This document shows positions 1 through 64,000 of a DNA stretch of 64,000 nt, piece by piece. The notes beneath the pieces were generated by a model. That model did not search any database and had not been told where the DNA came from. It was given only the letters and a program-made list of their open reading frames with translations. Source of the DNA: Blastocladiella emersonii ATCC 22665 (lineage: Eukaryota; Fungi; Blastocladiomycota); the NCBI GenBank assembly GCA_025594325.1, contig JANHCV010000007.1, positions 1,488,001 to 1,552,000 on the forward strand, read 5' to 3'. Position 1 is the stretch's first letter, and each line of letters begins with the position of its first letter. The position numbers were made by a program, and so were the translations under genes.

Positions 1-1317
1 GAGTCGCCGCCACCACCGCCGCGGTGCATGAGCTGCAGCGACAGCGACGCGTGCGGCTCGTTGCCGTGCATGACGTGCATCACGGCGCAGATGGAGGTGC
101 CGCCGGGGCGGCCGCACACGAGCGCGTCGACGGCGCACCGGAACACGTACATGAGCAGCTGGCACAGGAACACCTGGTCGGCCACGACCCACGCCGCGGG
201 GCTCGCGCACACGACGCGGAACGAGATGCGGTTGCGGAACGCGAGGAGGTGGACCTGGATGGATGAAATTGAGACCCGGTCAGCGCTGTTGCTCGGCCCA
301 CACAAGAATGGGGAAGCGTACCATGTCGGTGACGGCCCAGAACAGGTTACACAGGTCAAACTCGATATCGCGGTCCGACCCGCGCGTCGACGAGCGGCGG
401 ATGGCGGGGGGCGGGTCGGACGCGGCGGCCACGGACCCGGACGACGAGCGCGGCGCAGTACCCGATGTCGCACCAGCGGCCGCGGGCAGGCGGCGGATCT
501 CGTGCAGGTTGGCGCGGCGCAGGCCGCCCGAGCCGGCGGGGTCGCCGGGTAGCGACCACGCGGACCCGTGGTGGTGGTGGTGGTCGGCGGGCGCAGCGGC
601 GGAGGTGGGAGCGGGGAGAAGGCGCGACGAGTCGGCGGCGGACGCGGCGCGGATGACCATGGAGCACAGGTGGATGCCGAGCAGGACGGACCCGCGCAGG
701 AGCTCGGACGCGGCCTCGATGGCGGGCTGGCCGACGTTGGCGCGGTCGAGCTGGGCGAGGAACTTGCTGGCGTGCATCAGGCACACGGTGGCGGCGGACG
801 CGGCGAGGGTGCCGAGGCGCGGCTCGGCCAGGATCACGGCCCCATCACGCGCCGACCGCGCGGCGAGGCCGAGCCCGGTGCCGCGGCGCGACGACGACGA
901 GGTGCGGCGCAGCCAGGTGACGGCGTCCGAGGACTTTGACCGCATCGACTCGAGCCCGCCGCCGACGGGCGCGAGCGCTGCGGCTGCCGCCGCGGCGGCG
1001 GAGGGAGGGGGAGGGGGAGGGACGAGGGTGGTGGCGCCGGCCGAGTTGGCGTGCGCCGGCGGCGGCGTGGCGCTCGGCGACGCGTCGATCAAGACATGCT
1101 GCGACGCCATGGCACGCGCGGCCGAGGGTGGGTGCGGCGATGCGGCGGTCGCATCGGTAGCGGCGGCAGTGGAACCGGAACTGGATGAAGCGGACGCCGC
1201 GACAGCGGTCCACGGGTGGATCATGGCGGCCGAGGCGCGTACGTCGAGGGCGGGCGGGCGGTGGCGGCGGTCCTTGGGCGGGCGCGGCGCGTCGCGCAGC
1301 TCGCTCGGGAGCGACAT
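1..1317 (-). CDS. Spliced host gene running off the window start; possibly a degenerate histidine-kinase/HATPase-like protein
   Basis: ATG at 1317 (MSLPSELR) within ORF 280..1398. Intron 321-255 (GTACGC..GCTGAC..CAG) joins 'EFDLCNLFWAVTDM' to 'VHLLAFRNRISFRVVC', resembling the helix that precedes HATPase domains. No H-box or G-boxes seen in the window. Confidence 0.4.
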
Positions 1318-3043
1318 GGTGGTGGTGACGGTGACGGTGGTGGATGGTGTGTGGTGTGTGGGAGCGGGAGGGGAGGGTGGGCGCGCGCAATGGATCAAGA
1401 TGGAGCAAGCAGGACGGGCTGAGCGATGTGAGCGAGGGCGAAGAGGGCCGGGCCGCGACGGACGTTGGCGCGCAGAGGCAGGGCGAGGAGGATCACGGCG
1501 GGCGGGCGGGCGGGGCAGCGTGAGTGAGCAAGCGGATGAGCGATCGCGTGTATGGCGTGACGCTGGAAGGCCGCGCCGCGGGTGTGATGGCGACCTTGAT
1601 GACGGTGGGGTCAGGGTGATGTTCGGGATGGCGGGGGCGGGGATCGAGCAAGGTGCCGGCTTAGAGGAGGGAGCAGAGAGCGTGGCGGTCGCGCGCGACG
1701 CCGAGAGCGAGAGCGCGCGGGCGAGGGGGCGGGGGCCGCGATCGGCGGGGGCAACACGGTCCGTCGTGCGCGGGTCACGGCGGTCGGAGCGGTGTGGGAA
1801 CTGGGCACGCGTGCGCTCGGATGGGCAAGACGCGAGTGCCGACGGGGGCAGGTGATGGCAGTGATGGGCAAGGGACGCGATGGGGGCGGGGGGCGGTGAC
1901 GGATGATGAGCGGAGGGAGACGAAGGCGCGCGGTTCCCACGTACCGCGGTGCAGGCTGGGCGGTCGGCCGATCGCCGCCGGCGGGACTCGTTCGGCGCAG
2001 TGTGCGCAGGGCAGGAGCGCGGCAGGCGCGCGATGGCGCAAGGGCGGGCGAGCGCGCAGCGTGTGGCGGGCAGCGCGGCGCGGATGGCGGGTGGAGATCG
2101 GTGCGGACGGCGGACGGCGGATGGCCGATAGGCTGCGGGGGCGCTTGGGTGAGGCGGCAGGGCGCTGGGTCGGCAGGCAGCAGATCGTGGCGGCGCACTC
2201 GGGTCTCTGATGCGAGAGGGCGGACCGCGGCCGGCCCGCCGAGCCGATCATGGAAGTCGATGGCCAGCGAGCGAGCCGCGCGGGCCTGCGCGCGGGCCTG
2301 GGTTGCCGCGCGGTGCTGCGCACGGGCGGTGGACGCGTTTGGGCGTGCCGGCGGGTGGGCGGGAGTGCGGGCGACAGGCGGCGGGGTCGGTGGGAACGAG
2401 GGCGGGCGGGAGGGGCGCGAAGCGGCTCCTGCGCAAATCGGCCGCGGCGCGCGTTCCCCGCTGGCAACCGCACGCGCGCCGCCACAGACGGTGGCGACCT
2501 GGGAGCCACCGGGCTGCTGTGCGCCCAGCCGGGGGCCGGAAATGCGGCCGAGATCGGCGCGGGAAGGCCGCCGGCGCGAACGCGAGCGAACGCGGACGCG
2601 TCGGAGCCCTCCGCTGCGCCGCGTCACGTGCGCCTGAACGCGTCGCTCCGCTGTCTCCCTCTCCGCCTCGCTTGAGGGGCACGGCGCGAGCCTCTCCGCC
2701 GCCGGTTCCCCTGCGCCCGCCGTGTGCAGCGAGCGAACCGAACGCATGTGTTTGTTGGACGAGGTCCGCGCGTCCCCGAGCTGTAGTTAGGGGAAAGCTC
2801 GGGGCAACGAGTTTGGCGAGCAGACCCTGATATTGCGGGTCATGTCCTTCTCGGAGCACGGCCGATCCGCACAAGCACGAGACAGCGATGATAAGCAAAC
2901 TGATCCTTAATTTGTATATATACCGGGGGAGGGAGGGAGGGAGGGAGTCACACCGCGCCTCACATCATCAGCACCGCGCAGCCCCACAGCGAAGCCCAAC
3001 GCGGGCCGCACCGCGACGACACACGGCGGCAGCGACGACACGC

Positions 3044-4632
3044 TCAGTAGCGGTAGTGGTCGGGCTTGAAGGGGCCCTCGGCGGGGATGCCGAGGTACTC
3101 AACCTGCTTGGCCGAGAGCTTGGACAGCTTGACGCCGAGCTTCTCGAGGTGCGCGAAGGCCACCTCCTCGTCGAGCTTCTTGGGCAGCATGTGCACGCCG
3201 ACGGGGAACTCGCCGGCCTTGGCCTTCCACAGCGCAATCTGGGCGAGCACCTGGTTCGAGAACGAGTTGGACATGACAAACGACGGGTGGCCCGTGGCGC
3301 AGCCCAGGTTGACGAGGCGGCCCTCGGCGAGCAGGATGATGTGGCGGCCCGACGGCATCGTGAACCGGTCCACCTGCGGCTTGATGTTCGAGTGCGACAC
3401 GGCGTTGGCCTTGAGCCACGCGACATCGACCTCGATGTCGAAGTGGCCAATGTTGCACACGATCGCGTCGTCCTTCATCTCCGAGAAGTGCGCGCCCGTG
3501 ATGATGTCGCGGCAGCCGGTGGTCGTCACGAAGATGTTGGCCTCCTTGACGGCGTCCTCCATGGTGGTCACCTCGAAGCCCTCCATGGCGGCCTGCAGGG
3601 CGTTGATGGGGTCGATCTCGGTCACAATGACGCGCGAGCCCATGCCCTTGAGCGCGGCGGCGCAGCCCTTGCCGACGTCACCGTAGCCGGCGACCACCGA
3701 CACCTTACCGGCGATCATCACGTCCGTGGCGCGCTTGATGCCGTCAATGAGCGACTCGCGGCAGCCGAACAGGTTGTCGAACTTGGACTTGGTCACCGAG
3801 TCGTTGACGTTGATGGCGGGCACCTTGAGCTTGCCCTCCTTGACCATCTTGTACAGGTGGTGCACACCCGTCGTCGTCTCCTCCGAGACACCCTTGCAGT
3901 CGGCGAGGAACTGCGGGTACTTCTCGTGCACCAGCGTGGTCAGGTCACCGCCGTCGTCGAGGATCAGGTTGAGGTGCTTGCCGTCCTTGAACGACACGAG
4001 CTGCTGCTCAATGCACCAGATGTACTCCTCGTCCGTCTCGCCCTTCCACGCGAACACGGGCACGCCGGCCTTGGCCATGGCGGCCGCAGCGTGGTCCTGG
4101 GTCGAGAAGATGTTGCACGACGTCCACGTCACCTCGGCACCGAGCTCGATGAGGGTCTCGATGAGCACGGCCGTCTGGATCGTCATGTGCAGGCAACCGG
4201 CGATGCGGGCACCGGCCAGGGGCTTGGAGGGACCGTACTTGGCGCGCAGGTACATGAGACCGGGCATCTCGTTCTCGGCGAGCTCGATCTCCTTGCGACC
4301 GAAGTCGGCGAGCGTGATGTCGGCTGGAGGACGGCGGGCGAGCGGGGGGTGGGGTGAGTTTTTCGTCCAGGTCGGGTTGGCGTGGGAACAGGCTCGCAGG
4401 ACGGACGAGGTGTGGGACCTAGCTCGCTTGCTCCACCGCACCGCGCACGGCGGTGCAGAGGGGGGGATGCCTCGGCGGGAGCAAGAGAGCGAGGGGGGAA
4501 GACTAACGGCGACGACAGCGACGACGACGGACGCCGGTGCAGCCGCCGCGGCGAGGAGGGGGAGGGTCCGCGAGCCCAAGCATCATGGCGGTGGCGACGA
4601 TACTTACCAACCTTGTACTTGTGGGCGACCAT
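3044..4632 (-). CDS. SAH1: S-adenosyl-L-homocysteine hydrolase (adenosylhomocysteinase), 434 aa, 2 exons (4632-4608, 4323-3044)
   Basis: Hallmark motifs [67 protein letters not shown] intron 4607-4324 restores [14 protein letters not shown]. Confidence 0.97.
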
Positions 4633-6131
4633 GGTGAATAAGCTACGTGGCAGAACGGGGTGGTGCGTGTGCAAGGGCGAGAGCGTTGGAGGGCCGAGGG
4701 GACCCGCCCGCTTTTATACGGCCGGCGCGCGTCCGTCCGCTTGCTCGCTTGCTCGCTGACAAAAAGAGACCCCCAAAGCCCACGTCGCATTTATCGATCT
4801 CGGCCGCTTGCTCCACCCGCACTCGCGCCCACTCACACTCAGGAAAAACTTGTTCGCGGTTTATTTGACACGTCCGCGTCCGCGTTCACGTTCCGGGCTC
4901 CCCGTTGTTCCCGCCCCGAGGGCCCCAGCCTTCAAGCGCAAACGCGCACGCAAGGTCGCCATCTCCCCGCGCGTTTCGATTCGCTGCATGCCACATCCGA
5001 TCAGGCAGAGGGCTAAAAACGCGCACTCACTCACTGGCGCGGCCGTCACATGAGGATCATGGGATGCGTTGCGCTGTCTCGCACCTGGACGCGTCTCGCG
5101 CCATCCTCACGTGTGCGGTGCGGGACAAGAATGCGAACGCGTCCCCAGGCGACTGAGAGCTGATCCTGAGGCGGGGCAAACGGAATGAGGGGATCCAGAC
5201 GCCGCAAGTTGAAGCAGCGCCTTGCTCATGAGCTGATGCATCGATCCTCGAACCGTGCGTGAAAGCGTGTCGCGGCGGTGGAGCAAGACGAGCGGACCGC
5301 GTGCACGGCGACTTACGGCTGTCGGGCGAGGTCTGCGCGGGAACGAGGGCCTCGGCAACGTCGCGACTGAGCAGTCGGCCAAGACAATGAAGGAGCATTC
5401 CACGACTTGACGTATCAGCAGCGAGAAACGTGCTGCGCGACGGATTGCTAGTAAGGATGCCATGTTGACCGAGGGTGGAGCGACAGCGCGCTGCTGGACG
5501 GACTCTGAGCAGGCCCGAGCATCTCGGAAGAATATTGCGGCCACGAGCGACGAGACCGTCGACCGGGGACGATGAAGCAGAAACTTGTGAAGGTGCATCG
5601 CGCCTCAAGCGTTGGTGAGAGGTCAGAGCCGGGGCAGACCGCGGCGTCCCTGACCTTCAGCGCGGCGGCGCCTCCGCGCTCTATAGTACGCGCCAGTCGT
5701 CGTCATGCCAACATCGCAAGGCCGAACAGCGCCGTACAGGGTCAGTCGTGAGAGTCGACATCGACTCAGCGCCGGTGAGCGGTCACGGCCCGCGCGCCGA
5801 CGCGCCGGAGGATCGAGGCCGATCCCGTCCACGCGCAACCTCCGCATCAATTTGCCGTCCATGATCCATTGCGGTCACTCGAGCCGAGCATCGCAGCATC
5901 GAGCATCGCGGCGGTGCTGACGGAGGAGTGGATCAGCGCGCGAGACGATCGACGTGACAGAGCGAGGAGTGATGTCACGCCTCACATGACCCGAGCTCCC
6001 ACCAGCCGCTCGCCCGCCCGCTCGCTCGCGGTCGCCACCGCCGTCCATCCGCCCGGCCGCAGACATCCTGCGCTCTCTCTCTCACGACGGAACGTCTCGC
6101 ACGCCCTTGATACCGTCAGACCGTTGCAGCC

Positions 6132-7272
<1,141 letters not shown>

Positions 7273-8012
7273 GCGCCCGATGTCTTGTGTCGTCCGTGCA
7301 CTGGCATCTGTCTCTCTGCCCGAGCAATACAAACATCTCTCCCCAAACCTGTCCTGTCTCGTCTTGTCCATCCTGCCCGTCGGACTTGCTTGAGATCCGC
7401 ATCTGTCCCATGAGGCGCCCAGTCAGAATCAAGGTTGCCTGCTGAGCCACTCGAACGCACGACGCACCACGTCGCGTTCCTTTCTACAACGATCAGGCGT
7501 GAAATAAGCAGCGTCGCCACATGCACGGCCTGCCCGCGGACGTCCTCGTCCTCGGAAGCGCGGCCACGGCCACGGCCACGGCCCACGGCCGCCATGACTC
7601 TCATCAAACGCTGCGATGTGAGAAAACGCGCTGCTCAGACCCGATCTGTCAACTCGAGTCCCCGCCCTCGCGAGCGCGGCCATGGCCACGGCCACCGTCA
7701 CTCGCGATGATGGCCGCGAGGTGACAAAGCGCGTTGCCCGCCAAATTTGGGTGCAGCCCCTTCAAGCACGCTGACGTGAGCTGCTGCGCCACCCTCCGCT
7801 TACGCGCTTACTCGTGGCTAAACTTGGATGCTGGTCGGTCACCGCGCGCGACTGCGTCGCACCACTTTCTGCTGCCGGTCCGTCGCAGATCACAGCACGG
7901 ATCAAGCGGACGCGCGGCTATAAAGCTCGCACTCCCCCGCCCTCCTTTCTCTGAACCGACACACACAGCGCTTCCAAGCAGCACTCCCGCATCCACCACA
8001 ACGGCAGCAACC

Positions 8013-8645
8013 ATGGTCTCCTACACCGTCTTCTACTTCCCGATCCGCGGCCGCGCCGAGCTGATCCGCCTGGTGTTCGAGGCTGCGGGCGTCGCCTACG
8101 CCAACAAGTACCCGACCAACTGGCCCGCCGAGAAGCCCACGCTGCCGTTCGGCCAGCTCCCGGCCCTGATCGTGCGCGACGACAACACGCACGCCGAGCA
8201 GGTGGTCGCGCAGACGTCGGCCATTGTGCGTCACCTCGCCGCCAAGTTCGACCTGGTCCACGCCGACGAGCACCAGCGGCTGCTCGCCGACGGGTACTAC
8301 GAGTCGATCGTCGACCTGCAGAACGCGGTGGTCAAGATCGTGTACAAGACGCCCGAGGAGCACAAGGGCGCGGCCAAGGCCGAGTTCCTCGCCACGACGC
8401 TGCCCGCGTTCGTCGCCGCGCACACCAAGTTCCTCGCGGCCAACGGTGACCAGGGGTTCTATTTCGGCGGGAAGCTCACGTACCTCGAGCTCGCCCTGTT
8501 CGCGCAGATCGGCGCCGTCAACGCGGCCATGCCCGGTGCCATCACGGCCGAGAACGCGCCCGCGCTCGTCAAGGTGCAGACCGCGGTCGCCCAGAACGAC
8601 AAGGTCAAGGCGTACCTCGCGTCCGAGCGGTTCCACAAGCACTAG
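8013..8645 (+). CDS. Glutathione S-transferase (sigma-like), intronless, 210 aa
   Basis: YFPIRGRAELIRLVF, PFGQLP, QTSAIVRHLA and the C-terminal N-capping motif (LTYLEL). TATAAA at about 7920. Confidence 0.92.
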   Translation: MVSYTVFYFPIRGRAELIRLVFEAAGVAYANKYPTNWPAEKPTLPFGQLPALIVRDDNTHAEQVVAQTSAIVRHLAAKFDLVHADEHQRLLADGYYESIVDLQNAVVKIVYKTPEEHKGAAKAEFLATTLPAFVAAHTKFLAANGDQGFYFGGKLTYLELALFAQIGAVNAAMPGAITAENAPALVKVQTAVAQNDKVKAYLASERFHKH

Positions 8646-9495
8646 AGTGGGTGTCGGCTCGTTTGTGATGATTGAGAGTAGTAGTATACATAATTTCTTG
8701 CACACTACCGTAGTTGTGATAGCAGGGAACGAAAGGTGCTGAGTTGACACGCGCAAGACGCGGCTGGCGCTGAGCGCGTGGAGACAGCGACGTGATTCCG
8801 CGAAGCAGCTCGCCAGCGTCAAGTTAGGGGTCCATCGCCTAGTGCGACCGGCAAGCTCTCATTGCAGCAGGCGGTGGGCACAGCCGGCGCGCGTTGCATG
8901 GCGGGTGTGTTGACTCTCATGTACGCAGGTTGAAGGTGGCAGCGAGATCGCAACGCAGGCGACCCGTATGCTCAACACGTCGAACAACTGCGGGATCGGT
9001 GCGACGCCTGACGGGACAGCTGCGGTTGAAAAGTAGTGCTCGAGCCCGAACTAAACTCACGCCGAGCTTCAAGTGCTCACCACTGCTGCTCGCTCCGCCC
9101 GCCGAGTCCTTGCGCCGCTTTTCAGATGCGACTCCGGAGGGCGACACGATAGCGGCGACGGTCGGCAGGGTCCCGCCGACGAGATAGTCGACGCTGAAAG
9201 TCGGTGTGAGGTAAAGCAAGCCAGGCAGTGCGGACGCGAGAGCGAGGCTTCTCGGAGGCCCTCGCGACAGATCAACGGGCTGCAAGGCCAATCCTTCCCC
9301 TCAGCCATCGGCAATCGACGTTCCCTTCATATTGCAGCAAGTCAAATGTAGTCGTTTTCATCGCATGTCACATGTGGGTGACTCGAGAGTGAGTGCACCG
9401 CCGTGACGTGTGGTGACCACGGCGACGCGCGTCGGCGTCAAAGGGCCGCGGCCCACCCGAGTCGGCTCTCTCTCCCCTCGCTGGATGATAAACGG

Positions 9496-11264
9496 ATGAA
9501 CGTGGGGACTCTCATCGAAGACATCCTGGTCCGCGCGGTTTGGGCGCACGTCGATCCGAGCGATGTGCTCGGCCTCGCCCAGTACGCGCGCGTCCTGCCG
9601 ATGCGCGACGGCGTCAAGGTCCACCGCGCGATCCTGCAGCGCGTCCCGTCGCTCTCCATGGACTGCGCGAACGCACGCGGCGCCACCGGCGTGCTTGACC
9701 TGTGGGTCGCCTCCGGGCTTCCTCTCAACTTTTCGGTCAAGGGCATCTGCGCCGCGGAGCGCGTGCGGCACCTCGAAACCTTTGATTGGTGGCGGACGTC
9801 GGGCCTGCTTACGCCGGACACGTTTGACCCGTTTATGAGCCGCGCAGCGACCGCGGCGCTCGGCTTCCGGCGCGATGCCAAGCAAGCGCAGAAGAAGGAT
9901 GGGAAAAAGGTACGTTCGAGCCGTGGGGCGGATCGCGAGCATGGCGCAGCGCTGACGAGGCCCTTTAGTTTATTCTTCGGCCGGCGGACACGATCGTTCA
10001 CGCGGTTACGCCTGGGATTGTTGCTGGCCACCTCACCGAGCTTATTCTCGAATTCGAGGCGATCACGGTCGAGGGAATGCAGGCGCTCAGCGACGCCATG
10101 GCGAGCCCTGGCCCGAGCGTCGATTCGCTCGGCTTTAAAGGTTGCACGGTGGATTCTGCACGACTACTTGCGCTGCGGCTTCCATCGTCCCTGCGATCCT
10201 TGACCATCGACCACGCGTGGCTCTCACACACGCCTCATCGCAGCAGTGTTGCCCTCGAAGGGTGGGCGACCAGCTCAAACCTCACGGATCTGACCATCAC
10301 ACGCACGCCCATATCCATCAAGCTCGTTGCGCAGTTCTTTGGCGGCTTACCATCCACCCTCGCCCAGCTGAAGATCAAGGGCTGCGCTCTAGATGACGCC
10401 GCGTTCGCAGCATTGGTCCCGCTGCTTCCACGACAACTCTCCGTGCTGGTCATCGAGAACAAAATCTTCACTGGAACTGGCCTGAGCCTCGCGAGCCCGC
10501 ACCTTCCACCGTCGCTTAAGAAACTGCATATCGAAAATGTTCCACTTGGGACAACCACCGATGCGAACGCGCTCAAGTTCGCGTTCCCATCTGAGCTGTC
10601 CGAGCTGCGCTTGCGTTGGACCGAACTCGGCCCGCTTGGAAGCGTGGCACTCGCTAGGGCCATCCCGCCCCGCCTCGAGCAGCTGACCATCTCCTTTTCT
10701 CATCTCCATCGCGACAGCGTCAAGATCTTCGAGTCCACGCTGCCACCAATCCTCAAGTCGTTTTCTCTCTCCGAAGGCTTGATGACCGACTCTTTCCTTG
10801 ACACCGAGGCCCGCTGTGCTCTGGTTCGCGCGCTTCCTGACACGCTCGAAACGCTTCGGCTCATGGGCAGGAACGCGGAGACATGCCAGCTCAGCGGACT
10901 TGGATCGCACCTGCCCCGCTCATTGCGCCGCCTCACTATCATGTAACTCACGTGCGAGCCCGAAGCTGCCCGCTTACTTGCACAGCATCTTCCGCCTCGT
11001 CTTGAATCGCTCCGCTTATATCGAATCCGCATCAACGATGAAGCGATCCAGCACCTTGCGCCGTTGCTGCCTGCTTCCCTGTACGGAATCGACCTTTCGG
11101 ACAATCGCATCACCGACGCCGGTGCCAAACTACTTGCTGAGCAGCTCCGGGCCACCGCGAAGGAGATCGACTTGCGGTCCACAGCCGTAACGCAGGAGGG
11201 GACAGCCGCGTTTCTCGCCGCGGGGCGCGCGAAGATCGTGCAGACGCTTCCCATCTCGATTTAG
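9496..11264 (+). pseudogene. Ankyrin-like (W..SGL) plus RNI-like LRR protein with a premature stop
   Basis: Exon 9496-9909, intron 9910-9968, then LPxxLxxLxL repeats. TAA at 10944-10946 interrupts the frame, which continues with LRRs (LPPRLESLRL, LPASLYGIDLSDNRI) to the stop at 11264. Confidence 0.65.
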
Positions 11265-13884
11265 TAAGAGCGCTTCTATTCGTTACATCCTCAAAACATA
11301 CAAACCTCTTGATCTTACCCTATAGAGCATTGGATCCCGCCGCTCGCGAGTGAACCGTGTGGCGCGCCGCGTGAGGGGCGCACACGTGAAAGGCGCAGCG
11401 CGTCCGCCACGCTGTTTTGTATCGACGAAGACTGACCGTCTCTCGAGGGGAGCTGCACAACATATTCAAGATCACATAAGAAGGTTATCAAGTCTGTGGC
11501 GCGAGGTGCAGGGACTAGGGATGGATGACGGACTTCGTCTCGACGCGATCGCTCGCTCCCAGGTTCACGGGCGGGGGCCGGTTTCGCGTCTCGCGACGAT
11601 CTCGTCACTGTCGCATCCGTGCGCGTGGACAGAACTAGGTGTGTGTGCTGCGCACACACATGGGTCTCAGCTGTAGCTTAAGTCTGACGTGTCGATGATG
11701 AGAATAGCAGCGCAGGTACAACTCACTCGGCAGAAAATCACGTTATTCGGTTGTGCAAGCACTCTAGCCGTGGCTCATGGTCGGAACTGAGGCTGGACTC
11801 AAACATGTCGCGCTGGCTGCCCGAAAGTCCGTGCCAGTTAAGTTAACTGAGTTAACAAAGTTGAGGAGCGGGAGAAGCCCTCGTGGCCAAGGTCGCGGCC
11901 GCCCACGCCGCCTTGTTCCTGAGCGCGGATCGTCCGCAGCCTTGCTGGAGAGAACGTTCGCCCGAGCACCTGCTCACGGTCCCGGTCCATGAGAAGCAGT
12001 CTAGGCTTCTAAGAACCAGTCGACCTCACGCACCTGTTCCCGCTGTGTGCTTTCTGTGTTGCGGTTCGTAAGCTTGCGATCCACCTCGCCGAACTGGTAC
12101 GAGGCTGCATCGGCGGCACCCTTCGCAAACGAAGAAGCCACTGACGAGAAGGCCAAGGCCAGGTCCGCGGCAGCGACGGTCGCTGGGTTGCTGGTCGGCG
12201 CGTGACGGATCAAGCGCGGTGTGTTGCAGTGGGCGGGAAGGTTAATAAAAACTTGGATAATTTGGACGACGTCGTGAAGCGCCGCAGTGTATGGGCGTCA
12301 CCCTGACTCGCGTTCTGGGCGATGGCTATTGAGCCGAACGCAACGAGAGTCGCCGTGAGGATCTATCGCACGCGGCCGACGTCTGACCAGCGATCAGGAT
12401 CGAGCCCAAGGGGATCTTGACGCAGGGCCAGTCCTTGACGTCGATCACGTCAACGATGCGCATGTGCGCCTCGCCCGTAACCTCGTCAACGACGCGTTGG
12501 AGCGAGAAAGAATTGTGTCGCGCAGGTCGACCCGCACGACGCGGTACGCGGTGTCGAGCACGATTCGCGGCTGACTACTTTCAGTATGGTGCAGTGGGCG
12601 CGTACACGCCTGACGCTGCTGAGCCTTCTTCTTTATCGCCGGGCTAGGCTCGGTTAGCTGGCGTGATCCAGTCGTGGACGTGGATCCTCGGAGTCGTTCT
12701 CGCCGCCTGCAACCTTTGTTTCGGGCTCGCGTCGCACCGTTCTCGCCTTGCTGCGTGCATGTTGAGCTTTCTCCAGTCAATGTGTACGTCACGTCATCGC
12801 TACCCCTCAGTAATCGCTATGTAGACGCTACCCATCGCCAACAATGAAATCATTTACTTGCGAACGATGACCCAGATCCATGACCTTGTACTATCTCGGT
12901 AACTAGGCAATTCACGAACTCTAGACTTTTTTGCGCCTAAAGAGAAAGACAAAGGCGGATCGAAGCGCGGAAGTTCGGGCGGCCAGATTAAAGACAGTTA
13001 AGGGAACCAGCGGAAATAGAGGACCTATATTTTGCGCCGGGTGTTTTAAAATGATTTTTGCGCGACCTTGATGCTGCGCTGATTGTTGTTCGAAAGCGGT
13101 CGTAACGGTTGGCGACGGAGCTGCAGGCGGGGTCGTAGAGCGGTGGCTCAGCGTGTGGCTCAGCGGGTGGCGCAGCAGTGGGAGACAGCACCGACCGACC
13201 GCTCCACTGTCACTCCAGGTTGACGCACATTTGAAGACTTTCAAGTAGGTCGCCTCGTTAAATAAGCAGTGTCAGCATTTTTAATACACAGAGCTGAGGC
13301 CAATGCGGGGAGTCGGGGACTTGGAATGCGATCTAGACCAAGAGAGTTGGGGTCGGGGGCCATAACTGCAGACGAAGCTTGGTTCACGTGCAGGTTGATG
13401 TCTCTGATAGTTACCAATTGCTCAAACAGAAACTCAGCTTCGCTAAAGCTACAGCTGAGAATACAAAGCTATACGATGTATTTCATGACTCTCGGATTCA
13501 CAAACGTGCGAGGATCCAACACCATTTGTAGTCGCGACTTCAGGCATAACCTGCTGCGGTGTTCATTGCCATGCTCAAGACGCGTCACAAGAACGAGTCG
13601 AAGATAAGTCCAACAGGCGGCGACATGGTCCCACTGTCGTCGATGCAATCGTAGTTCAAGTACACGTGACCGCGTTGCGCCACAGTCACCGGACGCGTGC
13701 GACCCCGCCCGCGTCACGCGCGTCACGCGCACCGCGCCGATCTCCTTTGTCATCGCCGCGGACCGCCTCACCTCACCGAGCGACGCGTCGGCCCGCTCAC
13801 ATCGGACGACGCGCCTCCGCATCCCCTCTCTCTCTTGTTCCTTTGACCAGTTGCTAGTATTAGCCACCACATGCAGCCTGTTGT

Positions 13885-13956
13885 CCTCTCGTGAACCTCC
13901 TCACCGTCTCCTCTTGTGAACCTCTTCACCGTCCCCTCTTGTGAACCTCTTCACCG
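13885..13956. repeat. Minisatellite, about 3 copies of a 25-bp unit (CCTCTTGTGAACCTCTTCACCGT..)
   Basis: GTGAA recurs at 13891, 13916 and 13941. Confidence 0.75.
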
Positions 13957-14848
13957 CCTCGATCTTCATCTCCGCCAAGATCGCACGTCCATCGTGCCGA
14001 GCTTCCTCCCAGTCGAGTACGCTTCAACTATTGTCGTCCTCGGTGGTGTTGCTGCGGGGTGAGTGAGGCCGCGGCAAGCCGGACGGCGGCGACCAAGCGA
14101 TGCTGAGCGGCAGGTCCGAGTGGTCTTGCGCGGCAACGCGGTGCGGAAGGTGGCTGTCGCCAAGGTCATGGTGGCCGGGTGTGGAAGGAGGTGCGATGGG
14201 CGGAGACTGCAGCGGGCCGGGCGATTCGTCGCACGCGTCCGCGTCGAGCGGCATCGGCGGGGGCAGCGCGTCTCCAAAAAGCAGCGACGTTGAATGACAC
14301 GGGTAGTCCGTATCGTGAGTCAAAGGGACAGCAGCGAGCGCTGGCGCGATCGCGACGGGCGTCACCTGCGGCTGCTCAGGGCCAACGCCCACGAGAAGAA
14401 CGGCCGAACCGGTCGCCGCAGCAACGATTCCGCGGCGGCAGCGCCACGGGCGGTACCACACTGACTCGCTAAAGCGCTTCAACTCTGGATCAAGCTTGCC
14501 GTGCGTCGCAGGCTCATGTACAGGCGCGGTAACGCGGCAGCAGGTGTGGTCGTGGCGGAGCATAGCGCAAGGGCGGAAGATGAGGTGTTGCAGTCCGTCC
14601 AATGTGGAACAGGACTCGGACGCTTCAATCTGGCGTGGCGGCGCAAGGGCATGGCAGGGGGGACAGAGCGCGCGGTCCCGACGCTCCGGGCCGGCCTCCG
14701 ATCGTGCGCGTGTGCGAGCATCACGCGCAAGTGTTCAGCGCGTCGCCGTTCCGTTCCCTTACATACGCTCCGAGCCTCGCGCCTCGAAGCACCTGCTGTT
14801 TGTGAAAAGGAGATATGTTGCTATATTCTACCAATCGACTCGGCCCAA

Positions 14849-16408
14849 TCACCGCGCGAACGCGTCCGGGCGACCCATCGCGCCGCCAGCTCTCGCCGAC
14901 CAGGACGTCGCCGCCGACGAGGATGACGGGCCGGGCGACGACGCGGGCCTGAACCCAGCGAGATGCGGCGCGAGGACCATGGCCGGCCCCGCCGCCACAT
15001 CCTCCTCATCGCTATCGGTATCCGACTCGACCTCCGCCGCGTGCGCGGCCATGGCGTGTAGCACGCCGGCGTGCATGGTATCGACGATCGCCGCGAGCTC
15101 GGTCCCCGCATGGAACCGGACGACGGGGATGCCGTCACGTTTGGCGGTAGCGAGGAGGCGGTCCTGCGTGTCGCGCGCGCGGCGCACCGCGTCCGGGTCG
15201 GCCGCGAGCGTGTCGTTGACGAGGTCGGCGTGAACCCGCAGATCGTCGACGACGACGAGGAACGCGACCACGAGCCCGTCTCCCGGTTTCCCAGCGCGCG
15301 CGGCGGCGAGGACCGTGGGCGAGGTCGCATCGGGGCCCTCGAGGACGACCGATTTGCCGTCGGCCCAGCACTTGGCGAGGTCGCCCGCGAGCGCGCGCGC
15401 GACGTCGGCCTCGTCCCCTGCACCGAGCAGCTCGCGGGTGACGGCGGTCCGTACGACGGCCGCGACGTTCATCCTGTCGGCGAGCATCGTGGCGAGCGCG
15501 GCGCCGACATGCCCGCCCGCGGTCCCCCCGACCGCGAGAACGAGCGGGCGGCGGCGGCGGAACCACGCGCGCGACAGGTACGCGTACCAGGCGCGGACGG
15601 CGGGCGTCGCGTAGCCCCAGCGCGCGAGCAGGACAAAGAGCTCGGCGTCGAGGTCCGACTGGGTGACAGTCAGGCGGTGCGCGTCGACGAGCCGCTGCTT
15701 GAGCGCCAGCGCGATGGGGACCGCGTGCCGGTGCGCGATGCCCGTCGCGCACAGGTACCGCGCGGTCAGGAAGCGAGACAGGATGTACGACCGCGCATGC
15801 ACGTGCGACGGGTCGTGGTCGGTGGTCGGGAGCAGGACGCGGACTAGATGCGGGCGATGTGATCAGATCGGGGGTCCGCGAGTGCACGGTGGATGAGGGG
15901 AAGTACCCTTGACAAAGTCGTACTTGCTTGACGTCGCTGGCCGCCGCGCGAGCTTCCCCATCCCCGGCCCGCCTTCCGCCACCCCATCACCCTCCCCACT
16001 CCCCTCCTGGTGCCACGCGGCCATGAGCTCGAGCCGCGTCTGCTCCCACTGGCGGCGGCGCAGGCGGATCTCCTCGGGGTCCGTCGTCACGCCGCCCGCG
16101 ACGCGCAGCGCAGCAGCGGACGCTGGCGGCGGCTGTTGCGGCGGGACCGAGGCGCGGTGGTCGACGGGGCACACGGGACACGGCAGCGCCGTCCCGGCCT
16201 GGACCGCGCACGCGCCGTGGTGCGCCGAGTGCGGGACCGACGGGTCGCACGAGCGCGGGCGCGGCGGCGGCGGTGGGGATGCGGTCACGGAGATGCGCGG
16301 CGCGGGTGATGCGGCCGGTGATACCCGCTGCATCGGCGGCGGAGGTGGCGGGGGTGGCGCGATGGCGGGCACGGCGGGCGGCTCGTGGCAGACCATGGTC
16401 GATATCAT
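14849..16408 (-). CDS. 2-phosphoglycerate-kinase-like P-loop family protein (degenerate Walker A), 2 exons (16408-15907, 15843-14849)
   Basis: SSKYDFVK|VRV..YILSRFL..IALALKQRLVD..VTQSDLDAELF..PLVLAVGGTAG matches the plant/fungal family. Intron 15906-15844 is in phase. Confidence 0.75.
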
Positions 16409-16732
16409 TTGGCGCGAACATTGCGGGGAGAGAGCGTCTGCGGCGAACGTTCCCCTCGAGCTTCCCGGCCGGGGAACCGGCGGCGGCGGCGTGGGATGCG
16501 CAGTGGAGCCAAGGCGCTAACCCGGCGGGTCTCACACGTCCGAGTGTGGCGGGACGCGTCGATCCCGCCCGGCCCGCCACGGCTGTCCGTTCTCACCTGA
16601 TCCCGGGTTTGCCCGTTGCCGATCCTGCCGCCCGGATTCGGCGCGTCTCCTCTCCGCAACCGTAATCGGCCCGCCATCTCTCCTCCCGCAACGAATCTGA
16701 CTGACCCTCTCTCACTGCAACGCATCAGCACC

Positions 16733-17304
16733 ATGTTCCTCCGCGCGGCCACTGCCGCCGCCAAGTCGGCGACCTCGCGCCTGACCACCACGACCTCCAC
16801 TACCGCGACCCCGCTCGCGCGCCGGTTCCTGTCGTCGACCCCACCACCACCACCACCATCCTCTTCCGCCTCCGCCACCGCGTCCGCATCCGCGTCTCAC
16901 CCGGCGTGGCTGCGCGGTCTCGCGCGGTTCGCCAACGGCAAGCAGCCGGGCGACCGCGGGTTCTGGACCGAGATCGGCGTCGTGTTCACCGTGTTTGCCG
17001 TGACGGGGTCGTCGTCGCTCATGGTCGTGCGCAAGTCGCTCAACGCGGCGCTCGGCGTCGAGGGCTCGTGGCGCGACGGGCCCAACGCGTGGCGCGCGGG
17101 TTACGTCGTTTGCGGGCTGCCCATGTGCGTTTCTCGCGTGGATCTTGCATGCGTGCGTGGACTAATGAACGGCGCGATAGGTACTCGATGATCCTCCTCA
17201 CGCTCGGCACGCTGTCGGGCCGCGGCGCCTACTTCCGCACCGTGCTGCACCGCATGTACGGGCGCATCCTGCCGCGCCGCGTCGCTGACAAGCTCAAGCC
17301 GTGA
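16733..17304 (+). CDS. Small membrane protein with a mitochondrial presequence-like N-terminus (DUF6787-like)
   Basis: VFTVFAVTGSSSLMVVR..PM|YSMILLTLGTLSGRGAYF. Intron 17125-17180. Confidence 0.6.
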
Positions 17305-17740
17305 TGCTGCTCGGGTTGGGTGAGATCAGACTGGATTGTACATAAATGTCTCGTGGTTGCTTCCAGTTGATCCTCGCGGGATGCGGGAGCGGTCGTTGCG
17401 CTGCCGCGACCTGTCCTCGCGCGACAACGCTACGCCGATGGCCGATGCGCTTGCTCGCCCTTCGTTGCCCCGTCTAGAATCCAGAATCCAGAACCTTGAG
17501 AAGCTCACACTCCAGGCGGCCATCCTTGGCGACGCGAGAGTCGTCGCGCCAGTGGTCGACGAGACGCAAGTGGCCGACCAAACCCTCTGTGCGATAGCCA
17601 GGAGGGCTCGGTGTTTGAGAGATACGGGCAGAAATGAACGGACGGATGGATGCTTTGTGCAACAGTGCAGCAATGGAATGAACGTGCGGTGAATGGGTAC
17701 AGCTAGGGAACAACAACAAAAACAACTTCTCTCCTACTTC

Positions 17741-19637
17741 TTACCACCCCATGAGCGCCATCCCCTGCGTCCGACGGACCTCAGCGACCTCGAACGCGTC
17801 GTCCGCGACCTGCTCGGCGTCCGTCTGCGCGACGCGCTTGTGGCCCTGGCGGCGGCGGCGCTGGACGAGCGCGGCCACGACACCGGCGACGACGGCCGCG
17901 GCCACGCCGATGGCGACGAGCGGGAGCGACGACGCGGTGGTGGTCTCGGTGCCGGTAGTGTTGGCAGCCGAGGCAGCCGACGCGGCAACGACGGTCTCGG
18001 TCGGAACCACCGAAACGGCCGTCGTCTCCGAGTGGTCGTGCACCATGTCGTTGCCGCCCCAGTACCCGTTGTTGCCGTGGCCCGCGTGGACGGGCGCCTC
18101 GTACGGCTCCCACGCGTTCACGTCGTCGGCAGCGTGGGTGCGGTGAGCGGCGGCGGCAGCGGCGGCGGTCATGGTGCGGGTGGCGGCGGCGTGGTGCTCG
18201 AACAGGCTCGACCACGCGCCCGAGTGCTTGGCGCGGCGGTCCGCGGGGACGTACGGGGCGTAGACGGAGCGCCACGCAAACTTGAGCTTCTCGTCGGAAC
18301 CCTTCTCGATCCCGATAACAGCGACCGGGTGCGCGTACTTATCCTTGGCGCCCGTCGACGGCCACTGGTACCCGCCCGCGACGAGGAGCTGGTCGCCGAC
18401 AATGAACGCCTGGGGCGCAACGGCACCCTGGGCAAGCGCCGCGTTGGGCGTCGGGCCCTGCACGTCCGTGACGAGCTGCACGGTGCCGGTCAGCAGGTCG
18501 AGCACCTCGAGGAGGTACGCCTGCCCGTTGGCCGCCGCCGACGCGTGGTACCCGCCGACGTGCACAATGTACCGGTCGCCGGCGCCGTACTTGAGCGAGC
18601 GGTGGTTGAACCGCGCGTGCGCGAGGTCGGCCACGCGCGTCCACTTCCCAGAACCGGCGGCGAGGAGCCACTGGTCGCGCAGCTGCACGCCGTCGCGCGC
18701 GCCGCCCGACACGAGCACGTGCGTTGCGTTGACGCGGACGACCGAGGCGAGCGAGCGCGGCTCGGGGCCGGTCTGGCCGGTCACGACACGGGTAACGTTG
18801 ACGGGCCCGTGCGCGTCGATCGCGACCCGGGTCACATCCTTGACGAACGCGTGCTCGGTGGCGTTGACCCCACCAAAGATGAACGCGGGCATCCCGCTGT
18901 GCTCGTAGCGCGCGTGCGACAGGGAGTGCTCGCGGACCAGCATCTGGGTCTCCGCGACGTCGCTCGCCACGTCCTTACCCTTGGCGAGGTCGTACGTCAC
19001 GACGCGCGTGTTGCGGGCCAGCGTGCCGTTCGCGCCGGCCGTGTACCCGCCGACGAGCGCCACCGTCGACCCGCGCAGCACGGGGACCGCGCCCGCGAGA
19101 CCGCGCGGCAGCGCGTGGTGGTGCGCGACGGGCAGAGCCGAGTTGGCGTCGAAGGCGCGGCTCAGGTCGAGCGACAGGACCGAGGAAGCGGGGACCGAGC
19201 CGGGCGCCATGCCTAGGTTCGCGGGAAGAGAAAGGTTAGTGGACGGTGGCGGGTGCGGTGTGAGGGTGGGGAAGAGAGGGTAACGCACCGCCAAACATGT
19301 ACAGGCGGTCGCCCGTGTACACGAGCGCGGCGGCCGCGAGCTGGTCGGCGGCCGCCTGCACGTCGACGTGCTCGCCGCCGGCCGGGTGCGGCTTGCCAGC
19401 GCCGCCGTGGAGGGCGGGGTGCGTCGCCGTAGCCCAGGCGGTACGAGTGCGGGTGCCCGTGGCGCCGGCGGTGCGCGTCATGGTGCGAGTAGCGCGGGTG
19501 GCAGCCGAGGGGCGGGCCGTGGCGACGTTGCTCAGCGCGGGCGTGTCATGCGCCTCGCCGTTGTGCGGGGCGGCGGCGGCCGTGGTGGCGAGGAAGGCCA
19601 CGAGGACGATGGCGAGGAGCGCGGACGGGCGCGCCAT
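17741..19637 (-). CDS. Secreted/single-pass kelch (beta-propeller) protein, 2 exons (19637-19289, 19212-17741)
   Basis: Signal-peptide-like N-terminus MARPSALLAIVLVAF, kelch-type GG motifs (LYMFGG, ALVGGY, FIFGGV, LVSGG, VHVGGY, LVAGGY), C-terminal TM helix followed by RRRR. Confidence 0.65.
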
Positions 19638-20125
19638 TCTGACGAAAGATGCTCGTGGGGTGTGTGTGCAAACGAGCGAGAGGGAGGAAGAGGGAGGAGG
19701 TTGCTGGCCCAGCAGCAACGAGCAAGGTTTTATCAGGGAGGGAGGGAGTGAGGGAGAGCGAGGATAGGAGGGGGGAGCCGTTGCCTTTAGTACCGCCCTC
19801 GTCGACCGTCCTCCGGCTTGGCGAGGGGCTTCCCGTCACCACTCGCGTTTCCGACGGGCCTTCCACATCGACTCAGGCGAGCCGGCCGGCCGCGGGGATC
19901 GGATTCGTTCTCCGAGCGTCGGGGCCGTCGGCTCGCAACGGCTGCGGTGGTCACGGCCGCACGCGACGATGCGGCGGCGGGAAGCGGCGCACCGTTGCAG
20001 CGACGAAGCGGCCGCCGCCAACGAGGGTGGGAGACATTTCGAGACGGTGCAGAGCAGAGCAAGGGTGATATAGGGTGTTTATTACCAGCGAACAGAGAGG
20101 GGTGAGAGATGATTTACACAAGAGG

Positions 20126-20776
20126 TTACGCGAACAGGGCAGCCGCGCCAGCGACAGCGGCGCCGAGGACGGCGGCAACACCGCCCGAGACCGAGGCGGA
20201 GCCCGCCGACTTGGCCGCCGCGGCCGCCGCCGCCGTCGCGTTGGCCGCGGGCACGGTGGCCGCGGGCGGGTCGGTGACCGAGACGCCGGGCGCGGGGCGG
20301 GGCGAGTTCTTCTTCTCCTCGTCCGTCTTGGGCACCTGGTCCCACGCCGTGGTCTTGCCGCCCTCGCACACCTGGGTGACGGGGAACACGATGCGGGTGA
20401 CCGCGTCGGGCGTCTTCCACTGGAGCCCGAAGTCGGCGTACTGCGAGTCGGGGATCGCCGGCCCGTTGTTCCACGTCACCGTGTCGACGGTCGTGTTGAT
20501 GGTCTTGCCCTCGGACGTGATGGGCGGGTTGAGCGGGCGCGTCGTGATGGTCACGGTCCAGCCCGGAACCGCCTGCGGCTTGACCGACGACACGCCGTCG
20601 GGGATCTTGACCGTGATACCGGTGGTCGAGGCGCCGTCGCACCCGTGCGGCACGCGGACGGCCGACACGGCGTACGAGTTGCGCGTCACCGTCGGCGGGT
20701 TGAGCGTGACGTGGGCCGACGCCGACGTGGCGAGCAGGGCGAGGAGCGCGGCAAGGAGGACCGAGGGGGTCTGCAT
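20126..20776 (-). CDS. YcnI/DUF1775-family copper-binding protein, secreted and probably GPI-anchored, intronless
   Basis: Signal peptide ending SA-HV, VRVPHGCD, VKPQAVPGW, TVTW, FPVTQVCE..W, hydrophobic C-terminus. Confidence 0.85.
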   Translation of the reverse strand: MQTPSVLLAALLALLATSASAHVTLNPPTVTRNSYAVSAVRVPHGCDGASTTGITVKIPDGVSSVKPQAVPGWTVTITTRPLNPPITSEGKTINTTVDTVTWNNGPAIPDSQYADFGLQWKTPDAVTRIVFPVTQVCEGGKTTAWDQVPKTDEEKKNSPRPAPGVSVTDPPAATVPAANATAAAAAAAKSAGSASVSGGVAAVLGAAVAGAAALFA

Positions 20777-21788
20777 CTTCTACTGGCTGGCTTGAGGTCG
20801 AGCTTGGGGTTGGGGAGAGCACTAAACGGAACGAGCTAAGGGAGCAGAGGTCAGGGACGACCGTTGAGCCGCCTTTTGTAGCGACGGGCGGGCGAGTGTT
20901 CAGCAAAAGGGGCGAATAAAGTAGCAGGTCGGTCGGTTTGCATGAAGCGAAAGTGGGAGGCGCCGCACACGTGCAGGTCTCATGAACGGCTTGCGCGAGC
21001 ACACACGCTGATTGGCTGGGGCGAGGACAAGGGCGCGGGCGCGGGCGCGGGCGCGGTCAACACAAGCCGCGTGGCGAGCGCAGCAAGGGCGACGGCGAGT
21101 TCTCGCGGCGGGATCGCCCGCACGCAAACTTGCATGCAAGGGTGCATGGAGGCGCAGGGGCGACACGGTCGTGGTGGTGGGACGCGCGAGACGTGGGAGA
21201 GTCGTGGGTGCGTGACAGCACGGTCGGGCGGCACATGGGTGCGACATGGCCGAGCTCACTCATGCCAGCGCGACGATGGCCAAGGACAGGACGGTGGTGA
21301 GTGGGTCAGCGTTGCACAGGTTCATCGGTGAGCGATTCATTCCATCGCGGAGCTGCATGGCGGTTGAGGTCGACGGGGATCCATCGGGAGCGCGGATGGA
21401 GGGGCGCGGGGCCCGCGGACCTTTTGTACCTCGGCAACGTGTCCGAAAATCGCGCACGGTCGATGGAAGCGCGGAAGCAGCAAGGGGCTGAGGCGGCAGT
21501 GCGCGATTTTTCTGCGAGGAGGCGATGCTTAGCTCGAGAGGAGTGACAGGTGCCTTACCACGTGACGCAGTCGCTCCACCAGGTCGAGTGGCGTCGCCCG
21601 CTTCGACCGCTCGCGCCGCCTTTTTCATCGCTGCCGACCCCCGAAACTTTATGCAACTTCATGCAGCCGCGCTGGCAGCGCGCACCGTCCATCAGCCACG
21701 AACCGCCGTCGCCTTTGAGTCCTGACATGGAGACCTGTATGGCGCGCTCTCTCCCGCTCTCCCCGACCCCATCGCGCACCGCGCCACC

Positions 21789-23639
21789 ATGAACGCCGCC
21801 CCGCGCGGACACTGTCCCGATCCGCAATGGCGACTGACCTCGACGCTGTCCAACCCGCGCCGCCGTAACTCGCTCTCGTCGCCCTCGCCGTCGCCCACGT
21901 CGCCGCATCGCCGCGGCCTCGACCACCGCCGCTCCGTCAACGCGCTCGCGACCTACGCGCCACCGTACCATGCAGCGACCGACCAGCGCCGTGGGTCGAA
22001 CGGCGCTGCTACCTCGGCCGCCGAGCAAGGTGCGTCCGACTCGCCCATCGCTGGACCTGATGATGGACTCTAACGATCCCGCAGAGCGCCTGAGCTGGCA
22101 GACCGCCATGCGCGCGGCCACCGTCACCTCCGCCACCACCTCGCAGCAGGCCTATACCCCGCCGCACGCGCGCCAGCCGCAGCAGCCCACCGCCGACGAA
22201 GGCACCAGCACGGTGCAGCCGCCCAAGCTCGGCCGCCGCCGCAGCCAGGCCGTCCTCGACCCGAACGCGCCGCCGCGCGAAAAGGAGGAGCGGCCCAAGT
22301 GGCGGTGCCGCGAGTGCGATTTTGACAACTTTTCGAATCGAAAGTCGTGCAAGTCGTGCAATACGGCGCGGCCCGCGGACGTCGTCTTTTTCACGTCGGC
22401 GAACGCGCCGCCGCTCTCGGCTGCTGCGGCTGCGGCTGCGGGTGCGGCTGCGGGTGATCCGAGCGACGCGCCGGCGGCCCCGGCCGCCGCCTCAGCCCCG
22501 GCCGCTGTGGAGCCCGCGAAGGATGCGGCCGTGCCTGCGCCCGCCGCGACTCCGGTGCCGGCGGCCACCCCGCGCCCTACTTCTCGCTCCCGCTCGCGCT
22601 CCAAGTCGCGGTCCAAGTCGCGCTCGCGTTCCCCGGTGAAACCGGCGGCGGCCGCGGTTCCCGCTCCTGTCGCGGTTGCTGCTCCCGCTCAGCAGAAGCC
22701 CTCTCCGGCTCCCGCGCGCGCCGCGTCGCCCGCGAAACCCAAGACCGTGCCCGCACTAGCACCCCGCCCTACCGCCGCCCCGCTGTCTATGACGGACCTC
22801 GAGCCCGAACCGCCCGCACCCGTCTCGGGGTGGGAGGACCCGGCCGAGTACCAGTGGCGCGCCGGGCCCATGCCGCTGCCCGCCGTCCCGCCGCGCACCT
22901 CGGCGATCCCGGCGTACATTGATCCGTGGACCGAGCCGTCCGCGTTTTACGGTACGCCCGCTTTCGAGACGTCGTCGGTTTGGAGATCGAGGCTGACTCC
23001 TGCGTGTGTGTAGCCACGATCCGCGCGCCGTCAGCCAAGTCCTCGCCCGCGCCCACGCCGCAGCGCCGCCGGTCGCCGTCGCCCACCAAGTCCAAGCCCG
23101 CCGCGGCCACTGCGGCGGGTCCGCTCGAGACTACCGCGCGCGACCTGAAGTCGGCCCTCCCCGCCTCTTCCCCTGTGCCCAAACCCACCCCCGCCCCCGC
23201 GCCCGCGACGCCGTCGGGCCCCACGCGCCGCCCGTCGACGTCGACCTTTGTCGCGAAACGCCTGATCGGCGCGGCCCTCGGCAAACGCCTGACGACGTCC
23301 GCCGACCGCGCCGAGCACGAGTCCAAGCTCGCGGCCGCGCGCGCCGCCAACGCCGTGCGGCACGACCCGCCGCTCCCCGCGCGGCCCATCGCGATCTCGG
23401 GGACGTCGGCGGCCGTCTCGGCGCTCCGCGTCGGGTCCGCGATCAGCCCGCCCGTCACGCCCACGTCGCCGAACGCGCCGGCCAACGGTGGGGGGCCGTT
23501 GAGTCCGCCGGGCCGCGCGCTCACGCCGCCCGGGCGTACGGCGACGGGCGGGCGGGGCGCGGGGACCGCGGCGGATAATTGGGAGCGGTACGGCGAGGTG
23601 GCGAGTGCCGACAAGCATCGGCGGAGTGGTGGGTGGTAG
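21789..23639 (+). CDS. RanBP2-type zinc-finger protein with a SUZ-C-like motif, 3 exons (21789-22029, 22085-22951, 23014-23639)
   Basis: WRCRECDFDNFSNRKSCKSC (W-x-C-x2-C-x3-N-x6-C-x2-C) and VAKRLIGAALG. Both introns are in phase. Confidence 0.62.
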
Positions 23640-23693
23640 ATGTAGAGGTGACTTGTGGTGTATAACAACAGACGTGTCCTATTTTGCACATCA

Positions 23694-26077
23694 TCACGGC
23701 GTTGTCTCGGAAGCAGCGAACAGCCGCCGGCCCTGCGAGAAGAACTTGGCCGCGCGCTCGCCGAACAGCAGCGAGCCCGTCGCCGGTGCCGCCGCGGCCG
23801 CGGCCGACGGGTGCGCTGCCGCGGCGGCGGGGAGAGGGGACATTGGGCTCCGCGGCAGGTGCGAGTTGCGCCGGCCCGACGCCGAGAGGAACCCGCCGTT
23901 GCCGGACGACGACAGGTTTGCCGTCGCGACGGTCGGGCCATTACTGCCCGCCAGCGCAGCAGCGGGGACGGGCGGGACCACGATCGGCGCGAACCGCGGG
24001 ACCACGACGGATGGCGGGTCCGGGAACGCGACCGTCGCCGTTGTCGCTGCTGGCGCACTCGGGGCAGGCGACGCGGTCCGCAGCCCCGCTGCTGGCGTCC
24101 CCGCCCGCTGCTGCGGCTGCGCGTCGCCCGCGGCGGGCACGGCGAACAGTAGGCCCCAAGCCTGCATGCACGTATCGACGACGGATCCGGCCTTGGCCAG
24201 CGCGTCCGTGTCGTCCGGGTACAGTGTCGTGAGCGTTGGTTCCGCGAGCTGCGTCCCGCACACGCGGTCGATGAACACCAGGTCCGCAGCGACGGCGGGC
24301 GCGGGCAGGTGCCGCTGCGCGGCGTACTCGGCCGCGAGCCAGCCGGCCGTCGCAGTCAGGACGGCGCGGGTGCAGGACTACACGGTTCACATGTCAGCGG
24401 GCGTTCAGAACCGGGTCGGGTGAGCAGCGTACCTCGATGTGCATGAGCCCAGCGTCGTGCAGCGCCGAGAGCAGGAGGAACACGAACCGGACGAGCCCCG
24501 GCGCGGGCGGCACCGCAGACTCCGTCGCGAACGGCGCACGCAGCTCGCGCACCAGGCCGCGGTGCTTGATGCACCACCGCTTAGTCCACGCGCGCAGGTG
24601 CGTCATGCACTGCGCCGCGGCGCGGTCCGTGTCGGCGTCGCCCAGGATCTCGCCGATGACCGACAGGCGGTGGACCGTGTCCTCTACATACGCGATACTG
24701 GTCAGTCCGCAGTGTACGACGATGAAGGGAGCAGAGTCGCGTACGAATCGGCCCGCCGAGGTTGAGTCCGGCAAAGAACGCATCGACCTGCGCTGCATAG
24801 TACTTGGCCTCGCGCGGCATCCCGGCCTGCTCGCGGCGCAGCGCGGCAAACGCCTCGCGCAGCGGGACCAGGGACGCCGGGAGCCCCGCCGTCGGCGCGA
24901 GCTTGGCCGCGAGCGCCTCGGCCGCATTCTCGCGCCCTTCCACACCTGCCACGACGCCGGCACTCTGATCGCGCAGCGCCGTGAGCAGCGCGTCAACGGT
25001 ATCCTGGTGCAGCGCAAACTGGACATCTGCGAGCCACCCCCGCCACGCGTCCGCAGTTTTGGGGGACGCGTCCGTCGCGCGCAGGTGCCGTTCGAGCGCG
25101 TCGGCGGGGAACACGACGTTGTGCTGGCGCATCCACGCCGCGAGCGCCGTCTGCACGTCCGTGGTCCATTGCGCCAGCAGGGCAGGCGGGATCGCGAGCT
25201 GCGTCGCGACGCGGACCGCGCCGAGCGCGCGGGAGACGGCGGTTTCCGCGGTGTCGTCGCCCAGGTGCGTGTCGAGCACGCCCAGGACCTGTGCGCGCTG
25301 CTCGGCCAGGTACGACGGGGCCAGGTCCGACCCGACGTGCGCCTGGACCGCGGCGTACTCGGCGACGAGGGAGGGACTGGGGGCCGCGGCGGCGCGAGCC
25401 ATGTGCGCCGTGAACTCGTGCCCGAGCAGGGTGCGGGTCGAGGACAGCGTCATCTAGCAGCGAGGAGATGTGAGCGGTGGACTTGAGGGACGACGCGGGC
25501 AGAGCGTACCGCGTGGAGCGGGTTCTTGGACGGAGACTGCGCCGCGGCCTCGAGCTGCCGGATCGCGGCGCCGTACTGGTTCGTGCACAGCGACGACCAC
25601 GCCTACACGTTTGGGAGTGTCAGCTCGCGTTCGCAGTCGATGGCCGACCCGGGCGTACCTCGTCCAGCACCGCCAGCGCGCTGCGCACAACCGGTCCGTT
25701 CGCAGCCCGCGCCGTCTCAGCAGCCGCAGTCGCGCCCTGCGGCGCCCAGTTGCGCAGCCCGTCGACGGCCGCGCTGAGCTCGTGCGCGGCGTCCTTGATG
25801 GACGCGACGCGCTGGCACGACGCGAGCAGCGTCGGGTACCCGTCCCTACACCCGCCCGGCGTCAGCCGCTGCTACAACGGCGTGGATCGAGTGAGGGAGC
25901 GTACGCTAGCATCGTCCCGAGCATTGCCTCCTTCTTGGCCGCATCGTTGCTACACCACGCCCAAGAGCGTCAGGGCCGCGTCGACCCGCGGCGCGACAGC
26001 GCATACCGCAGCTTGGCGGCAATGTTGGCGAGGTCCGCTAGCGAGTGCGTTGCGAACAGCTGCTTCGTGTTATTCAT
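23694..26077 (-). CDS. Multi-exon helical protein, N-terminus resembling Vps51/COG1 tethering subunits
   Basis: MNNTKQLFATHSLADLANIAAKLR..GYPTLLASCQRVASIK resembles the Vps51 domain. Exon boundaries are only partly resolved. Confidence 0.42.
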
Positions 26078-26291
26078 GGCGGCGTGAGGTGGCGTGGAGG
26101 GGAGAAGAGGGGCGACGCCGCGCTCGACGTGGCGTCGGTGGTCGCGGCGACGGCGGCGTCGGCGGCGGCCCCGACGACACACCGTGTGCCGCCGTGTGGA
26201 TTGCCGCGCCAGACTCGATGCAATGTAACCGCCGTGACTGCGACTCTGACGACCGCCTCCCGCCCGCCGTGGCGACGACGACGCAGCAAAG

Positions 26292-27587
26292 ATGCTGAAG
26301 TGGAGCCAACGCCTGCGACCAGCAGCGACATCGCGGCCCATGTCGACGGCAGCGCACGTCGCGGCGCTCGTCAGCGGGACCGCCGTGCTCAACGACTACT
26401 ACACGGCGACGGGGACCGACCCGATTGTCCTGCAGCGCAAGGGTACCGACACGGCACCCTCGTTTCCCGTCGCGGTGCACGTCGTCGAGTCAGCCGCACA
26501 CCTCGACGCCCTCGCCGACTTTGTCTCCAGCGCATCGCACGTCGCGCTGGACGTCGAGCACCACGCCGCAGTCCCCGTCGTCCCGCGCGTCTTCACCCTC
26601 GGCGCGCTCGCCGCGCCCACCAACCAGTACACCAAGAAGTACGTGGACGCGGTCGCGCGCAAGGCGTGGCTGCGGCACATCAAGCTGCGCAACGCGGCCA
26701 ACGGCGCGCTCCTCCCTCCCGCCCCGCCCGCCAAGTCGCCGCCCAGCATCCAGCTCGCGGCGCCCGACCCGCAGAACGGCGTCACGCGCGTCTGCTACAT
26801 CCTCCTGTACGACCTCGCGCGGAATGCGGGCAAGCGGCGCCAGCTGCAGGCCGTGTTCGCGCGGCGGCCCGGGCCGTACTTCGTCGTGCACGGCGCTGGG
26901 TCCGATATGGCGCTGCTCCGCAACCATGTTGGGGTCTCGGTCGAGCGGTCGCGCGTGCTTGATCTCCAGTCGCTGTTCCGCGTGTGGCGCGAGGTCTCGG
27001 AGCAGGTCCTTGACCGCGACGGCGGCGCGATCGACCCGCGGCTTCTCGCGTGCCGCGGCCGCTGCAACGGCGGCAACTGTGCGTGCCCGCACCGCCCGTC
27101 GCTCAACGTGCTGCTCGACGCGTGCGGGCTCCCGCGGAACCCGTTCAAGAACGTGTCGACGGCCGTGGTACGGCGCTTCGTCGATCCGACTCGAGGGCGG
27201 TGCTAACATCTCGATCGCCCGTCTGTAGAAGCGGCAGCACACGCTCGCGTACGGCGCCTTCGACGTGGACCAGCTCATCCCGGCGTTCAACTTCATGCGC
27301 GAGGCCATCGCCGCGCTGCACGCCGTCAGCCCCGGCGGCCGCGTCATCGTCCCGCCGCGGTACCTCCGGCCCGTGTCGTCGTGCTTTGTGTGATTCCATG
27401 TCGCTATACAAGTTTTGTCTTAGACGTCTCGCCTGTCGCCATCGTCTCGGACCGCGACCGCGGTGACGCGGTGGTCTCGAAGCCGAGTCGCGGATTCGAC
27501 GCCGTCGCCTCCCCCAACGAGACCCCGCCGCCCATGCAACCCTACTACGCACTCCCGACTTGCTGCACTTTATCCGCCGGGCCATAA
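26292..27587 (+). CDS. DEDDy 3'-5' exonuclease (RNase D/WRN/EXD-like)
   Basis: ExoI ALDVEH, ExoII VHGAGSD, VLDLQ, ExoIII YGAFD after intron 27168-27228. The 3' end is uncertain. Confidence 0.75.
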
Positions 27588-27609
27588 TAGTTTTTAAACG
27601 AGAGAGAGA

Positions 27610-30600
27610 ATGGGTCTCCGCCAGTCGAGCATCCCCGACGACGGGTCGGCGTCGCGCGTCGCCCTCGCGCGGCTGGTGCGTGCCCTCGAGGACGAGCTCA
27701 CGCCGCGCCACGTCGCCCACCTAAGGCACACGTTCGAGGACCTGTGCGACGCCGTCCTCGAGTCGCCCGCCACCGCCGCGTCCGCGAGCATCCCGCGCGC
27801 ACCGCTCATGGTACGCGCGCGGCGCGGTGTCTGATCCTGAACGCGGCAGCGTGCTGACTGGACTGGACCATCGTAGCGCTCCATCGCCGCCCACCTCAGC
27901 GACCCGCACGCCACGCACCTGTACGGCCTGATCGCGTCGTACCACTGCGTCTCGGCCGCGCCGCACCACCGCAGCTCGCTGCCCGCCGTCGTCAACGGGA
28001 GCAGCACTAGCAGCCCGATGCGCCTCGCATCGCTCCCGCTGCGCGCCACCGTCACCAACCCGCGCCGCGCCCTGCAGCGGCACGTCCGGTCCGCGTCTGG
28101 GCCCGCGCACGCGCACGCGCGCTCGGCCGACGGCGGTGCGAAAGCGGGCGCGCACCAGGGCAAACAGCAGCAGCACCGGTCGGGCGCGTCGTCGGCGCCG
28201 CCAATAGGCGCTGCGGCGAACCGCCATGGCGCGCGAGGCGAGTCGGATACGCCTACTGTAACGTACCTCACGCTCCTCGCGTGCGTCACGCACGTCGTCG
28301 CGGGCGCCCATGTGCCGGGGCTTCCGCTCCATGTCGCGTCGGGACACCGCGCGTCCTACTCGCCGGCGCCGTCTGAATCGCCCTCCCCACCACCACCGGC
28401 CTCGTCGTCGCCGTGGAAGTCCAACTCGCCGTCGTCCAGGGGAAGCGCGCGTACACGAGCCGCGTCCAGCTCGCACTCGCCGTCGCCATCCCCTCCCCGC
28501 GCTTCGCCCGCACCGCCACCACCACCATCCTCGGGCGACTTAGCCGTGCCCATCGACCTGCACGCGCTCTCGGACCAGCAGCAGCAGACCCTACGCGCGC
28601 GGTTCGCGCAAACGACGCAGCTCGTCCTGGCGACGCGCCCGTCGCCCGTGCCCGGGACCTCCCCGCGGTTCCTCCTCCCCGGCGGCACCCACCCGCCGCT
28701 GTCCGCGATCCCGTGCACCGTCGACGACCTCGCACACGTCCTGCACCTCGTCGCCGCGCTGTGGACCGGCGCGCAGTCGCTCCACCACGCCGCGGCGTAC
28801 CGGTCGCAGGCGCAGCAGCAGCCGCACGGCGGCGGCGGGGCACGGACGACGGCGAGTCGAACGTTGCGATCCGTCCGCCCGTCGTCCGTGTTCAGCAGCA
28901 GCACCGACGGCGGTGCGTCACACGGCGGCGTCTTGGGGGATCAGGCGAGCAGTACCATGATGCAGGACATGGATATGCGCACGCTGCGCGGCGCGCACGA
29001 GCGCGATGGCCGCGCGTCGCTCGTCCCGCTCCGGTCCGCCGCGTCCATCGACGATGGGCGGTCGCTGTCCCTGTCGATCGCTACCGTGGGTGCGGCGTCC
29101 GGCCGGACCGCGGACGACGCCGCGCTTAATGCCGCCGAGACGGCGACGATCGCGTCGTCGACGCTTTCAGCCGGCGGCGGCGGCGGTGGACCTCGCGGTG
29201 GGGCAGCGACGGCGCCCGCGAGCCCGAACCTCCCACACGCCGCGGGCCCGCTCCACCCCGCGCACCCTCACCACGCACACCACCCGCCGCTGCCCCCGCA
29301 TCACCACCACCCGCACCACCACGACGCCGGGTCCACGGCACCGTCCGACGCCCTGTCGCGCCGCAGCCGCCGCGCCGGGTCCATGACCTCGACCACTGCC
29401 GTGTACCACCTGCGCATCGACCCCGAGACCGACGCCGCGTCGCACATGTCCCGCGGCGGCGGCGCGCTGGGCGACCGCGAGCGGGACCGGGACCGGGACC
29501 GCGACCGGTGGTCAATCCGCACCACGCCCGCGTCCGTCGCGAGTCCCGGCTACGTCGCTGCGTCGCGGCACCGCGGGAATGGAACGCATGCTGCGTTGGG
29601 CGAGCCAGCCGCCTCACCGTCATCGGCAGCGATCCAGGCCCTCGCCGAGCGCATGTGGTCGCTCGCCGCCGGCAGCACCGCGTCGGGCGCGACCATCGGG
29701 CATGCTACGCCGCCCGGCGCCCCGCCGCTCGCGACCGACTGGGACGCGGTCGCGCGGGTTCTTGCCGCGCAGCTGCCCGCCATGTGGCGCGTCTCGCTCG
29801 GCGCGTTCCTGCACGCCGCGTTTCTCGGCCCCGCCACCTCTCCGCCAGCAAGCGGGATTTCGACCAACGCGTCCGCGTGGCCCGCGCCCGTCGATGAGGA
29901 AGACCCCGTCTCGTTGTCGTCCCCGTGGCTCCCCGCGTCACCGACCGCGTCGACGCTGCAGTTCAGCGGGGGTCATTCGCGAGCCCAGCCTGCACCGTCG
30001 TCTACCGCGCCAGCCGCTGCGGGGCCCGGGTACGCCCTCGTCAACGATCCCGACACCGCGTGGATCCTGCACATGGCGCTCGGCGTCGCGCCACCTGCCA
30101 CCGCGCGCTCGTCGGCGACAACGAGCAGTGTGTTCCGTGCGACCGCGCACGGGTGGTCCGAGTCCGCGCTCGTTGACCGGCTCACTGCCGCCGCGGCAGG
30201 GACGATGGGGGAGGCAGCCGTCGCGCTCGTCTCGCTCGCGATGCCTGTCCTCGGCGCGACGATCCCGGAGACCCTCGTTCTCGCCGTCCCGCTCGCGCAG
30301 AGCGGTGGAACTTGGGCTGCGGCGGGACGCGCCGTGGCCGTTGCGCCCGCGGCTGACGTGCAGCACGTCCGCTCTACTGGAAGCGCGGCGGGCAGCGGTT
30401 TAGTCTCTGTCCCAGGCGTCCTCGCGGTCCCGCCGACGCTGCACCAGGCCGTCGTCACGCTCGCGAGCGGGACGTCCGCGGCGGCGGCCGCGGGGCTCGC
30501 GCTGCCGATCGACGCGGTCGCGGTGGCGGCGGGTGCCGGGACGGTCACGTTGCCGGTGCTTGAGGTCGAGGTGCTCCTGGTTGCGAACGGCGGCGGTGGG

Positions 30601-30624
30601 GTGGGAGCTGGGGCGGGGAATTGA
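27610..30624 (+). CDS. Large low-complexity protein with an MG..S N-terminus and a TLDc-like C-terminal segment (RTC5/MEAK7-like)
   Basis: MGLRQSS start; FRATAHGWSESALV..LVSL..LGATIP resembles the TLDc core. ORF 28018..30624 is reached after an intron near 27810-27876. Confidence 0.45.
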
Positions 30625-30862
30625 ATACATGGACTTTGCGTGTGTGATTATCGAGTTGATGTGAGGCGGTTTTTCAGCGACAAGTGAGGATGAGCTCAGG
30701 GATCATCGGCGCCAGCAACGAGAGACTCGATTGAGGATGAGCAATGTGGATCTATTCCACGCGACGCGCAGTCCGCGACCACGGCCACAACCAGCATCCC
30801 CGACAGCGCCCAAGCCGGCGCACGACCGCCCCGAACACCGCGCTGCGACGAGATCGTACGGA

Positions 30863-30919
30863 GGGCCGCACTCGCGCGGGCGACGCGGTCTTTTCACGGC
30901 GCCCGCGCGAGTGCGGCCC
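30863..30919. repeat. Perfect 20-bp inverted repeat (17-nt loop); diverged second copy at 32491-32545
   Basis: GGGCCGCACTCGCGCGGGCG (30863-82) and CGCCCGCGCGAGTGCGGCCC (30900-19). It sits in a block of about 115 bp duplicated at 32461-32576. Confidence 0.85.
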
Positions 30920-31499
30920 ATCAGTGCGGCGCGGGGCGGTCGGCGACGATCGAAATGGTGGTCGCGGCGGGCTGTGACCAAGTGCATGGCCGGCTTGGTA
31001 TTGAGCAGCGCGAAATCGTCGTGGTGCACGTCCGTGCACGAGAAAGTGAGCGACTGCAAATGGGTCTGATGAATGAAAGCCGGGTCGCAGTCCTGGGCCG
31101 TGAAGTTGCTGCAGCTCGAGTAGATGCAGCCGAGGCCAAGGACGAGTCGAGGATGTGCGCAGAGCAGCGGCCAGCGGTCTCGTGGGCGGAAATGTGCCTA
31201 ACGCGCCCAGGAATCGCACCGCGCGGATTTCCGACGAGCAACGGCGAACCAGATTTGGAGCCACGTAGAAGCTAAGTGGAACACGGCGGCGGCAGTGAGT
31301 TCGGGCGTCTCCGTAAATACCGACTTCTCAGACACGCAGGTGCCAGAGCGGCGCACGTACGAGATGTCCTTACGAAACGGGCAACCGAGTTGACCACCGC
31401 AGAGCGCACTGGGAGACGGCTCGACGAGCAGAAAAATGCCATTCAGCATGAACTCGGTCGTGAAAACCATCGCACTAGGCGCGGAGACTCGCGTGTGTC

Positions 31500-32900
31500 A
31501 GACTGCAACTGCCCCCACTCCGACGTGGTACACGCGCGCAACTCGTACCTGGTCAACGGTCACCACCGTGCGCAAACGCATCGGGCTCATAATTGGACGC
31601 TTTTTCGAGGTGGTAAACCATGTGACCGTAAGAGCCGGTAGCGCCGATCCTCGCAGCATCGCGCCAGTCGGAGAACGATGCGATTTCGTCGGAGCGGAGC
31701 AGCGCGCTCGGCCAAAGTCAACAATCTCGACGCAGCTGCTCAATGCATAAAGTGATACATGGAAAGGTGTGCAAAATTTCATTGAAGAGCTGCGAGGGGG
31801 AAAGCTGGTGCCGCGGCGACTTGGCGCGCCCCGACGGGAACGCATGTTTCACAGTTGCTCCATCACGTGCGGTTGAACAACGCGTCCCCTCCCGAGCAAA
31901 ACGTGAAGCGTACGTGTGTTCGCTCAGATGTCGCGCGTAACTCATGCGAAACATGTACCAGGAACGCATTTGCATGGAGCTCTTCCCCCGTCGCTGGGCC
32001 ACAGACATCGGCGAGGCCCAACCGCGTAAGGCGCGGCAGAATGTTACAGGCAATTCGCCCTCAAGCGCAACAGTCCCCAAGACACTGGTTCTGAGCAACG
32101 GCAGTATCTAGACCACGGCGGAACGCGCTGCGGTCGCTGCGCCCACCGCAGGCGAGCAGCACGTCCGCGTCGCGGCCTCGGGATGAAACGTGGCGGACGG
32201 TATATTCTCGGTGTAAGGCGTGCTCTCGGTGACTTATTTAATGTATGTAGACGGCGTTAAGTTATGTAAGTCCTCCTCCGCTCAGGCATGATCTCAAGGT
32301 CTTCACATGCGAGGAGCTCAAAGATTGATGCGACCGCGAGTCGAGCAAAGCCGCGCGAGTTTATTGACGACAGTCCAATTCTCGTCCAAGAGCCGCGACT
32401 TTCAGCAATATCTGAGGCCAAGATCTCCAAAACAACGTTAAGGCCGCCGTACTGCCGCCCAACACCGCGCTACGACAAGGCTGAACAAAAGGCCACACTC
32501 GCGCGGGCGACGCGGTCTCTTCACGGCGCCCGCGCGAGAGCGGCCCGACAGCGCGGCGCGGGACGGTCGGCGAAGCTTGAAACGGTAGTGGGCTTGCCCT
32601 CACTGGCAGTGAAGTTGACACCCGACATGAAATTCGAAAGCGTCGGCGGCAGAGATGCAAGCAACGTCGCTCCAGTTGGTGAGCGACACGGTTCCATCGG
32701 CAAGTCCAGCGAGCCCGGGCCCTGTCACATTCTTCGAAGCAGCTGTTCAATGCATGGAGTGATTCATAGCAATATGTGCAAGAGTTCGGTGAAGAACTGC
32801 GAGGGGAGCCGGGCGCCGCGGCGACTTTGCAGGGAACCGGGCGGCAGGCCAGGCGGCAGGCGGCGTTTCACATGTCACAGCCCCTCACTTGTTGTGATCG
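31500..32900 (-). pseudogene. Decayed duplicated segments, probably remnants of related genes
   Basis: 31740-31830 aligns by eye with 32748-32835. Many stops; no intact ORF. Confidence 0.3.
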
Positions 32901-32955
32901 ACGCGTCTCCTCTCCGCTCGTCCGCCCATCAGAGACACGTGTCCCAAACATGCTT

Positions 32956-34436
32956 TCATTCAGTTATCACCTCGACCTCCCCCGCAAAGTGCGCCAAAAA
33001 CGCACCCAGATCAAGTGCTTCCCCCGTCCCTGCATCCGTGACGTTAACGAAGCCAAGGTCTGTGACCTGTGGCGGGAGGTGGTTCATGATGGCGTTCAGC
33101 CCGATTTGGGTGGGTCGAGCCCCGCTTAGGTCCAAGTAATCGAGCTTTGGCGGTACGTGTGCCATGAGGGCACAGATCGCCGTGTCGCCCGCACCGATAT
33201 CAGCGAAATCGAGCGAGATCAGCGTCGGCGGAAGCGGGCCTTGCGCGAGCATGGCCGCGCCGCGGTCCCCTATGGGATTATCACCGAGCCGAAGGTGCTC
33301 CAGCCGCAACGACCGAAGGTAGTGAACGAGTACGCTGGCGGCGACCTCGTCGATGCCGTTGCCGCTCAACTCCAAGAAGGTTAGACTAGCGGGAAGGTGC
33401 GGAGCTAGCTGCGCAATGCCCTCTGAACCGATTTGACACCCCTCCAGCACAAGTCGACTGAGTTGCGGTGGCATGTACTGAGTCAGTATGGGAACGCAGT
33501 CGCCTGTGCCCTCGAAACCAGACGAGAGATCCAAAGCCCAAAGCGATTGAGGAATCCAGCGGAATAGAGCCTCGACATCTTCCTTGTTGTCGGACGAGTT
33601 GATATGGATCGACAGGTGCCCGAGTTCTGAAGGAAATGGAGAAGGGCCAGTGTGTTCGACCGCTCCTTCGCAACACCAATTGTGCGGTAGGATCAATCGT
33701 GTCACACTTTCCGGGAGCTGCAGCGCGTAAAGAATGGGAAAGGTGATGTCGCAAGCGAAAAGGCGAACTTCGCCGACCGGTGAACGAGGCATCGCACGAG
33801 CAAGCGCTTCGGCGCCCATCTTGGTGATGCGCAATCCGCTAAGGTCAACGTGATCTACGGCGCCATTCATAAGCTCGGGTAAAAGTTGCTGAATGCGTGC
33901 GTCTCCTGGCGCATCGTCGTACTGAACAAGTTGCTACAACCTGCGGTGGTCAGAGCGTGTGCGTCGTAGGTCATTTTCACCTGAAGTGAGCGCACGTAAT
34001 TGCCCTCTCCATCGTCACCCGCGTAATGCCCGCACAACCCATTGAAGTGCACTTGAACTTCGCGCTCGACCATGCAAGCAGGAAGCGGAAGATCGGAACG
34101 CCGCCACCAGTCGAGCGTCTTGTACGATTGCGACGCGGCAGTGATCGCGCGTTCCGTGTACTCGAGGGGCCGCCCTGAACGGCGCCACGTATCAAGCACG
34201 TTGAGGTGGCCCGTCGCACTGGTCTCGTCAACGGAGATGGACATGATGTGATCTTGGATTGCGCGGTAAACGCGTGGAGCATTCGCGCGAGGCAGGACCC
34301 GGCTGTACTGCAGCAAGGCCGGGACGTCGTCCGGGTCGTGCGTCCAGACGGCAAAGAATAGGATGCGTTCGAGGGCCAAGTCGGGCATTGCAGGCAGTCC
34401 TGTTTTCATTGGATTCATTTTCATGGCGCTGGACAT
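32956..34436 (-). CDS. Ankyrin-like plus RNI-like LRR protein, paralogue of the 9496 gene, apparently intact (2 exons)
   Basis: ERILFFAVW..LLQYSRVLP..GHLNVLDTWRRSG..LDWWRRSDL matches the 9496 N-terminus. An intron near 33995-33933 joins it to the LRR ORF 32956..33870. Confidence 0.68.
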
Positions 34437-34849
34437 GAGCGCGGAGAGAGAACCCCTGGCATAGAGATGGGTGCGGGGCTCTGCCCAAAGCTATAGTGAC
34501 CGCGATTTCGTGGCAACGCTCGTCACATGACCCGATCATGTTTTCACCGATGGCATCACCGGCCGTGGCTAGTCTCGGAGCCAGACCCTTTCCACGTGTG
34601 GCGCGCCGTTGGACCTGCCAAACGCGTCAGAGTGGCGCTCGGGCTGACCGTGAATACGGGTCGTGCCGATGCCGCCGCGGCCCCCGCGACGTGCCGACCG
34701 CTCGCCGACCCTCAGCATCCGCTCTGGGAAATGGTGTCCATGGAGCCATCTCCGACTGTGGGCAAAGTCATCGCTTCAGTGGGCATCGGCTGCCCACGGC
34801 TACAGGTGGACCACCGTCGCTTGCTTGAGCTCTCACTCTCCTCGCTCCC

Positions 34850-35185
34850 ATGCATTTGGCGAAGAACATAATGAATCAAGCTTACATCTTTCTGACGTGG
34901 GAAAACTACCAGTACCTGCTACCGCTCCGCAGCGAGGACTTACATCGTGTGCGCTCACACGACCCGCGGGACCCCATCGGCCGCGCGAACCTGATCGTCA
35001 GCCTCGCCAAGTGGGGCATGCGCGAGGATGTGAACACTCTCGATTCGGCGCGCCCCGCGCTGCACGACCCCGAGGCGCGGGCGTGCATCGACATGATGAT
35101 CGAGGCGGTGCGCGCCCGCGGATTTGCGACCATCGACCACGCGCGCGAAGACTGGGGCGCGGCGTTGCACGATGAGTGGTTCTAG
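34850..35185 (+). CDS. Hypothetical small protein
   Basis: 111-aa ORF with coding-like GC3 bias. No motif recognised. Confidence 0.3.
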   Translation: MHLAKNIMNQAYIFLTWENYQYLLPLRSEDLHRVRSHDPRDPIGRANLIVSLAKWGMREDVNTLDSARPALHDPEARACIDMMIEAVRARGFATIDHAREDWGAALHDEWF

Positions 35186-35799
35186 TTCGCAATGGAGGAC
35201 ACCACCGACTACTTTCACCTGTTCCATGGGTTCCTCATTGAGATTGAGCTCATGCAGCTCGGGGAGGAGGAGGAGGCGGCCGACTCCGCGTCAAACGGCG
35301 AGGAGGACGTACGACTTGGGCAACAACGCGGATGAAGACGACTGGGGGAGCGACAATGATGGCGTGGCCTGAGCACTCGTCCTTGGCTCGCCCGGCAGGC
35401 CGCTTTGGCGGCCAAGCGTGGTCAAGAGCCGCCAAAGGAGGGAGCGCGTGTGATGGCGGCGCGTGCTTGTGTCGTGTAACATATCCATATAACCCGACTT
35501 TCTGTGTACAAATAAACAGTCGGTCTCGTCGTGCTTCCCGTCTCCTCCACGCGAAACCCGTTCAAAGGCGAGGCGGACGGGGATGAGAGATGTGGCGCAG
35601 CCACAACTCAGAGTCGATCACAGGTCACGCTGTGGCGCAGCGCGTCTCCGCTACTCGTGTACAGCACGCAGCCCAACTAGGCGACGCTCTCGATGCTGCA
35701 GGACCTCGACATCGAGTGCAGGAATCGCGGCCTGATCGTCAACTCGCACGGGTGCAGCCTCACCGCGTTCACCTTGCTGCCGCGCTGGATGCTCACTCA

Positions 35800-37751
35800 C
35801 ACGTAATTCTCGCTTTGTATAGTTACGACGGCGCGTTTTCGAGCTTCATCGAGGTGAACTACACGGATTCGGTCGCACACCAGCGCATCCTCAAGAGCGA
35901 GACGCCGCTCCAACTCTCGCACGTGGGCCTGAAGCTCAGCGACGACCCCGCGGCCGCTGCGGCCGGCAACATGTCCGGGCCACATGGACTCGGAATGCTC
36001 TCGCCAACTACACCGTCCCGACTTGCTAAGCAGTGCTGGGCGGTCCTGAATGCGATGAAGCAGCGTTCGGGGGTTCTCAAAGGTCATATCCCTGCCCGAG
36101 ATGATATGGTTCCTCGTCCCGGCCCGACCCAACTTCGAGACAGCCAAGCTGACCATGCTCCATCCACTTGGCGCGGGCGGCCGACCGAACCCAACCCCAT
36201 CTCCCGACGCTGCGCTGTCCGCCGTGTCGCCCGTCAACGATTTCAACGCAACTTCGTTGTTCGGAAAGAAGGTCGCCAAGTTCGAGGCCGCCATTGCGCA
36301 GGCGCTCGATGCTCATGGCCATGGCGACGGCGCGAGCGCACCAGGGCCGACTCCCGCCTGCATCGAGCACAAGTCGCGTGTCCTCGCTCAAGCACTCGCC
36401 GTGCTCGCCGTCTTGGGCAAGAACACCGGGTTCCAACGGAGATAGCGAGCTGGCGAAGGTGCGCGCACTCGTCGTCGAGCTTCTGGCAGACGCGATGATG
36501 GAGATTCTCGCCCGCGACGGAGCCAAGATTCGCGGCGGCTACTGGGGCCATTCGGGTCTTGGTCCCGAGGGTAATCGGTGGGCGCCGTCGCCGCGCTTTC
36601 ATCCCGCTCATCGACCACTCACACCTTGCGAAACGCGCGGTTCCGCAGGTGTTCGCTGCGACGTGCGACGCGACGGCGCCCGTGCCCACGATCCCCACCG
36701 AAGTGCGCGCGACGCTCGATCCAGCGCTACGATCCAGCGCTACTTGAGCGGCGCGATGGTGAGGGCAGCGTGCTGCGCCGCCTCAAAATCTTCCATCCAG
36801 GCGGTCCGTACAACAGCAAATGGGAGAAGCGCGACACGCAGAACGAAACCAAGGCGATGCGCCTGATCCAGCCCGACGTGATCAACGCGCTCAAGGAAAA
36901 CGCGGATGTGCTGAAAGTCCGGGGCGGCGGCGGAGGGGTCACCCAGACCGACCGAGGAGGAGCGCGACGGCGAGACCGGGCTCAACTTTGACACGTCGGT
37001 CGGGTACATGATGCTGATCGAGTCGGTCGAGGTCCTCATCAACATGGCTCCGGGCACGGGCACGGTCGACGAGAACAAGCAGCTGTGGGCCAACCTGCGC
37101 GCGTACAGCACAAACGCGGTCGAGGGCTACTCTTCGTCGATCAAGACGATTGGCAGGCGCAACGGCCGCGGGATCCGGCTCAGCACAGCGACCGACATTG
37201 CGATCATGGTGGCAAAGCAAGATGAACTGGAGCGACAAAACCTCGCAACGGCCGAGGAGCTCAGGTACACGACGCTCGTGCAGAGCCGTCACTCCAGCTA
37301 CGCGAACCGACGTGACGACGAGCGAGCCGAGGAGCGGGCCAACAAGCTCGCGGCTGGCGATGCTGCAGCTCACGCGGCGACCGGCGGGGTCGTGGACCAT
37401 TTATCCGACTCCGTGGTTGCGCCCGCGACACCCGTGGCAGGTGACAGCGCGCGCGACGTGGCCGAGGTCGAGTACAGCAACGTGGCGTACGAGCCCTCTG
37501 CCTACGTCGACGATTTTGGCAACCTGTGCGGCCCCACGCTGACCGAGAAGGACGACAAGCTCGCGTTCCTGTGCGCCGACGCGCTGACCAAGGAGTACGA
37601 CGAGCTCGCGGCCTGCATGCATGGTGACACGTCCGACCCCGCAGCATACGATCTCAGCGCGCCGCACATGCCAATGTCGTACGGCGAGGGCGACAGCAGC
37701 AGCGAGGCGGACGCCGAGGAGTACGTATTTGCTACGTACCGCGTTTGCTGA
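35800..37751 (+). pseudogene. Frameshifted unknown gene whose 3' end is interrupted by the viral element
   Basis: Coding-like segments hop between frames, including a 13-bp tandem duplication GATCCAGCGCTAC at 36718-36743. The last ORF, 37008..37751, stops on the element's first bases (TGA). Confidence 0.4.
37744..37748. repeat. Left target-site duplication TTTGC (right copy TTTCC at 55583-55587)
   Basis: 5-bp flanks match 4/5. Removing the element plus one copy restores an open frame (RVC-YVCAG..). Confidence 0.6.
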
Positions 37752-37774
37752 GGTATCCTTATAAGGATACCTCA
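37749..37774. repeat. Perfect 26-bp terminal palindrome TGAGGTATCCTTATAAGGATACCTCA (also 55557-55582)
   Basis: The sequence equals its own reverse complement and forms the outermost bases of both TIRs. Confidence 0.97.
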
Positions 37775-38100
37775 GGATAGGATTAAATGGCTATAGAGGT
37801 AGATGTGGTTAGGTCTATCCCTGGGGACGCCCGTCAGAAACATCCCCAGGGATGCGCGCGCGCCCGCAGCCACGAAGTGGCGGAGGGTCCTCACGTGATA
37901 AGTCGACGCGTCTCCAAGTGTCTCGCGGCCCACGTGACGGTCATCTGATCCGCGACGCGTCTCGAAATGACTTTGCGATTATTCGATGAATTGAAATCCA
38001 CGACGGGCATGGGCGATATTGGCAAACGTCTATGAATCCGTCGGCGCGGTGGGGAAATGGTGAGTCGGTTGGTGAGAGTATTGGTGAGGTCGGTGAGAGT

Positions 38101-38245
38101 GTGTCCCTGTGTCCCAGTGTCCCAGCGATTTTCACTTGTAGCTCGTATTTTGAACTGAAAACAGCATACTAACTAAGTATGTTAGTTATATTTTTCAAAT
38201 TTATAAAAAAGAATATTTAGCTGGGACACTGGGACACTGGGACAC
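38101..38245. promoter_or_regulatory. Origin-like module: 3x GTGTCCCW, 96-bp AT-rich core, 3x WGGGACAC (mirror copy 55086-55230; extra copy 38408-38552)
   Basis: Inverted 8-bp iteron arrays are directly visible. Function is inferred. Confidence 0.6.
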
Positions 38246-39292
38246 AAGTAGGTTGATAGAGTAGACGGCCATTTGGTAGTGGGTTCAGTCGTCATAGTCC
38301 ATGCCATCTGAGAAGCGGGCGCGGCGGATTTCCAGGTCACTGGGCGATCCAGCTGTGGGACCGAGTGAGTCAGTCAGTGAGAGTATCGATGAGGGTCGGT
38401 GCGATCTGTGTCCCAGTGTCCCAGTGTCCCAGCACCTTTCACTTGTAGCTCGTATTTTGAACTGAAAACAACATACATACTAAGTATGTTACTTTTTTTT
38501 CTTAAATTTATAGAAAAGAATATTTAGCTGGGACACAGGGACACAGGGACACAAGTAGGTTGATAGAGTAGGCGGCGAAAGTGGAAGTGAAGTGAAGTGA
38601 AAGTCGGTCCACCAAGCCACGCGTGATCACCAGCCACCCCCATGTAATTATCGATGACCAAGCGGTTCATAATCGACCTCGCCCCACCGCTTGCCAAGCT
38701 CATTACCAAGGCCTTGATTGAGCAGGCTTGGCGTGGAGATTCACTGCTTGCGTCCCTATAGCGGGTTGAGTAACTGCCTTGTTGCTGCAACGAAAGACCC
38801 CTATAAGAACCAAGTACGGCCCGCCTCGTCCACGCTCTCTCATGGCTTTGGTCATCACTCCCTCCTCGCCCTTTGCAGATGCTTGATCATAGGTGGTGCA
38901 CCATCATGTAAAAGTTTCTGCACTGGTTTGGCCAGGTTCATTGCATGGAGTCGCGAACTATGCCTTGGATCTGGCCCTCCCTTTGTTTGGTGCTGTGTGG
39001 TTTGACGAGTTTTTTGGGACTTGTGCGTTTACGATTTGGCGTGCTGTGTGGAAAGAGATTTTGCTTGCGTATTTGTGTAATCAAACGACAATGACGCCGT
39101 CGCCGCGTTCTCTGGTTCGTTCTTGTGACTGGCCACCACAGGAATGGATTGTGGAGCGCGGCGACAGTCCAAAGGGCGGGACTGGCCACCCCGTTCTGGA
39201 TGCTGAGTCCCCATTGCTACTTTACGTCCATGTTGCGATCGCGTTTGACGAGTCACGTTTGGCAAATTTAGTGCCGCGAAACTCTAAGAATA

Positions 39293-39778
39293 ATGAGTTC
39301 GCCAGATATCGTGTTGAAGGAATTCCGCAAACGGTTTGTTGATGTTCAGAATGGGCGGATATACATTCGAATGAAGGACAACTCGCTTAAAGAGACTGGG
39401 TTGAGTAAAAATACCAAAGGGTACCTCCAGGTTTTGATCAAAGGTCGGAAGCAAAGCGTTCATCGCATTATCATGACTGTCCACCTTGGCCGCGAACTAC
39501 TTCCAGGAGAACAAGTGAATCACATTAATCACAAACGGGATGACAATCGGATTGCGAACTTGGAAATCGTCTCGGCCCAACAAAACAGTCAATGGCGAAG
39601 CACTACGACTGGAGTCACACAGCGTCGAAACGGTAAATGGCAAGCGATGATCTGGACAGATGGCCGTCAAAGACACATTGGTTCGTACAAAACCCGCGAA
39701 GAAGCCTTAGTCGCACGCCACGCCGCTGCTCGCGCCCTCAACGCTCAAGGTCACCGATTCTACATCCCGGAAGAGTAA
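39293..39778 (+). CDS. HNH endonuclease (HNH_3 type) fused to an AP2-like DNA-binding domain
   Basis: VHRIIM..VNHINHKRDDNRIANL (HNH), then GV..RNGKWQAMI..HIGSYKTREEA..R..AA (AP2-like). Confidence 0.88.
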   Translation: MSSPDIVLKEFRKRFVDVQNGRIYIRMKDNSLKETGLSKNTKGYLQVLIKGRKQSVHRIIMTVHLGRELLPGEQVNHINHKRDDNRIANLEIVSAQQNSQWRSTTTGVTQRRNGKWQAMIWTDGRQRHIGSYKTREEALVARHAAARALNAQGHRFYIPEE

Positions 39779-40013
39779 TGTCACTCGGCTTCCCTACCCG
39801 CGTCTCCTTTCCAGAAAATATACAAGTCAAACAAGGCACGTCATCCAAATGCTCTTCTACGCGATAGCCATCCACAAGTCCACTCATTGACTCTTCATAC
39901 TCATAAAGGCACGCCCAGCAAATGGGCTCTCCGCAAGATTCACAGAATGCGTGTAGATCAAATACGTCGACTTGGCATGCACAGCTGTTACAGGGCGAGT
40001 CCAGGGTCTCCAT
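39738..40013 (-). CDS. Small Cys8 zinc-finger protein (91 aa from the ATG at 40013)
   Basis: CNSC..CESCGEPICWAC..CLTC. Confidence 0.55.
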   Translation of the reverse strand: METLDSPCNSCACQVDVFDLHAFCESCGEPICWACLYEYEESMSGLVDGYRVEEHLDDVPCLTCIFSGKETRVGKPSDITLPGCRIGDLER

Positions 40014-40087
40014 ACTGTGATCACGCGCTGTGTATTTAAACCGCCAAACGCATTCAAGCAGTTCTTTCTTTACTTGTCGTTCTGTAA

Positions 40088-40600
40088 ATGGAAGATTCCA
40101 AAACAAAGTGCGCGACCTGTTCGAGCGAGCCCCCAACCGGCCGTCTCAAGCAGTGCCAAGGGTGCGGCGTGGAAGTTTGTAAGATTTGTTTGAAACGCGT
40201 TACCAAGCTCTGCCCTGTTTGTAGATCCGGCGCACAGCCCTTTGTCATTGACCTTTTCAAAGTCCTGACTAAACGCAATGAATATCTACAGCGGCAGCTC
40301 CAGCAGCCTCGCACAGAATGTCTGGGTTGTATCCACCACCACCACGCTCTGGCACGGATATCAGTAGCAAATGAAGAGGTTTTTCGTAAGACCCGCGACC
40401 AGATGAAGGCTGACTACGAGCACGCACTCGCGCAAAAGCGCCAACAATGGTTCCTGATGGGTGCAGAGTCGATTCTCAAAGACACTGATCCGGCTAAACT
40501 TGCTATTCAGGAGAAAGTCTCTGGTGGATTCGGAGACGTGTACAACAAGTACCGGACATCCCCACGGATGTGCAAAGTAAACGAGTGGAACGCACACTGA
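40088..40600 (+). CDS. C4C4 RING-like finger plus coiled-coil protein
   Basis: CATC-x11-CQGCGVEVCKIC-x7-CPVCR. GTAAATG start. Confidence 0.75.
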   Translation: MEDSKTKCATCSSEPPTGRLKQCQGCGVEVCKICLKRVTKLCPVCRSGAQPFVIDLFKVLTKRNEYLQRQLQQPRTECLGCIHHHHALARISVANEEVFRKTRDQMKADYEHALAQKRQQWFLMGAESILKDTDPAKLAIQEKVSGGFGDVYNKYRTSPRMCKVNEWNAH

Positions 40601-40624
40601 ATTCTTTCTCTCAAGACTTTGTAA

Positions 40625-40789
40625 ATGGCAGTACCAACTCGATTCCAGGCGCCATGCGACCACGATCGCATTCCAGGTTGGCTTGATCAGCACGATATCG
40701 TCCGTGCAACCATTCTCTGTCCGCGCTGCGAACGCCGAGTGACGTACAAACGCACAGACTACGATAGCGACGAATATTTTAGCGACTAA
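40625..40789 (+). CDS. 54-aa Zn-ribbon-like microprotein (not in the ORF track)
   Basis: MAVPTRFQAPCDH..LCPRCERR..SDEYFSD. GTAAATG start. Confidence 0.55.
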   Translation: MAVPTRFQAPCDHDRIPGWLDQHDIVRATILCPRCERRVTYKRTDYDSDEYFSD

Positions 40790-40828
40790 GTCTTTCAGAG
40801 GTACATGGAGGTAATTCTGAAAGGTATT

Positions 40829-41005
40829 TCATTCAAAGTACACGGTGTATTTCTCGCCGGGCTTCAGTGTGCCACGGACCGCCGTGTACTTGATCGTTCC
40901 TGGCTTTGGAGCGCTCAGCATCTCGATGGGCAAGACAGTCTCGGGGATGTACACGGTGGGATTCGGGGATGGCGTACCCTGGGAAGTAATACAACTCGTT
41001 CCCAT
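40829..41005 (-). CDS. Possible 58-aa protein downstream of the MCP
   Basis: MGTSCITSQG..YTVYFE with coding-like codon usage. An overlapping alternative frame (40833..41048) also exists. Confidence 0.3.
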   Translation of the reverse strand: MGTSCITSQGTPSPNPTVYIPETVLPIEMLSAPKPGTIKYTAVRGTLKPGEKYTVYFE

Positions 41006-41091
41006 GGTGTTCCTTGACTTTGCGGCCGAAAAGAATCCCGTAGCACATTGCGTTTGAACGAGTTGCCGCTTACCATCGCCCCGAAAAAACT

Positions 41092-42306
41092 TTAGTGGAT
41101 CACGGTTGTGCCCAAAGCCTTTGCGACCACCACGACGTCGTGCTCAACCCAAGCATCAAAGCGGATAGGCGGAGAGTCGGCGGGTAGAGTCAGAATCAGA
41201 TCAATGGGCAGCTGTGAGACCACACCGTCGCTGTTGCCACTGATAGCCGATCGGACGACGTTCAGGTTTTGGGCAATGAAGAACTTGGTGCTTTGAGGAC
41301 CATAGTAATTTGAGAACTCCACAACCCCACGGACGTTATGCGAAAACGCCTTGACGACCTCACACCACGCCTCTGAAACATCAGCCACAGGCTTTGATGG
41401 GTAATAAGTATTGCCAATCTTGAACTGGTAAGAAAGCAGACGACACGCGCGGGTGTACGTCTTGGACATTTCTGTGATTTGGTTTAGATTGACCAGACTT
41501 GACAGCTGCATAGACGCGATCACAGTCTTTTGGGAGCGGTTGCGGTTAGGGATGACGATGGTGTTTACGCCTGCATTCAGGGTTTTACCAAAGTGAGTAA
41601 AGCTCGAGAAGTGAAACTTGATTCCCTCGTTCATCCAGCGCTTTGCAAGTACAGCGTTGATCTGGGGCGACAGCTCTACCTCCTCAAACTGGAGCTCACA
41701 GTTGGTCAGTGCATACTCAAGGTTCTCTGAGGGAGCGCCGTTCTCGGTGGTGACGTGCCACTGTGCGCCAGGACGAAGGTTGATGTCAATGTCGATGAAC
41801 CCGAACATGGACGTGGGAATAAAGGTCTTCACGTCGAACAGTCCCTTGAGATGGACCATGTACTTGCGGCCGAGCGGGCGCGATGTCTTTGGCCCACAGC
41901 CCAGGTGGAAAAGATTCTTGCGCTGGGACTCGTTGCAAGTCGTATCGAGCAGGATAGCATGGAGGCGCGCGTACTCGTTCTCTTCGAATAGGACTGTGCC
42001 TTTCTCGTCAGTTGCACGGATGCTTTCGATGCAGCTGAACGCGTTCTCGTCCATGACGATCTGGTTATTGCTCGAAGTGGCATTGTGATTGAATACAAAG
42101 AACAGTGTCGTCGGATCAATCATCTTAGTCTTTACGCCAGGGATGCGGAACCGGATCTGGCGATTGGCATCCGAGAACACTCCGCCAGTGGTTGAACGAA
42201 CCGTGTTGTACACACGAGTCCCTGAAACGTGCTCAGGAACGCGGTAAAGGATTTCCTCGGGCGTGATTTCGGGCTGGGAGTCGTAGAGTTTTAGCGAATT
42301 GGACAT
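41092..42306 (-). CDS. Major capsid protein, PLV-type double jelly-roll (404 aa)
   Basis: IRFRI..IDP..FFVF, FEENEY, FIP..IDIDINL, YQFKIGNTYYPSKP, FFIAQNL, VEHDVV. Adjacent to penton and ATPase. Confidence 0.88.
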   Translation of the reverse strand: MSNSLKLYDSQPEITPEEILYRVPEHVSGTRVYNTVRSTTGGVFSDANRQIRFRIPGVKTKMIDPTTLFFVFNHNATSSNNQIVMDENAFSCIESIRATDEKGTVLFEENEYARLHAILLDTTCNESQRKNLFHLGCGPKTSRPLGRKYMVHLKGLFDVKTFIPTSMFGFIDIDINLRPGAQWHVTTENGAPSENLEYALTNCELQFEEVELSPQINAVLAKRWMNEGIKFHFSSFTHFGKTLNAGVNTIVIPNRNRSQKTVIASMQLSSLVNLNQITEMSKTYTRACRLLSYQFKIGNTYYPSKPVADVSEAWCEVVKAFSHNVRGVVEFSNYYGPQSTKFFIAQNLNVVRSAISGNSDGVVSQLPIDLILTLPADSPPIRFDAWVEHDVVVVAKALGTTVIH

Positions 42307-42337
42307 TTAATGTCGCGCAATAAAAAAAAAGTACACT

Positions 42338-43531
42338 TTATGAGAAACACAGCGTCATAAACCACTGGCAACTTGTGGTATCGAGCCGACGGCCTGTGGA
42401 CCCTTCGGAAAACTCGATCAAGAACGTGTCCAGGTCGCGCTGGTACCCGAACCAGCTCATACTGGTCGATGGACTGCGATAGGTTGTGGCATATCCTGGT
42501 GAACTGTTGATGGGAAAGGCAGCGAGAACGGGTTTGTGATTGGCGCCATGAAGACGTTTATTGGTGGTCGCACTCCCAAGTTCCGAGCTGTGAATCACAA
42601 GTGAGAACAGTCCGCCGGTCATGTCCACGCAACGGTCACCCACAATCAGTCGAGCTGGCACGTTAAACTGTTCGTGTGAGAGACCTAAAAAGTCGCTTGC
42701 GAGTTTACATGGATGGACGATGAAACACTCTGCATTTGCGCCCTTGACAAGTCGGAGTTCAGCAACGAAGCGAATGGCATTGAAACTGACCTCAAGTTTC
42801 AGATCGCCGTCGCTGTTGGGATTAAAGTACCCAGTCACGCTGGCCAGAGTGGATGCAAGTGTTGCCTGCGTATAGAACCCGCGGGGAATCGTGTACTTTG
42901 ACCGTAACCCAGTGACTTGCCCACTCTTGATTTGATCCAGCGATGTTCCAAGCGGGAACACAGTCATATCCAGGAAGTCGTTTGTTGCGTCGACGCTATA
43001 GATGTTGTTCTCTATTGTAAAATCCAAGAGTCGGACGTGCGAGAACCTTGAACCAGGTGGGAGCGGAATACGGCCGTCTGCCTGGACATCCGCGTTGGTG
43101 AAAGTGAAGACGTGCTCCTCAGTGGGATGCGATGCTTGGTGCTGTACTTCGAGTGCCCTGCTCCGAGCATCAATGGGAGCCACGTAGACCGCACTTGATA
43201 CTGTATCGACGGGAACGGCGTCAATGGAAAACGGCATGGGCGCAGTCGCTTCCAGATCACGGCGAGTCACTGTGGGTACGTTCGGAAGTTCCTTGAGCAT
43301 GCGTCGCTTAGCCTTTGCCTCAGCCGACACTGGGTTCACTGGTCGAAAGACTTTTTTCGTGCCATCCCTGGAGATACTCACAATCTTCTTGATCTTAAGG
43401 ACGCGTTTCATGGGCCTTTGCGCAATGGGGATATCTTTCTCCTTGTTTCGGATCCGGTCAGTGTCAGTCTCGGGCCGCGACCCAGTTGGTGCGCGGGACG
43501 TTGGACGCGTGCTTGGGCGTTGCCGATTCAT
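42338..43531 (-). CDS. Minor capsid (penton, single jelly-roll) protein with a basic N-terminal arm
   Basis: FTIENNIYSV..ND, IPRGFYT..LAS.L, LAAFPI..PG..TY, FLIEF..RRLD..WFMTLCF. Confidence 0.8.
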   Translation of the reverse strand: MNRQRPSTRPTSRAPTGSRPETDTDRIRNKEKDIPIAQRPMKRVLKIKKIVSISRDGTKKVFRPVNPVSAEAKAKRRMLKELPNVPTVTRRDLEATAPMPFSIDAVPVDTVSSAVYVAPIDARSRALEVQHQASHPTEEHVFTFTNADVQADGRIPLPPGSRFSHVRLLDFTIENNIYSVDATNDFLDMTVFPLGTSLDQIKSGQVTGLRSKYTIPRGFYTQATLASTLASVTGYFNPNSDGDLKLEVSFNAIRFVAELRLVKGANAECFIVHPCKLASDFLGLSHEQFNVPARLIVGDRCVDMTGGLFSLVIHSSELGSATTNKRLHGANHKPVLAAFPINSSPGYATTYRSPSTSMSWFGYQRDLDTFLIEFSEGSTGRRLDTTSCQWFMTLCFS

Positions 43532-43549
43532 TTACAGTACCCAAGGAAT

Positions 43550-44311
43550 TTAATTCACGTACTTTTCGAACCGTTTGGTGAGCAATCTCGCCTTGCTATT
43601 CTTGTAATTGACGTGCATGAACGAATAGTCCTCGGCAGTACAGTGATTATAGATCTGCAACCACCGGTCCCAAGTCTTGCCACAATGATGCTCCTCGTAA
43701 AAGTTTTTCACTTCCTTTTGATTGCCCGTTGAGAACAACAGAAAGTTGGTTGTGTTGAGACGAAGCGGCTTGGCAAGCTGGAAGTAAGATTGTGTGACGT
43801 AGACCGTGGAAATCATGTAGTGTCGCCCGTTCATGACACAATCAATGAGGACTTTGCTTTTAAGCACACCCGCTGCCGCGCAATCGTCGAGTACAAGGAG
43901 TACGGGCTGTCGATCGCGTTTGGGGATGGCTTTTTGCGACTCGATGAGTTCGTAGACCACGTTTTCAAAGGTCGCGGCATCCGTATGGACATCCGCCTCG
44001 GATGGAACGGTGGGGTCTTCAAGGTCATCGTCTGGGAACAGTCGCGCTTCGGCCTTGTCTTTGCGGCGGGGCTTTGAGAGGATTCCTGGCGCGAAGATGT
44101 GTTTCCACTTCTCGTCGCTTTCAAACGATGGACAGCACACGACAAGCCGGCTAAACTGGCCCTTGTAAAAGCGTGTGATCATGTTCAGTAGCGTGAGCGT
44201 CTTGCCACTTCCACGACATGCTACGATCGCACACGAAAAGCACACTTTGGGGATGAGCGAGTCCGGGCCCTTGGCGTCGCCCTTTTCTCGTAATGGTTTG
44301 ATTTCGAACAT
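43550..44311 (-). CDS. A32-like (FtsK/HerA) genome-packaging ATPase
   Basis: Walker A ACRGSGKT, Walker B LLVLDDC, GRHYMIS..VTQ, LRLN. Confidence 0.93.
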   Translation of the reverse strand: MFEIKPLREKGDAKGPDSLIPKVCFSCAIVACRGSGKTLTLLNMITRFYKGQFSRLVVCCPSFESDEKWKHIFAPGILSKPRRKDKAEARLFPDDDLEDPTVPSEADVHTDAATFENVVYELIESQKAIPKRDRQPVLLVLDDCAAAGVLKSKVLIDCVMNGRHYMISTVYVTQSYFQLAKPLRLNTTNFLLFSTGNQKEVKNFYEEHHCGKTWDRWLQIYNHCTAEDYSFMHVNYKNSKARLLTKRFEKYVN

Positions 44312-44448
44312 CTTTACGGTATACCATCAAAAGTATTTGCGTTTGAGCCACAGAGCACACTGGACACACTCTACGGCGAGAACGTATCCGCCAAAATACA
44401 TTAAAGCAGTTGAGAACATGACTGATTTAATGTGTGATGAGAAAATAT

Positions 44449-44754
44449 TTAGGCGCCTTCTGAAAGCGCTCGGTCTATAGCGTGCCCTACGTGGGCAATA
44501 CTGTCAAGAATCGGATCAACGCGGAGAATGGCTTCCTCAGCCAGGCCGCTTGCAAGGTTCACGCCAGCTGCAAAGTCGCGAAGGACGGGAATCGGAAGAC
44601 TCGAGATCATGCCGCTGTAGTACTTGGTATTATGTATAACGGGCGAGACTTTCTCGTGGAGAATGCGTTTCCCATAGTCGATACCAGTAACGAGCGCTTT
44701 GGCGGCAATCCCCGCGTATCCTTTCAAGTTATTCCAAGCGTTTGCAAACCACAT
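44449..44754 (-). CDS. Small putative virion protein with an N-terminal amphipathic helix
   Basis: MWFANAWNNLKGYAGIAAKAL. TAAA just upstream of the ATG; lies in the morphogenesis cluster. Confidence 0.6.
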   Translation of the reverse strand: MWFANAWNNLKGYAGIAAKALVTGIDYGKRILHEKVSPVIHNTKYYSGMISSLPIPVLRDFAAGVNLASGLAEEAILRVDPILDSIAHVGHAIDRALSEGA

Positions 44755-44769
44755 TGTTTAACTATAGGC

Positions 44770-45300
44770 TCAGGAAAAAAGATGCGAAAAGTCTTGCACT
44801 GCAGATTTGGGCTGACGGGGATTCTGGAGTCGTTTTGGTTTGGCAGCGGGTTTGGGCACAGGTTTGGGCGGCGGGTCATCATACGAGCTCTCTGACTCGG
44901 ATTCCGAGACATACACGACGCGTTGGCGCTGTTTCTTGGGCTTGGGCTTGTACACGACAATTTCTTCCTCCGATTCCGACTCGGACACTTGCACAGCCGC
45001 TTTCTTGGAAGCGATCCGAGTAGCGAGTTCCTTGAGCTTGGTCTTTTGTGCGGCAGCGAGGTCTTTCTTGCGTTGGGCCAGATTGGCGGCACGGACTTCG
45101 CGTGCTTTCGCCAGTGCATCCAGTCGCCGCTGCTTGATCACGTCCGGATCAGTTTCTTTAGGGAGTGCACTGCCGCCACGTTTCTGTTTCCACAGTTTCG
45201 CATTCTTGATTTCAGAAAGAACTTCCTCAACCGAGGCATCTGAGGTATCTGTCGCGGATGTTTCAAGGATGGGCTCCTCTACGGGCTGAGTGCGCGGCAT
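44770..45300 (-). CDS. Charged low-complexity protein (possible core/DNA-condensing protein)
   Basis: RLDALAKARE..SESESEEEIVVYKPKPKK. ACTGTAAATG start. Confidence 0.7.
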   Translation of the reverse strand: MPRTQPVEEPILETSATDTSDASVEEVLSEIKNAKLWKQKRGGSALPKETDPDVIKQRRLDALAKAREVRAANLAQRKKDLAAAQKTKLKELATRIASKKAAVQVSESESEEEIVVYKPKPKKQRQRVVYVSESESESSYDDPPPKPVPKPAAKPKRLQNPRQPKSAVQDFSHLFS

Positions 45301-45325
45301 TTACAGTATCCTCAGAAAAAGATTT

Positions 45326-45577
45326 CTACGACGCAGTCTTCGTTTTCAGTTTCAAGAGCATTCGCTGTCTGATCTGAGAAATGTTTTCTTTGTGCGGGTC
45401 ACTTGTGTGTTGGCGAACCAGGTCTTGCATCTTACGGAGACGCTTTGCCTGTCGTTTTCCAGAGATTTGGTTTTCTACCGGTTCCACGGGCCGTTCCTGA
45501 AGCGAAAAGGCAATGGACACGTCGTCGCTAATCGTATTCCGTGGGTCGTTGATCAGGACAAGCTCGGACAAATCCAT
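45326..45577 (-). CDS. Hypothetical 83-aa basic protein
   Basis: Tightly packed between neighbours. T-tract and TAAAAG upstream. Confidence 0.55.
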   Translation of the reverse strand: MDLSELVLINDPRNTISDDVSIAFSLQERPVEPVENQISGKRQAKRLRKMQDLVRQHTSDPHKENISQIRQRMLLKLKTKTAS

Positions 45578-45603
45578 CTTTATTGAAGCCCGTCAAAAAG
45601 ATT

Positions 45604-46383
45604 TCAAGTACTTGTGCGGCCGAAGGGCACTTTACAGACGTCCAAGAGCACTCGGACAAAGAACTGGTACCCAGACATGTCCTTGACAATGGTCATGGTG
45701 ATCCGGTTTTGCTCGTTTTTATCAAACTCGACAGAATGGGCTGCAGTATCGAGATGAAGGCGGTGGCGGTAGATATCGCGAAAGTACACTTGGCATCCCA
45801 CAATGTGGTTCAGATCCGGAGTTGGGAGGATATTGGTGATGTCGAAAGTGTGCTGCGACTCGGACAGCGTCATGTCGTAATCGAGCAAAACGCGTTTGAT
45901 GGGCAGGCTATGGGAACCAAAGTAATCGGCCTCCACGGTTCCGTCCATGCGAGCGTCGCCCTTGACGTAGAACGCGTTTTCGTCTGGCGGTGGGCCATTG
46001 TGCAGGATACTGAGGCCGTGATACGACAGATTCGTGACAACTTCAGGCGGATCGTCGCTACGGCCAGGCGGAGCAACGTACTGGCAAACCTTTACGGTGC
46101 CGTTACCCATGTCTTCGGCCTCCATTGCGTACTGCGGACCACCTGGTCGGTACCGCCATGGCGACATTGCAAATCGCGTAGTTTCTCCTTCACCGCCTGG
46201 TCCTGTAATGCTAAACACGGCGCCGTCTTCCTTGGTATTTGAGTGCAGTCGCAGTACGGCGTCAGTTTCAATATCGACACTTCCATTGGCAAGTTGGATC
46301 GTGAGGTCTTGGTGGCGCTGGTCCATGACCTGGGACGAGAGCGTTCGGACGCGGAGTGAGCCGTTTGCAGTTGTGGATGCCAT
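45604..46383 (-). CDS. Hypothetical beta-rich protein, possible fibre/spike component
   Basis: FYVKGDARMDGTV fibre-like repeat. GTAAATG start. Confidence 0.65.
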   Translation of the reverse strand: MASTTANGSLRVRTLSSQVMDQRHQDLTIQLANGSVDIETDAVLRLHSNTKEDGAVFSITGPGGEGETTRFAMSPWRYRPGGPQYAMEAEDMGNGTVKVCQYVAPPGRSDDPPEVVTNLSYHGLSILHNGPPPDENAFYVKGDARMDGTVEADYFGSHSLPIKRVLLDYDMTLSESQHTFDITNILPTPDLNHIVGCQVYFRDIYRHRLHLDTAAHSVEFDKNEQNRITMTIVKDMSGYQFFVRVLLDVCKVPFGRTST

Positions 46384-46498
46384 TTACTTGAACGCACGAT
46401 TTTAAATTCAGCGGCGTGGGCAGTGATCGGCGACATCCCCAGGGATGCCCGTGTCAGCGTACGGTCATGTCGTGCATTTTTATCTCTCCAAAGTGTAA

Positions 46499-48373
46499 AT
46501 GGACTTGAACACGCGAAACATCTTTGGGTACGCACCTGGTACCGGTACTCCAACTGTGGTCGCCGATCCGGTGGCCATTGACAGCGTCTCAAACCTTGCA
46601 ACAAAGGCGTACTGTAACGCCAACTCTGGAGTGGCTGCGGGGACCAACATCGTTGTTACTGGCAAGACCGTTGCAGTGAGTGACCTACCTGGATTCTCCC
46701 AAGTCACGCTATCTGAGCCACCCACACTTCCAACGCATGCCGTGACCAAGGCCCACCTTGAATCAAAACTTTCAAACGTGATTGGCGCAGGTCCTGGTGT
46801 GAATGTCATTGGAAACGTCGTATCGGTAAAGGTGGACGACGCGACGCTTGGAGTTGGGGCACAGGGAATCTATGTCAAGTCCGGTCTTGCAGCTGGATCA
46901 GTGACGTCTGCGGCGATTCAAGATGGTTCGGTGACCACGGCAAAGCTGGTCGATGCATCTGTCACGCCTGAGAAACTCACAAGTGTGCCATGGACAAAAG
47001 TTACGGCTCCGCGGATCACAAACGCCATGCTGGCTGAACCCGTTGCCGACGCAAACATTGCCAGCGTTTCAGCGACCAAGGTCGTGGGCCAATTTGCACA
47101 GAGTCAGCTCCCAAACACGATCGACGCGGGCCGAATCGGCGGTACACTTGCCGCGGCTAATCTCCCTTTGACTATTGACGCTGGCAAACTCACTGGATTG
47201 GTTCCGGTGTCGTGTCTTCCCGCAACGACATCGACAGCTGCATCGACCATCACTGGACTCATCACCGACTCCCAAATCGCCGGAGTGTCCGCATCCAAGG
47301 TTTCGGGCGTACTTGCTGCTGCGAACATCCCCACGGTATTCTCAGGGATGATTGCCTCCCTTGAAACGACCAAGTTGAACGGGCAGATCACAAATGCCCA
47401 AATCGGTGCCGTAGATGCTGCAAAGATTACGACTGGAACCATTGACTTGGCTCGACTCCCTGATGTTTCAAACAAAGTTGGTTCTCTGTCCGGCCTTGCA
47501 CTTGTTGATGCATCTGTTTCGGATGCCAAACTTGTGAGTGTTTCTGGTGGAAAGCTCGTTGCGGGTTCAGTAGGTACATCAGCACTCGCTGACTTGGCTG
47601 TTTCGAACGCCAAACTTGCAACGGGAATCGACGGCGCCAAAGTCACGGCCGGATCTATTGGCAATGTCCAACTCGCAAGCGGTGCTGTCTCGGACATCAA
47701 GGTCGCGGACGTTTCTGCCGCAAAGCTGACAGGTACACTCGATGTTGCACGCATTGCTGACGGTTCGATTGGCAATCTCAAACTCGCAACGGGAATTGAT
47801 GGCGCCAAAGTCACGGCCGGATCTATTGGCAATGCCCAACTCGCAAGCGGTGCTGTCTCGGACATCAAGGTCGCGGACGTTTCGGCTTCCAAGCTCACTG
47901 GCACACTCGATGTTGCACGAATTGCGGACGGTTCGATTGGCAATCTCAAACTTGCAATGGGTATTGATGGCGCCAAAGTCTCGGCCGGATCCATTGGAAA
48001 TAGCCAGCTTGCAAGCGGTGCTGTCTCGGACATCAAAGTCGCGGACGTTTCCGCTACAAAGCTCACTGGAACTCTGGACGTGGCACGTATCGCGGACGGT
48101 TCTATCGGGAATCTCAAACTGGCCACAGGAATTGACGCTACGAAACTCGCAGGAACCATCGACATTGCCCGTCTTCCCGATATTTCCTCAAAAGTGACAT
48201 CCGTGAGCGCATCCGCACTAACAGGCACAGTGCCTCAATCCGCACTTGGACTTGGCGCGACGTTTGCGTTTACGAATACGACGGATAGCACATCGACTTC
48301 ATCTGGTGCGATCACGATTAACAACGGACTTGGAGTGAATAAACAACTGTCCGTGCCCAACATTCTGGTCTGA
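46499..48373 (+). CDS. Fibre-like virion protein, N-terminal part (624 aa, Gly/Ala/Ser repeats)
   Basis: LATKAYC and AVTKAHL stalk motifs, DGSVTTAKL decamer repeats, three 56-aa tandem units. Ends at a TGA that is in frame with the next ORF. Confidence 0.8.
   Translation: MDLNTRNIFGYAPGTGTPTVVADPVAIDSVSNLATKAYCNANSGVAAGTNIVVTGKTVAVSDLPGFSQVTLSEPPTLPTHAVTKAHLESKLSNVIGAGPGVNVIGNVVSVKVDDATLGVGAQGIYVKSGLAAGSVTSAAIQDGSVTTAKLVDASVTPEKLTSVPWTKVTAPRITNAMLAEPVADANIASVSATKVVGQFAQSQLPNTIDAGRIGGTLAAANLPLTIDAGKLTGLVPVSCLPATTSTAASTITGLITDSQIAGVSASKVSGVLAAANIPTVFSGMIASLETTKLNGQITNAQIGAVDAAKITTGTIDLARLPDVSNKVGSLSGLALVDASVSDAKLVSVSGGKLVAGSVGTSALADLAVSNAKLATGIDGAKVTAGSIGNVQLASGAVSDIKVADVSAAKLTGTLDVARIADGSIGNLKLATGIDGAKVTAGSIGNAQLASGAVSDIKVADVSASKLTGTLDVARIADGSIGNLKLAMGIDGAKVSAGSIGNSQLASGAVSDIKVADVSATKLTGTLDVARIADGSIGNLKLATGIDATKLAGTIDIARLPDISSKVTSVSASALTGTVPQSALGLGATFAFTNTTDSTSTSSGAITINNGLGVNKQLSVPNILV
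47612..48150 (+). repeat. Coding tandem repeat: 3 x 168 bp plus a partial unit
   Basis: Unit starts (AAA CTY GC) at 47612, 47780, 47948 and 48116. Confidence 0.9.
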
Positions 48374-48391
48374 AACTTAACGAGCGCGAAT

Positions 48392-49144
48392 ATGGTCTTT
48401 GACAGTGCGGTAAACACGCTGACGTACGTCGACTTTAAACAAGCTGGCGTCATCAAGAACAATCTCGCATGTACTGCCGCAGGGAATCTCGAACTCGCAT
48501 CCGCAACGACGGGCGGCGTATCCCTGGCAGCTGGCGGTGGGAACGTGGTCATCGGATCAGCGACCCTTGGAACAGAAAAACTTCGAGTCAACGGCACTGG
48601 TCGGTTCACTGGCCAACTCACACTCGACCTTGCTCCAGTGGCGGGCACAGATGCCGCGAATAAAGCGTACGTCGATAATCTCATGGCTACAAATCGGCGG
48701 GGACAGGTTCTCATCAACTCGGCGAGTTTGTCGTTTTTATCCGGACAATCCCAGGTCATCACGGGCGCAAACAGTCAAGGCGCGGCGATCGTAAACTCGA
48801 CAAGTCCCGGGTTCCTGGGTCTTGGAGCAACCAACGGCTGTTTCACTGTCAGCGCAACGGGATGGTACGCACTACGCAGTCAGGGCTGGTACACGCAGGG
48901 AAGTACGGTCACGGAGCACATCGCGACTTACTCGCTGTATAATGCCACCGACTTGACCGTAGCGGGTAAGGACTACATTGGACTGCTGGCACGAGCTCTC
49001 TGTAAGTTCGCGTCAGATCAGTACATGGGAGGCAGTGCTACAGTGTACCTTGAAGCCGGAAAGCAGTACGGGTTTACGTGGTCTTCCACCGTTTCCATGA
49101 CCCAATCCGTTCACGTCACTCTTGACCTCTTCTTTATGCGCTGA
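48392..49144 (+). CDS. Fibre C-terminal part with a putative C1q/TNF-like head
   Basis: GNVVIG..KLRVNG, DAANKAYVD, FTVSATGWY. Same frame as 46499..48373. Confidence 0.7.
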   Translation: MVFDSAVNTLTYVDFKQAGVIKNNLACTAAGNLELASATTGGVSLAAGGGNVVIGSATLGTEKLRVNGTGRFTGQLTLDLAPVAGTDAANKAYVDNLMATNRRGQVLINSASLSFLSGQSQVITGANSQGAAIVNSTSPGFLGLGATNGCFTVSATGWYALRSQGWYTQGSTVTEHIATYSLYNATDLTVAGKDYIGLLARALCKFASDQYMGGSATVYLEAGKQYGFTWSSTVSMTQSVHVTLDLFFMR

Positions 49145-49145
49145 T

Positions 49146-50255
49146 TCAGTGGCGCACCGTATCCCTGAATCGACCAGGTTCGCGTCGATCACGTTCCGGC
49201 GGCTTGCGTGGCTCGATTGGCTGCTTAGTGCGCGTCTGTGGTGCTGGTCGCTGTGGCGCAACGCGTCCCGGCGGCTCACGTGATACTGAAACGGGCTGGA
49301 GATCAGTTCGAGAGTAAAACCCGACGCGACCGGCGACTTTATAGCTCGGATTACTCACCCCCGAACCCTTGCGGACTTTGGTGACTTGATGCAATGTACT
49401 CGACCATAGCGGCTTTCCCTTGGACTCTAACTGGGCCTTGTACGGAATGCGCACGCGAACGAGCTGGCCGACTTTCAGCAACGCGCTCAGTGGATCACCC
49501 TCTGGTTTGCCCCGAGCGGCACGGATGGCTTTGAGCTCTGTCTTGGCGACATCCCTGGGGATGTTGTCGTAGGCGTTCGGCGCTTTACCCGTCCCACGAC
49601 TCTTGGACTTGTTGATCACGTCCTCGATTACCTTGAGGTGTTTCGGCCAGTCGTTGTTGCCTTGAATCGACATCCACGGGATGAGCATTGACTTGATTGT
49701 ACGATTCATTCGTTCTGCAACTCCCTGGCCTTGGGGCACTCCGGGTTTGCCTTTAATGTGCTTCACAGTGGTCCCGGCCACAATGGTTGCAAACTCTGTC
49801 CCGTTATCCGTCTGGATCGTAGCGGGATTCAAATTGTGTTCCTCTACGACCTTGTCCCAGATTGCCCGCACGTTGGCCGCCTCGCGTTTCTTTACGGGTC
49901 GGAGATAGACTTTACGCGTGGCAAGGTCGACAGCGACGAGAATTGCAGTGTAACCGTTAAAGTGCTTTGCTTCGCTCATGATAATTGAGTCCATCTGGAA
50001 GTTGCGGCCGGGACTAACGGACGAGATCACACGAATGTCGCGGTGCTTGTACTTGGGCTGTTTATATTGCTGCCACACTGATTGCTCTCCAAGCCATTTT
50101 TCGAGTTGGGCTCGGTAGATGTGCTGCCCTGTATTTTCCGCGGTGATGATATCAAATAATCGCCTGATGCCGACGCCAACGTGGCCCTTTTTATAGTACA
50201 GGTTGCTCAAATACTCTGATTGAGCATCCGTAAGTGGTTCTTCGTGCGGATACAT
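49146..50255 (-). CDS. Retroviral-like (rve) DDE integrase, Polinton-type
   Basis: FQMD..LVAVDLAT, IQTDNGTEF, GVAERMNRTIK, and C-terminal KVGQLVRV..W..YSRTDLQ. The catalytic triad is intact. Confidence 0.93.
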   Translation of the reverse strand: MYPHEEPLTDAQSEYLSNLYYKKGHVGVGIRRLFDIITAENTGQHIYRAQLEKWLGEQSVWQQYKQPKYKHRDIRVISSVSPGRNFQMDSIIMSEAKHFNGYTAILVAVDLATRKVYLRPVKKREAANVRAIWDKVVEEHNLNPATIQTDNGTEFATIVAGTTVKHIKGKPGVPQGQGVAERMNRTIKSMLIPWMSIQGNNDWPKHLKVIEDVINKSKSRGTGKAPNAYDNIPRDVAKTELKAIRAARGKPEGDPLSALLKVGQLVRVRIPYKAQLESKGKPLWSSTLHQVTKVRKGSGVSNPSYKVAGRVGFYSRTDLQPVSVSREPPGRVAPQRPAPQTRTKQPIEPRKPPERDRREPGRFRDTVRH

Positions 50256-50279
50256 TATATTAACAAGGAGAAATATCCA

Positions 50280-51047
50280 TCAGTTCTTGCCGACCATGTA
50301 CGTGTCGACGTGAACGCCCACGGAATGACCCATGGCATGGGCGCGAGCCTTGATCTCGTTGTACGCCTTCGTGTTCTCAGACGCGCTGATCCGGCGCAGC
50401 TTCTGGACTCCAACGTCAAGTCCAACGAGCTTGCCACTGCGGCCAACGTCTTGGCACCACTTCTTGCACAGCGCCTTGGCGTCATCAATGCTGTCGGCAA
50501 ACACGAAATCAAAGCCCTGGTCGCGGCGGTACTTGATAAACTTGGCGAGCATGTTAGCCTGGTCGTCGGCAACGCGGTGCTTGAAGTCGTATCCGTGGCC
50601 GGCCGTCTTGATCACAATGGAACCGTAAATGAGCTCCGTCTCAGGGTCGTAGTGCGGGAAGTGGTCCGTCTTATCCACAGTGAGGAATGCGAGGTCACTG
50701 CGAACCGTAGTCAGAGTCTGGAGGTAAAGCTGCAGCTGGTGGACCTTGCTGGCGAGGCTGACTTCCTTGTCCAGCGTCCAGTCAAACTTCTCGTCGATCG
50801 CCTTCAGAACCTCAGCCTGAGTGGGCAGCGTGCCGGCTTCCTCCTTGTTGCGGGCCTCGCGCTTCTGCTTACGAAGTTCCTGGGCGTGCTTCGAGTACTG
50901 ATCAGCAAGCTCATTGTCGCCGTTCCAGTTGCAGTACACGCTGAGCCACTTGGCCGTGTCCGACTGGAGCGCATCTGGCGGGTTGTTCTTTCCCTTTTTG
51001 TCGTCCCACTTGACCATGGCGGCCTTCACAGCATCCACGTTGTGCAT
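50280..51047 (-). CDS. Tyrosine recombinase (OLV11-like catalytic domain)
   Basis: R (TVRSD), K (VIKT), LRR, MGHS and Tyr nine residues after the His (HVDTY) near the C-terminus. Confidence 0.72.
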   Translation of the reverse strand: MHNVDAVKAAMVKWDDKKGKNNPPDALQSDTAKWLSVYCNWNGDNELADQYSKHAQELRKQKREARNKEEAGTLPTQAEVLKAIDEKFDWTLDKEVSLASKVHQLQLYLQTLTTVRSDLAFLTVDKTDHFPHYDPETELIYGSIVIKTAGHGYDFKHRVADDQANMLAKFIKYRRDQGFDFVFADSIDDAKALCKKWCQDVGRSGKLVGLDVGVQKLRRISASENTKAYNEIKARAHAMGHSVGVHVDTYMVGKN

Positions 51048-51056
51048 CGAGACGCC

Positions 51057-51617
51057 CTAAGTCATGAACTTGGTGAGAATGCGGTTCGCCGTCGCTTTAT
51101 CAGTATCGCTGTGCTTCCCGACTTCCTTGTTGGCCTTGATGATGTCCGCGTTCTTGAACTCCTCAATCGACTTGGCTGTGATCGTCTCGAACTTGAGCTT
51201 CTTAGCGGCGGGCTGCTGATCCTCGTTGGTGGTCGAGGACTCGGACGCGTCGGCCATCTCCACGTCCTGCGTGGCTGGGTGATCAGCGGGCTGATCCGAA
51301 TCACGTTCCATGACGTCATGCGAGCGCTTCGTAGCCTGCACGGGCACGGCCTTCTCGAGGTTGTCGAGACGGGTTTTAACACCATGGATACACTCGTGGT
51401 ACAGGTGATTGTCGCCTTCAAGGGTGTGGGCCAAGTGAGCAAACTCGCGCTCCACCTCAGCCAGGCGAGGCTCAATCTTGGACTGGGTCTCGGCCATGTG
51501 GCTGAGAATCGTCGCTTGCTTGTCCTCGATGGCTTGGAGGCGGGGCTCGAGGGCGTTCATAAACTCCTTGGTGGCTTGCGCGAGGATGTCCTTGACCAGA
51601 AGCTCGAACGACGCCAT
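51057..51617 (-). CDS. Coiled-coil ORF, probably the N-terminal part of the tyrosine recombinase gene
   Basis: Same frame as 50280..51047, separated by one TAG plus 3 codons. Confidence 0.65.
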   Translation of the reverse strand: MASFELLVKDILAQATKEFMNALEPRLQAIEDKQATILSHMAETQSKIEPRLAEVEREFAHLAHTLEGDNHLYHECIHGVKTRLDNLEKAVPVQATKRSHDVMERDSDQPADHPATQDVEMADASESSTTNEDQQPAAKKLKFETITAKSIEEFKNADIIKANKEVGKHSDTDKATANRILTKFMT

Positions 51618-51712
51618 TGTGCTTTACTACAGAGCAGGCAAAAAAGGTACGCGGGGATGTCCGCGTTTTATACGTTTGGCGTTATCGCTAAAAGTTTTCG
51701 CGCCTGTTGCTA

Positions 51713-52168
51713 ATGGACTCGCACTTGATGGGATTCATCCTGAGCCATGTCACTGACATCCCCAACACTGTATTCGATCCAGAACTCGTTCTGCAGCTTG
51801 ACAGCGAAGCCATTGCAACGATATCCCCAGGGATGGCGGGTGCCGCGTTTGAGAAGGTCCGCGCACTCGCTGCCCGCGTGGCGATCGTCGAACTCGCTTT
51901 GAATCGCAAGCTTTCCAAGTGCCCGCTCACTTCCTGGGGCGAAAACACACTCCTCGAGCTCGTGGGCAAGTTAAAGGTTCGAAAGCTGGACGTGGACATT
52001 GCAGGAACTCTTGCCAAGTTTTCCATTCCAGAGTGCGAGGCGGAAATTATCCGCGCGGAATGGGAAAAAGTAAAGCTCGATGTGATGCTCAAGGCAATTG
52101 CAAAGGCATCTGTGCGCAAACTCGAAAAGAAACAGAAGCCAGAGACGGCGGAAGACGACGCGGAATAG
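51713..52168 (+). CDS. Hypothetical helical protein
   Basis: 151-aa ORF from the ATG at 51713, divergent from 51617 and upstream of the replicase. Confidence 0.6.
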   Translation: MDSHLMGFILSHVTDIPNTVFDPELVLQLDSEAIATISPGMAGAAFEKVRALAARVAIVELALNRKLSKCPLTSWGENTLLELVGKLKVRKLDVDIAGTLAKFSIPECEAEIIRAEWEKVKLDVMLKAIAKASVRKLEKKQKPETAEDDAE

Positions 52169-52287
52169 ACGTTCCCGCGATCCAAATGACATATCGATAG
52201 CTATTTCTGAAGAGTTATCGATAAACGCGCCAGACGCATAAAAGAAGCCGGTTTTTCCTCTTATAGGACAGTAAGAACATCCCCAAA

Positions 52288-54663
52288 ATGTCTTCTGCCG
52301 CTTCCAAGATTGCCGAGACTGTCAAGGACCTCTCAAAGATTCTTGACCCGCTCTATGCTGTCCGTCTCATGGCACCAGTGAATCCCAAGGCCGTGGAAGC
52401 TCTACACAGCAAGGCGATCCAGTGTTCGTGTGCCGACCCAAAGCAACAGGCCAAGGAAACGAAAATCGTCAACTCAATCCGTCGCAAGATGAATAAGCGC
52501 GGTGAAATCGAGACCATCTACAAGTTCTCAGACACGACAAACTCTGGCCGACTTACTACCACGCCTACTACTCCTGGGCTACAAAAGATTTGCGGCGAAA
52601 CGCGTGCGTTCCTGTTCAAGGGCGTGCTCCAAGATATCGACATGCACAACTCCGCGCCAACCATCATCCACCAACTGGCTCGTCACCATGGACTCGAGTA
52701 CCCTCTTCTCAACGAGCACATTGAGAACCGAAACAGCGTACTTGATCGACTGGGCATGAACAAAACCGATTTCTTCGCTGGCTCGTTCAGCAAAAAGTGT
52801 CCGTTGGAGTTTCCCGCCGAGTACAAGGCGTTCCACGCGTTTTTGTACAACGTCGTGGTTCCCAAGTTTCAAGAGATGCACCCGGATGTGTGGGCCATGT
52901 CGTCACCAAAGCATCCCAATCGCCAGGGCTCATTCCTCTCGTTCGTCTATCAGTGTGTCGAGTGCAAGCTCCTTCTTCACGCCAAAGACTTTTGCTCTTC
53001 GCGTGATATCAAGCTCGCGGTTCTCATGTACGACGGCATGATGGTCCGTGCCTCAGATCAGATCAACGAGCAGTTTATGGCCGACCTCGGTGCGTACACG
53101 CTCGAAAAGACGGGTTTTGATATCAAGTGGGCCGAGAAACCCATTGTCGCGCCCTGTGCCATTCCAGAGCCCGAGGAAGAGGAGGAGGAGAAGACACCAA
53201 CGCAGTTGATCTCAGAGTTTATCGTGGACGAGTTCAAGACCCTGGGCTATGTCAAGGACAGCGAGTACATTTACAAGCCATCAGCAAAGAACCCGTTTTA
53301 TTTTGAGCGCCACATGACAGTGGATGAGTACGTGTCCTACATTCTCGATGACGTATTTGTCGACTATTACAACCAGGACGCAAGCAAGTACCGCCGCCAC
53401 GTAACACAGCGATTGGCGCAGTGTTCTAAGAACATCCCCCAGTACAAACAAAACCGCAGCCTGATCGCGTTCAAGAATGGGGTTCTGTTCACTGGCACGC
53501 ATGAGAACCGTAAATGGGGGCCAATTTCTCTACAGGACATCGAGGACAACTACGAGTGGTTTGTAAACCACGTTTGCAGTGGGAACCCAGTGGTGTGGAC
53601 GTACATTGACAACGAGTTCGATTTCGATTACCTGAACAAGTACTCTGAGCTCAGCCTGGGCCCTTACCAGGACGTGCTTGATCTACAGTTTGGTAGCAAC
53701 GAGCTTGCCAAGATTCAGTACGTGATGATGTACTTTGGCCGCACCATGTTCCCAGTGGGATACTTTGACAACTGGGCAATCACGCCATTTACCTATGGCG
53801 AGTCGGGCACGGGCAAGTCCCTGTCCATCAAGCTTGTTCAGGACATCCATGGGATGCACCGCTTCCAGGCCACGGCCAGTGATGAAACTGTGACCAAGTT
53901 TACGATCGCGTATACGAAGAACAAGGTCGCGTGGGAGCTCACAGATGTAAATGCTGACTTTTTCGAGAAACTTGGTTTCCAGACGGCCAAGAACCTGGTC
54001 GAGGGTAAGGGACTTTCCAGCGCGCGAAAGGGCGGGGACGAGGTCACTGATGCCTTTGAGGCGCATATGCTGCCAACGTCCAACTTTGTTCTCAAGATTA
54101 CCGAAGTTTTCAACGAAGTTTCCAAGCGTTTCATGTTTATCAACTTTACAAAGAAGCCCGAACGCGAGAACACGTTCCTCCAGGCGCAGAGCCGAGACAA
54201 GTACTTGCTGAACATTCTGCTGTTTGCCCTGGACGCGTATCACTTCACTGTGCAGCACCTTGAGGAGAACCAGAGGCTCACATTCCGCGATGACATTATG
54301 GAGCAGGTATTCAAGGATAACGCTGTCATGGCTAAACTGGCAAACGATCCAATTGAGAGCGCACTGCTTGATGATGACTGCCCGCTGACTGTGACGGCGG
54401 ATCCGGAGCAGGCGATGCTTTACACTGATTTCCTCCGCGCACTTGATCTGCACCCCAAAACCAAGTGGAATGACTCCCTGATGGAGGCGCGCGGACTGGG
54501 CAAGGCCACAATGAACCTCTGCAAGTACTGCATGGGCAAGCATGCCAAGGACTGTTGCACCCAGTACGATCGGACGGCCCGGACCAAGCGGCCAGTGGTG
54601 ACTGGTGTGGTCTACAGCTACAGACTCAATACTGCAGAGGACGACGGCAATGATTGTGAGTAG
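52288..54663 (+). CDS. TVpol (family-A-like primase-polymerase) fused to a D5-like SF3 helicase
   Basis: GRL..GLQ, motif A QDIDMHNSAP, motif C LMYDGMMV, then LIAFKNGV, Walker A GESGTGKS, WELTD, PTSN, KRF.FI.F. Confidence 0.85.
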   Translation: MSSAASKIAETVKDLSKILDPLYAVRLMAPVNPKAVEALHSKAIQCSCADPKQQAKETKIVNSIRRKMNKRGEIETIYKFSDTTNSGRLTTTPTTPGLQKICGETRAFLFKGVLQDIDMHNSAPTIIHQLARHHGLEYPLLNEHIENRNSVLDRLGMNKTDFFAGSFSKKCPLEFPAEYKAFHAFLYNVVVPKFQEMHPDVWAMSSPKHPNRQGSFLSFVYQCVECKLLLHAKDFCSSRDIKLAVLMYDGMMVRASDQINEQFMADLGAYTLEKTGFDIKWAEKPIVAPCAIPEPEEEEEEKTPTQLISEFIVDEFKTLGYVKDSEYIYKPSAKNPFYFERHMTVDEYVSYILDDVFVDYYNQDASKYRRHVTQRLAQCSKNIPQYKQNRSLIAFKNGVLFTGTHENRKWGPISLQDIEDNYEWFVNHVCSGNPVVWTYIDNEFDFDYLNKYSELSLGPYQDVLDLQFGSNELAKIQYVMMYFGRTMFPVGYFDNWAITPFTYGESGTGKSLSIKLVQDIHGMHRFQATASDETVTKFTIAYTKNKVAWELTDVNADFFEKLGFQTAKNLVEGKGLSSARKGGDEVTDAFEAHMLPTSNFVLKITEVFNEVSKRFMFINFTKKPERENTFLQAQSRDKYLLNILLFALDAYHFTVQHLEENQRLTFRDDIMEQVFKDNAVMAKLANDPIESALLDDDCPLTVTADPEQAMLYTDFLRALDLHPKTKWNDSLMEARGLGKATMNLCKYCMGKHAKDCCTQYDRTARTKRPVVTGVVYSYRLNTAEDDGNDCE

Positions 54664-54761
54664 ATTGTGAGTGTGTGTGAGTGTGTGTGAGTGTGGAGGT
54701 CGTACTCACAAAATGCACTACTTTTACGTTACCCTGAGTGTTTTTACTTTGTTTTTTGTCT

Positions 54762-54904
54762 TGTGAGTATGTGAGTATGAGATTTAGAGGTATTCAGTGA
54801 TATATATTTGGAAGAAAAAAGTAACATACATATGTCAGTGACAAACACTCTCCGAATTATGGGCGGGGTGGAAAAGTTCCGATTCCTGTACTCACAAACT
54901 CACA
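54762..54904. promoter_or_regulatory. Second origin-like module with a different iteron (TGTGAGTA x2 .. WACTCACA x2)
   Basis: 8-bp periodic inverted repeats around a 111-bp core. The core shares AAGAAAAAAGTAACATAC with the inverted left-end module. Confidence 0.45.
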
Positions 54905-54971
54905 CCCGGGGTAAGCCATTAGCTTCCTTTGTGGAGGCCCTAAAAACTGCGTCATACTCACAACTCCCTGC

Positions 54972-55582
54972 CCCACAGCTGGATCGCCCAGTGACTGGAA
55001 ATCCGCCGCGCCCGCTTCTCAGATGGCATGGACTATGACGACTGAAACCCACTACCAAATGGCCGTCTACTCTATCAACCTACTTGTGTCCCAGTGTCCC
55101 AGTGTCCCAGCTAAATATTCTTTTTTATAAATTTGAAAAATATAACTAACATACTTAGTTAGTATGCTGTTTTCAGTTCAAAATACGAGCTACAAGTGAA
55201 AATCGCTGGGACACTGGGACACAGGGACACACTCTCACCGACCTCACCAATACTCTCACCAACCGACTCACCATTTCCCCACCGCGCCGACGGATTCATA
55301 GACGTTTGCCAATATCGCCCATGCCCGTCGTGGATTTCAATTCATCGAATAATCGCAAAGTCATTTCGAGACGCGTCGCGGATCAGATGACCGTCACGTG
55401 GGCCGCGAGACACTTGGAGACGCGTCGACTTATCACGTGAGGACCCTCCGCCACTTCGTGGCTGCGGGCGCGCGCGCATCCCTGGGGATGTTTCTGACGG
55501 GCGTCCCCAGGGATAGACCTAACCACATCTACCTCTATAGCCATTTAATCCTATCCTGAGGTATCCTTATAAGGATACCTCA
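54972..55582 (-). repeat. Right terminal inverted repeat (611 bp)
   Basis: Reverse complement of 37749-38359. Confidence 0.97.
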
Positions 55583-57424
55583 TTTCCTATGTCTGCGCGG
55601 GGACAGCCACGCCTTCAGCGGGGTTTCCTCGCGTCGTGTGACCGCCGTGCCGTGTTAGCGAGCGGGAGAGACTGGCGAAGGCTGCACACGACCAAGAGCT
55701 GCGGTTTCCGTCTGCCCATGTTATCTATCGATTTATGTTAAGTTTGCAGGGAGAGGGTGCTACTAAGGTCGAGCGAGCACTGCGGGGCTTTGCCCAAGCT
55801 ATAGTGGTCGCGATTTTCTGCTCTCGTTTCGTCACATGACCCAATCACGTTGTTCCGGATGACATCACTTCCCGTGTCGCGTTGCGCCACTTCGCTTCGC
55901 TCTCGCTTCCGCTCCGCTCCCCTCCCGTTTGCTCTCCTTCTTCAATGAAGCTCATTTACTCTATGCAATGGATTCCATAAATCATGAAATTGACGACACG
56001 CCGGTCCTGTCCCACCTCGGCGCCTTTGGGTGGCGCTCGCGCAGGGACGTGCTGTGCTCGACTCGGCCGTTGACTTGAGTGTTCCGCTGGCACCGCTTTT
56101 GCACTCTGCTCTTGCTACTGCACAAGTGCTGCTTAGGCGAGCTCGCCGAGTGGAGTAGCGTGTTGTGGGATGCTTTCACGTCGCCACGGCTTGCAGTACC
56201 TGCTATTGTGAAGGACCCCAGCTCGGGGCGATGCTATTTGTGTTCTTGTTCTTCCCCTTGTGTGGGCGCACTCGCTCTTCTTGGCCGCCGCTACCGCCAC
56301 TCGACCCGCGTTGCGCCCGCCAGGCGTCGCGTCGCTACTTGCTTCCTTACTGCGGGACTCTGCGCTGAGCAACGTGGTGCGACGAAGACTCTCTAAACTT
56401 TGCAACGAGTAGCTACGCGGTATCTTTGCCTCGGCGGTGCGGGATACGAACTTGATCACGAGCGGAGCGCGCATCTGGCTTCGCTTCCGCGCAAGCACGC
56501 GCGTCTCATCTGCTGTGCATTTGACTGCTTCTGACCTCGACCCTTGCTACCTGCACCGCGGCGGAACGTGCGATTGCTTCAATAAAACTCCTTGTCAGCT
56601 CGGACGAGCGCTATTATATGCGCGCCGGGAATCATCATGACTTTCAACATCGTTGACAGGTCTCCCATTCATTTTGTGCACGATCACCGCGCAACTGAAG
56701 GCGAGCTAAAGTCGGCTGAGCAGGCCGTCGCGGCCGCGGTTACGACTGCTGGTGTTAGCTTCTCACCAACTGGCGTGCGACAGCACAAGCTCGACAGTCC
56801 TCTCGTTCTCGAGGATTCGCGTGACAGTGATTATCGCTGCATGAGAAAAGCTCGCCAGGTGGAGAAATACGAGACCAAGCGGTCAGGACATGGGTGCATC
56901 ATGACGCACACGGTATTTGTTTGCGCTAGAGTGTCTCGCGTCGCCGTCAACGACATCCCGTGGGCACCGTAACCCGCGTCGACCTTTCACGATCTTTCCA
57001 CCGTAGTTGCGCTTCATCGGATATATGTAGTTCCGCGCCAAAGGAGGCGAGTTCGCTCGAGCTTTCAAGTTGGATCATAGCGTGCGACGCGAACGCCATC
57101 ATCGTTGAGTGCTTTCTTGGCGATAGATCGATGCGTTAGCCAAGATCGAGTCGTCGCGCACATTCGCTGTGCATAGTACGCTCCGTTGCACAATCGCTGA
57201 CTGCTGTCTTTTCGGCTCATTGAGAATATCAGCATGCTGCTGTGAGCGAGCGGCTCGCCCTGGCGCGTCCGTCACAAATCCGATCTCAGTTGCCTCGAGC
57301 GCGCTGGCGATACGCGCTACATGCGCGTATGCTGCACAGAGGCGCGTTTGAGGGTACTAGGCGCACACGATCAAGGCGCGCTACTAGCGCTCCATCACGA
57401 GCACCATCCTTGAAGCGTGGCTGG

Positions 57425-57738
57425 TGTTGATGCCGACAGAAGGAGGCGGGAGACAAGTAGTCGTGTCGTTGCCCTGGGACGGCGCGGGTTGCGCGGCGGC
57501 GTCGATGGCGGCCGAGCAGGCAGCGAATTGCTCACCGAGTAGCTGGCGCAGCTCGGCGGCGCGCGCGCGTGCGGCAGGCACGGCCTGGGGGTCCTTGGCC
57601 GCGGTGCTGCAGGTGCCGGGGAGCGCGGAGATGTCGCTGCAGAGCGCCGGCGAGATGGTGAAGGTGGGGTTCGAGGCCATGCGGAAAACTACTTGAAGAA
57701 AATGTTGATGCCGACAGAAGGAGGCGGGAGACAAGTAG
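57425..57738. repeat. Exact 36-bp direct repeats (57425-57460, 57703-57738) flanking a short minus-strand ORF
   Basis: TGTTGATGCCGACAGAAGGAGGCGGGAGACAAGTAG occurs twice, 278 bp apart. Confidence 0.85.
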
Positions 57739-58270
57739 ACAGGGATGTCTATTCCTGCCTTCGGCCCCGAACCCAAGACGGGGAGAGGGGAGAATGGATA
57801 ACAAAGCAGGGCGCGCCGCAGCGGGGTGCGGCGGCGCGGGAGCGAGGGATTGCAGGCGGCTCACGCGAGATCAGATGATTGATCACCGCGGTCGTGGCCA
57901 CATGAACGACACGCAACAGCTGGCCGCGTTTGTGCGCGCGTAAGCGCAATTCGCTGCACGGGGAGTCGCTACAGCAGCTTGACTGGTAATCCATTCAGCG
58001 ACTTTTAGCTTGCGCCGCCACGTCTGTCCGTAGTTGACTAGATCCAGCTCAAGAGCAGGAAGGGCGTGGAAAGGTGAGAGGTTGTAGCTGTGGCGCGAGA
58101 ACTCGAACGCGTGGTTCTAACGCGTTGCAACCCACTGCTCGCGAGTCCCTTTGCGTAAGACGGATCCGAAGCATGACTTCAGTGAGCGCTGCACCTGAGG
58201 CGAGTTCGGTGTCTCCCTGTTCATAAACGATGTGTTCCTTGCATCGCGCGTCCACGACGCGTCCGTTGTG

Positions 58271-58355
58271 CCAGGTGATTGTGGCGAGAGGGCACTTGGG
58301 CAAAGCCCCGCACAGTTGACACCCGAACGAAGTGAGTGGTGGAGGTACTGGCAAT
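58271..58355. repeat. Direct repeat of about 85 bp, second copy at 63205-63290
   Basis: Near-identical by eye. On the minus strand it encodes PVPPPLTxFGCQLCGALPKCP; the second copy has a +1 frameshift. Confidence 0.8.
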
Positions 58356-58608
58356 CGGCCGAGACGCGCACGCAGCCCCGCGAGCGCGTTTTGGGTCACG
58401 TGTGTGGCTCGCGTTCCGTTTCCTTCCGCGTCGATGGGCATGACAGGTCCCAGTGAGCACCGCCTGGATGCCGGCCCCTGGTCGCGACTCGACTCTTCTT
58501 CTCTTGTTGCTCCCCTGCCCCACCTCTGCCCCTCTCGACCATACATACATTCTGCAACGCATCAACGTCATCTGCCCTTCAACTTTGTGCAACGCACCCC
58601 GCCCCGCC

Positions 58609-59457
58609 ATGGCCGCGTCCCGCCACGTGTGGTCGCCTGAGGAAACCTCGGACCTCGTCAACTATTTGTGCTCCGGCGACAACTACGAGACCTTCAACCA
58701 GCACGGCGCTCGAAAAGAAGTCCTTCTTGCTATCAAGTCGCGCCTCGACCGGCTGCCGTCCGCCTCGCGTCCCTCCTTGTTTCCCACATCGCCAGTTTCC
58801 ATCGCCTCCATCCAGCGCAAGGTCCAGACGCTCCAGGAAAGTTTCGACCGGCTGCTGCAGTCCAAGTCGCCGAAAATTACGGCGGAAGGGCTTCGTGATC
58901 GGTCGTCTCTGACCCGCGAGCAGCAGGCCCACATCAGCAAGAAGTGCCCGCATGCGTACCAGCTCGTCCGCATCTGGGGTCCGCCTGCCGCCGCGACGCA
59001 CGCACCATCTGCCGCGACCGCGCCGCCTGTTGCGCTCCCGCCACCTGCTGCGCCCGCACCGGCTGCGACCCATCCACTACACGCTGCGCCCGCGCCTGTC
59101 ACGCCTCACCCTCTACACTCGGCGCTCGCTCCCGCTGTCGCGCTCCCGCTCCCCGCCACGCCCGCACCACTCGTCGCGCTTCCACTCTCGCTCTCCGCCT
59201 CGCACACTCTTCCATCTGCGCCTGCGCTCGCCCCTGCGCTCCAGCAACCCGCTCTCGCCATCGCGCACTCGCTCCCTGCTGTACAACAGCCCGTCGGTGC
59301 ACCCGTCCCTCGACCCGATCTGCATGAGCTGTTTGAGGCGCACGCGCCCGTCGACGCGATAGTGACGCGCAACTTCTACAAGGGCGCTGGCCCCTATGCC
59401 GTTCCCGTCACGCTGGTGCGTGTGATCGATTGGCTTGCGCAACAAGAGACTCGCTGA
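58609..59457 (+). CDS. Myb/SANT-like (trihelix) DNA-binding protein of the type found in Harbinger ORF1, with a Pro/Ala-rich tail
   Basis: WSPEETSDLVNYL..YETF..RKEV..I..SIQRKVQTLQESF..TAEGL..KKCP..L..IW. Confidence 0.6.
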   Translation: MAASRHVWSPEETSDLVNYLCSGDNYETFNQHGARKEVLLAIKSRLDRLPSASRPSLFPTSPVSIASIQRKVQTLQESFDRLLQSKSPKITAEGLRDRSSLTREQQAHISKKCPHAYQLVRIWGPPAAATHAPSAATAPPVALPPPAAPAPAATHPLHAAPAPVTPHPLHSALAPAVALPLPATPAPLVALPLSLSASHTLPSAPALAPALQQPALAIAHSLPAVQQPVGAPVPRPDLHELFEAHAPVDAIVTRNFYKGAGPYAVPVTLVRVIDWLAQQETR

Positions 59458-60076
59458 TTCCTTCCTTGCTCATGTGTACAGCCGCCCGATCCGCCTCGAG
59501 CACCCGCTGCAACCAACACCAAGCGTGCGCAAGCGGGTGTTCAAAAAAGGACGACCGACGAGCGTACCGACTACGACGAAAGCCGCCGACTTGCGCAGGC
59601 CGAGCGCGATGCAGCCGAGCGCGAGCGCGTCGAGGCCGACATGGCCGCCACGGCCGCGGCCACCGACGCCCGCTACCTCGCCCCCGAAGCTTGCCAACCT
59701 CGCGCCGACCCGCGAGGAATTCGAGACCTGGGTCGAGTATTTCCAGCGCTACTGGTTCTCGCCGAAGTGGCTGCGTACGTTGTTTGCCCGGATCACACCA
59801 CATGTGCAAGGCAACTGACCATGTGGCTCCTGTGTAGCGCACATTGTTGACGCAACGGGCTCGACTGAGATCGCGCCTGCACTCAGCAACACCAACAACA
59901 TCACCGAGGCCATGTTTCGCACGTTTGATCGTGTTGTGCTAAGGGCCCGTTTGGTTCCGGGGTGAATCAGGTGGATCAATCGATTTTACACGGTCCGGTG
60001 TTCACCCAGCTGAAACGTGGCATTTTCACCCCGTCGCGTTCATCGCGGCGTTTGGGTCGACCCCCGGATGAGCTGA

Positions 60077-60541
60077 ATGGAACCCTCGTCGCTGAATTGC
60101 CCGTCTGCTCGCCCCCGAAACCTTCAGGCTGTGCTTCCCGGCCTATATAAACGCTGTTTTCCTTCGTGGGGCGGCTCGACCACCACCGGCGAGTACTCGC
60201 ACCTCGAGCAGGACGGCAAGGAGTCTGGTGACGTGGAAGGTGTCGATGGTCAAGACGACGCGGCCCCCGCCAGCAAGCGCAGCCGCACTTCGGACAGCAG
60301 CTCGCGTCGCCTCTCGGACTCGGAATTCCTCATGGGCATCAAGGAGGTGTTCCAGAGCGTCGCGACCGCCGACTCCAAGCCCGTCCTGACCGCCGCACTT
60401 GAATGGGTCCAGGACGCGTACAACGACAATGAAGAGTACCAGATCGACGTCGCCACCCGCCTGACCGAGGATCAAGCGCTTCGCGTCATGGCCGTGTCCG
60501 AATCGAAGCGCAAGCGCATCCTCGAGATTTTCATTCAGTAG
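60077..60541 (+). pseudogene. Truncated second (accessory) ORF of the Harbinger element
   Basis: Convergent with the transposase. Acidic linker plus helical C-terminus (ALEWVQ..KRKRILE); no Myb domain inside the element. Confidence 0.45.
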
Positions 60542-60854
60542 CTCACTCGCACATGTCCCCCTCCCCTCGCGTTGCTTCCTGGCCTTGTTCTCGCCCATTT
60601 GTGTCCAATACATCTGGCTTTGTGTCCATCGTATCTTCAATCGTTACCCTTCGCTCGAAAATGACGCGACTCGTTGAGAAACGCGTGGTTCGCAAAGTGT
60701 CTCACACGTCACGTGATTGATCGACGCGTCCCCACCGATGCGTTCTGACCTCAGCGACGCGTCAAATCATCTAGAATCGCTTATATAACATTATAGTACT
60801 TGACAAATCAGTATATTACAGCATGCATGCGGGTACAACAATTATTTCGCGCCT

Positions 60855-62172
60855 TCAAAGACGGGTCCCACGAGCGGCCATGACGCGCCTGTACTCGGTC
60901 CAAAGAACATTTGCGACGCGGTTCCGAAGCGAGATACCGCGCTGACGAGCTCCGTCCAGCGAGGCCTCGAGGACAGCGGCCTCGTCGTCCTCCTCGTTCT
61001 CGTCGTCCAGGGGCTCGCGCCCACATACTGGCGCCTCACGCGCCGCGTCCCGCGCGCGCCGGAGCTCCGTCTCGGCGTCGCGAAAGAAGGCGTCGCCGCC
61101 TTGGTTCCACTTGTTGATCATGTTGTGCAGCGTGCAGAGCGCGTACACAAGCTTGACTTGAGTCTTGATTGGGTAGGCCGCGCCAATCGAGAGGACGCGG
61201 AACCGCTTCTTGAGCACGCCAAAGATATGCTCAATGGAGTTGCGGAGCGACGCGTGACGCAGATTGAAAAGCTCCTCGCGGTTCTTAACTCTACGTACGT
61301 TGATGAAGCGGATGAGATGGCGCCAACGTGATGGTCATGGCAGTGAGAACGTACCCATCCTTGCCGCGGGCAAACTCGCGAAGATGATAGCGGGTACCGC
61401 GGAAGGGCACGATGATGGACGTGCGGTTTGCGTAGCCGCCGTCGGCGAGGTAGAAGCGGCCGGCGGGGATCTTGAACCCACGGGCGAAGGCGTCCGAGAG
61501 CACGCGCGAGTCATGCGCCTTGCCCTCCCACCCTGCGAGAACGTAGGTGAAGTTCAAGTCAAAGTCGCAGGCAGCGAGGACATTTGAGTATATGGTCCCC
61601 TTGCGGTTTCGGAACGAGTCGTGAAGCTTAGTGGGCACAACAAACGGGATGTGCGTTCCGTCAAGTGCGCCGACCGCGTTCTGGAACGGAGCGTATTTCG
61701 GGTCGTGGGCGATGCGCTCATGCACGGGCGTAGAATCGGACGGCTGGACAATGAACTCGGGCATCAGGCGGTACAGAGCGTCGAGCACTTGCTTCAGAAC
61801 CCTGGACGCGGTCTCGCCAGAGATTTGGAACCGCTCCCTGAGGTTGCGGTTGGTGCTGCCCTCGCCGGCCATGACAAGAAAAACCATGAAGCGCGCCTCG
61901 ACGGACAGCTCGCGGCCGTCGGCGAGAAGGCCACGGTCGCGGAACAGGCGGCAGATGGCCTTGAAGGTCTCGCGGGGCATACGGGCGATTTCCGAAAAAC
62001 GCGTTTCGCTGTTGCACGTCAGCAGCTCTTGAACCCACGACTCGCCAGAAAGCGTGGACGTGCGGATAGGCTCCCACGAGCGGCGCTCGTTGCGCGCAGC
62101 GAGACGTCGCAGGAGAGCGAGGGCGGCCGTGAGTATGAGGCCGCGCAGCTTGCGGTTGTATCCCTTGCCCAT
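60855..62172 (-). CDS. Harbinger DDE transposase (DDE_Tnp_4/HARBI1-like), 417 aa, 2 exons (62172-61355, 61290-60855)
   Basis: RMPRETF, GALDGTHI, RNRKG, AGWEGKAHDSRV, YLADGGY, FNLRHASLRNSIEHIFGVLKKRF. The 64-nt intron is in phase. Confidence 0.92.
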
Positions 62173-63621
62173 GTTGTTTGAGGGCTCGAGAACACGATGC
62201 GTGAGGTTAGGTGTTGATTCGTTGCAATAAGTGCGGCTGCAAAGAGGTGGGAAAGATTTTATTGCGGGGGGGGGGGGGTTCATCCAGCGGGGCGTTTGGT
62301 TCGCACGGCCGCTGAGATGAACGGGGGTGAGGTGAAACGTGGCAACTTTTTCAGCTGATCCACCTGATCTGAACCAAACGGGCCCTAAAAGTACGCTGCC
62401 TGCGCCGTAGAGCACGCGCAACTCGAGACTAACGCAGCTCCGCGCCGCGCGAATCTAGTAACATCGCGGGCAACCGCCTTGATCTTCTCCTTCACCGAAT
62501 CCTGGAGCTCATGTTCCCGTACTACGAGCGGATGCTGCGTGAGCGAGGCGATGACGACCCGCGCTTCACCATGGACCAGGCCGCCCATCGTGCGCACGGC
62601 TTCGATCTTTGGCAGTTTGGCCTCGTTGCGCGCGTCACCGACGTGGAAACGGTGTGCAAGCTCGCCCGCGTGGGCGGGGATCCGTCGCCGTCCATCTTCC
62701 TCGTCGTCAGTTTTGAGGAGTCGGGTCGCAAGCACTACGTCTACCTCGAGCAGCATCGGTCCACCTGCCGCGCTTTGCGTGACCACAACCAGGTGTGCGC
62801 CCACCTCATCGATCGCTTGACGTGATACTGACTGATTCGCTCTTGTCGCGTCTAGATGCATCTGTCCTCGCTTCATTCGCAACAACCTGATCGTCCCGTC
62901 GGCGCCGCACTTTCTCTCGCTGTTTCTCCAATGCGCGACCGCACCGTCGACCTGCCGTGCCCCGCGTTCGTGGACCCGTGCACGCTCGCGCTCTCGGACC
63001 GCGGCGTGGTGCGCGACGCCAAGTGCAAGATCATCGCCGGCTACTTTCTCCGCGACGCGCACGACGCGCTCATCAAGATCGAGAAGGAGCTCAAGGCGTC
63101 GCGCGCGTCCGCCGCCGCAGTAGGTTGTTCAGAGCCGATCGAGAGTTTCATGTCGTTGCATAGATACAGTGTCGCTTTTGTAATCCCTTGACTTCATCGT
63201 TGCGCCAAGTGATCGCGGCGAGAGGGGCACTTGGGCAGAGCCCCGCACAGTTGACACCCGAACGGAGTGAGTGGTGGAGGTACTGGCAATGAGTTCGCTG
63301 CCGCTTCGCGTCCCCACGTGTTTTCCAAACGCGTCTCAACGCGCGTCTCGCTGCTTGCGACTCCAGCCGCCCGGGTCCGGCGACGCCTTTCTCGCTTATG
63401 CAGTTGAAGCGGTCATGGTCGGAATTGGCGAGCTCTGGGCAGTTCCAGCGCCCGAGTTTTGGGAAGGCTGATTGAATGCGGGGAAACGCCATGACTTTCA
63501 ATGCCATTTACATGTTCACAAGACTGTATTGCTTGATTGAATCACGATCTGTCGCTCTGCTTCTTCATTCCCACAGTCACCGTTTCCACAACCCTTCTCG
63601 TGCGCGGCACGCAAACCCGCT

Positions 63622-63954
63622 CTACGCCGAGCCGCGGGGCTTGTACTTGAGCGCGAGGGGAAGAATGTGCTTGTCGAACGTCTCGATGTTGACCATGAGC
63701 GGGTTGCCCAGCGCGCGCGACGCCTTGATCAGGTGGTTGATCCCGGGCATCTTCTTGAGCTTCTTGGAGGTCCAGTCGTTGGCGCGCTCGCGCTCCAGGA
63801 ACTTGCCGTGGATGAAGCAGAGCAGGCTGATCGAGAACATCTGGCCGAACTCGGCGTTGTCGGTGGCCTCGAGACGCTCACCCTTAGCCTTAGCGAGCTT
63901 CTCGACCTCAAGGACACGGGCTTGGTGAGCGGCGGGCGAGAGGCGCTTAGGCAC
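63622..63954 (-). CDS. Hypothetical protein fragment at the window end
   Basis: Strong GC3 coding bias. No motif recognised; may extend beyond the window. Confidence 0.3.
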   Translation of the reverse strand: MPKRLSPAAHQARVLEVEKLAKAKGERLEATDNAEFGQMFSISLLCFIHGKFLERERANDWTSKKLKKMPGINHLIKASRALGNPLMVNIETFDKHILPLALKYKPRGSA

Positions 63955-64000
63955 CGGAACTGGGCGGTCCGACGACGGGGGCGACGAGGTGGCCGAGACG

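Follow-up and report, generated by a model that had tools for sequence, protein, structure and literature searches.

The 64-kb window of Blastocladiella emersonii DNA analysed here (the whole stretch of 64,000 nucleotides) contains an element of 17,834 bp at positions 37749-55582, which we identified as an endogenous Polinton-like virus (PLV) of an early-diverging fungus by its capsid module, TVpol-like/SF3 replicase, retroviral-type integrase (rve) and tyrosine recombinase (YR), in agreement with a previous sequence-only reading. The explanation that we regard as probable is that this PLV, present in about five copies in B. emersonii, was inserted by rve from a free linear form with predicted hairpin ends, and that its capsid genes would be activated by a co-infecting giant virus.

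The element has TG...CA ends and is bounded by TIRs at 37749-38285 and 55046-55582. Pairwise comparison of the arms showed that each is 537 nt long and that they are 100% complementary, and the boundaries placed by the sequence-only reading were exact. A perfect 26-bp palindrome, consisting of two 13-bp arms with zero loop, was present at each end of the element (37749-37774, TG...CA, and 55557-55582), whereas the next longest perfect palindromes within the 64-kb window had 7-bp arms. The left palindrome is likely an unfolded hairpin end, and each of the two has the form that would be expected if a hairpin end had been opened at CA. The right TIR also contains an origin-like module (55085-55231). 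The G+C content of the element was 52%, compared with approximately 56-76% per kb in host DNA; open reading frames made up approximately 80% of the element, and its largest unannotated internal gap was at most 302 bp. The 5-bp flanks, TTTGC on the left (37744-37748, forward strand) and TTTCC on the right (55583-55587), agreed at four of five bases, forming an imperfect target-site duplication, and both were present in contigs. The sequence-only reading had recorded neither the terminal palindromes nor the TAAATG starts, helicase dimorphism and broken YR gene described below.

A 100% protein match supported B. emersonii as the host. Copy number was estimated from protein records and contig depth. 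The protein records of B. emersonii contained five annotated copies, with adjacent YR and helicase gene models on each of five contigs, and relatives of the element were found in three Allomyces species. In contig set X1, depth was 212 in the element body versus 37-51 at the junctions, and in set X2 it was 656-775 versus 138-149; all runs behind the four contig sets came from one sample, possibly the same source as the assembly. Both junctions were found letter for letter in contigs. One identical terminus was joined to five different flanks, which indicates that the palindrome is part of the element and no one-off repair; a second form of the terminus was also seen. Two of these flanks show GTACG on both sides if they are paired with each other, the pairing being assumed and unbridged. 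None of the four contig sets contained an end-to-end TIR joint, a hairpin or another free form, and contigs drop rare forms. A paralogue of the left flank departs at 37726 and does not display the empty site, and a joint of 37462 to 55781 was discarded as evidence because one side comprised only 22 letters, inside a repeat. The sequence-only reading had named contamination and misassembly as ways in which it could fail. The host genes AdoHcyase, GST, Kelch and LRR lie in the same window, and together with the five flanks at the terminus they led us to reject a contaminant; a lone misassembly was rejected on the five annotated copies and the five flanks in contigs. Searches of viral contigs with the MCP, YR and ATPase, and of metagenome contigs with the MCP, yielded no related loci.

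The sequence-only reading had described a full morphogenesis module of MCP, penton, A32 ATPase and fibres. The MCP (41092-42306, reverse strand, TAAATG start) was modelled with AF2 as a double jelly-roll (pLDDT 90.6, pTM 0.89), the fold that had been anticipated, and the model matched the PBCV-1 capsid in Foldseek (E 2.9e-16, TM 0.69). In the structure match list, giant-virus MCPs stood above the named virophage capsids (ranks 22 and 34). A further 149 MCP relatives were found, and a sequence search of the PDB with the MCP gave no match. The packaging ATPase (43550-44311, reverse strand) matched Pox_A32 (E 4.8e-9) and contains Walker A and B. Between these two genes lies an ORF (42338-43531, reverse strand, TAAATG start) with a basic N-terminal extension, which is likely the penton (minor capsid protein), as judged from its language-model look-alikes only (Atlas score 0.97; DUF5901 and Sputnik V18/19, 26% of that cluster). 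Four ORFs co-oriented with the capsid genes (101, 176, 83 and 259 aa; 44449-46383, reverse strand) had no credible family in Pfam or PHROGs; two of them begin with TAAATG and one with TAAAGATG. The fibre-like protein (46499-48373, forward strand, TAAATG start) contains 56-aa repeats with a period of 168 nt and matched the tail fibre phrog_892 (E 6e-7). A 250-aa ORF for which no family was found (48392-49144, forward strand) follows in frame, 18 nt past the fibre stop and separated from it by one in-frame TGA, and is possibly the head of the fibre. The proposed module was borne out by fold, profile and tail-fibre match for three of its parts; for the penton, the look-alikes make the assignment likely. 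Judging from its intact capsid ORFs, the element may be virion-forming.

Two integration enzymes had also been proposed. The rve integrase (49146-50255, reverse strand) was confirmed by its profile match (E 6.5e-9) and by the residues D89, D150 and E181. The YR gene (50280-51617, reverse strand), probably OLV11-like, was recognised by motifs, an Atlas look-alike search and by-eye comparison; it is a single ORF in four of the five annotated copies but is split in the window copy by an in-frame TAG (51057-51059). YR sequences were 97-98% identical between copies. OLV11-like tyrosine recombinases carry the catalytic set R-K-x-R-H-Y in a PLV protein of approximately 310 aa, and the 255-aa C-terminal YR ORF contains R116, K147, K216, R219, H241 and Y250. 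In an unscored by-eye alignment, PLRND, MLRKS and MGHT..Y matched the OLV11-type RED1_13 (PMC4642659 supplement). A YR model built from six near-identical sequences had a pLDDT of 41.5, and a PDB sequence search with YR gave no match. The description of the element as complete is qualified by the TAG in the YR gene and by the TGA between the fibre ORF and the in-frame ORF behind it.

The sole ORF of the element longer than 700 aa (52288-54663, forward strand) encodes an SF3 helicase joined to a putative PolA-like primase-polymerase of the TVpol type, and it has relatives in Allomyces. The SF3/D5-type helicase matched DUF5906 (E 2.3e-5) and phrog_1829 (E 4.9e-13), and a Walker A motif is present. 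The motifs DIDMHN and YDGMM, which we take to be those of TVpol, are also present; the TVpol domain gave no profile match and no PDB sequence match. The TVpol-SF3 replicase of the sequence-only reading was upheld by profiles in its helicase part, and two motifs suggest its TVpol part. The element copies hold two helicase domain types that are only 40% identical; the window copy has type A, and type B was 82% identical to A. macrogynus AMAG_09864. An origin-like module at 38100-38246 consists of inverted TGTCCCAG-type repeats with 27-nt arms and a 93-nt A+T-rich core, and a 91% copy of it lies outside the TIR at 38407-38553. These A+T-rich inverted-repeat modules may serve as origins. Searches of Pfam and PHROGs gave no PolB match in the element ORFs and no protease match among 17 ORFs, five of them unassigned; the unusual composition that had been noted was supported. 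The protein described as HNH-AP2 (39293-39778, forward strand) matched HNH_3 (E 1.2e-11) and phrog_99 (E 2e-32), but its C-terminal part was AP2-like by eye only, with no Pfam match to AP2. The reported Zn fingers correspond to a small 91-aa Cys-rich protein (39738-40013, reverse strand; FYVE, E 0.036) and a RING-like Cys-rich protein of 170 aa (40088-40600, forward strand, TAAATG start; Prok-RING_2, E 0.027), both matches being below the cut-off. The remaining ORFs were one of 54 aa with CxxC (40625-40789, forward strand, TAAATG start), for which no family was found, and one of 151 aa in the ORF list (51713-52168, forward strand), to which no function was assigned.

Of the 16 ORF starts, 6 carried TAAATG, whereas over all ATGs of the element the motif was present at 15 of 519 (Fisher p 1.3e-6), an enrichment noticed post hoc. 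It was found at five of the eight genes of the virion block versus none of the HNH, rve, YR and replicase genes (0/4). Start codons in an A-rich context are frequent in fungi. The vaccinia (poxvirus) late promoter has TAAAT with a following G as its core (available part of PMC11980589). The persistence of giant viruses in zoosporic fungi is a recent finding, made chiefly in Allomyces, of which 30 of 58 isolates were MCP-positive for giant viruses (available part of PMC13533422). Blastocladiella and promoters are both unmentioned in the mycodnavirus paper. We give an even chance to the virion genes being driven by a TAAATG late promoter that is read by giant-virus transcription machinery, most plausibly that of a mycodnavirus. 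Such reading would imply a virophage-like life, and the element is a candidate helper-dependent virus of fungi.

The element shows the features of PLVs in the broad sense, namely a double jelly-roll MCP, an A32 ATPase, a length within the 15-30 kb class with TIRs, and no protease found. It shares with classic Polintons/Mavericks (Polintoviricetes) TIRs, rve, a 5-6-bp target-site duplication (TSD; 4/5 here and 5/5 in the inferred pair), the double jelly-roll MCP, a likely penton and A32, but has YR and a TVpol-like SF3 replicase in place of pPolB; neither the pPolB nor the maturation protease of Polintons was found. The capsid ranking and the lack of a protease match likewise do not support assignment to virophages (Virophaviricetes). 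Gezel-14T and PgVV-type PLVs resemble the element in their size of approximately 20 kb, TIRs, MCP, A32, fibre-like protein and lack of a protease, and their mCP, TVpol-S3H and OLV11-like YR have putative counterparts in it, a likeness at the level of gene content. Gezel is giant-virus dependent and has an early AAAATTGA promoter, and rve is unlisted for it (available parts of 10.1101/2022.07.28.501842 and PMC4642659), whereas the window element adds rve, terminal palindromes, TAAATG starts and a fungal host. Mid-GC EMALE virophages of Cafeteria also combine rve and YR without pPolB, and have TSDs of mostly 3-5 bp and a long primase/helicase that may include a polymerase domain, but they carry a virophage-type capsid and a protease (available part of PMC8547959); the MCP of the window element is closer to giant-virus-like folds than to virophage folds. 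In Halocafeteria seosinensis, virophages and the PLVs of subtype 4 have palindromes at the TIR tips beside TSDs, together with non-pPolB replicases and rve, and a hairpin model has been put forward for them in a 2026 preprint. According to its available part (10.64898/2026.07.28.741278), rve and YR occur together in virophages "but not PLVs", the palindrome of subtype 5 measures 52 bp (26 bp here), and the hairpin is suggested to act as a replication primer once the element has been excised, whereas we read the palindrome as an opened hairpin end.

We consider it very probable that the chromosomal insertions were made by rve and not by YR, because the ends are TG...CA, the flanks are unrelated and a 5-bp duplication is present. 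We lean slightly towards free genome ends that are closed hairpins turning at the midpoint of the 26-bp palindrome. If such a hairpin were nicked after the CA that lies 13 nt beyond its tip, it would unfold to a CA-3' end, and integration of this end followed by gap filling would give the palindrome-then-host junction that was observed; the same product would arise if a replicated end-to-end junction were cut with a stagger. With similar, slight preference, we propose that the TVpol-SF3 protein initiates replication from the A+T-rich inverted-repeat modules, which lie within the TIRs and next to them. The most likely substrates of YR are the TIR junctions of the element in its free or replicating form, or else YR links the element to helper DNA; the window copy would need YR supplied from another copy. 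The mismatch of the window target duplication (1/5), set against that of the TIRs (0/537), counts against our explanation.

Integration of a circular genome by YR, with the 26-bp palindrome as an attachment core duplicated at both ends, appears scarcely credible. Circular intermediates with YR are the usual PLV proposal (available part of PMC4642659), and a palindrome counts as a direct and an inverted repeat alike, but the flanks are unrelated, with short duplications outside the palindrome, the ends are TG...CA, rve is intact, and a 26-bp host attachment site would hardly be expected at five or more loci of unrelated sequence. It is also very unlikely that the element has no present activity, being either a relic in decay or a chimera of several copies made in assembly. 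The stop codon in YR and possibly another in the fibre gene, the imperfect target duplication and the fact that none of the contigs listed spans the element fit such a reading; the TIRs are nevertheless identical, the element is mostly open reading frame, no stop interrupts the MCP, ATPase, rve or replicase genes, YR is conserved between copies, and both junctions are matched exactly in contigs. Somewhat unlikely is an autonomous nuclear or transposon-like PLV using host polymerase II, in which TAAATG is a strong translation start context only and the palindrome a by-product of end repair. TsV, a PLV described as an autonomous, nuclear, lytic virus, provides a precedent, and the Halocafeteria preprint, in its available part, gives accidental annealing as an alternative palindrome origin. 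Against this, the element contains 15 copies of TAAATG but 4 of AAAATG, 8 of CAAATG and 6 of GAAATG, and TAAATG stands at virion genes and is absent from the starts of replication genes; the terminus, moreover, is identical at five different flanks.

A further reading, which we judge unlikely, is that rve alone integrates and YR is a hairpin telomere resolvase that forms the hairpin ends by cleaving the end-to-end junction left by replication in the middle of the palindrome, a role that would explain the retention of both enzymes. The palindromic ends and rve-type junctions leave YR no host-integration role, its KLRR has Lys at the first His position as in all six phage resolvases scored, and in one of its Atlas neighbour clusters 45% of the members have ResT-TelK_cat (score 0.96, 145 shared features). 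Few mutations can interconvert the two enzyme types (available part of PMC12270096), and dimer resolution by YR has been suggested for an entomopoxvirus (available part of PMC11296320). However, the Arg-to-His spacing of 22 is integrase-like (20-24 in 6/8 integrases) and unlike that of resolvases (33 in all six that could be scored out of eight); YR gave -0.8 bits with the resolvase profile, a value reached by 49 of 200 shuffles, versus 3.4 bits with the integrase profile (9/200). This profile and spacing did not support membership of YR in the TelN/TelK/ResT resolvases. In addition, a second Atlas neighbour with Phage_integrase (16%) had the same score and more shared features (173), tblastn against 50,697 phage records gave no match at E 10, and the by-eye match was to OLV11-type YR. 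We think it quite unlikely that the element is a linear, hairpin-ended virus of blastoclad fungi that parasitises their giant viruses as a virophage does, in which YR makes hairpin telomeres, rve opens them at CA to insert, a resident mycodnavirus fires the poxvirus-type TAAATG capsid promoters, and two exchangeable helicase-plus-end modules are kept across genera.

The sequence-only reading overstated its case in suggesting an undescribed lineage. Already in 2021, an integrated PLV was reported from A. macrogynus, which belongs to the same fungal order, with its MCP, ATPase and helicase (PMC7805220); the available part of that account runs to two sentences and describes neither a genome map nor the ends, integrases or promoters. 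Our MCP was 54% identical to A. macrogynus AMAG_06710, whose identity with the published MCP is unconfirmed, the one readable supplement being without an Allomyces entry. Chytrid PLVs are mentioned in the available part of 10.64898/2026.06.19.733378, whose HMM set may already cover the lineage of the element. Literature searches found no description of a Blastocladiella PLV family, nor of this combination of features in a PLV. Every single ingredient of the element has precedent; new here are the perfect 26-bp end palindromes, the five different flanks, two of them fitting a 5-bp TSD, that point to rve integration, the TAAATG starts, the two helicase types and the in-frame stop in YR. These findings sharpen two open points on PLVs, the form of their free genome ends and why some elements retain both rve and YR, and the near-intact, multi-copy PLV family of Blastocladiella and three Allomyces species provides a culturable system for asking about virophage-like elements of fungi.

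The element (window 37749–55582) spans 17,834 bp with a G+C content of 52%, in host DNA of approximately 56–76% G+C per kb, and open reading frame accounts for about 80% of it. Its terminal inverted repeat (TIR) arms (37749–38285 and 55046–55582) are 537 bp long and exactly complementary, with TG...CA termini. A scan of 20 ORFs outside the element, with matches for five host ORFs or ORF pairs, indicated a DDE_Tnp_4 transposase among otherwise ordinary eukaryotic genes. The sequence-only reading had left the number of copies to be counted; the tyrosine recombinase (YR) gene adjoins the helicase gene on each of five B. emersonii contigs. The C-terminal part of the B. emersonii protein H9P43_006443 is 100% identical to the 255-aa ORF at 50280–51047. 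In the contig sets of four public sequencing runs (X1–X4), which represent a single sample and are possibly the source of the assembly itself, element depth was about 5 times that of its junctions (212 versus 37–51 in X1, and 656–775 versus 138–149 in X2); contig depth is not a copy number, and here it is taken as no more than consistent with the five records. Relatives of the major capsid protein (MCP) were found at 54–55% identity in Allomyces macrogynus and A. javanicus, and a relative of the replicase in A. arbusculus. Of 1.84 billion proteins, a two-sequence MCP profile matched 359 at E≤0.001, and the best 10 of the 359 comprised eight unnamed proteins, one "hypothetical protein" and one B. 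emersonii fragment. The element is real, recent and multi-copy.

Insertion by retroviral-type integrases is marked by TG...CA ends, targets unrelated to one another and a 5-bp duplication. The DDE triad is present in the retroviral-type integrase (rve) of the element, and the same terminus was met by five different sequences in the contigs, namely the window's two flanks and three others. GTACG ends two of these three, and the opposite-strand reading begins with GTACG, which would be a perfect 5-bp duplication if both flanks belong to one copy, a pairing that is assumed, with no contig bridging it. The window's own 5-bp flanks are TTTGC and TTTCC. Both window junctions were present in contigs without mismatch, reaching 30 letters inside the TIR, one below the bridge criterion. 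Duplications of 5–6 bp are given for mavirus and Polintons in PMC8547959. At the left junction, the stop codon (TGA) of a 247-aa host ORF (37008–37751; function not assigned) consists of the element's first three bases, and this ORF may have been truncated by the insertion; the contigs contain a diverged paralogue of 37472–37726. To the right, a Harbinger/PIF-like region (58290–63290) is bounded by two 66-bp repeats in direct orientation, between which lie DDE_Tnp_4 transposase ORFs (60855–62454) and an opposite-strand 337-aa ORF. An 18-bp piece of the 66-bp repeat is inverted near 55781, within a repeat of very high depth immediately to the right of the virus.

The MCP model, built on an 82-sequence alignment, had a pLDDT of 90.6 and matched the double jelly-rolls of PBCV-1, iridovirus, EhV and vaccinia D13 (best E 2.9e-16, TM 0.69), so the capsid protein proposed in the sequence-only reading withstood structural modelling. 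The A32 ATPase gave a clear profile match, a 624-aa protein matched phage tail fibres, and the penton is a candidate identified by gene position and look-alike search. The fibre ORFs (46499–49144) lie in one frame with one TGA and 18 nt between them, and this TGA is a readthrough site or else a stop of this copy; the second fibre ORF has no TAAATG start. Family profile searches found neither a protease nor pPolB among the 17 element ORFs. The element is not a Polinton and, judged by its capsid, not a virophage; it is a Polinton-like virus (PLV) in the broad sense. By its genes it would work like Gezel-type PLVs, and it has the rve, YR and long-helicase set of mid-GC EMALE virophages (PMC8547959). 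PLV genes of A. macrogynus and a Spizellomyces PLV have been reported (PMC7805220), as have chytrid PLV ATPases (10.64898/2026.06.19.733378). Fungi were excluded from a 2023 protist survey (PMC10120064), and blastoclads are not named in the main text of 10.1101/2025.04.19.649669. We found no report of a Polinton or endogenous viral capsid in Blastocladiella, although preprint supplements may list the lineage.

The first and last 26 bp of the element form a perfect palindrome, TGAGGTATCCTTATAAGGATACCTCA; all other perfect palindromes in the 64 kb have arms of ≤7 bp. Were the free genome closed by a hairpin with its tip at the centre of this palindrome, a nick in the returning strand after CA would open the hairpin into exactly the observed end. 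No end-to-end TIR joint or fold-back was seen in the contigs of X1–X4. The preprint 10.64898/2026.07.28.741278 describes terminal palindromes that adjoin target-site duplications and ties them to non-pPolB replication and rve. A module of inverted 8–9-nt repeats flanking an A+T-rich core is present in three copies within and next to the TIRs, and these are read as putative origins for the SF3 helicase. A degenerate fourth copy lies at 54791–54832, adjoined by a (GA/GT)-type short tandem tract after the replicase stop (54660–54702). PMC11296320 describes the order TIR, primase-helicase, YR as an "end module". The element has 11 occurrences of ACATCCCC (sites include 37817–37853, 46433, 49551 and 51823) and the 46 kb of host DNA has none; the palindromic form, ATCCCnnGGGAT, is present in the TIRs, in intergenic stretches, and within rve and the 151-aa ORF. 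ACATCCCC may serve as a binding site or be a small module derived from the TIR.

The YR-like protein (gene 50280–51617) has R116, K147, K216, R219, H241 and Y250, numbered on its 255-aa C-terminal ORF. Tested with one profile of 8 phage resolvases and another of 8 integrases, and with 200 shuffles, it scored 3.4 bits against integrases (9/200 shuffles equally high) and −0.8 bits against resolvases (49/200). Its Arg-His spacing is 22, compared with 20–24 in six of the eight integrases and 33 in all six resolvases scored. The Lys at 216 is resolvase-like, and in Atlas, a language-model look-alike search, neighbours from both families appeared at 0.96. By eye, the protein resembles the OLV11-type YR in the PMC4642659 supplement. 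Because of the profile scores, the Arg-His spacing and this likeness, the YR is, on sequence grounds, best called OLV11-like, and its being a hairpin telomere resolvase is a minority hypothesis. Our literature search found no report linking Polinton-like elements with protelomerase. In four of the five annotated copies the YR is a single ORF with its upstream region; the window copy has a TAG at 51057–51059, and the fifth gene model avoids this stop by calling an intron there.

TAAATG overlaps the starts of the MCP, penton, fibre, 176-aa, 259-aa and RING-like ORFs (6 of 16 ORF starts versus 15 of 519 ATGs, p 1.3e-6, for a pattern noticed after looking), and is absent at those of HNH, rve, YR and the replicase. 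TAAAGATG stands at the starts of the ATPase and an 83-aa ORF, and several ORFs are preceded by T-runs. The TAAATG starts match the vaccinia late promoter as given in PMC11980589, and virophage-like elements are described as marked by helper-virus promoters (10.1101/2022.07.28.501842; 10.1101/2025.10.09.676808). Allomyces carries mycodnaviruses (PMC13533422). That source mentions neither Blastocladiella nor promoters, and dependence of the element on a helper giant virus is about an even bet.

The polymerase-like N-terminus of the replicase (52288–54663) is common to all B. emersonii copies at 92–100% identity. From residue ~300 there are two helicase types with a core identity of only ~40% (only rows with ≥90 residues in a region were used), so that five copies in one genome, compared with the replicase relatives P0164–P0172, carry both types behind one polymerase domain. 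Type A (the window copy plus two more) shares 61% identity with A. arbusculus P0165, and type B (two copies) shares 81–84% with proteins of A. arbusculus, A. javanicus and A. macrogynus. A. arbusculus has both types, and the tree separates them at 100/100. Over 53166–55046, depth drops to 148 and 447, which corresponds to about three copies in five. The contigs also show two forms of the TIR's first 58 bases (37749–37806), distinguished by 3 letters, at depths of 948:598, 245:169 and 36:31; in two of the three runs this is close to a 6:4 ratio of ends, and the second form makes up roughly 40% of ends. Primase-helicases of PLVs are known to swap at the sub-gene level (PMC11296320). The data suggest a possible link of end type with helicase type, the second form perhaps travelling with type B.
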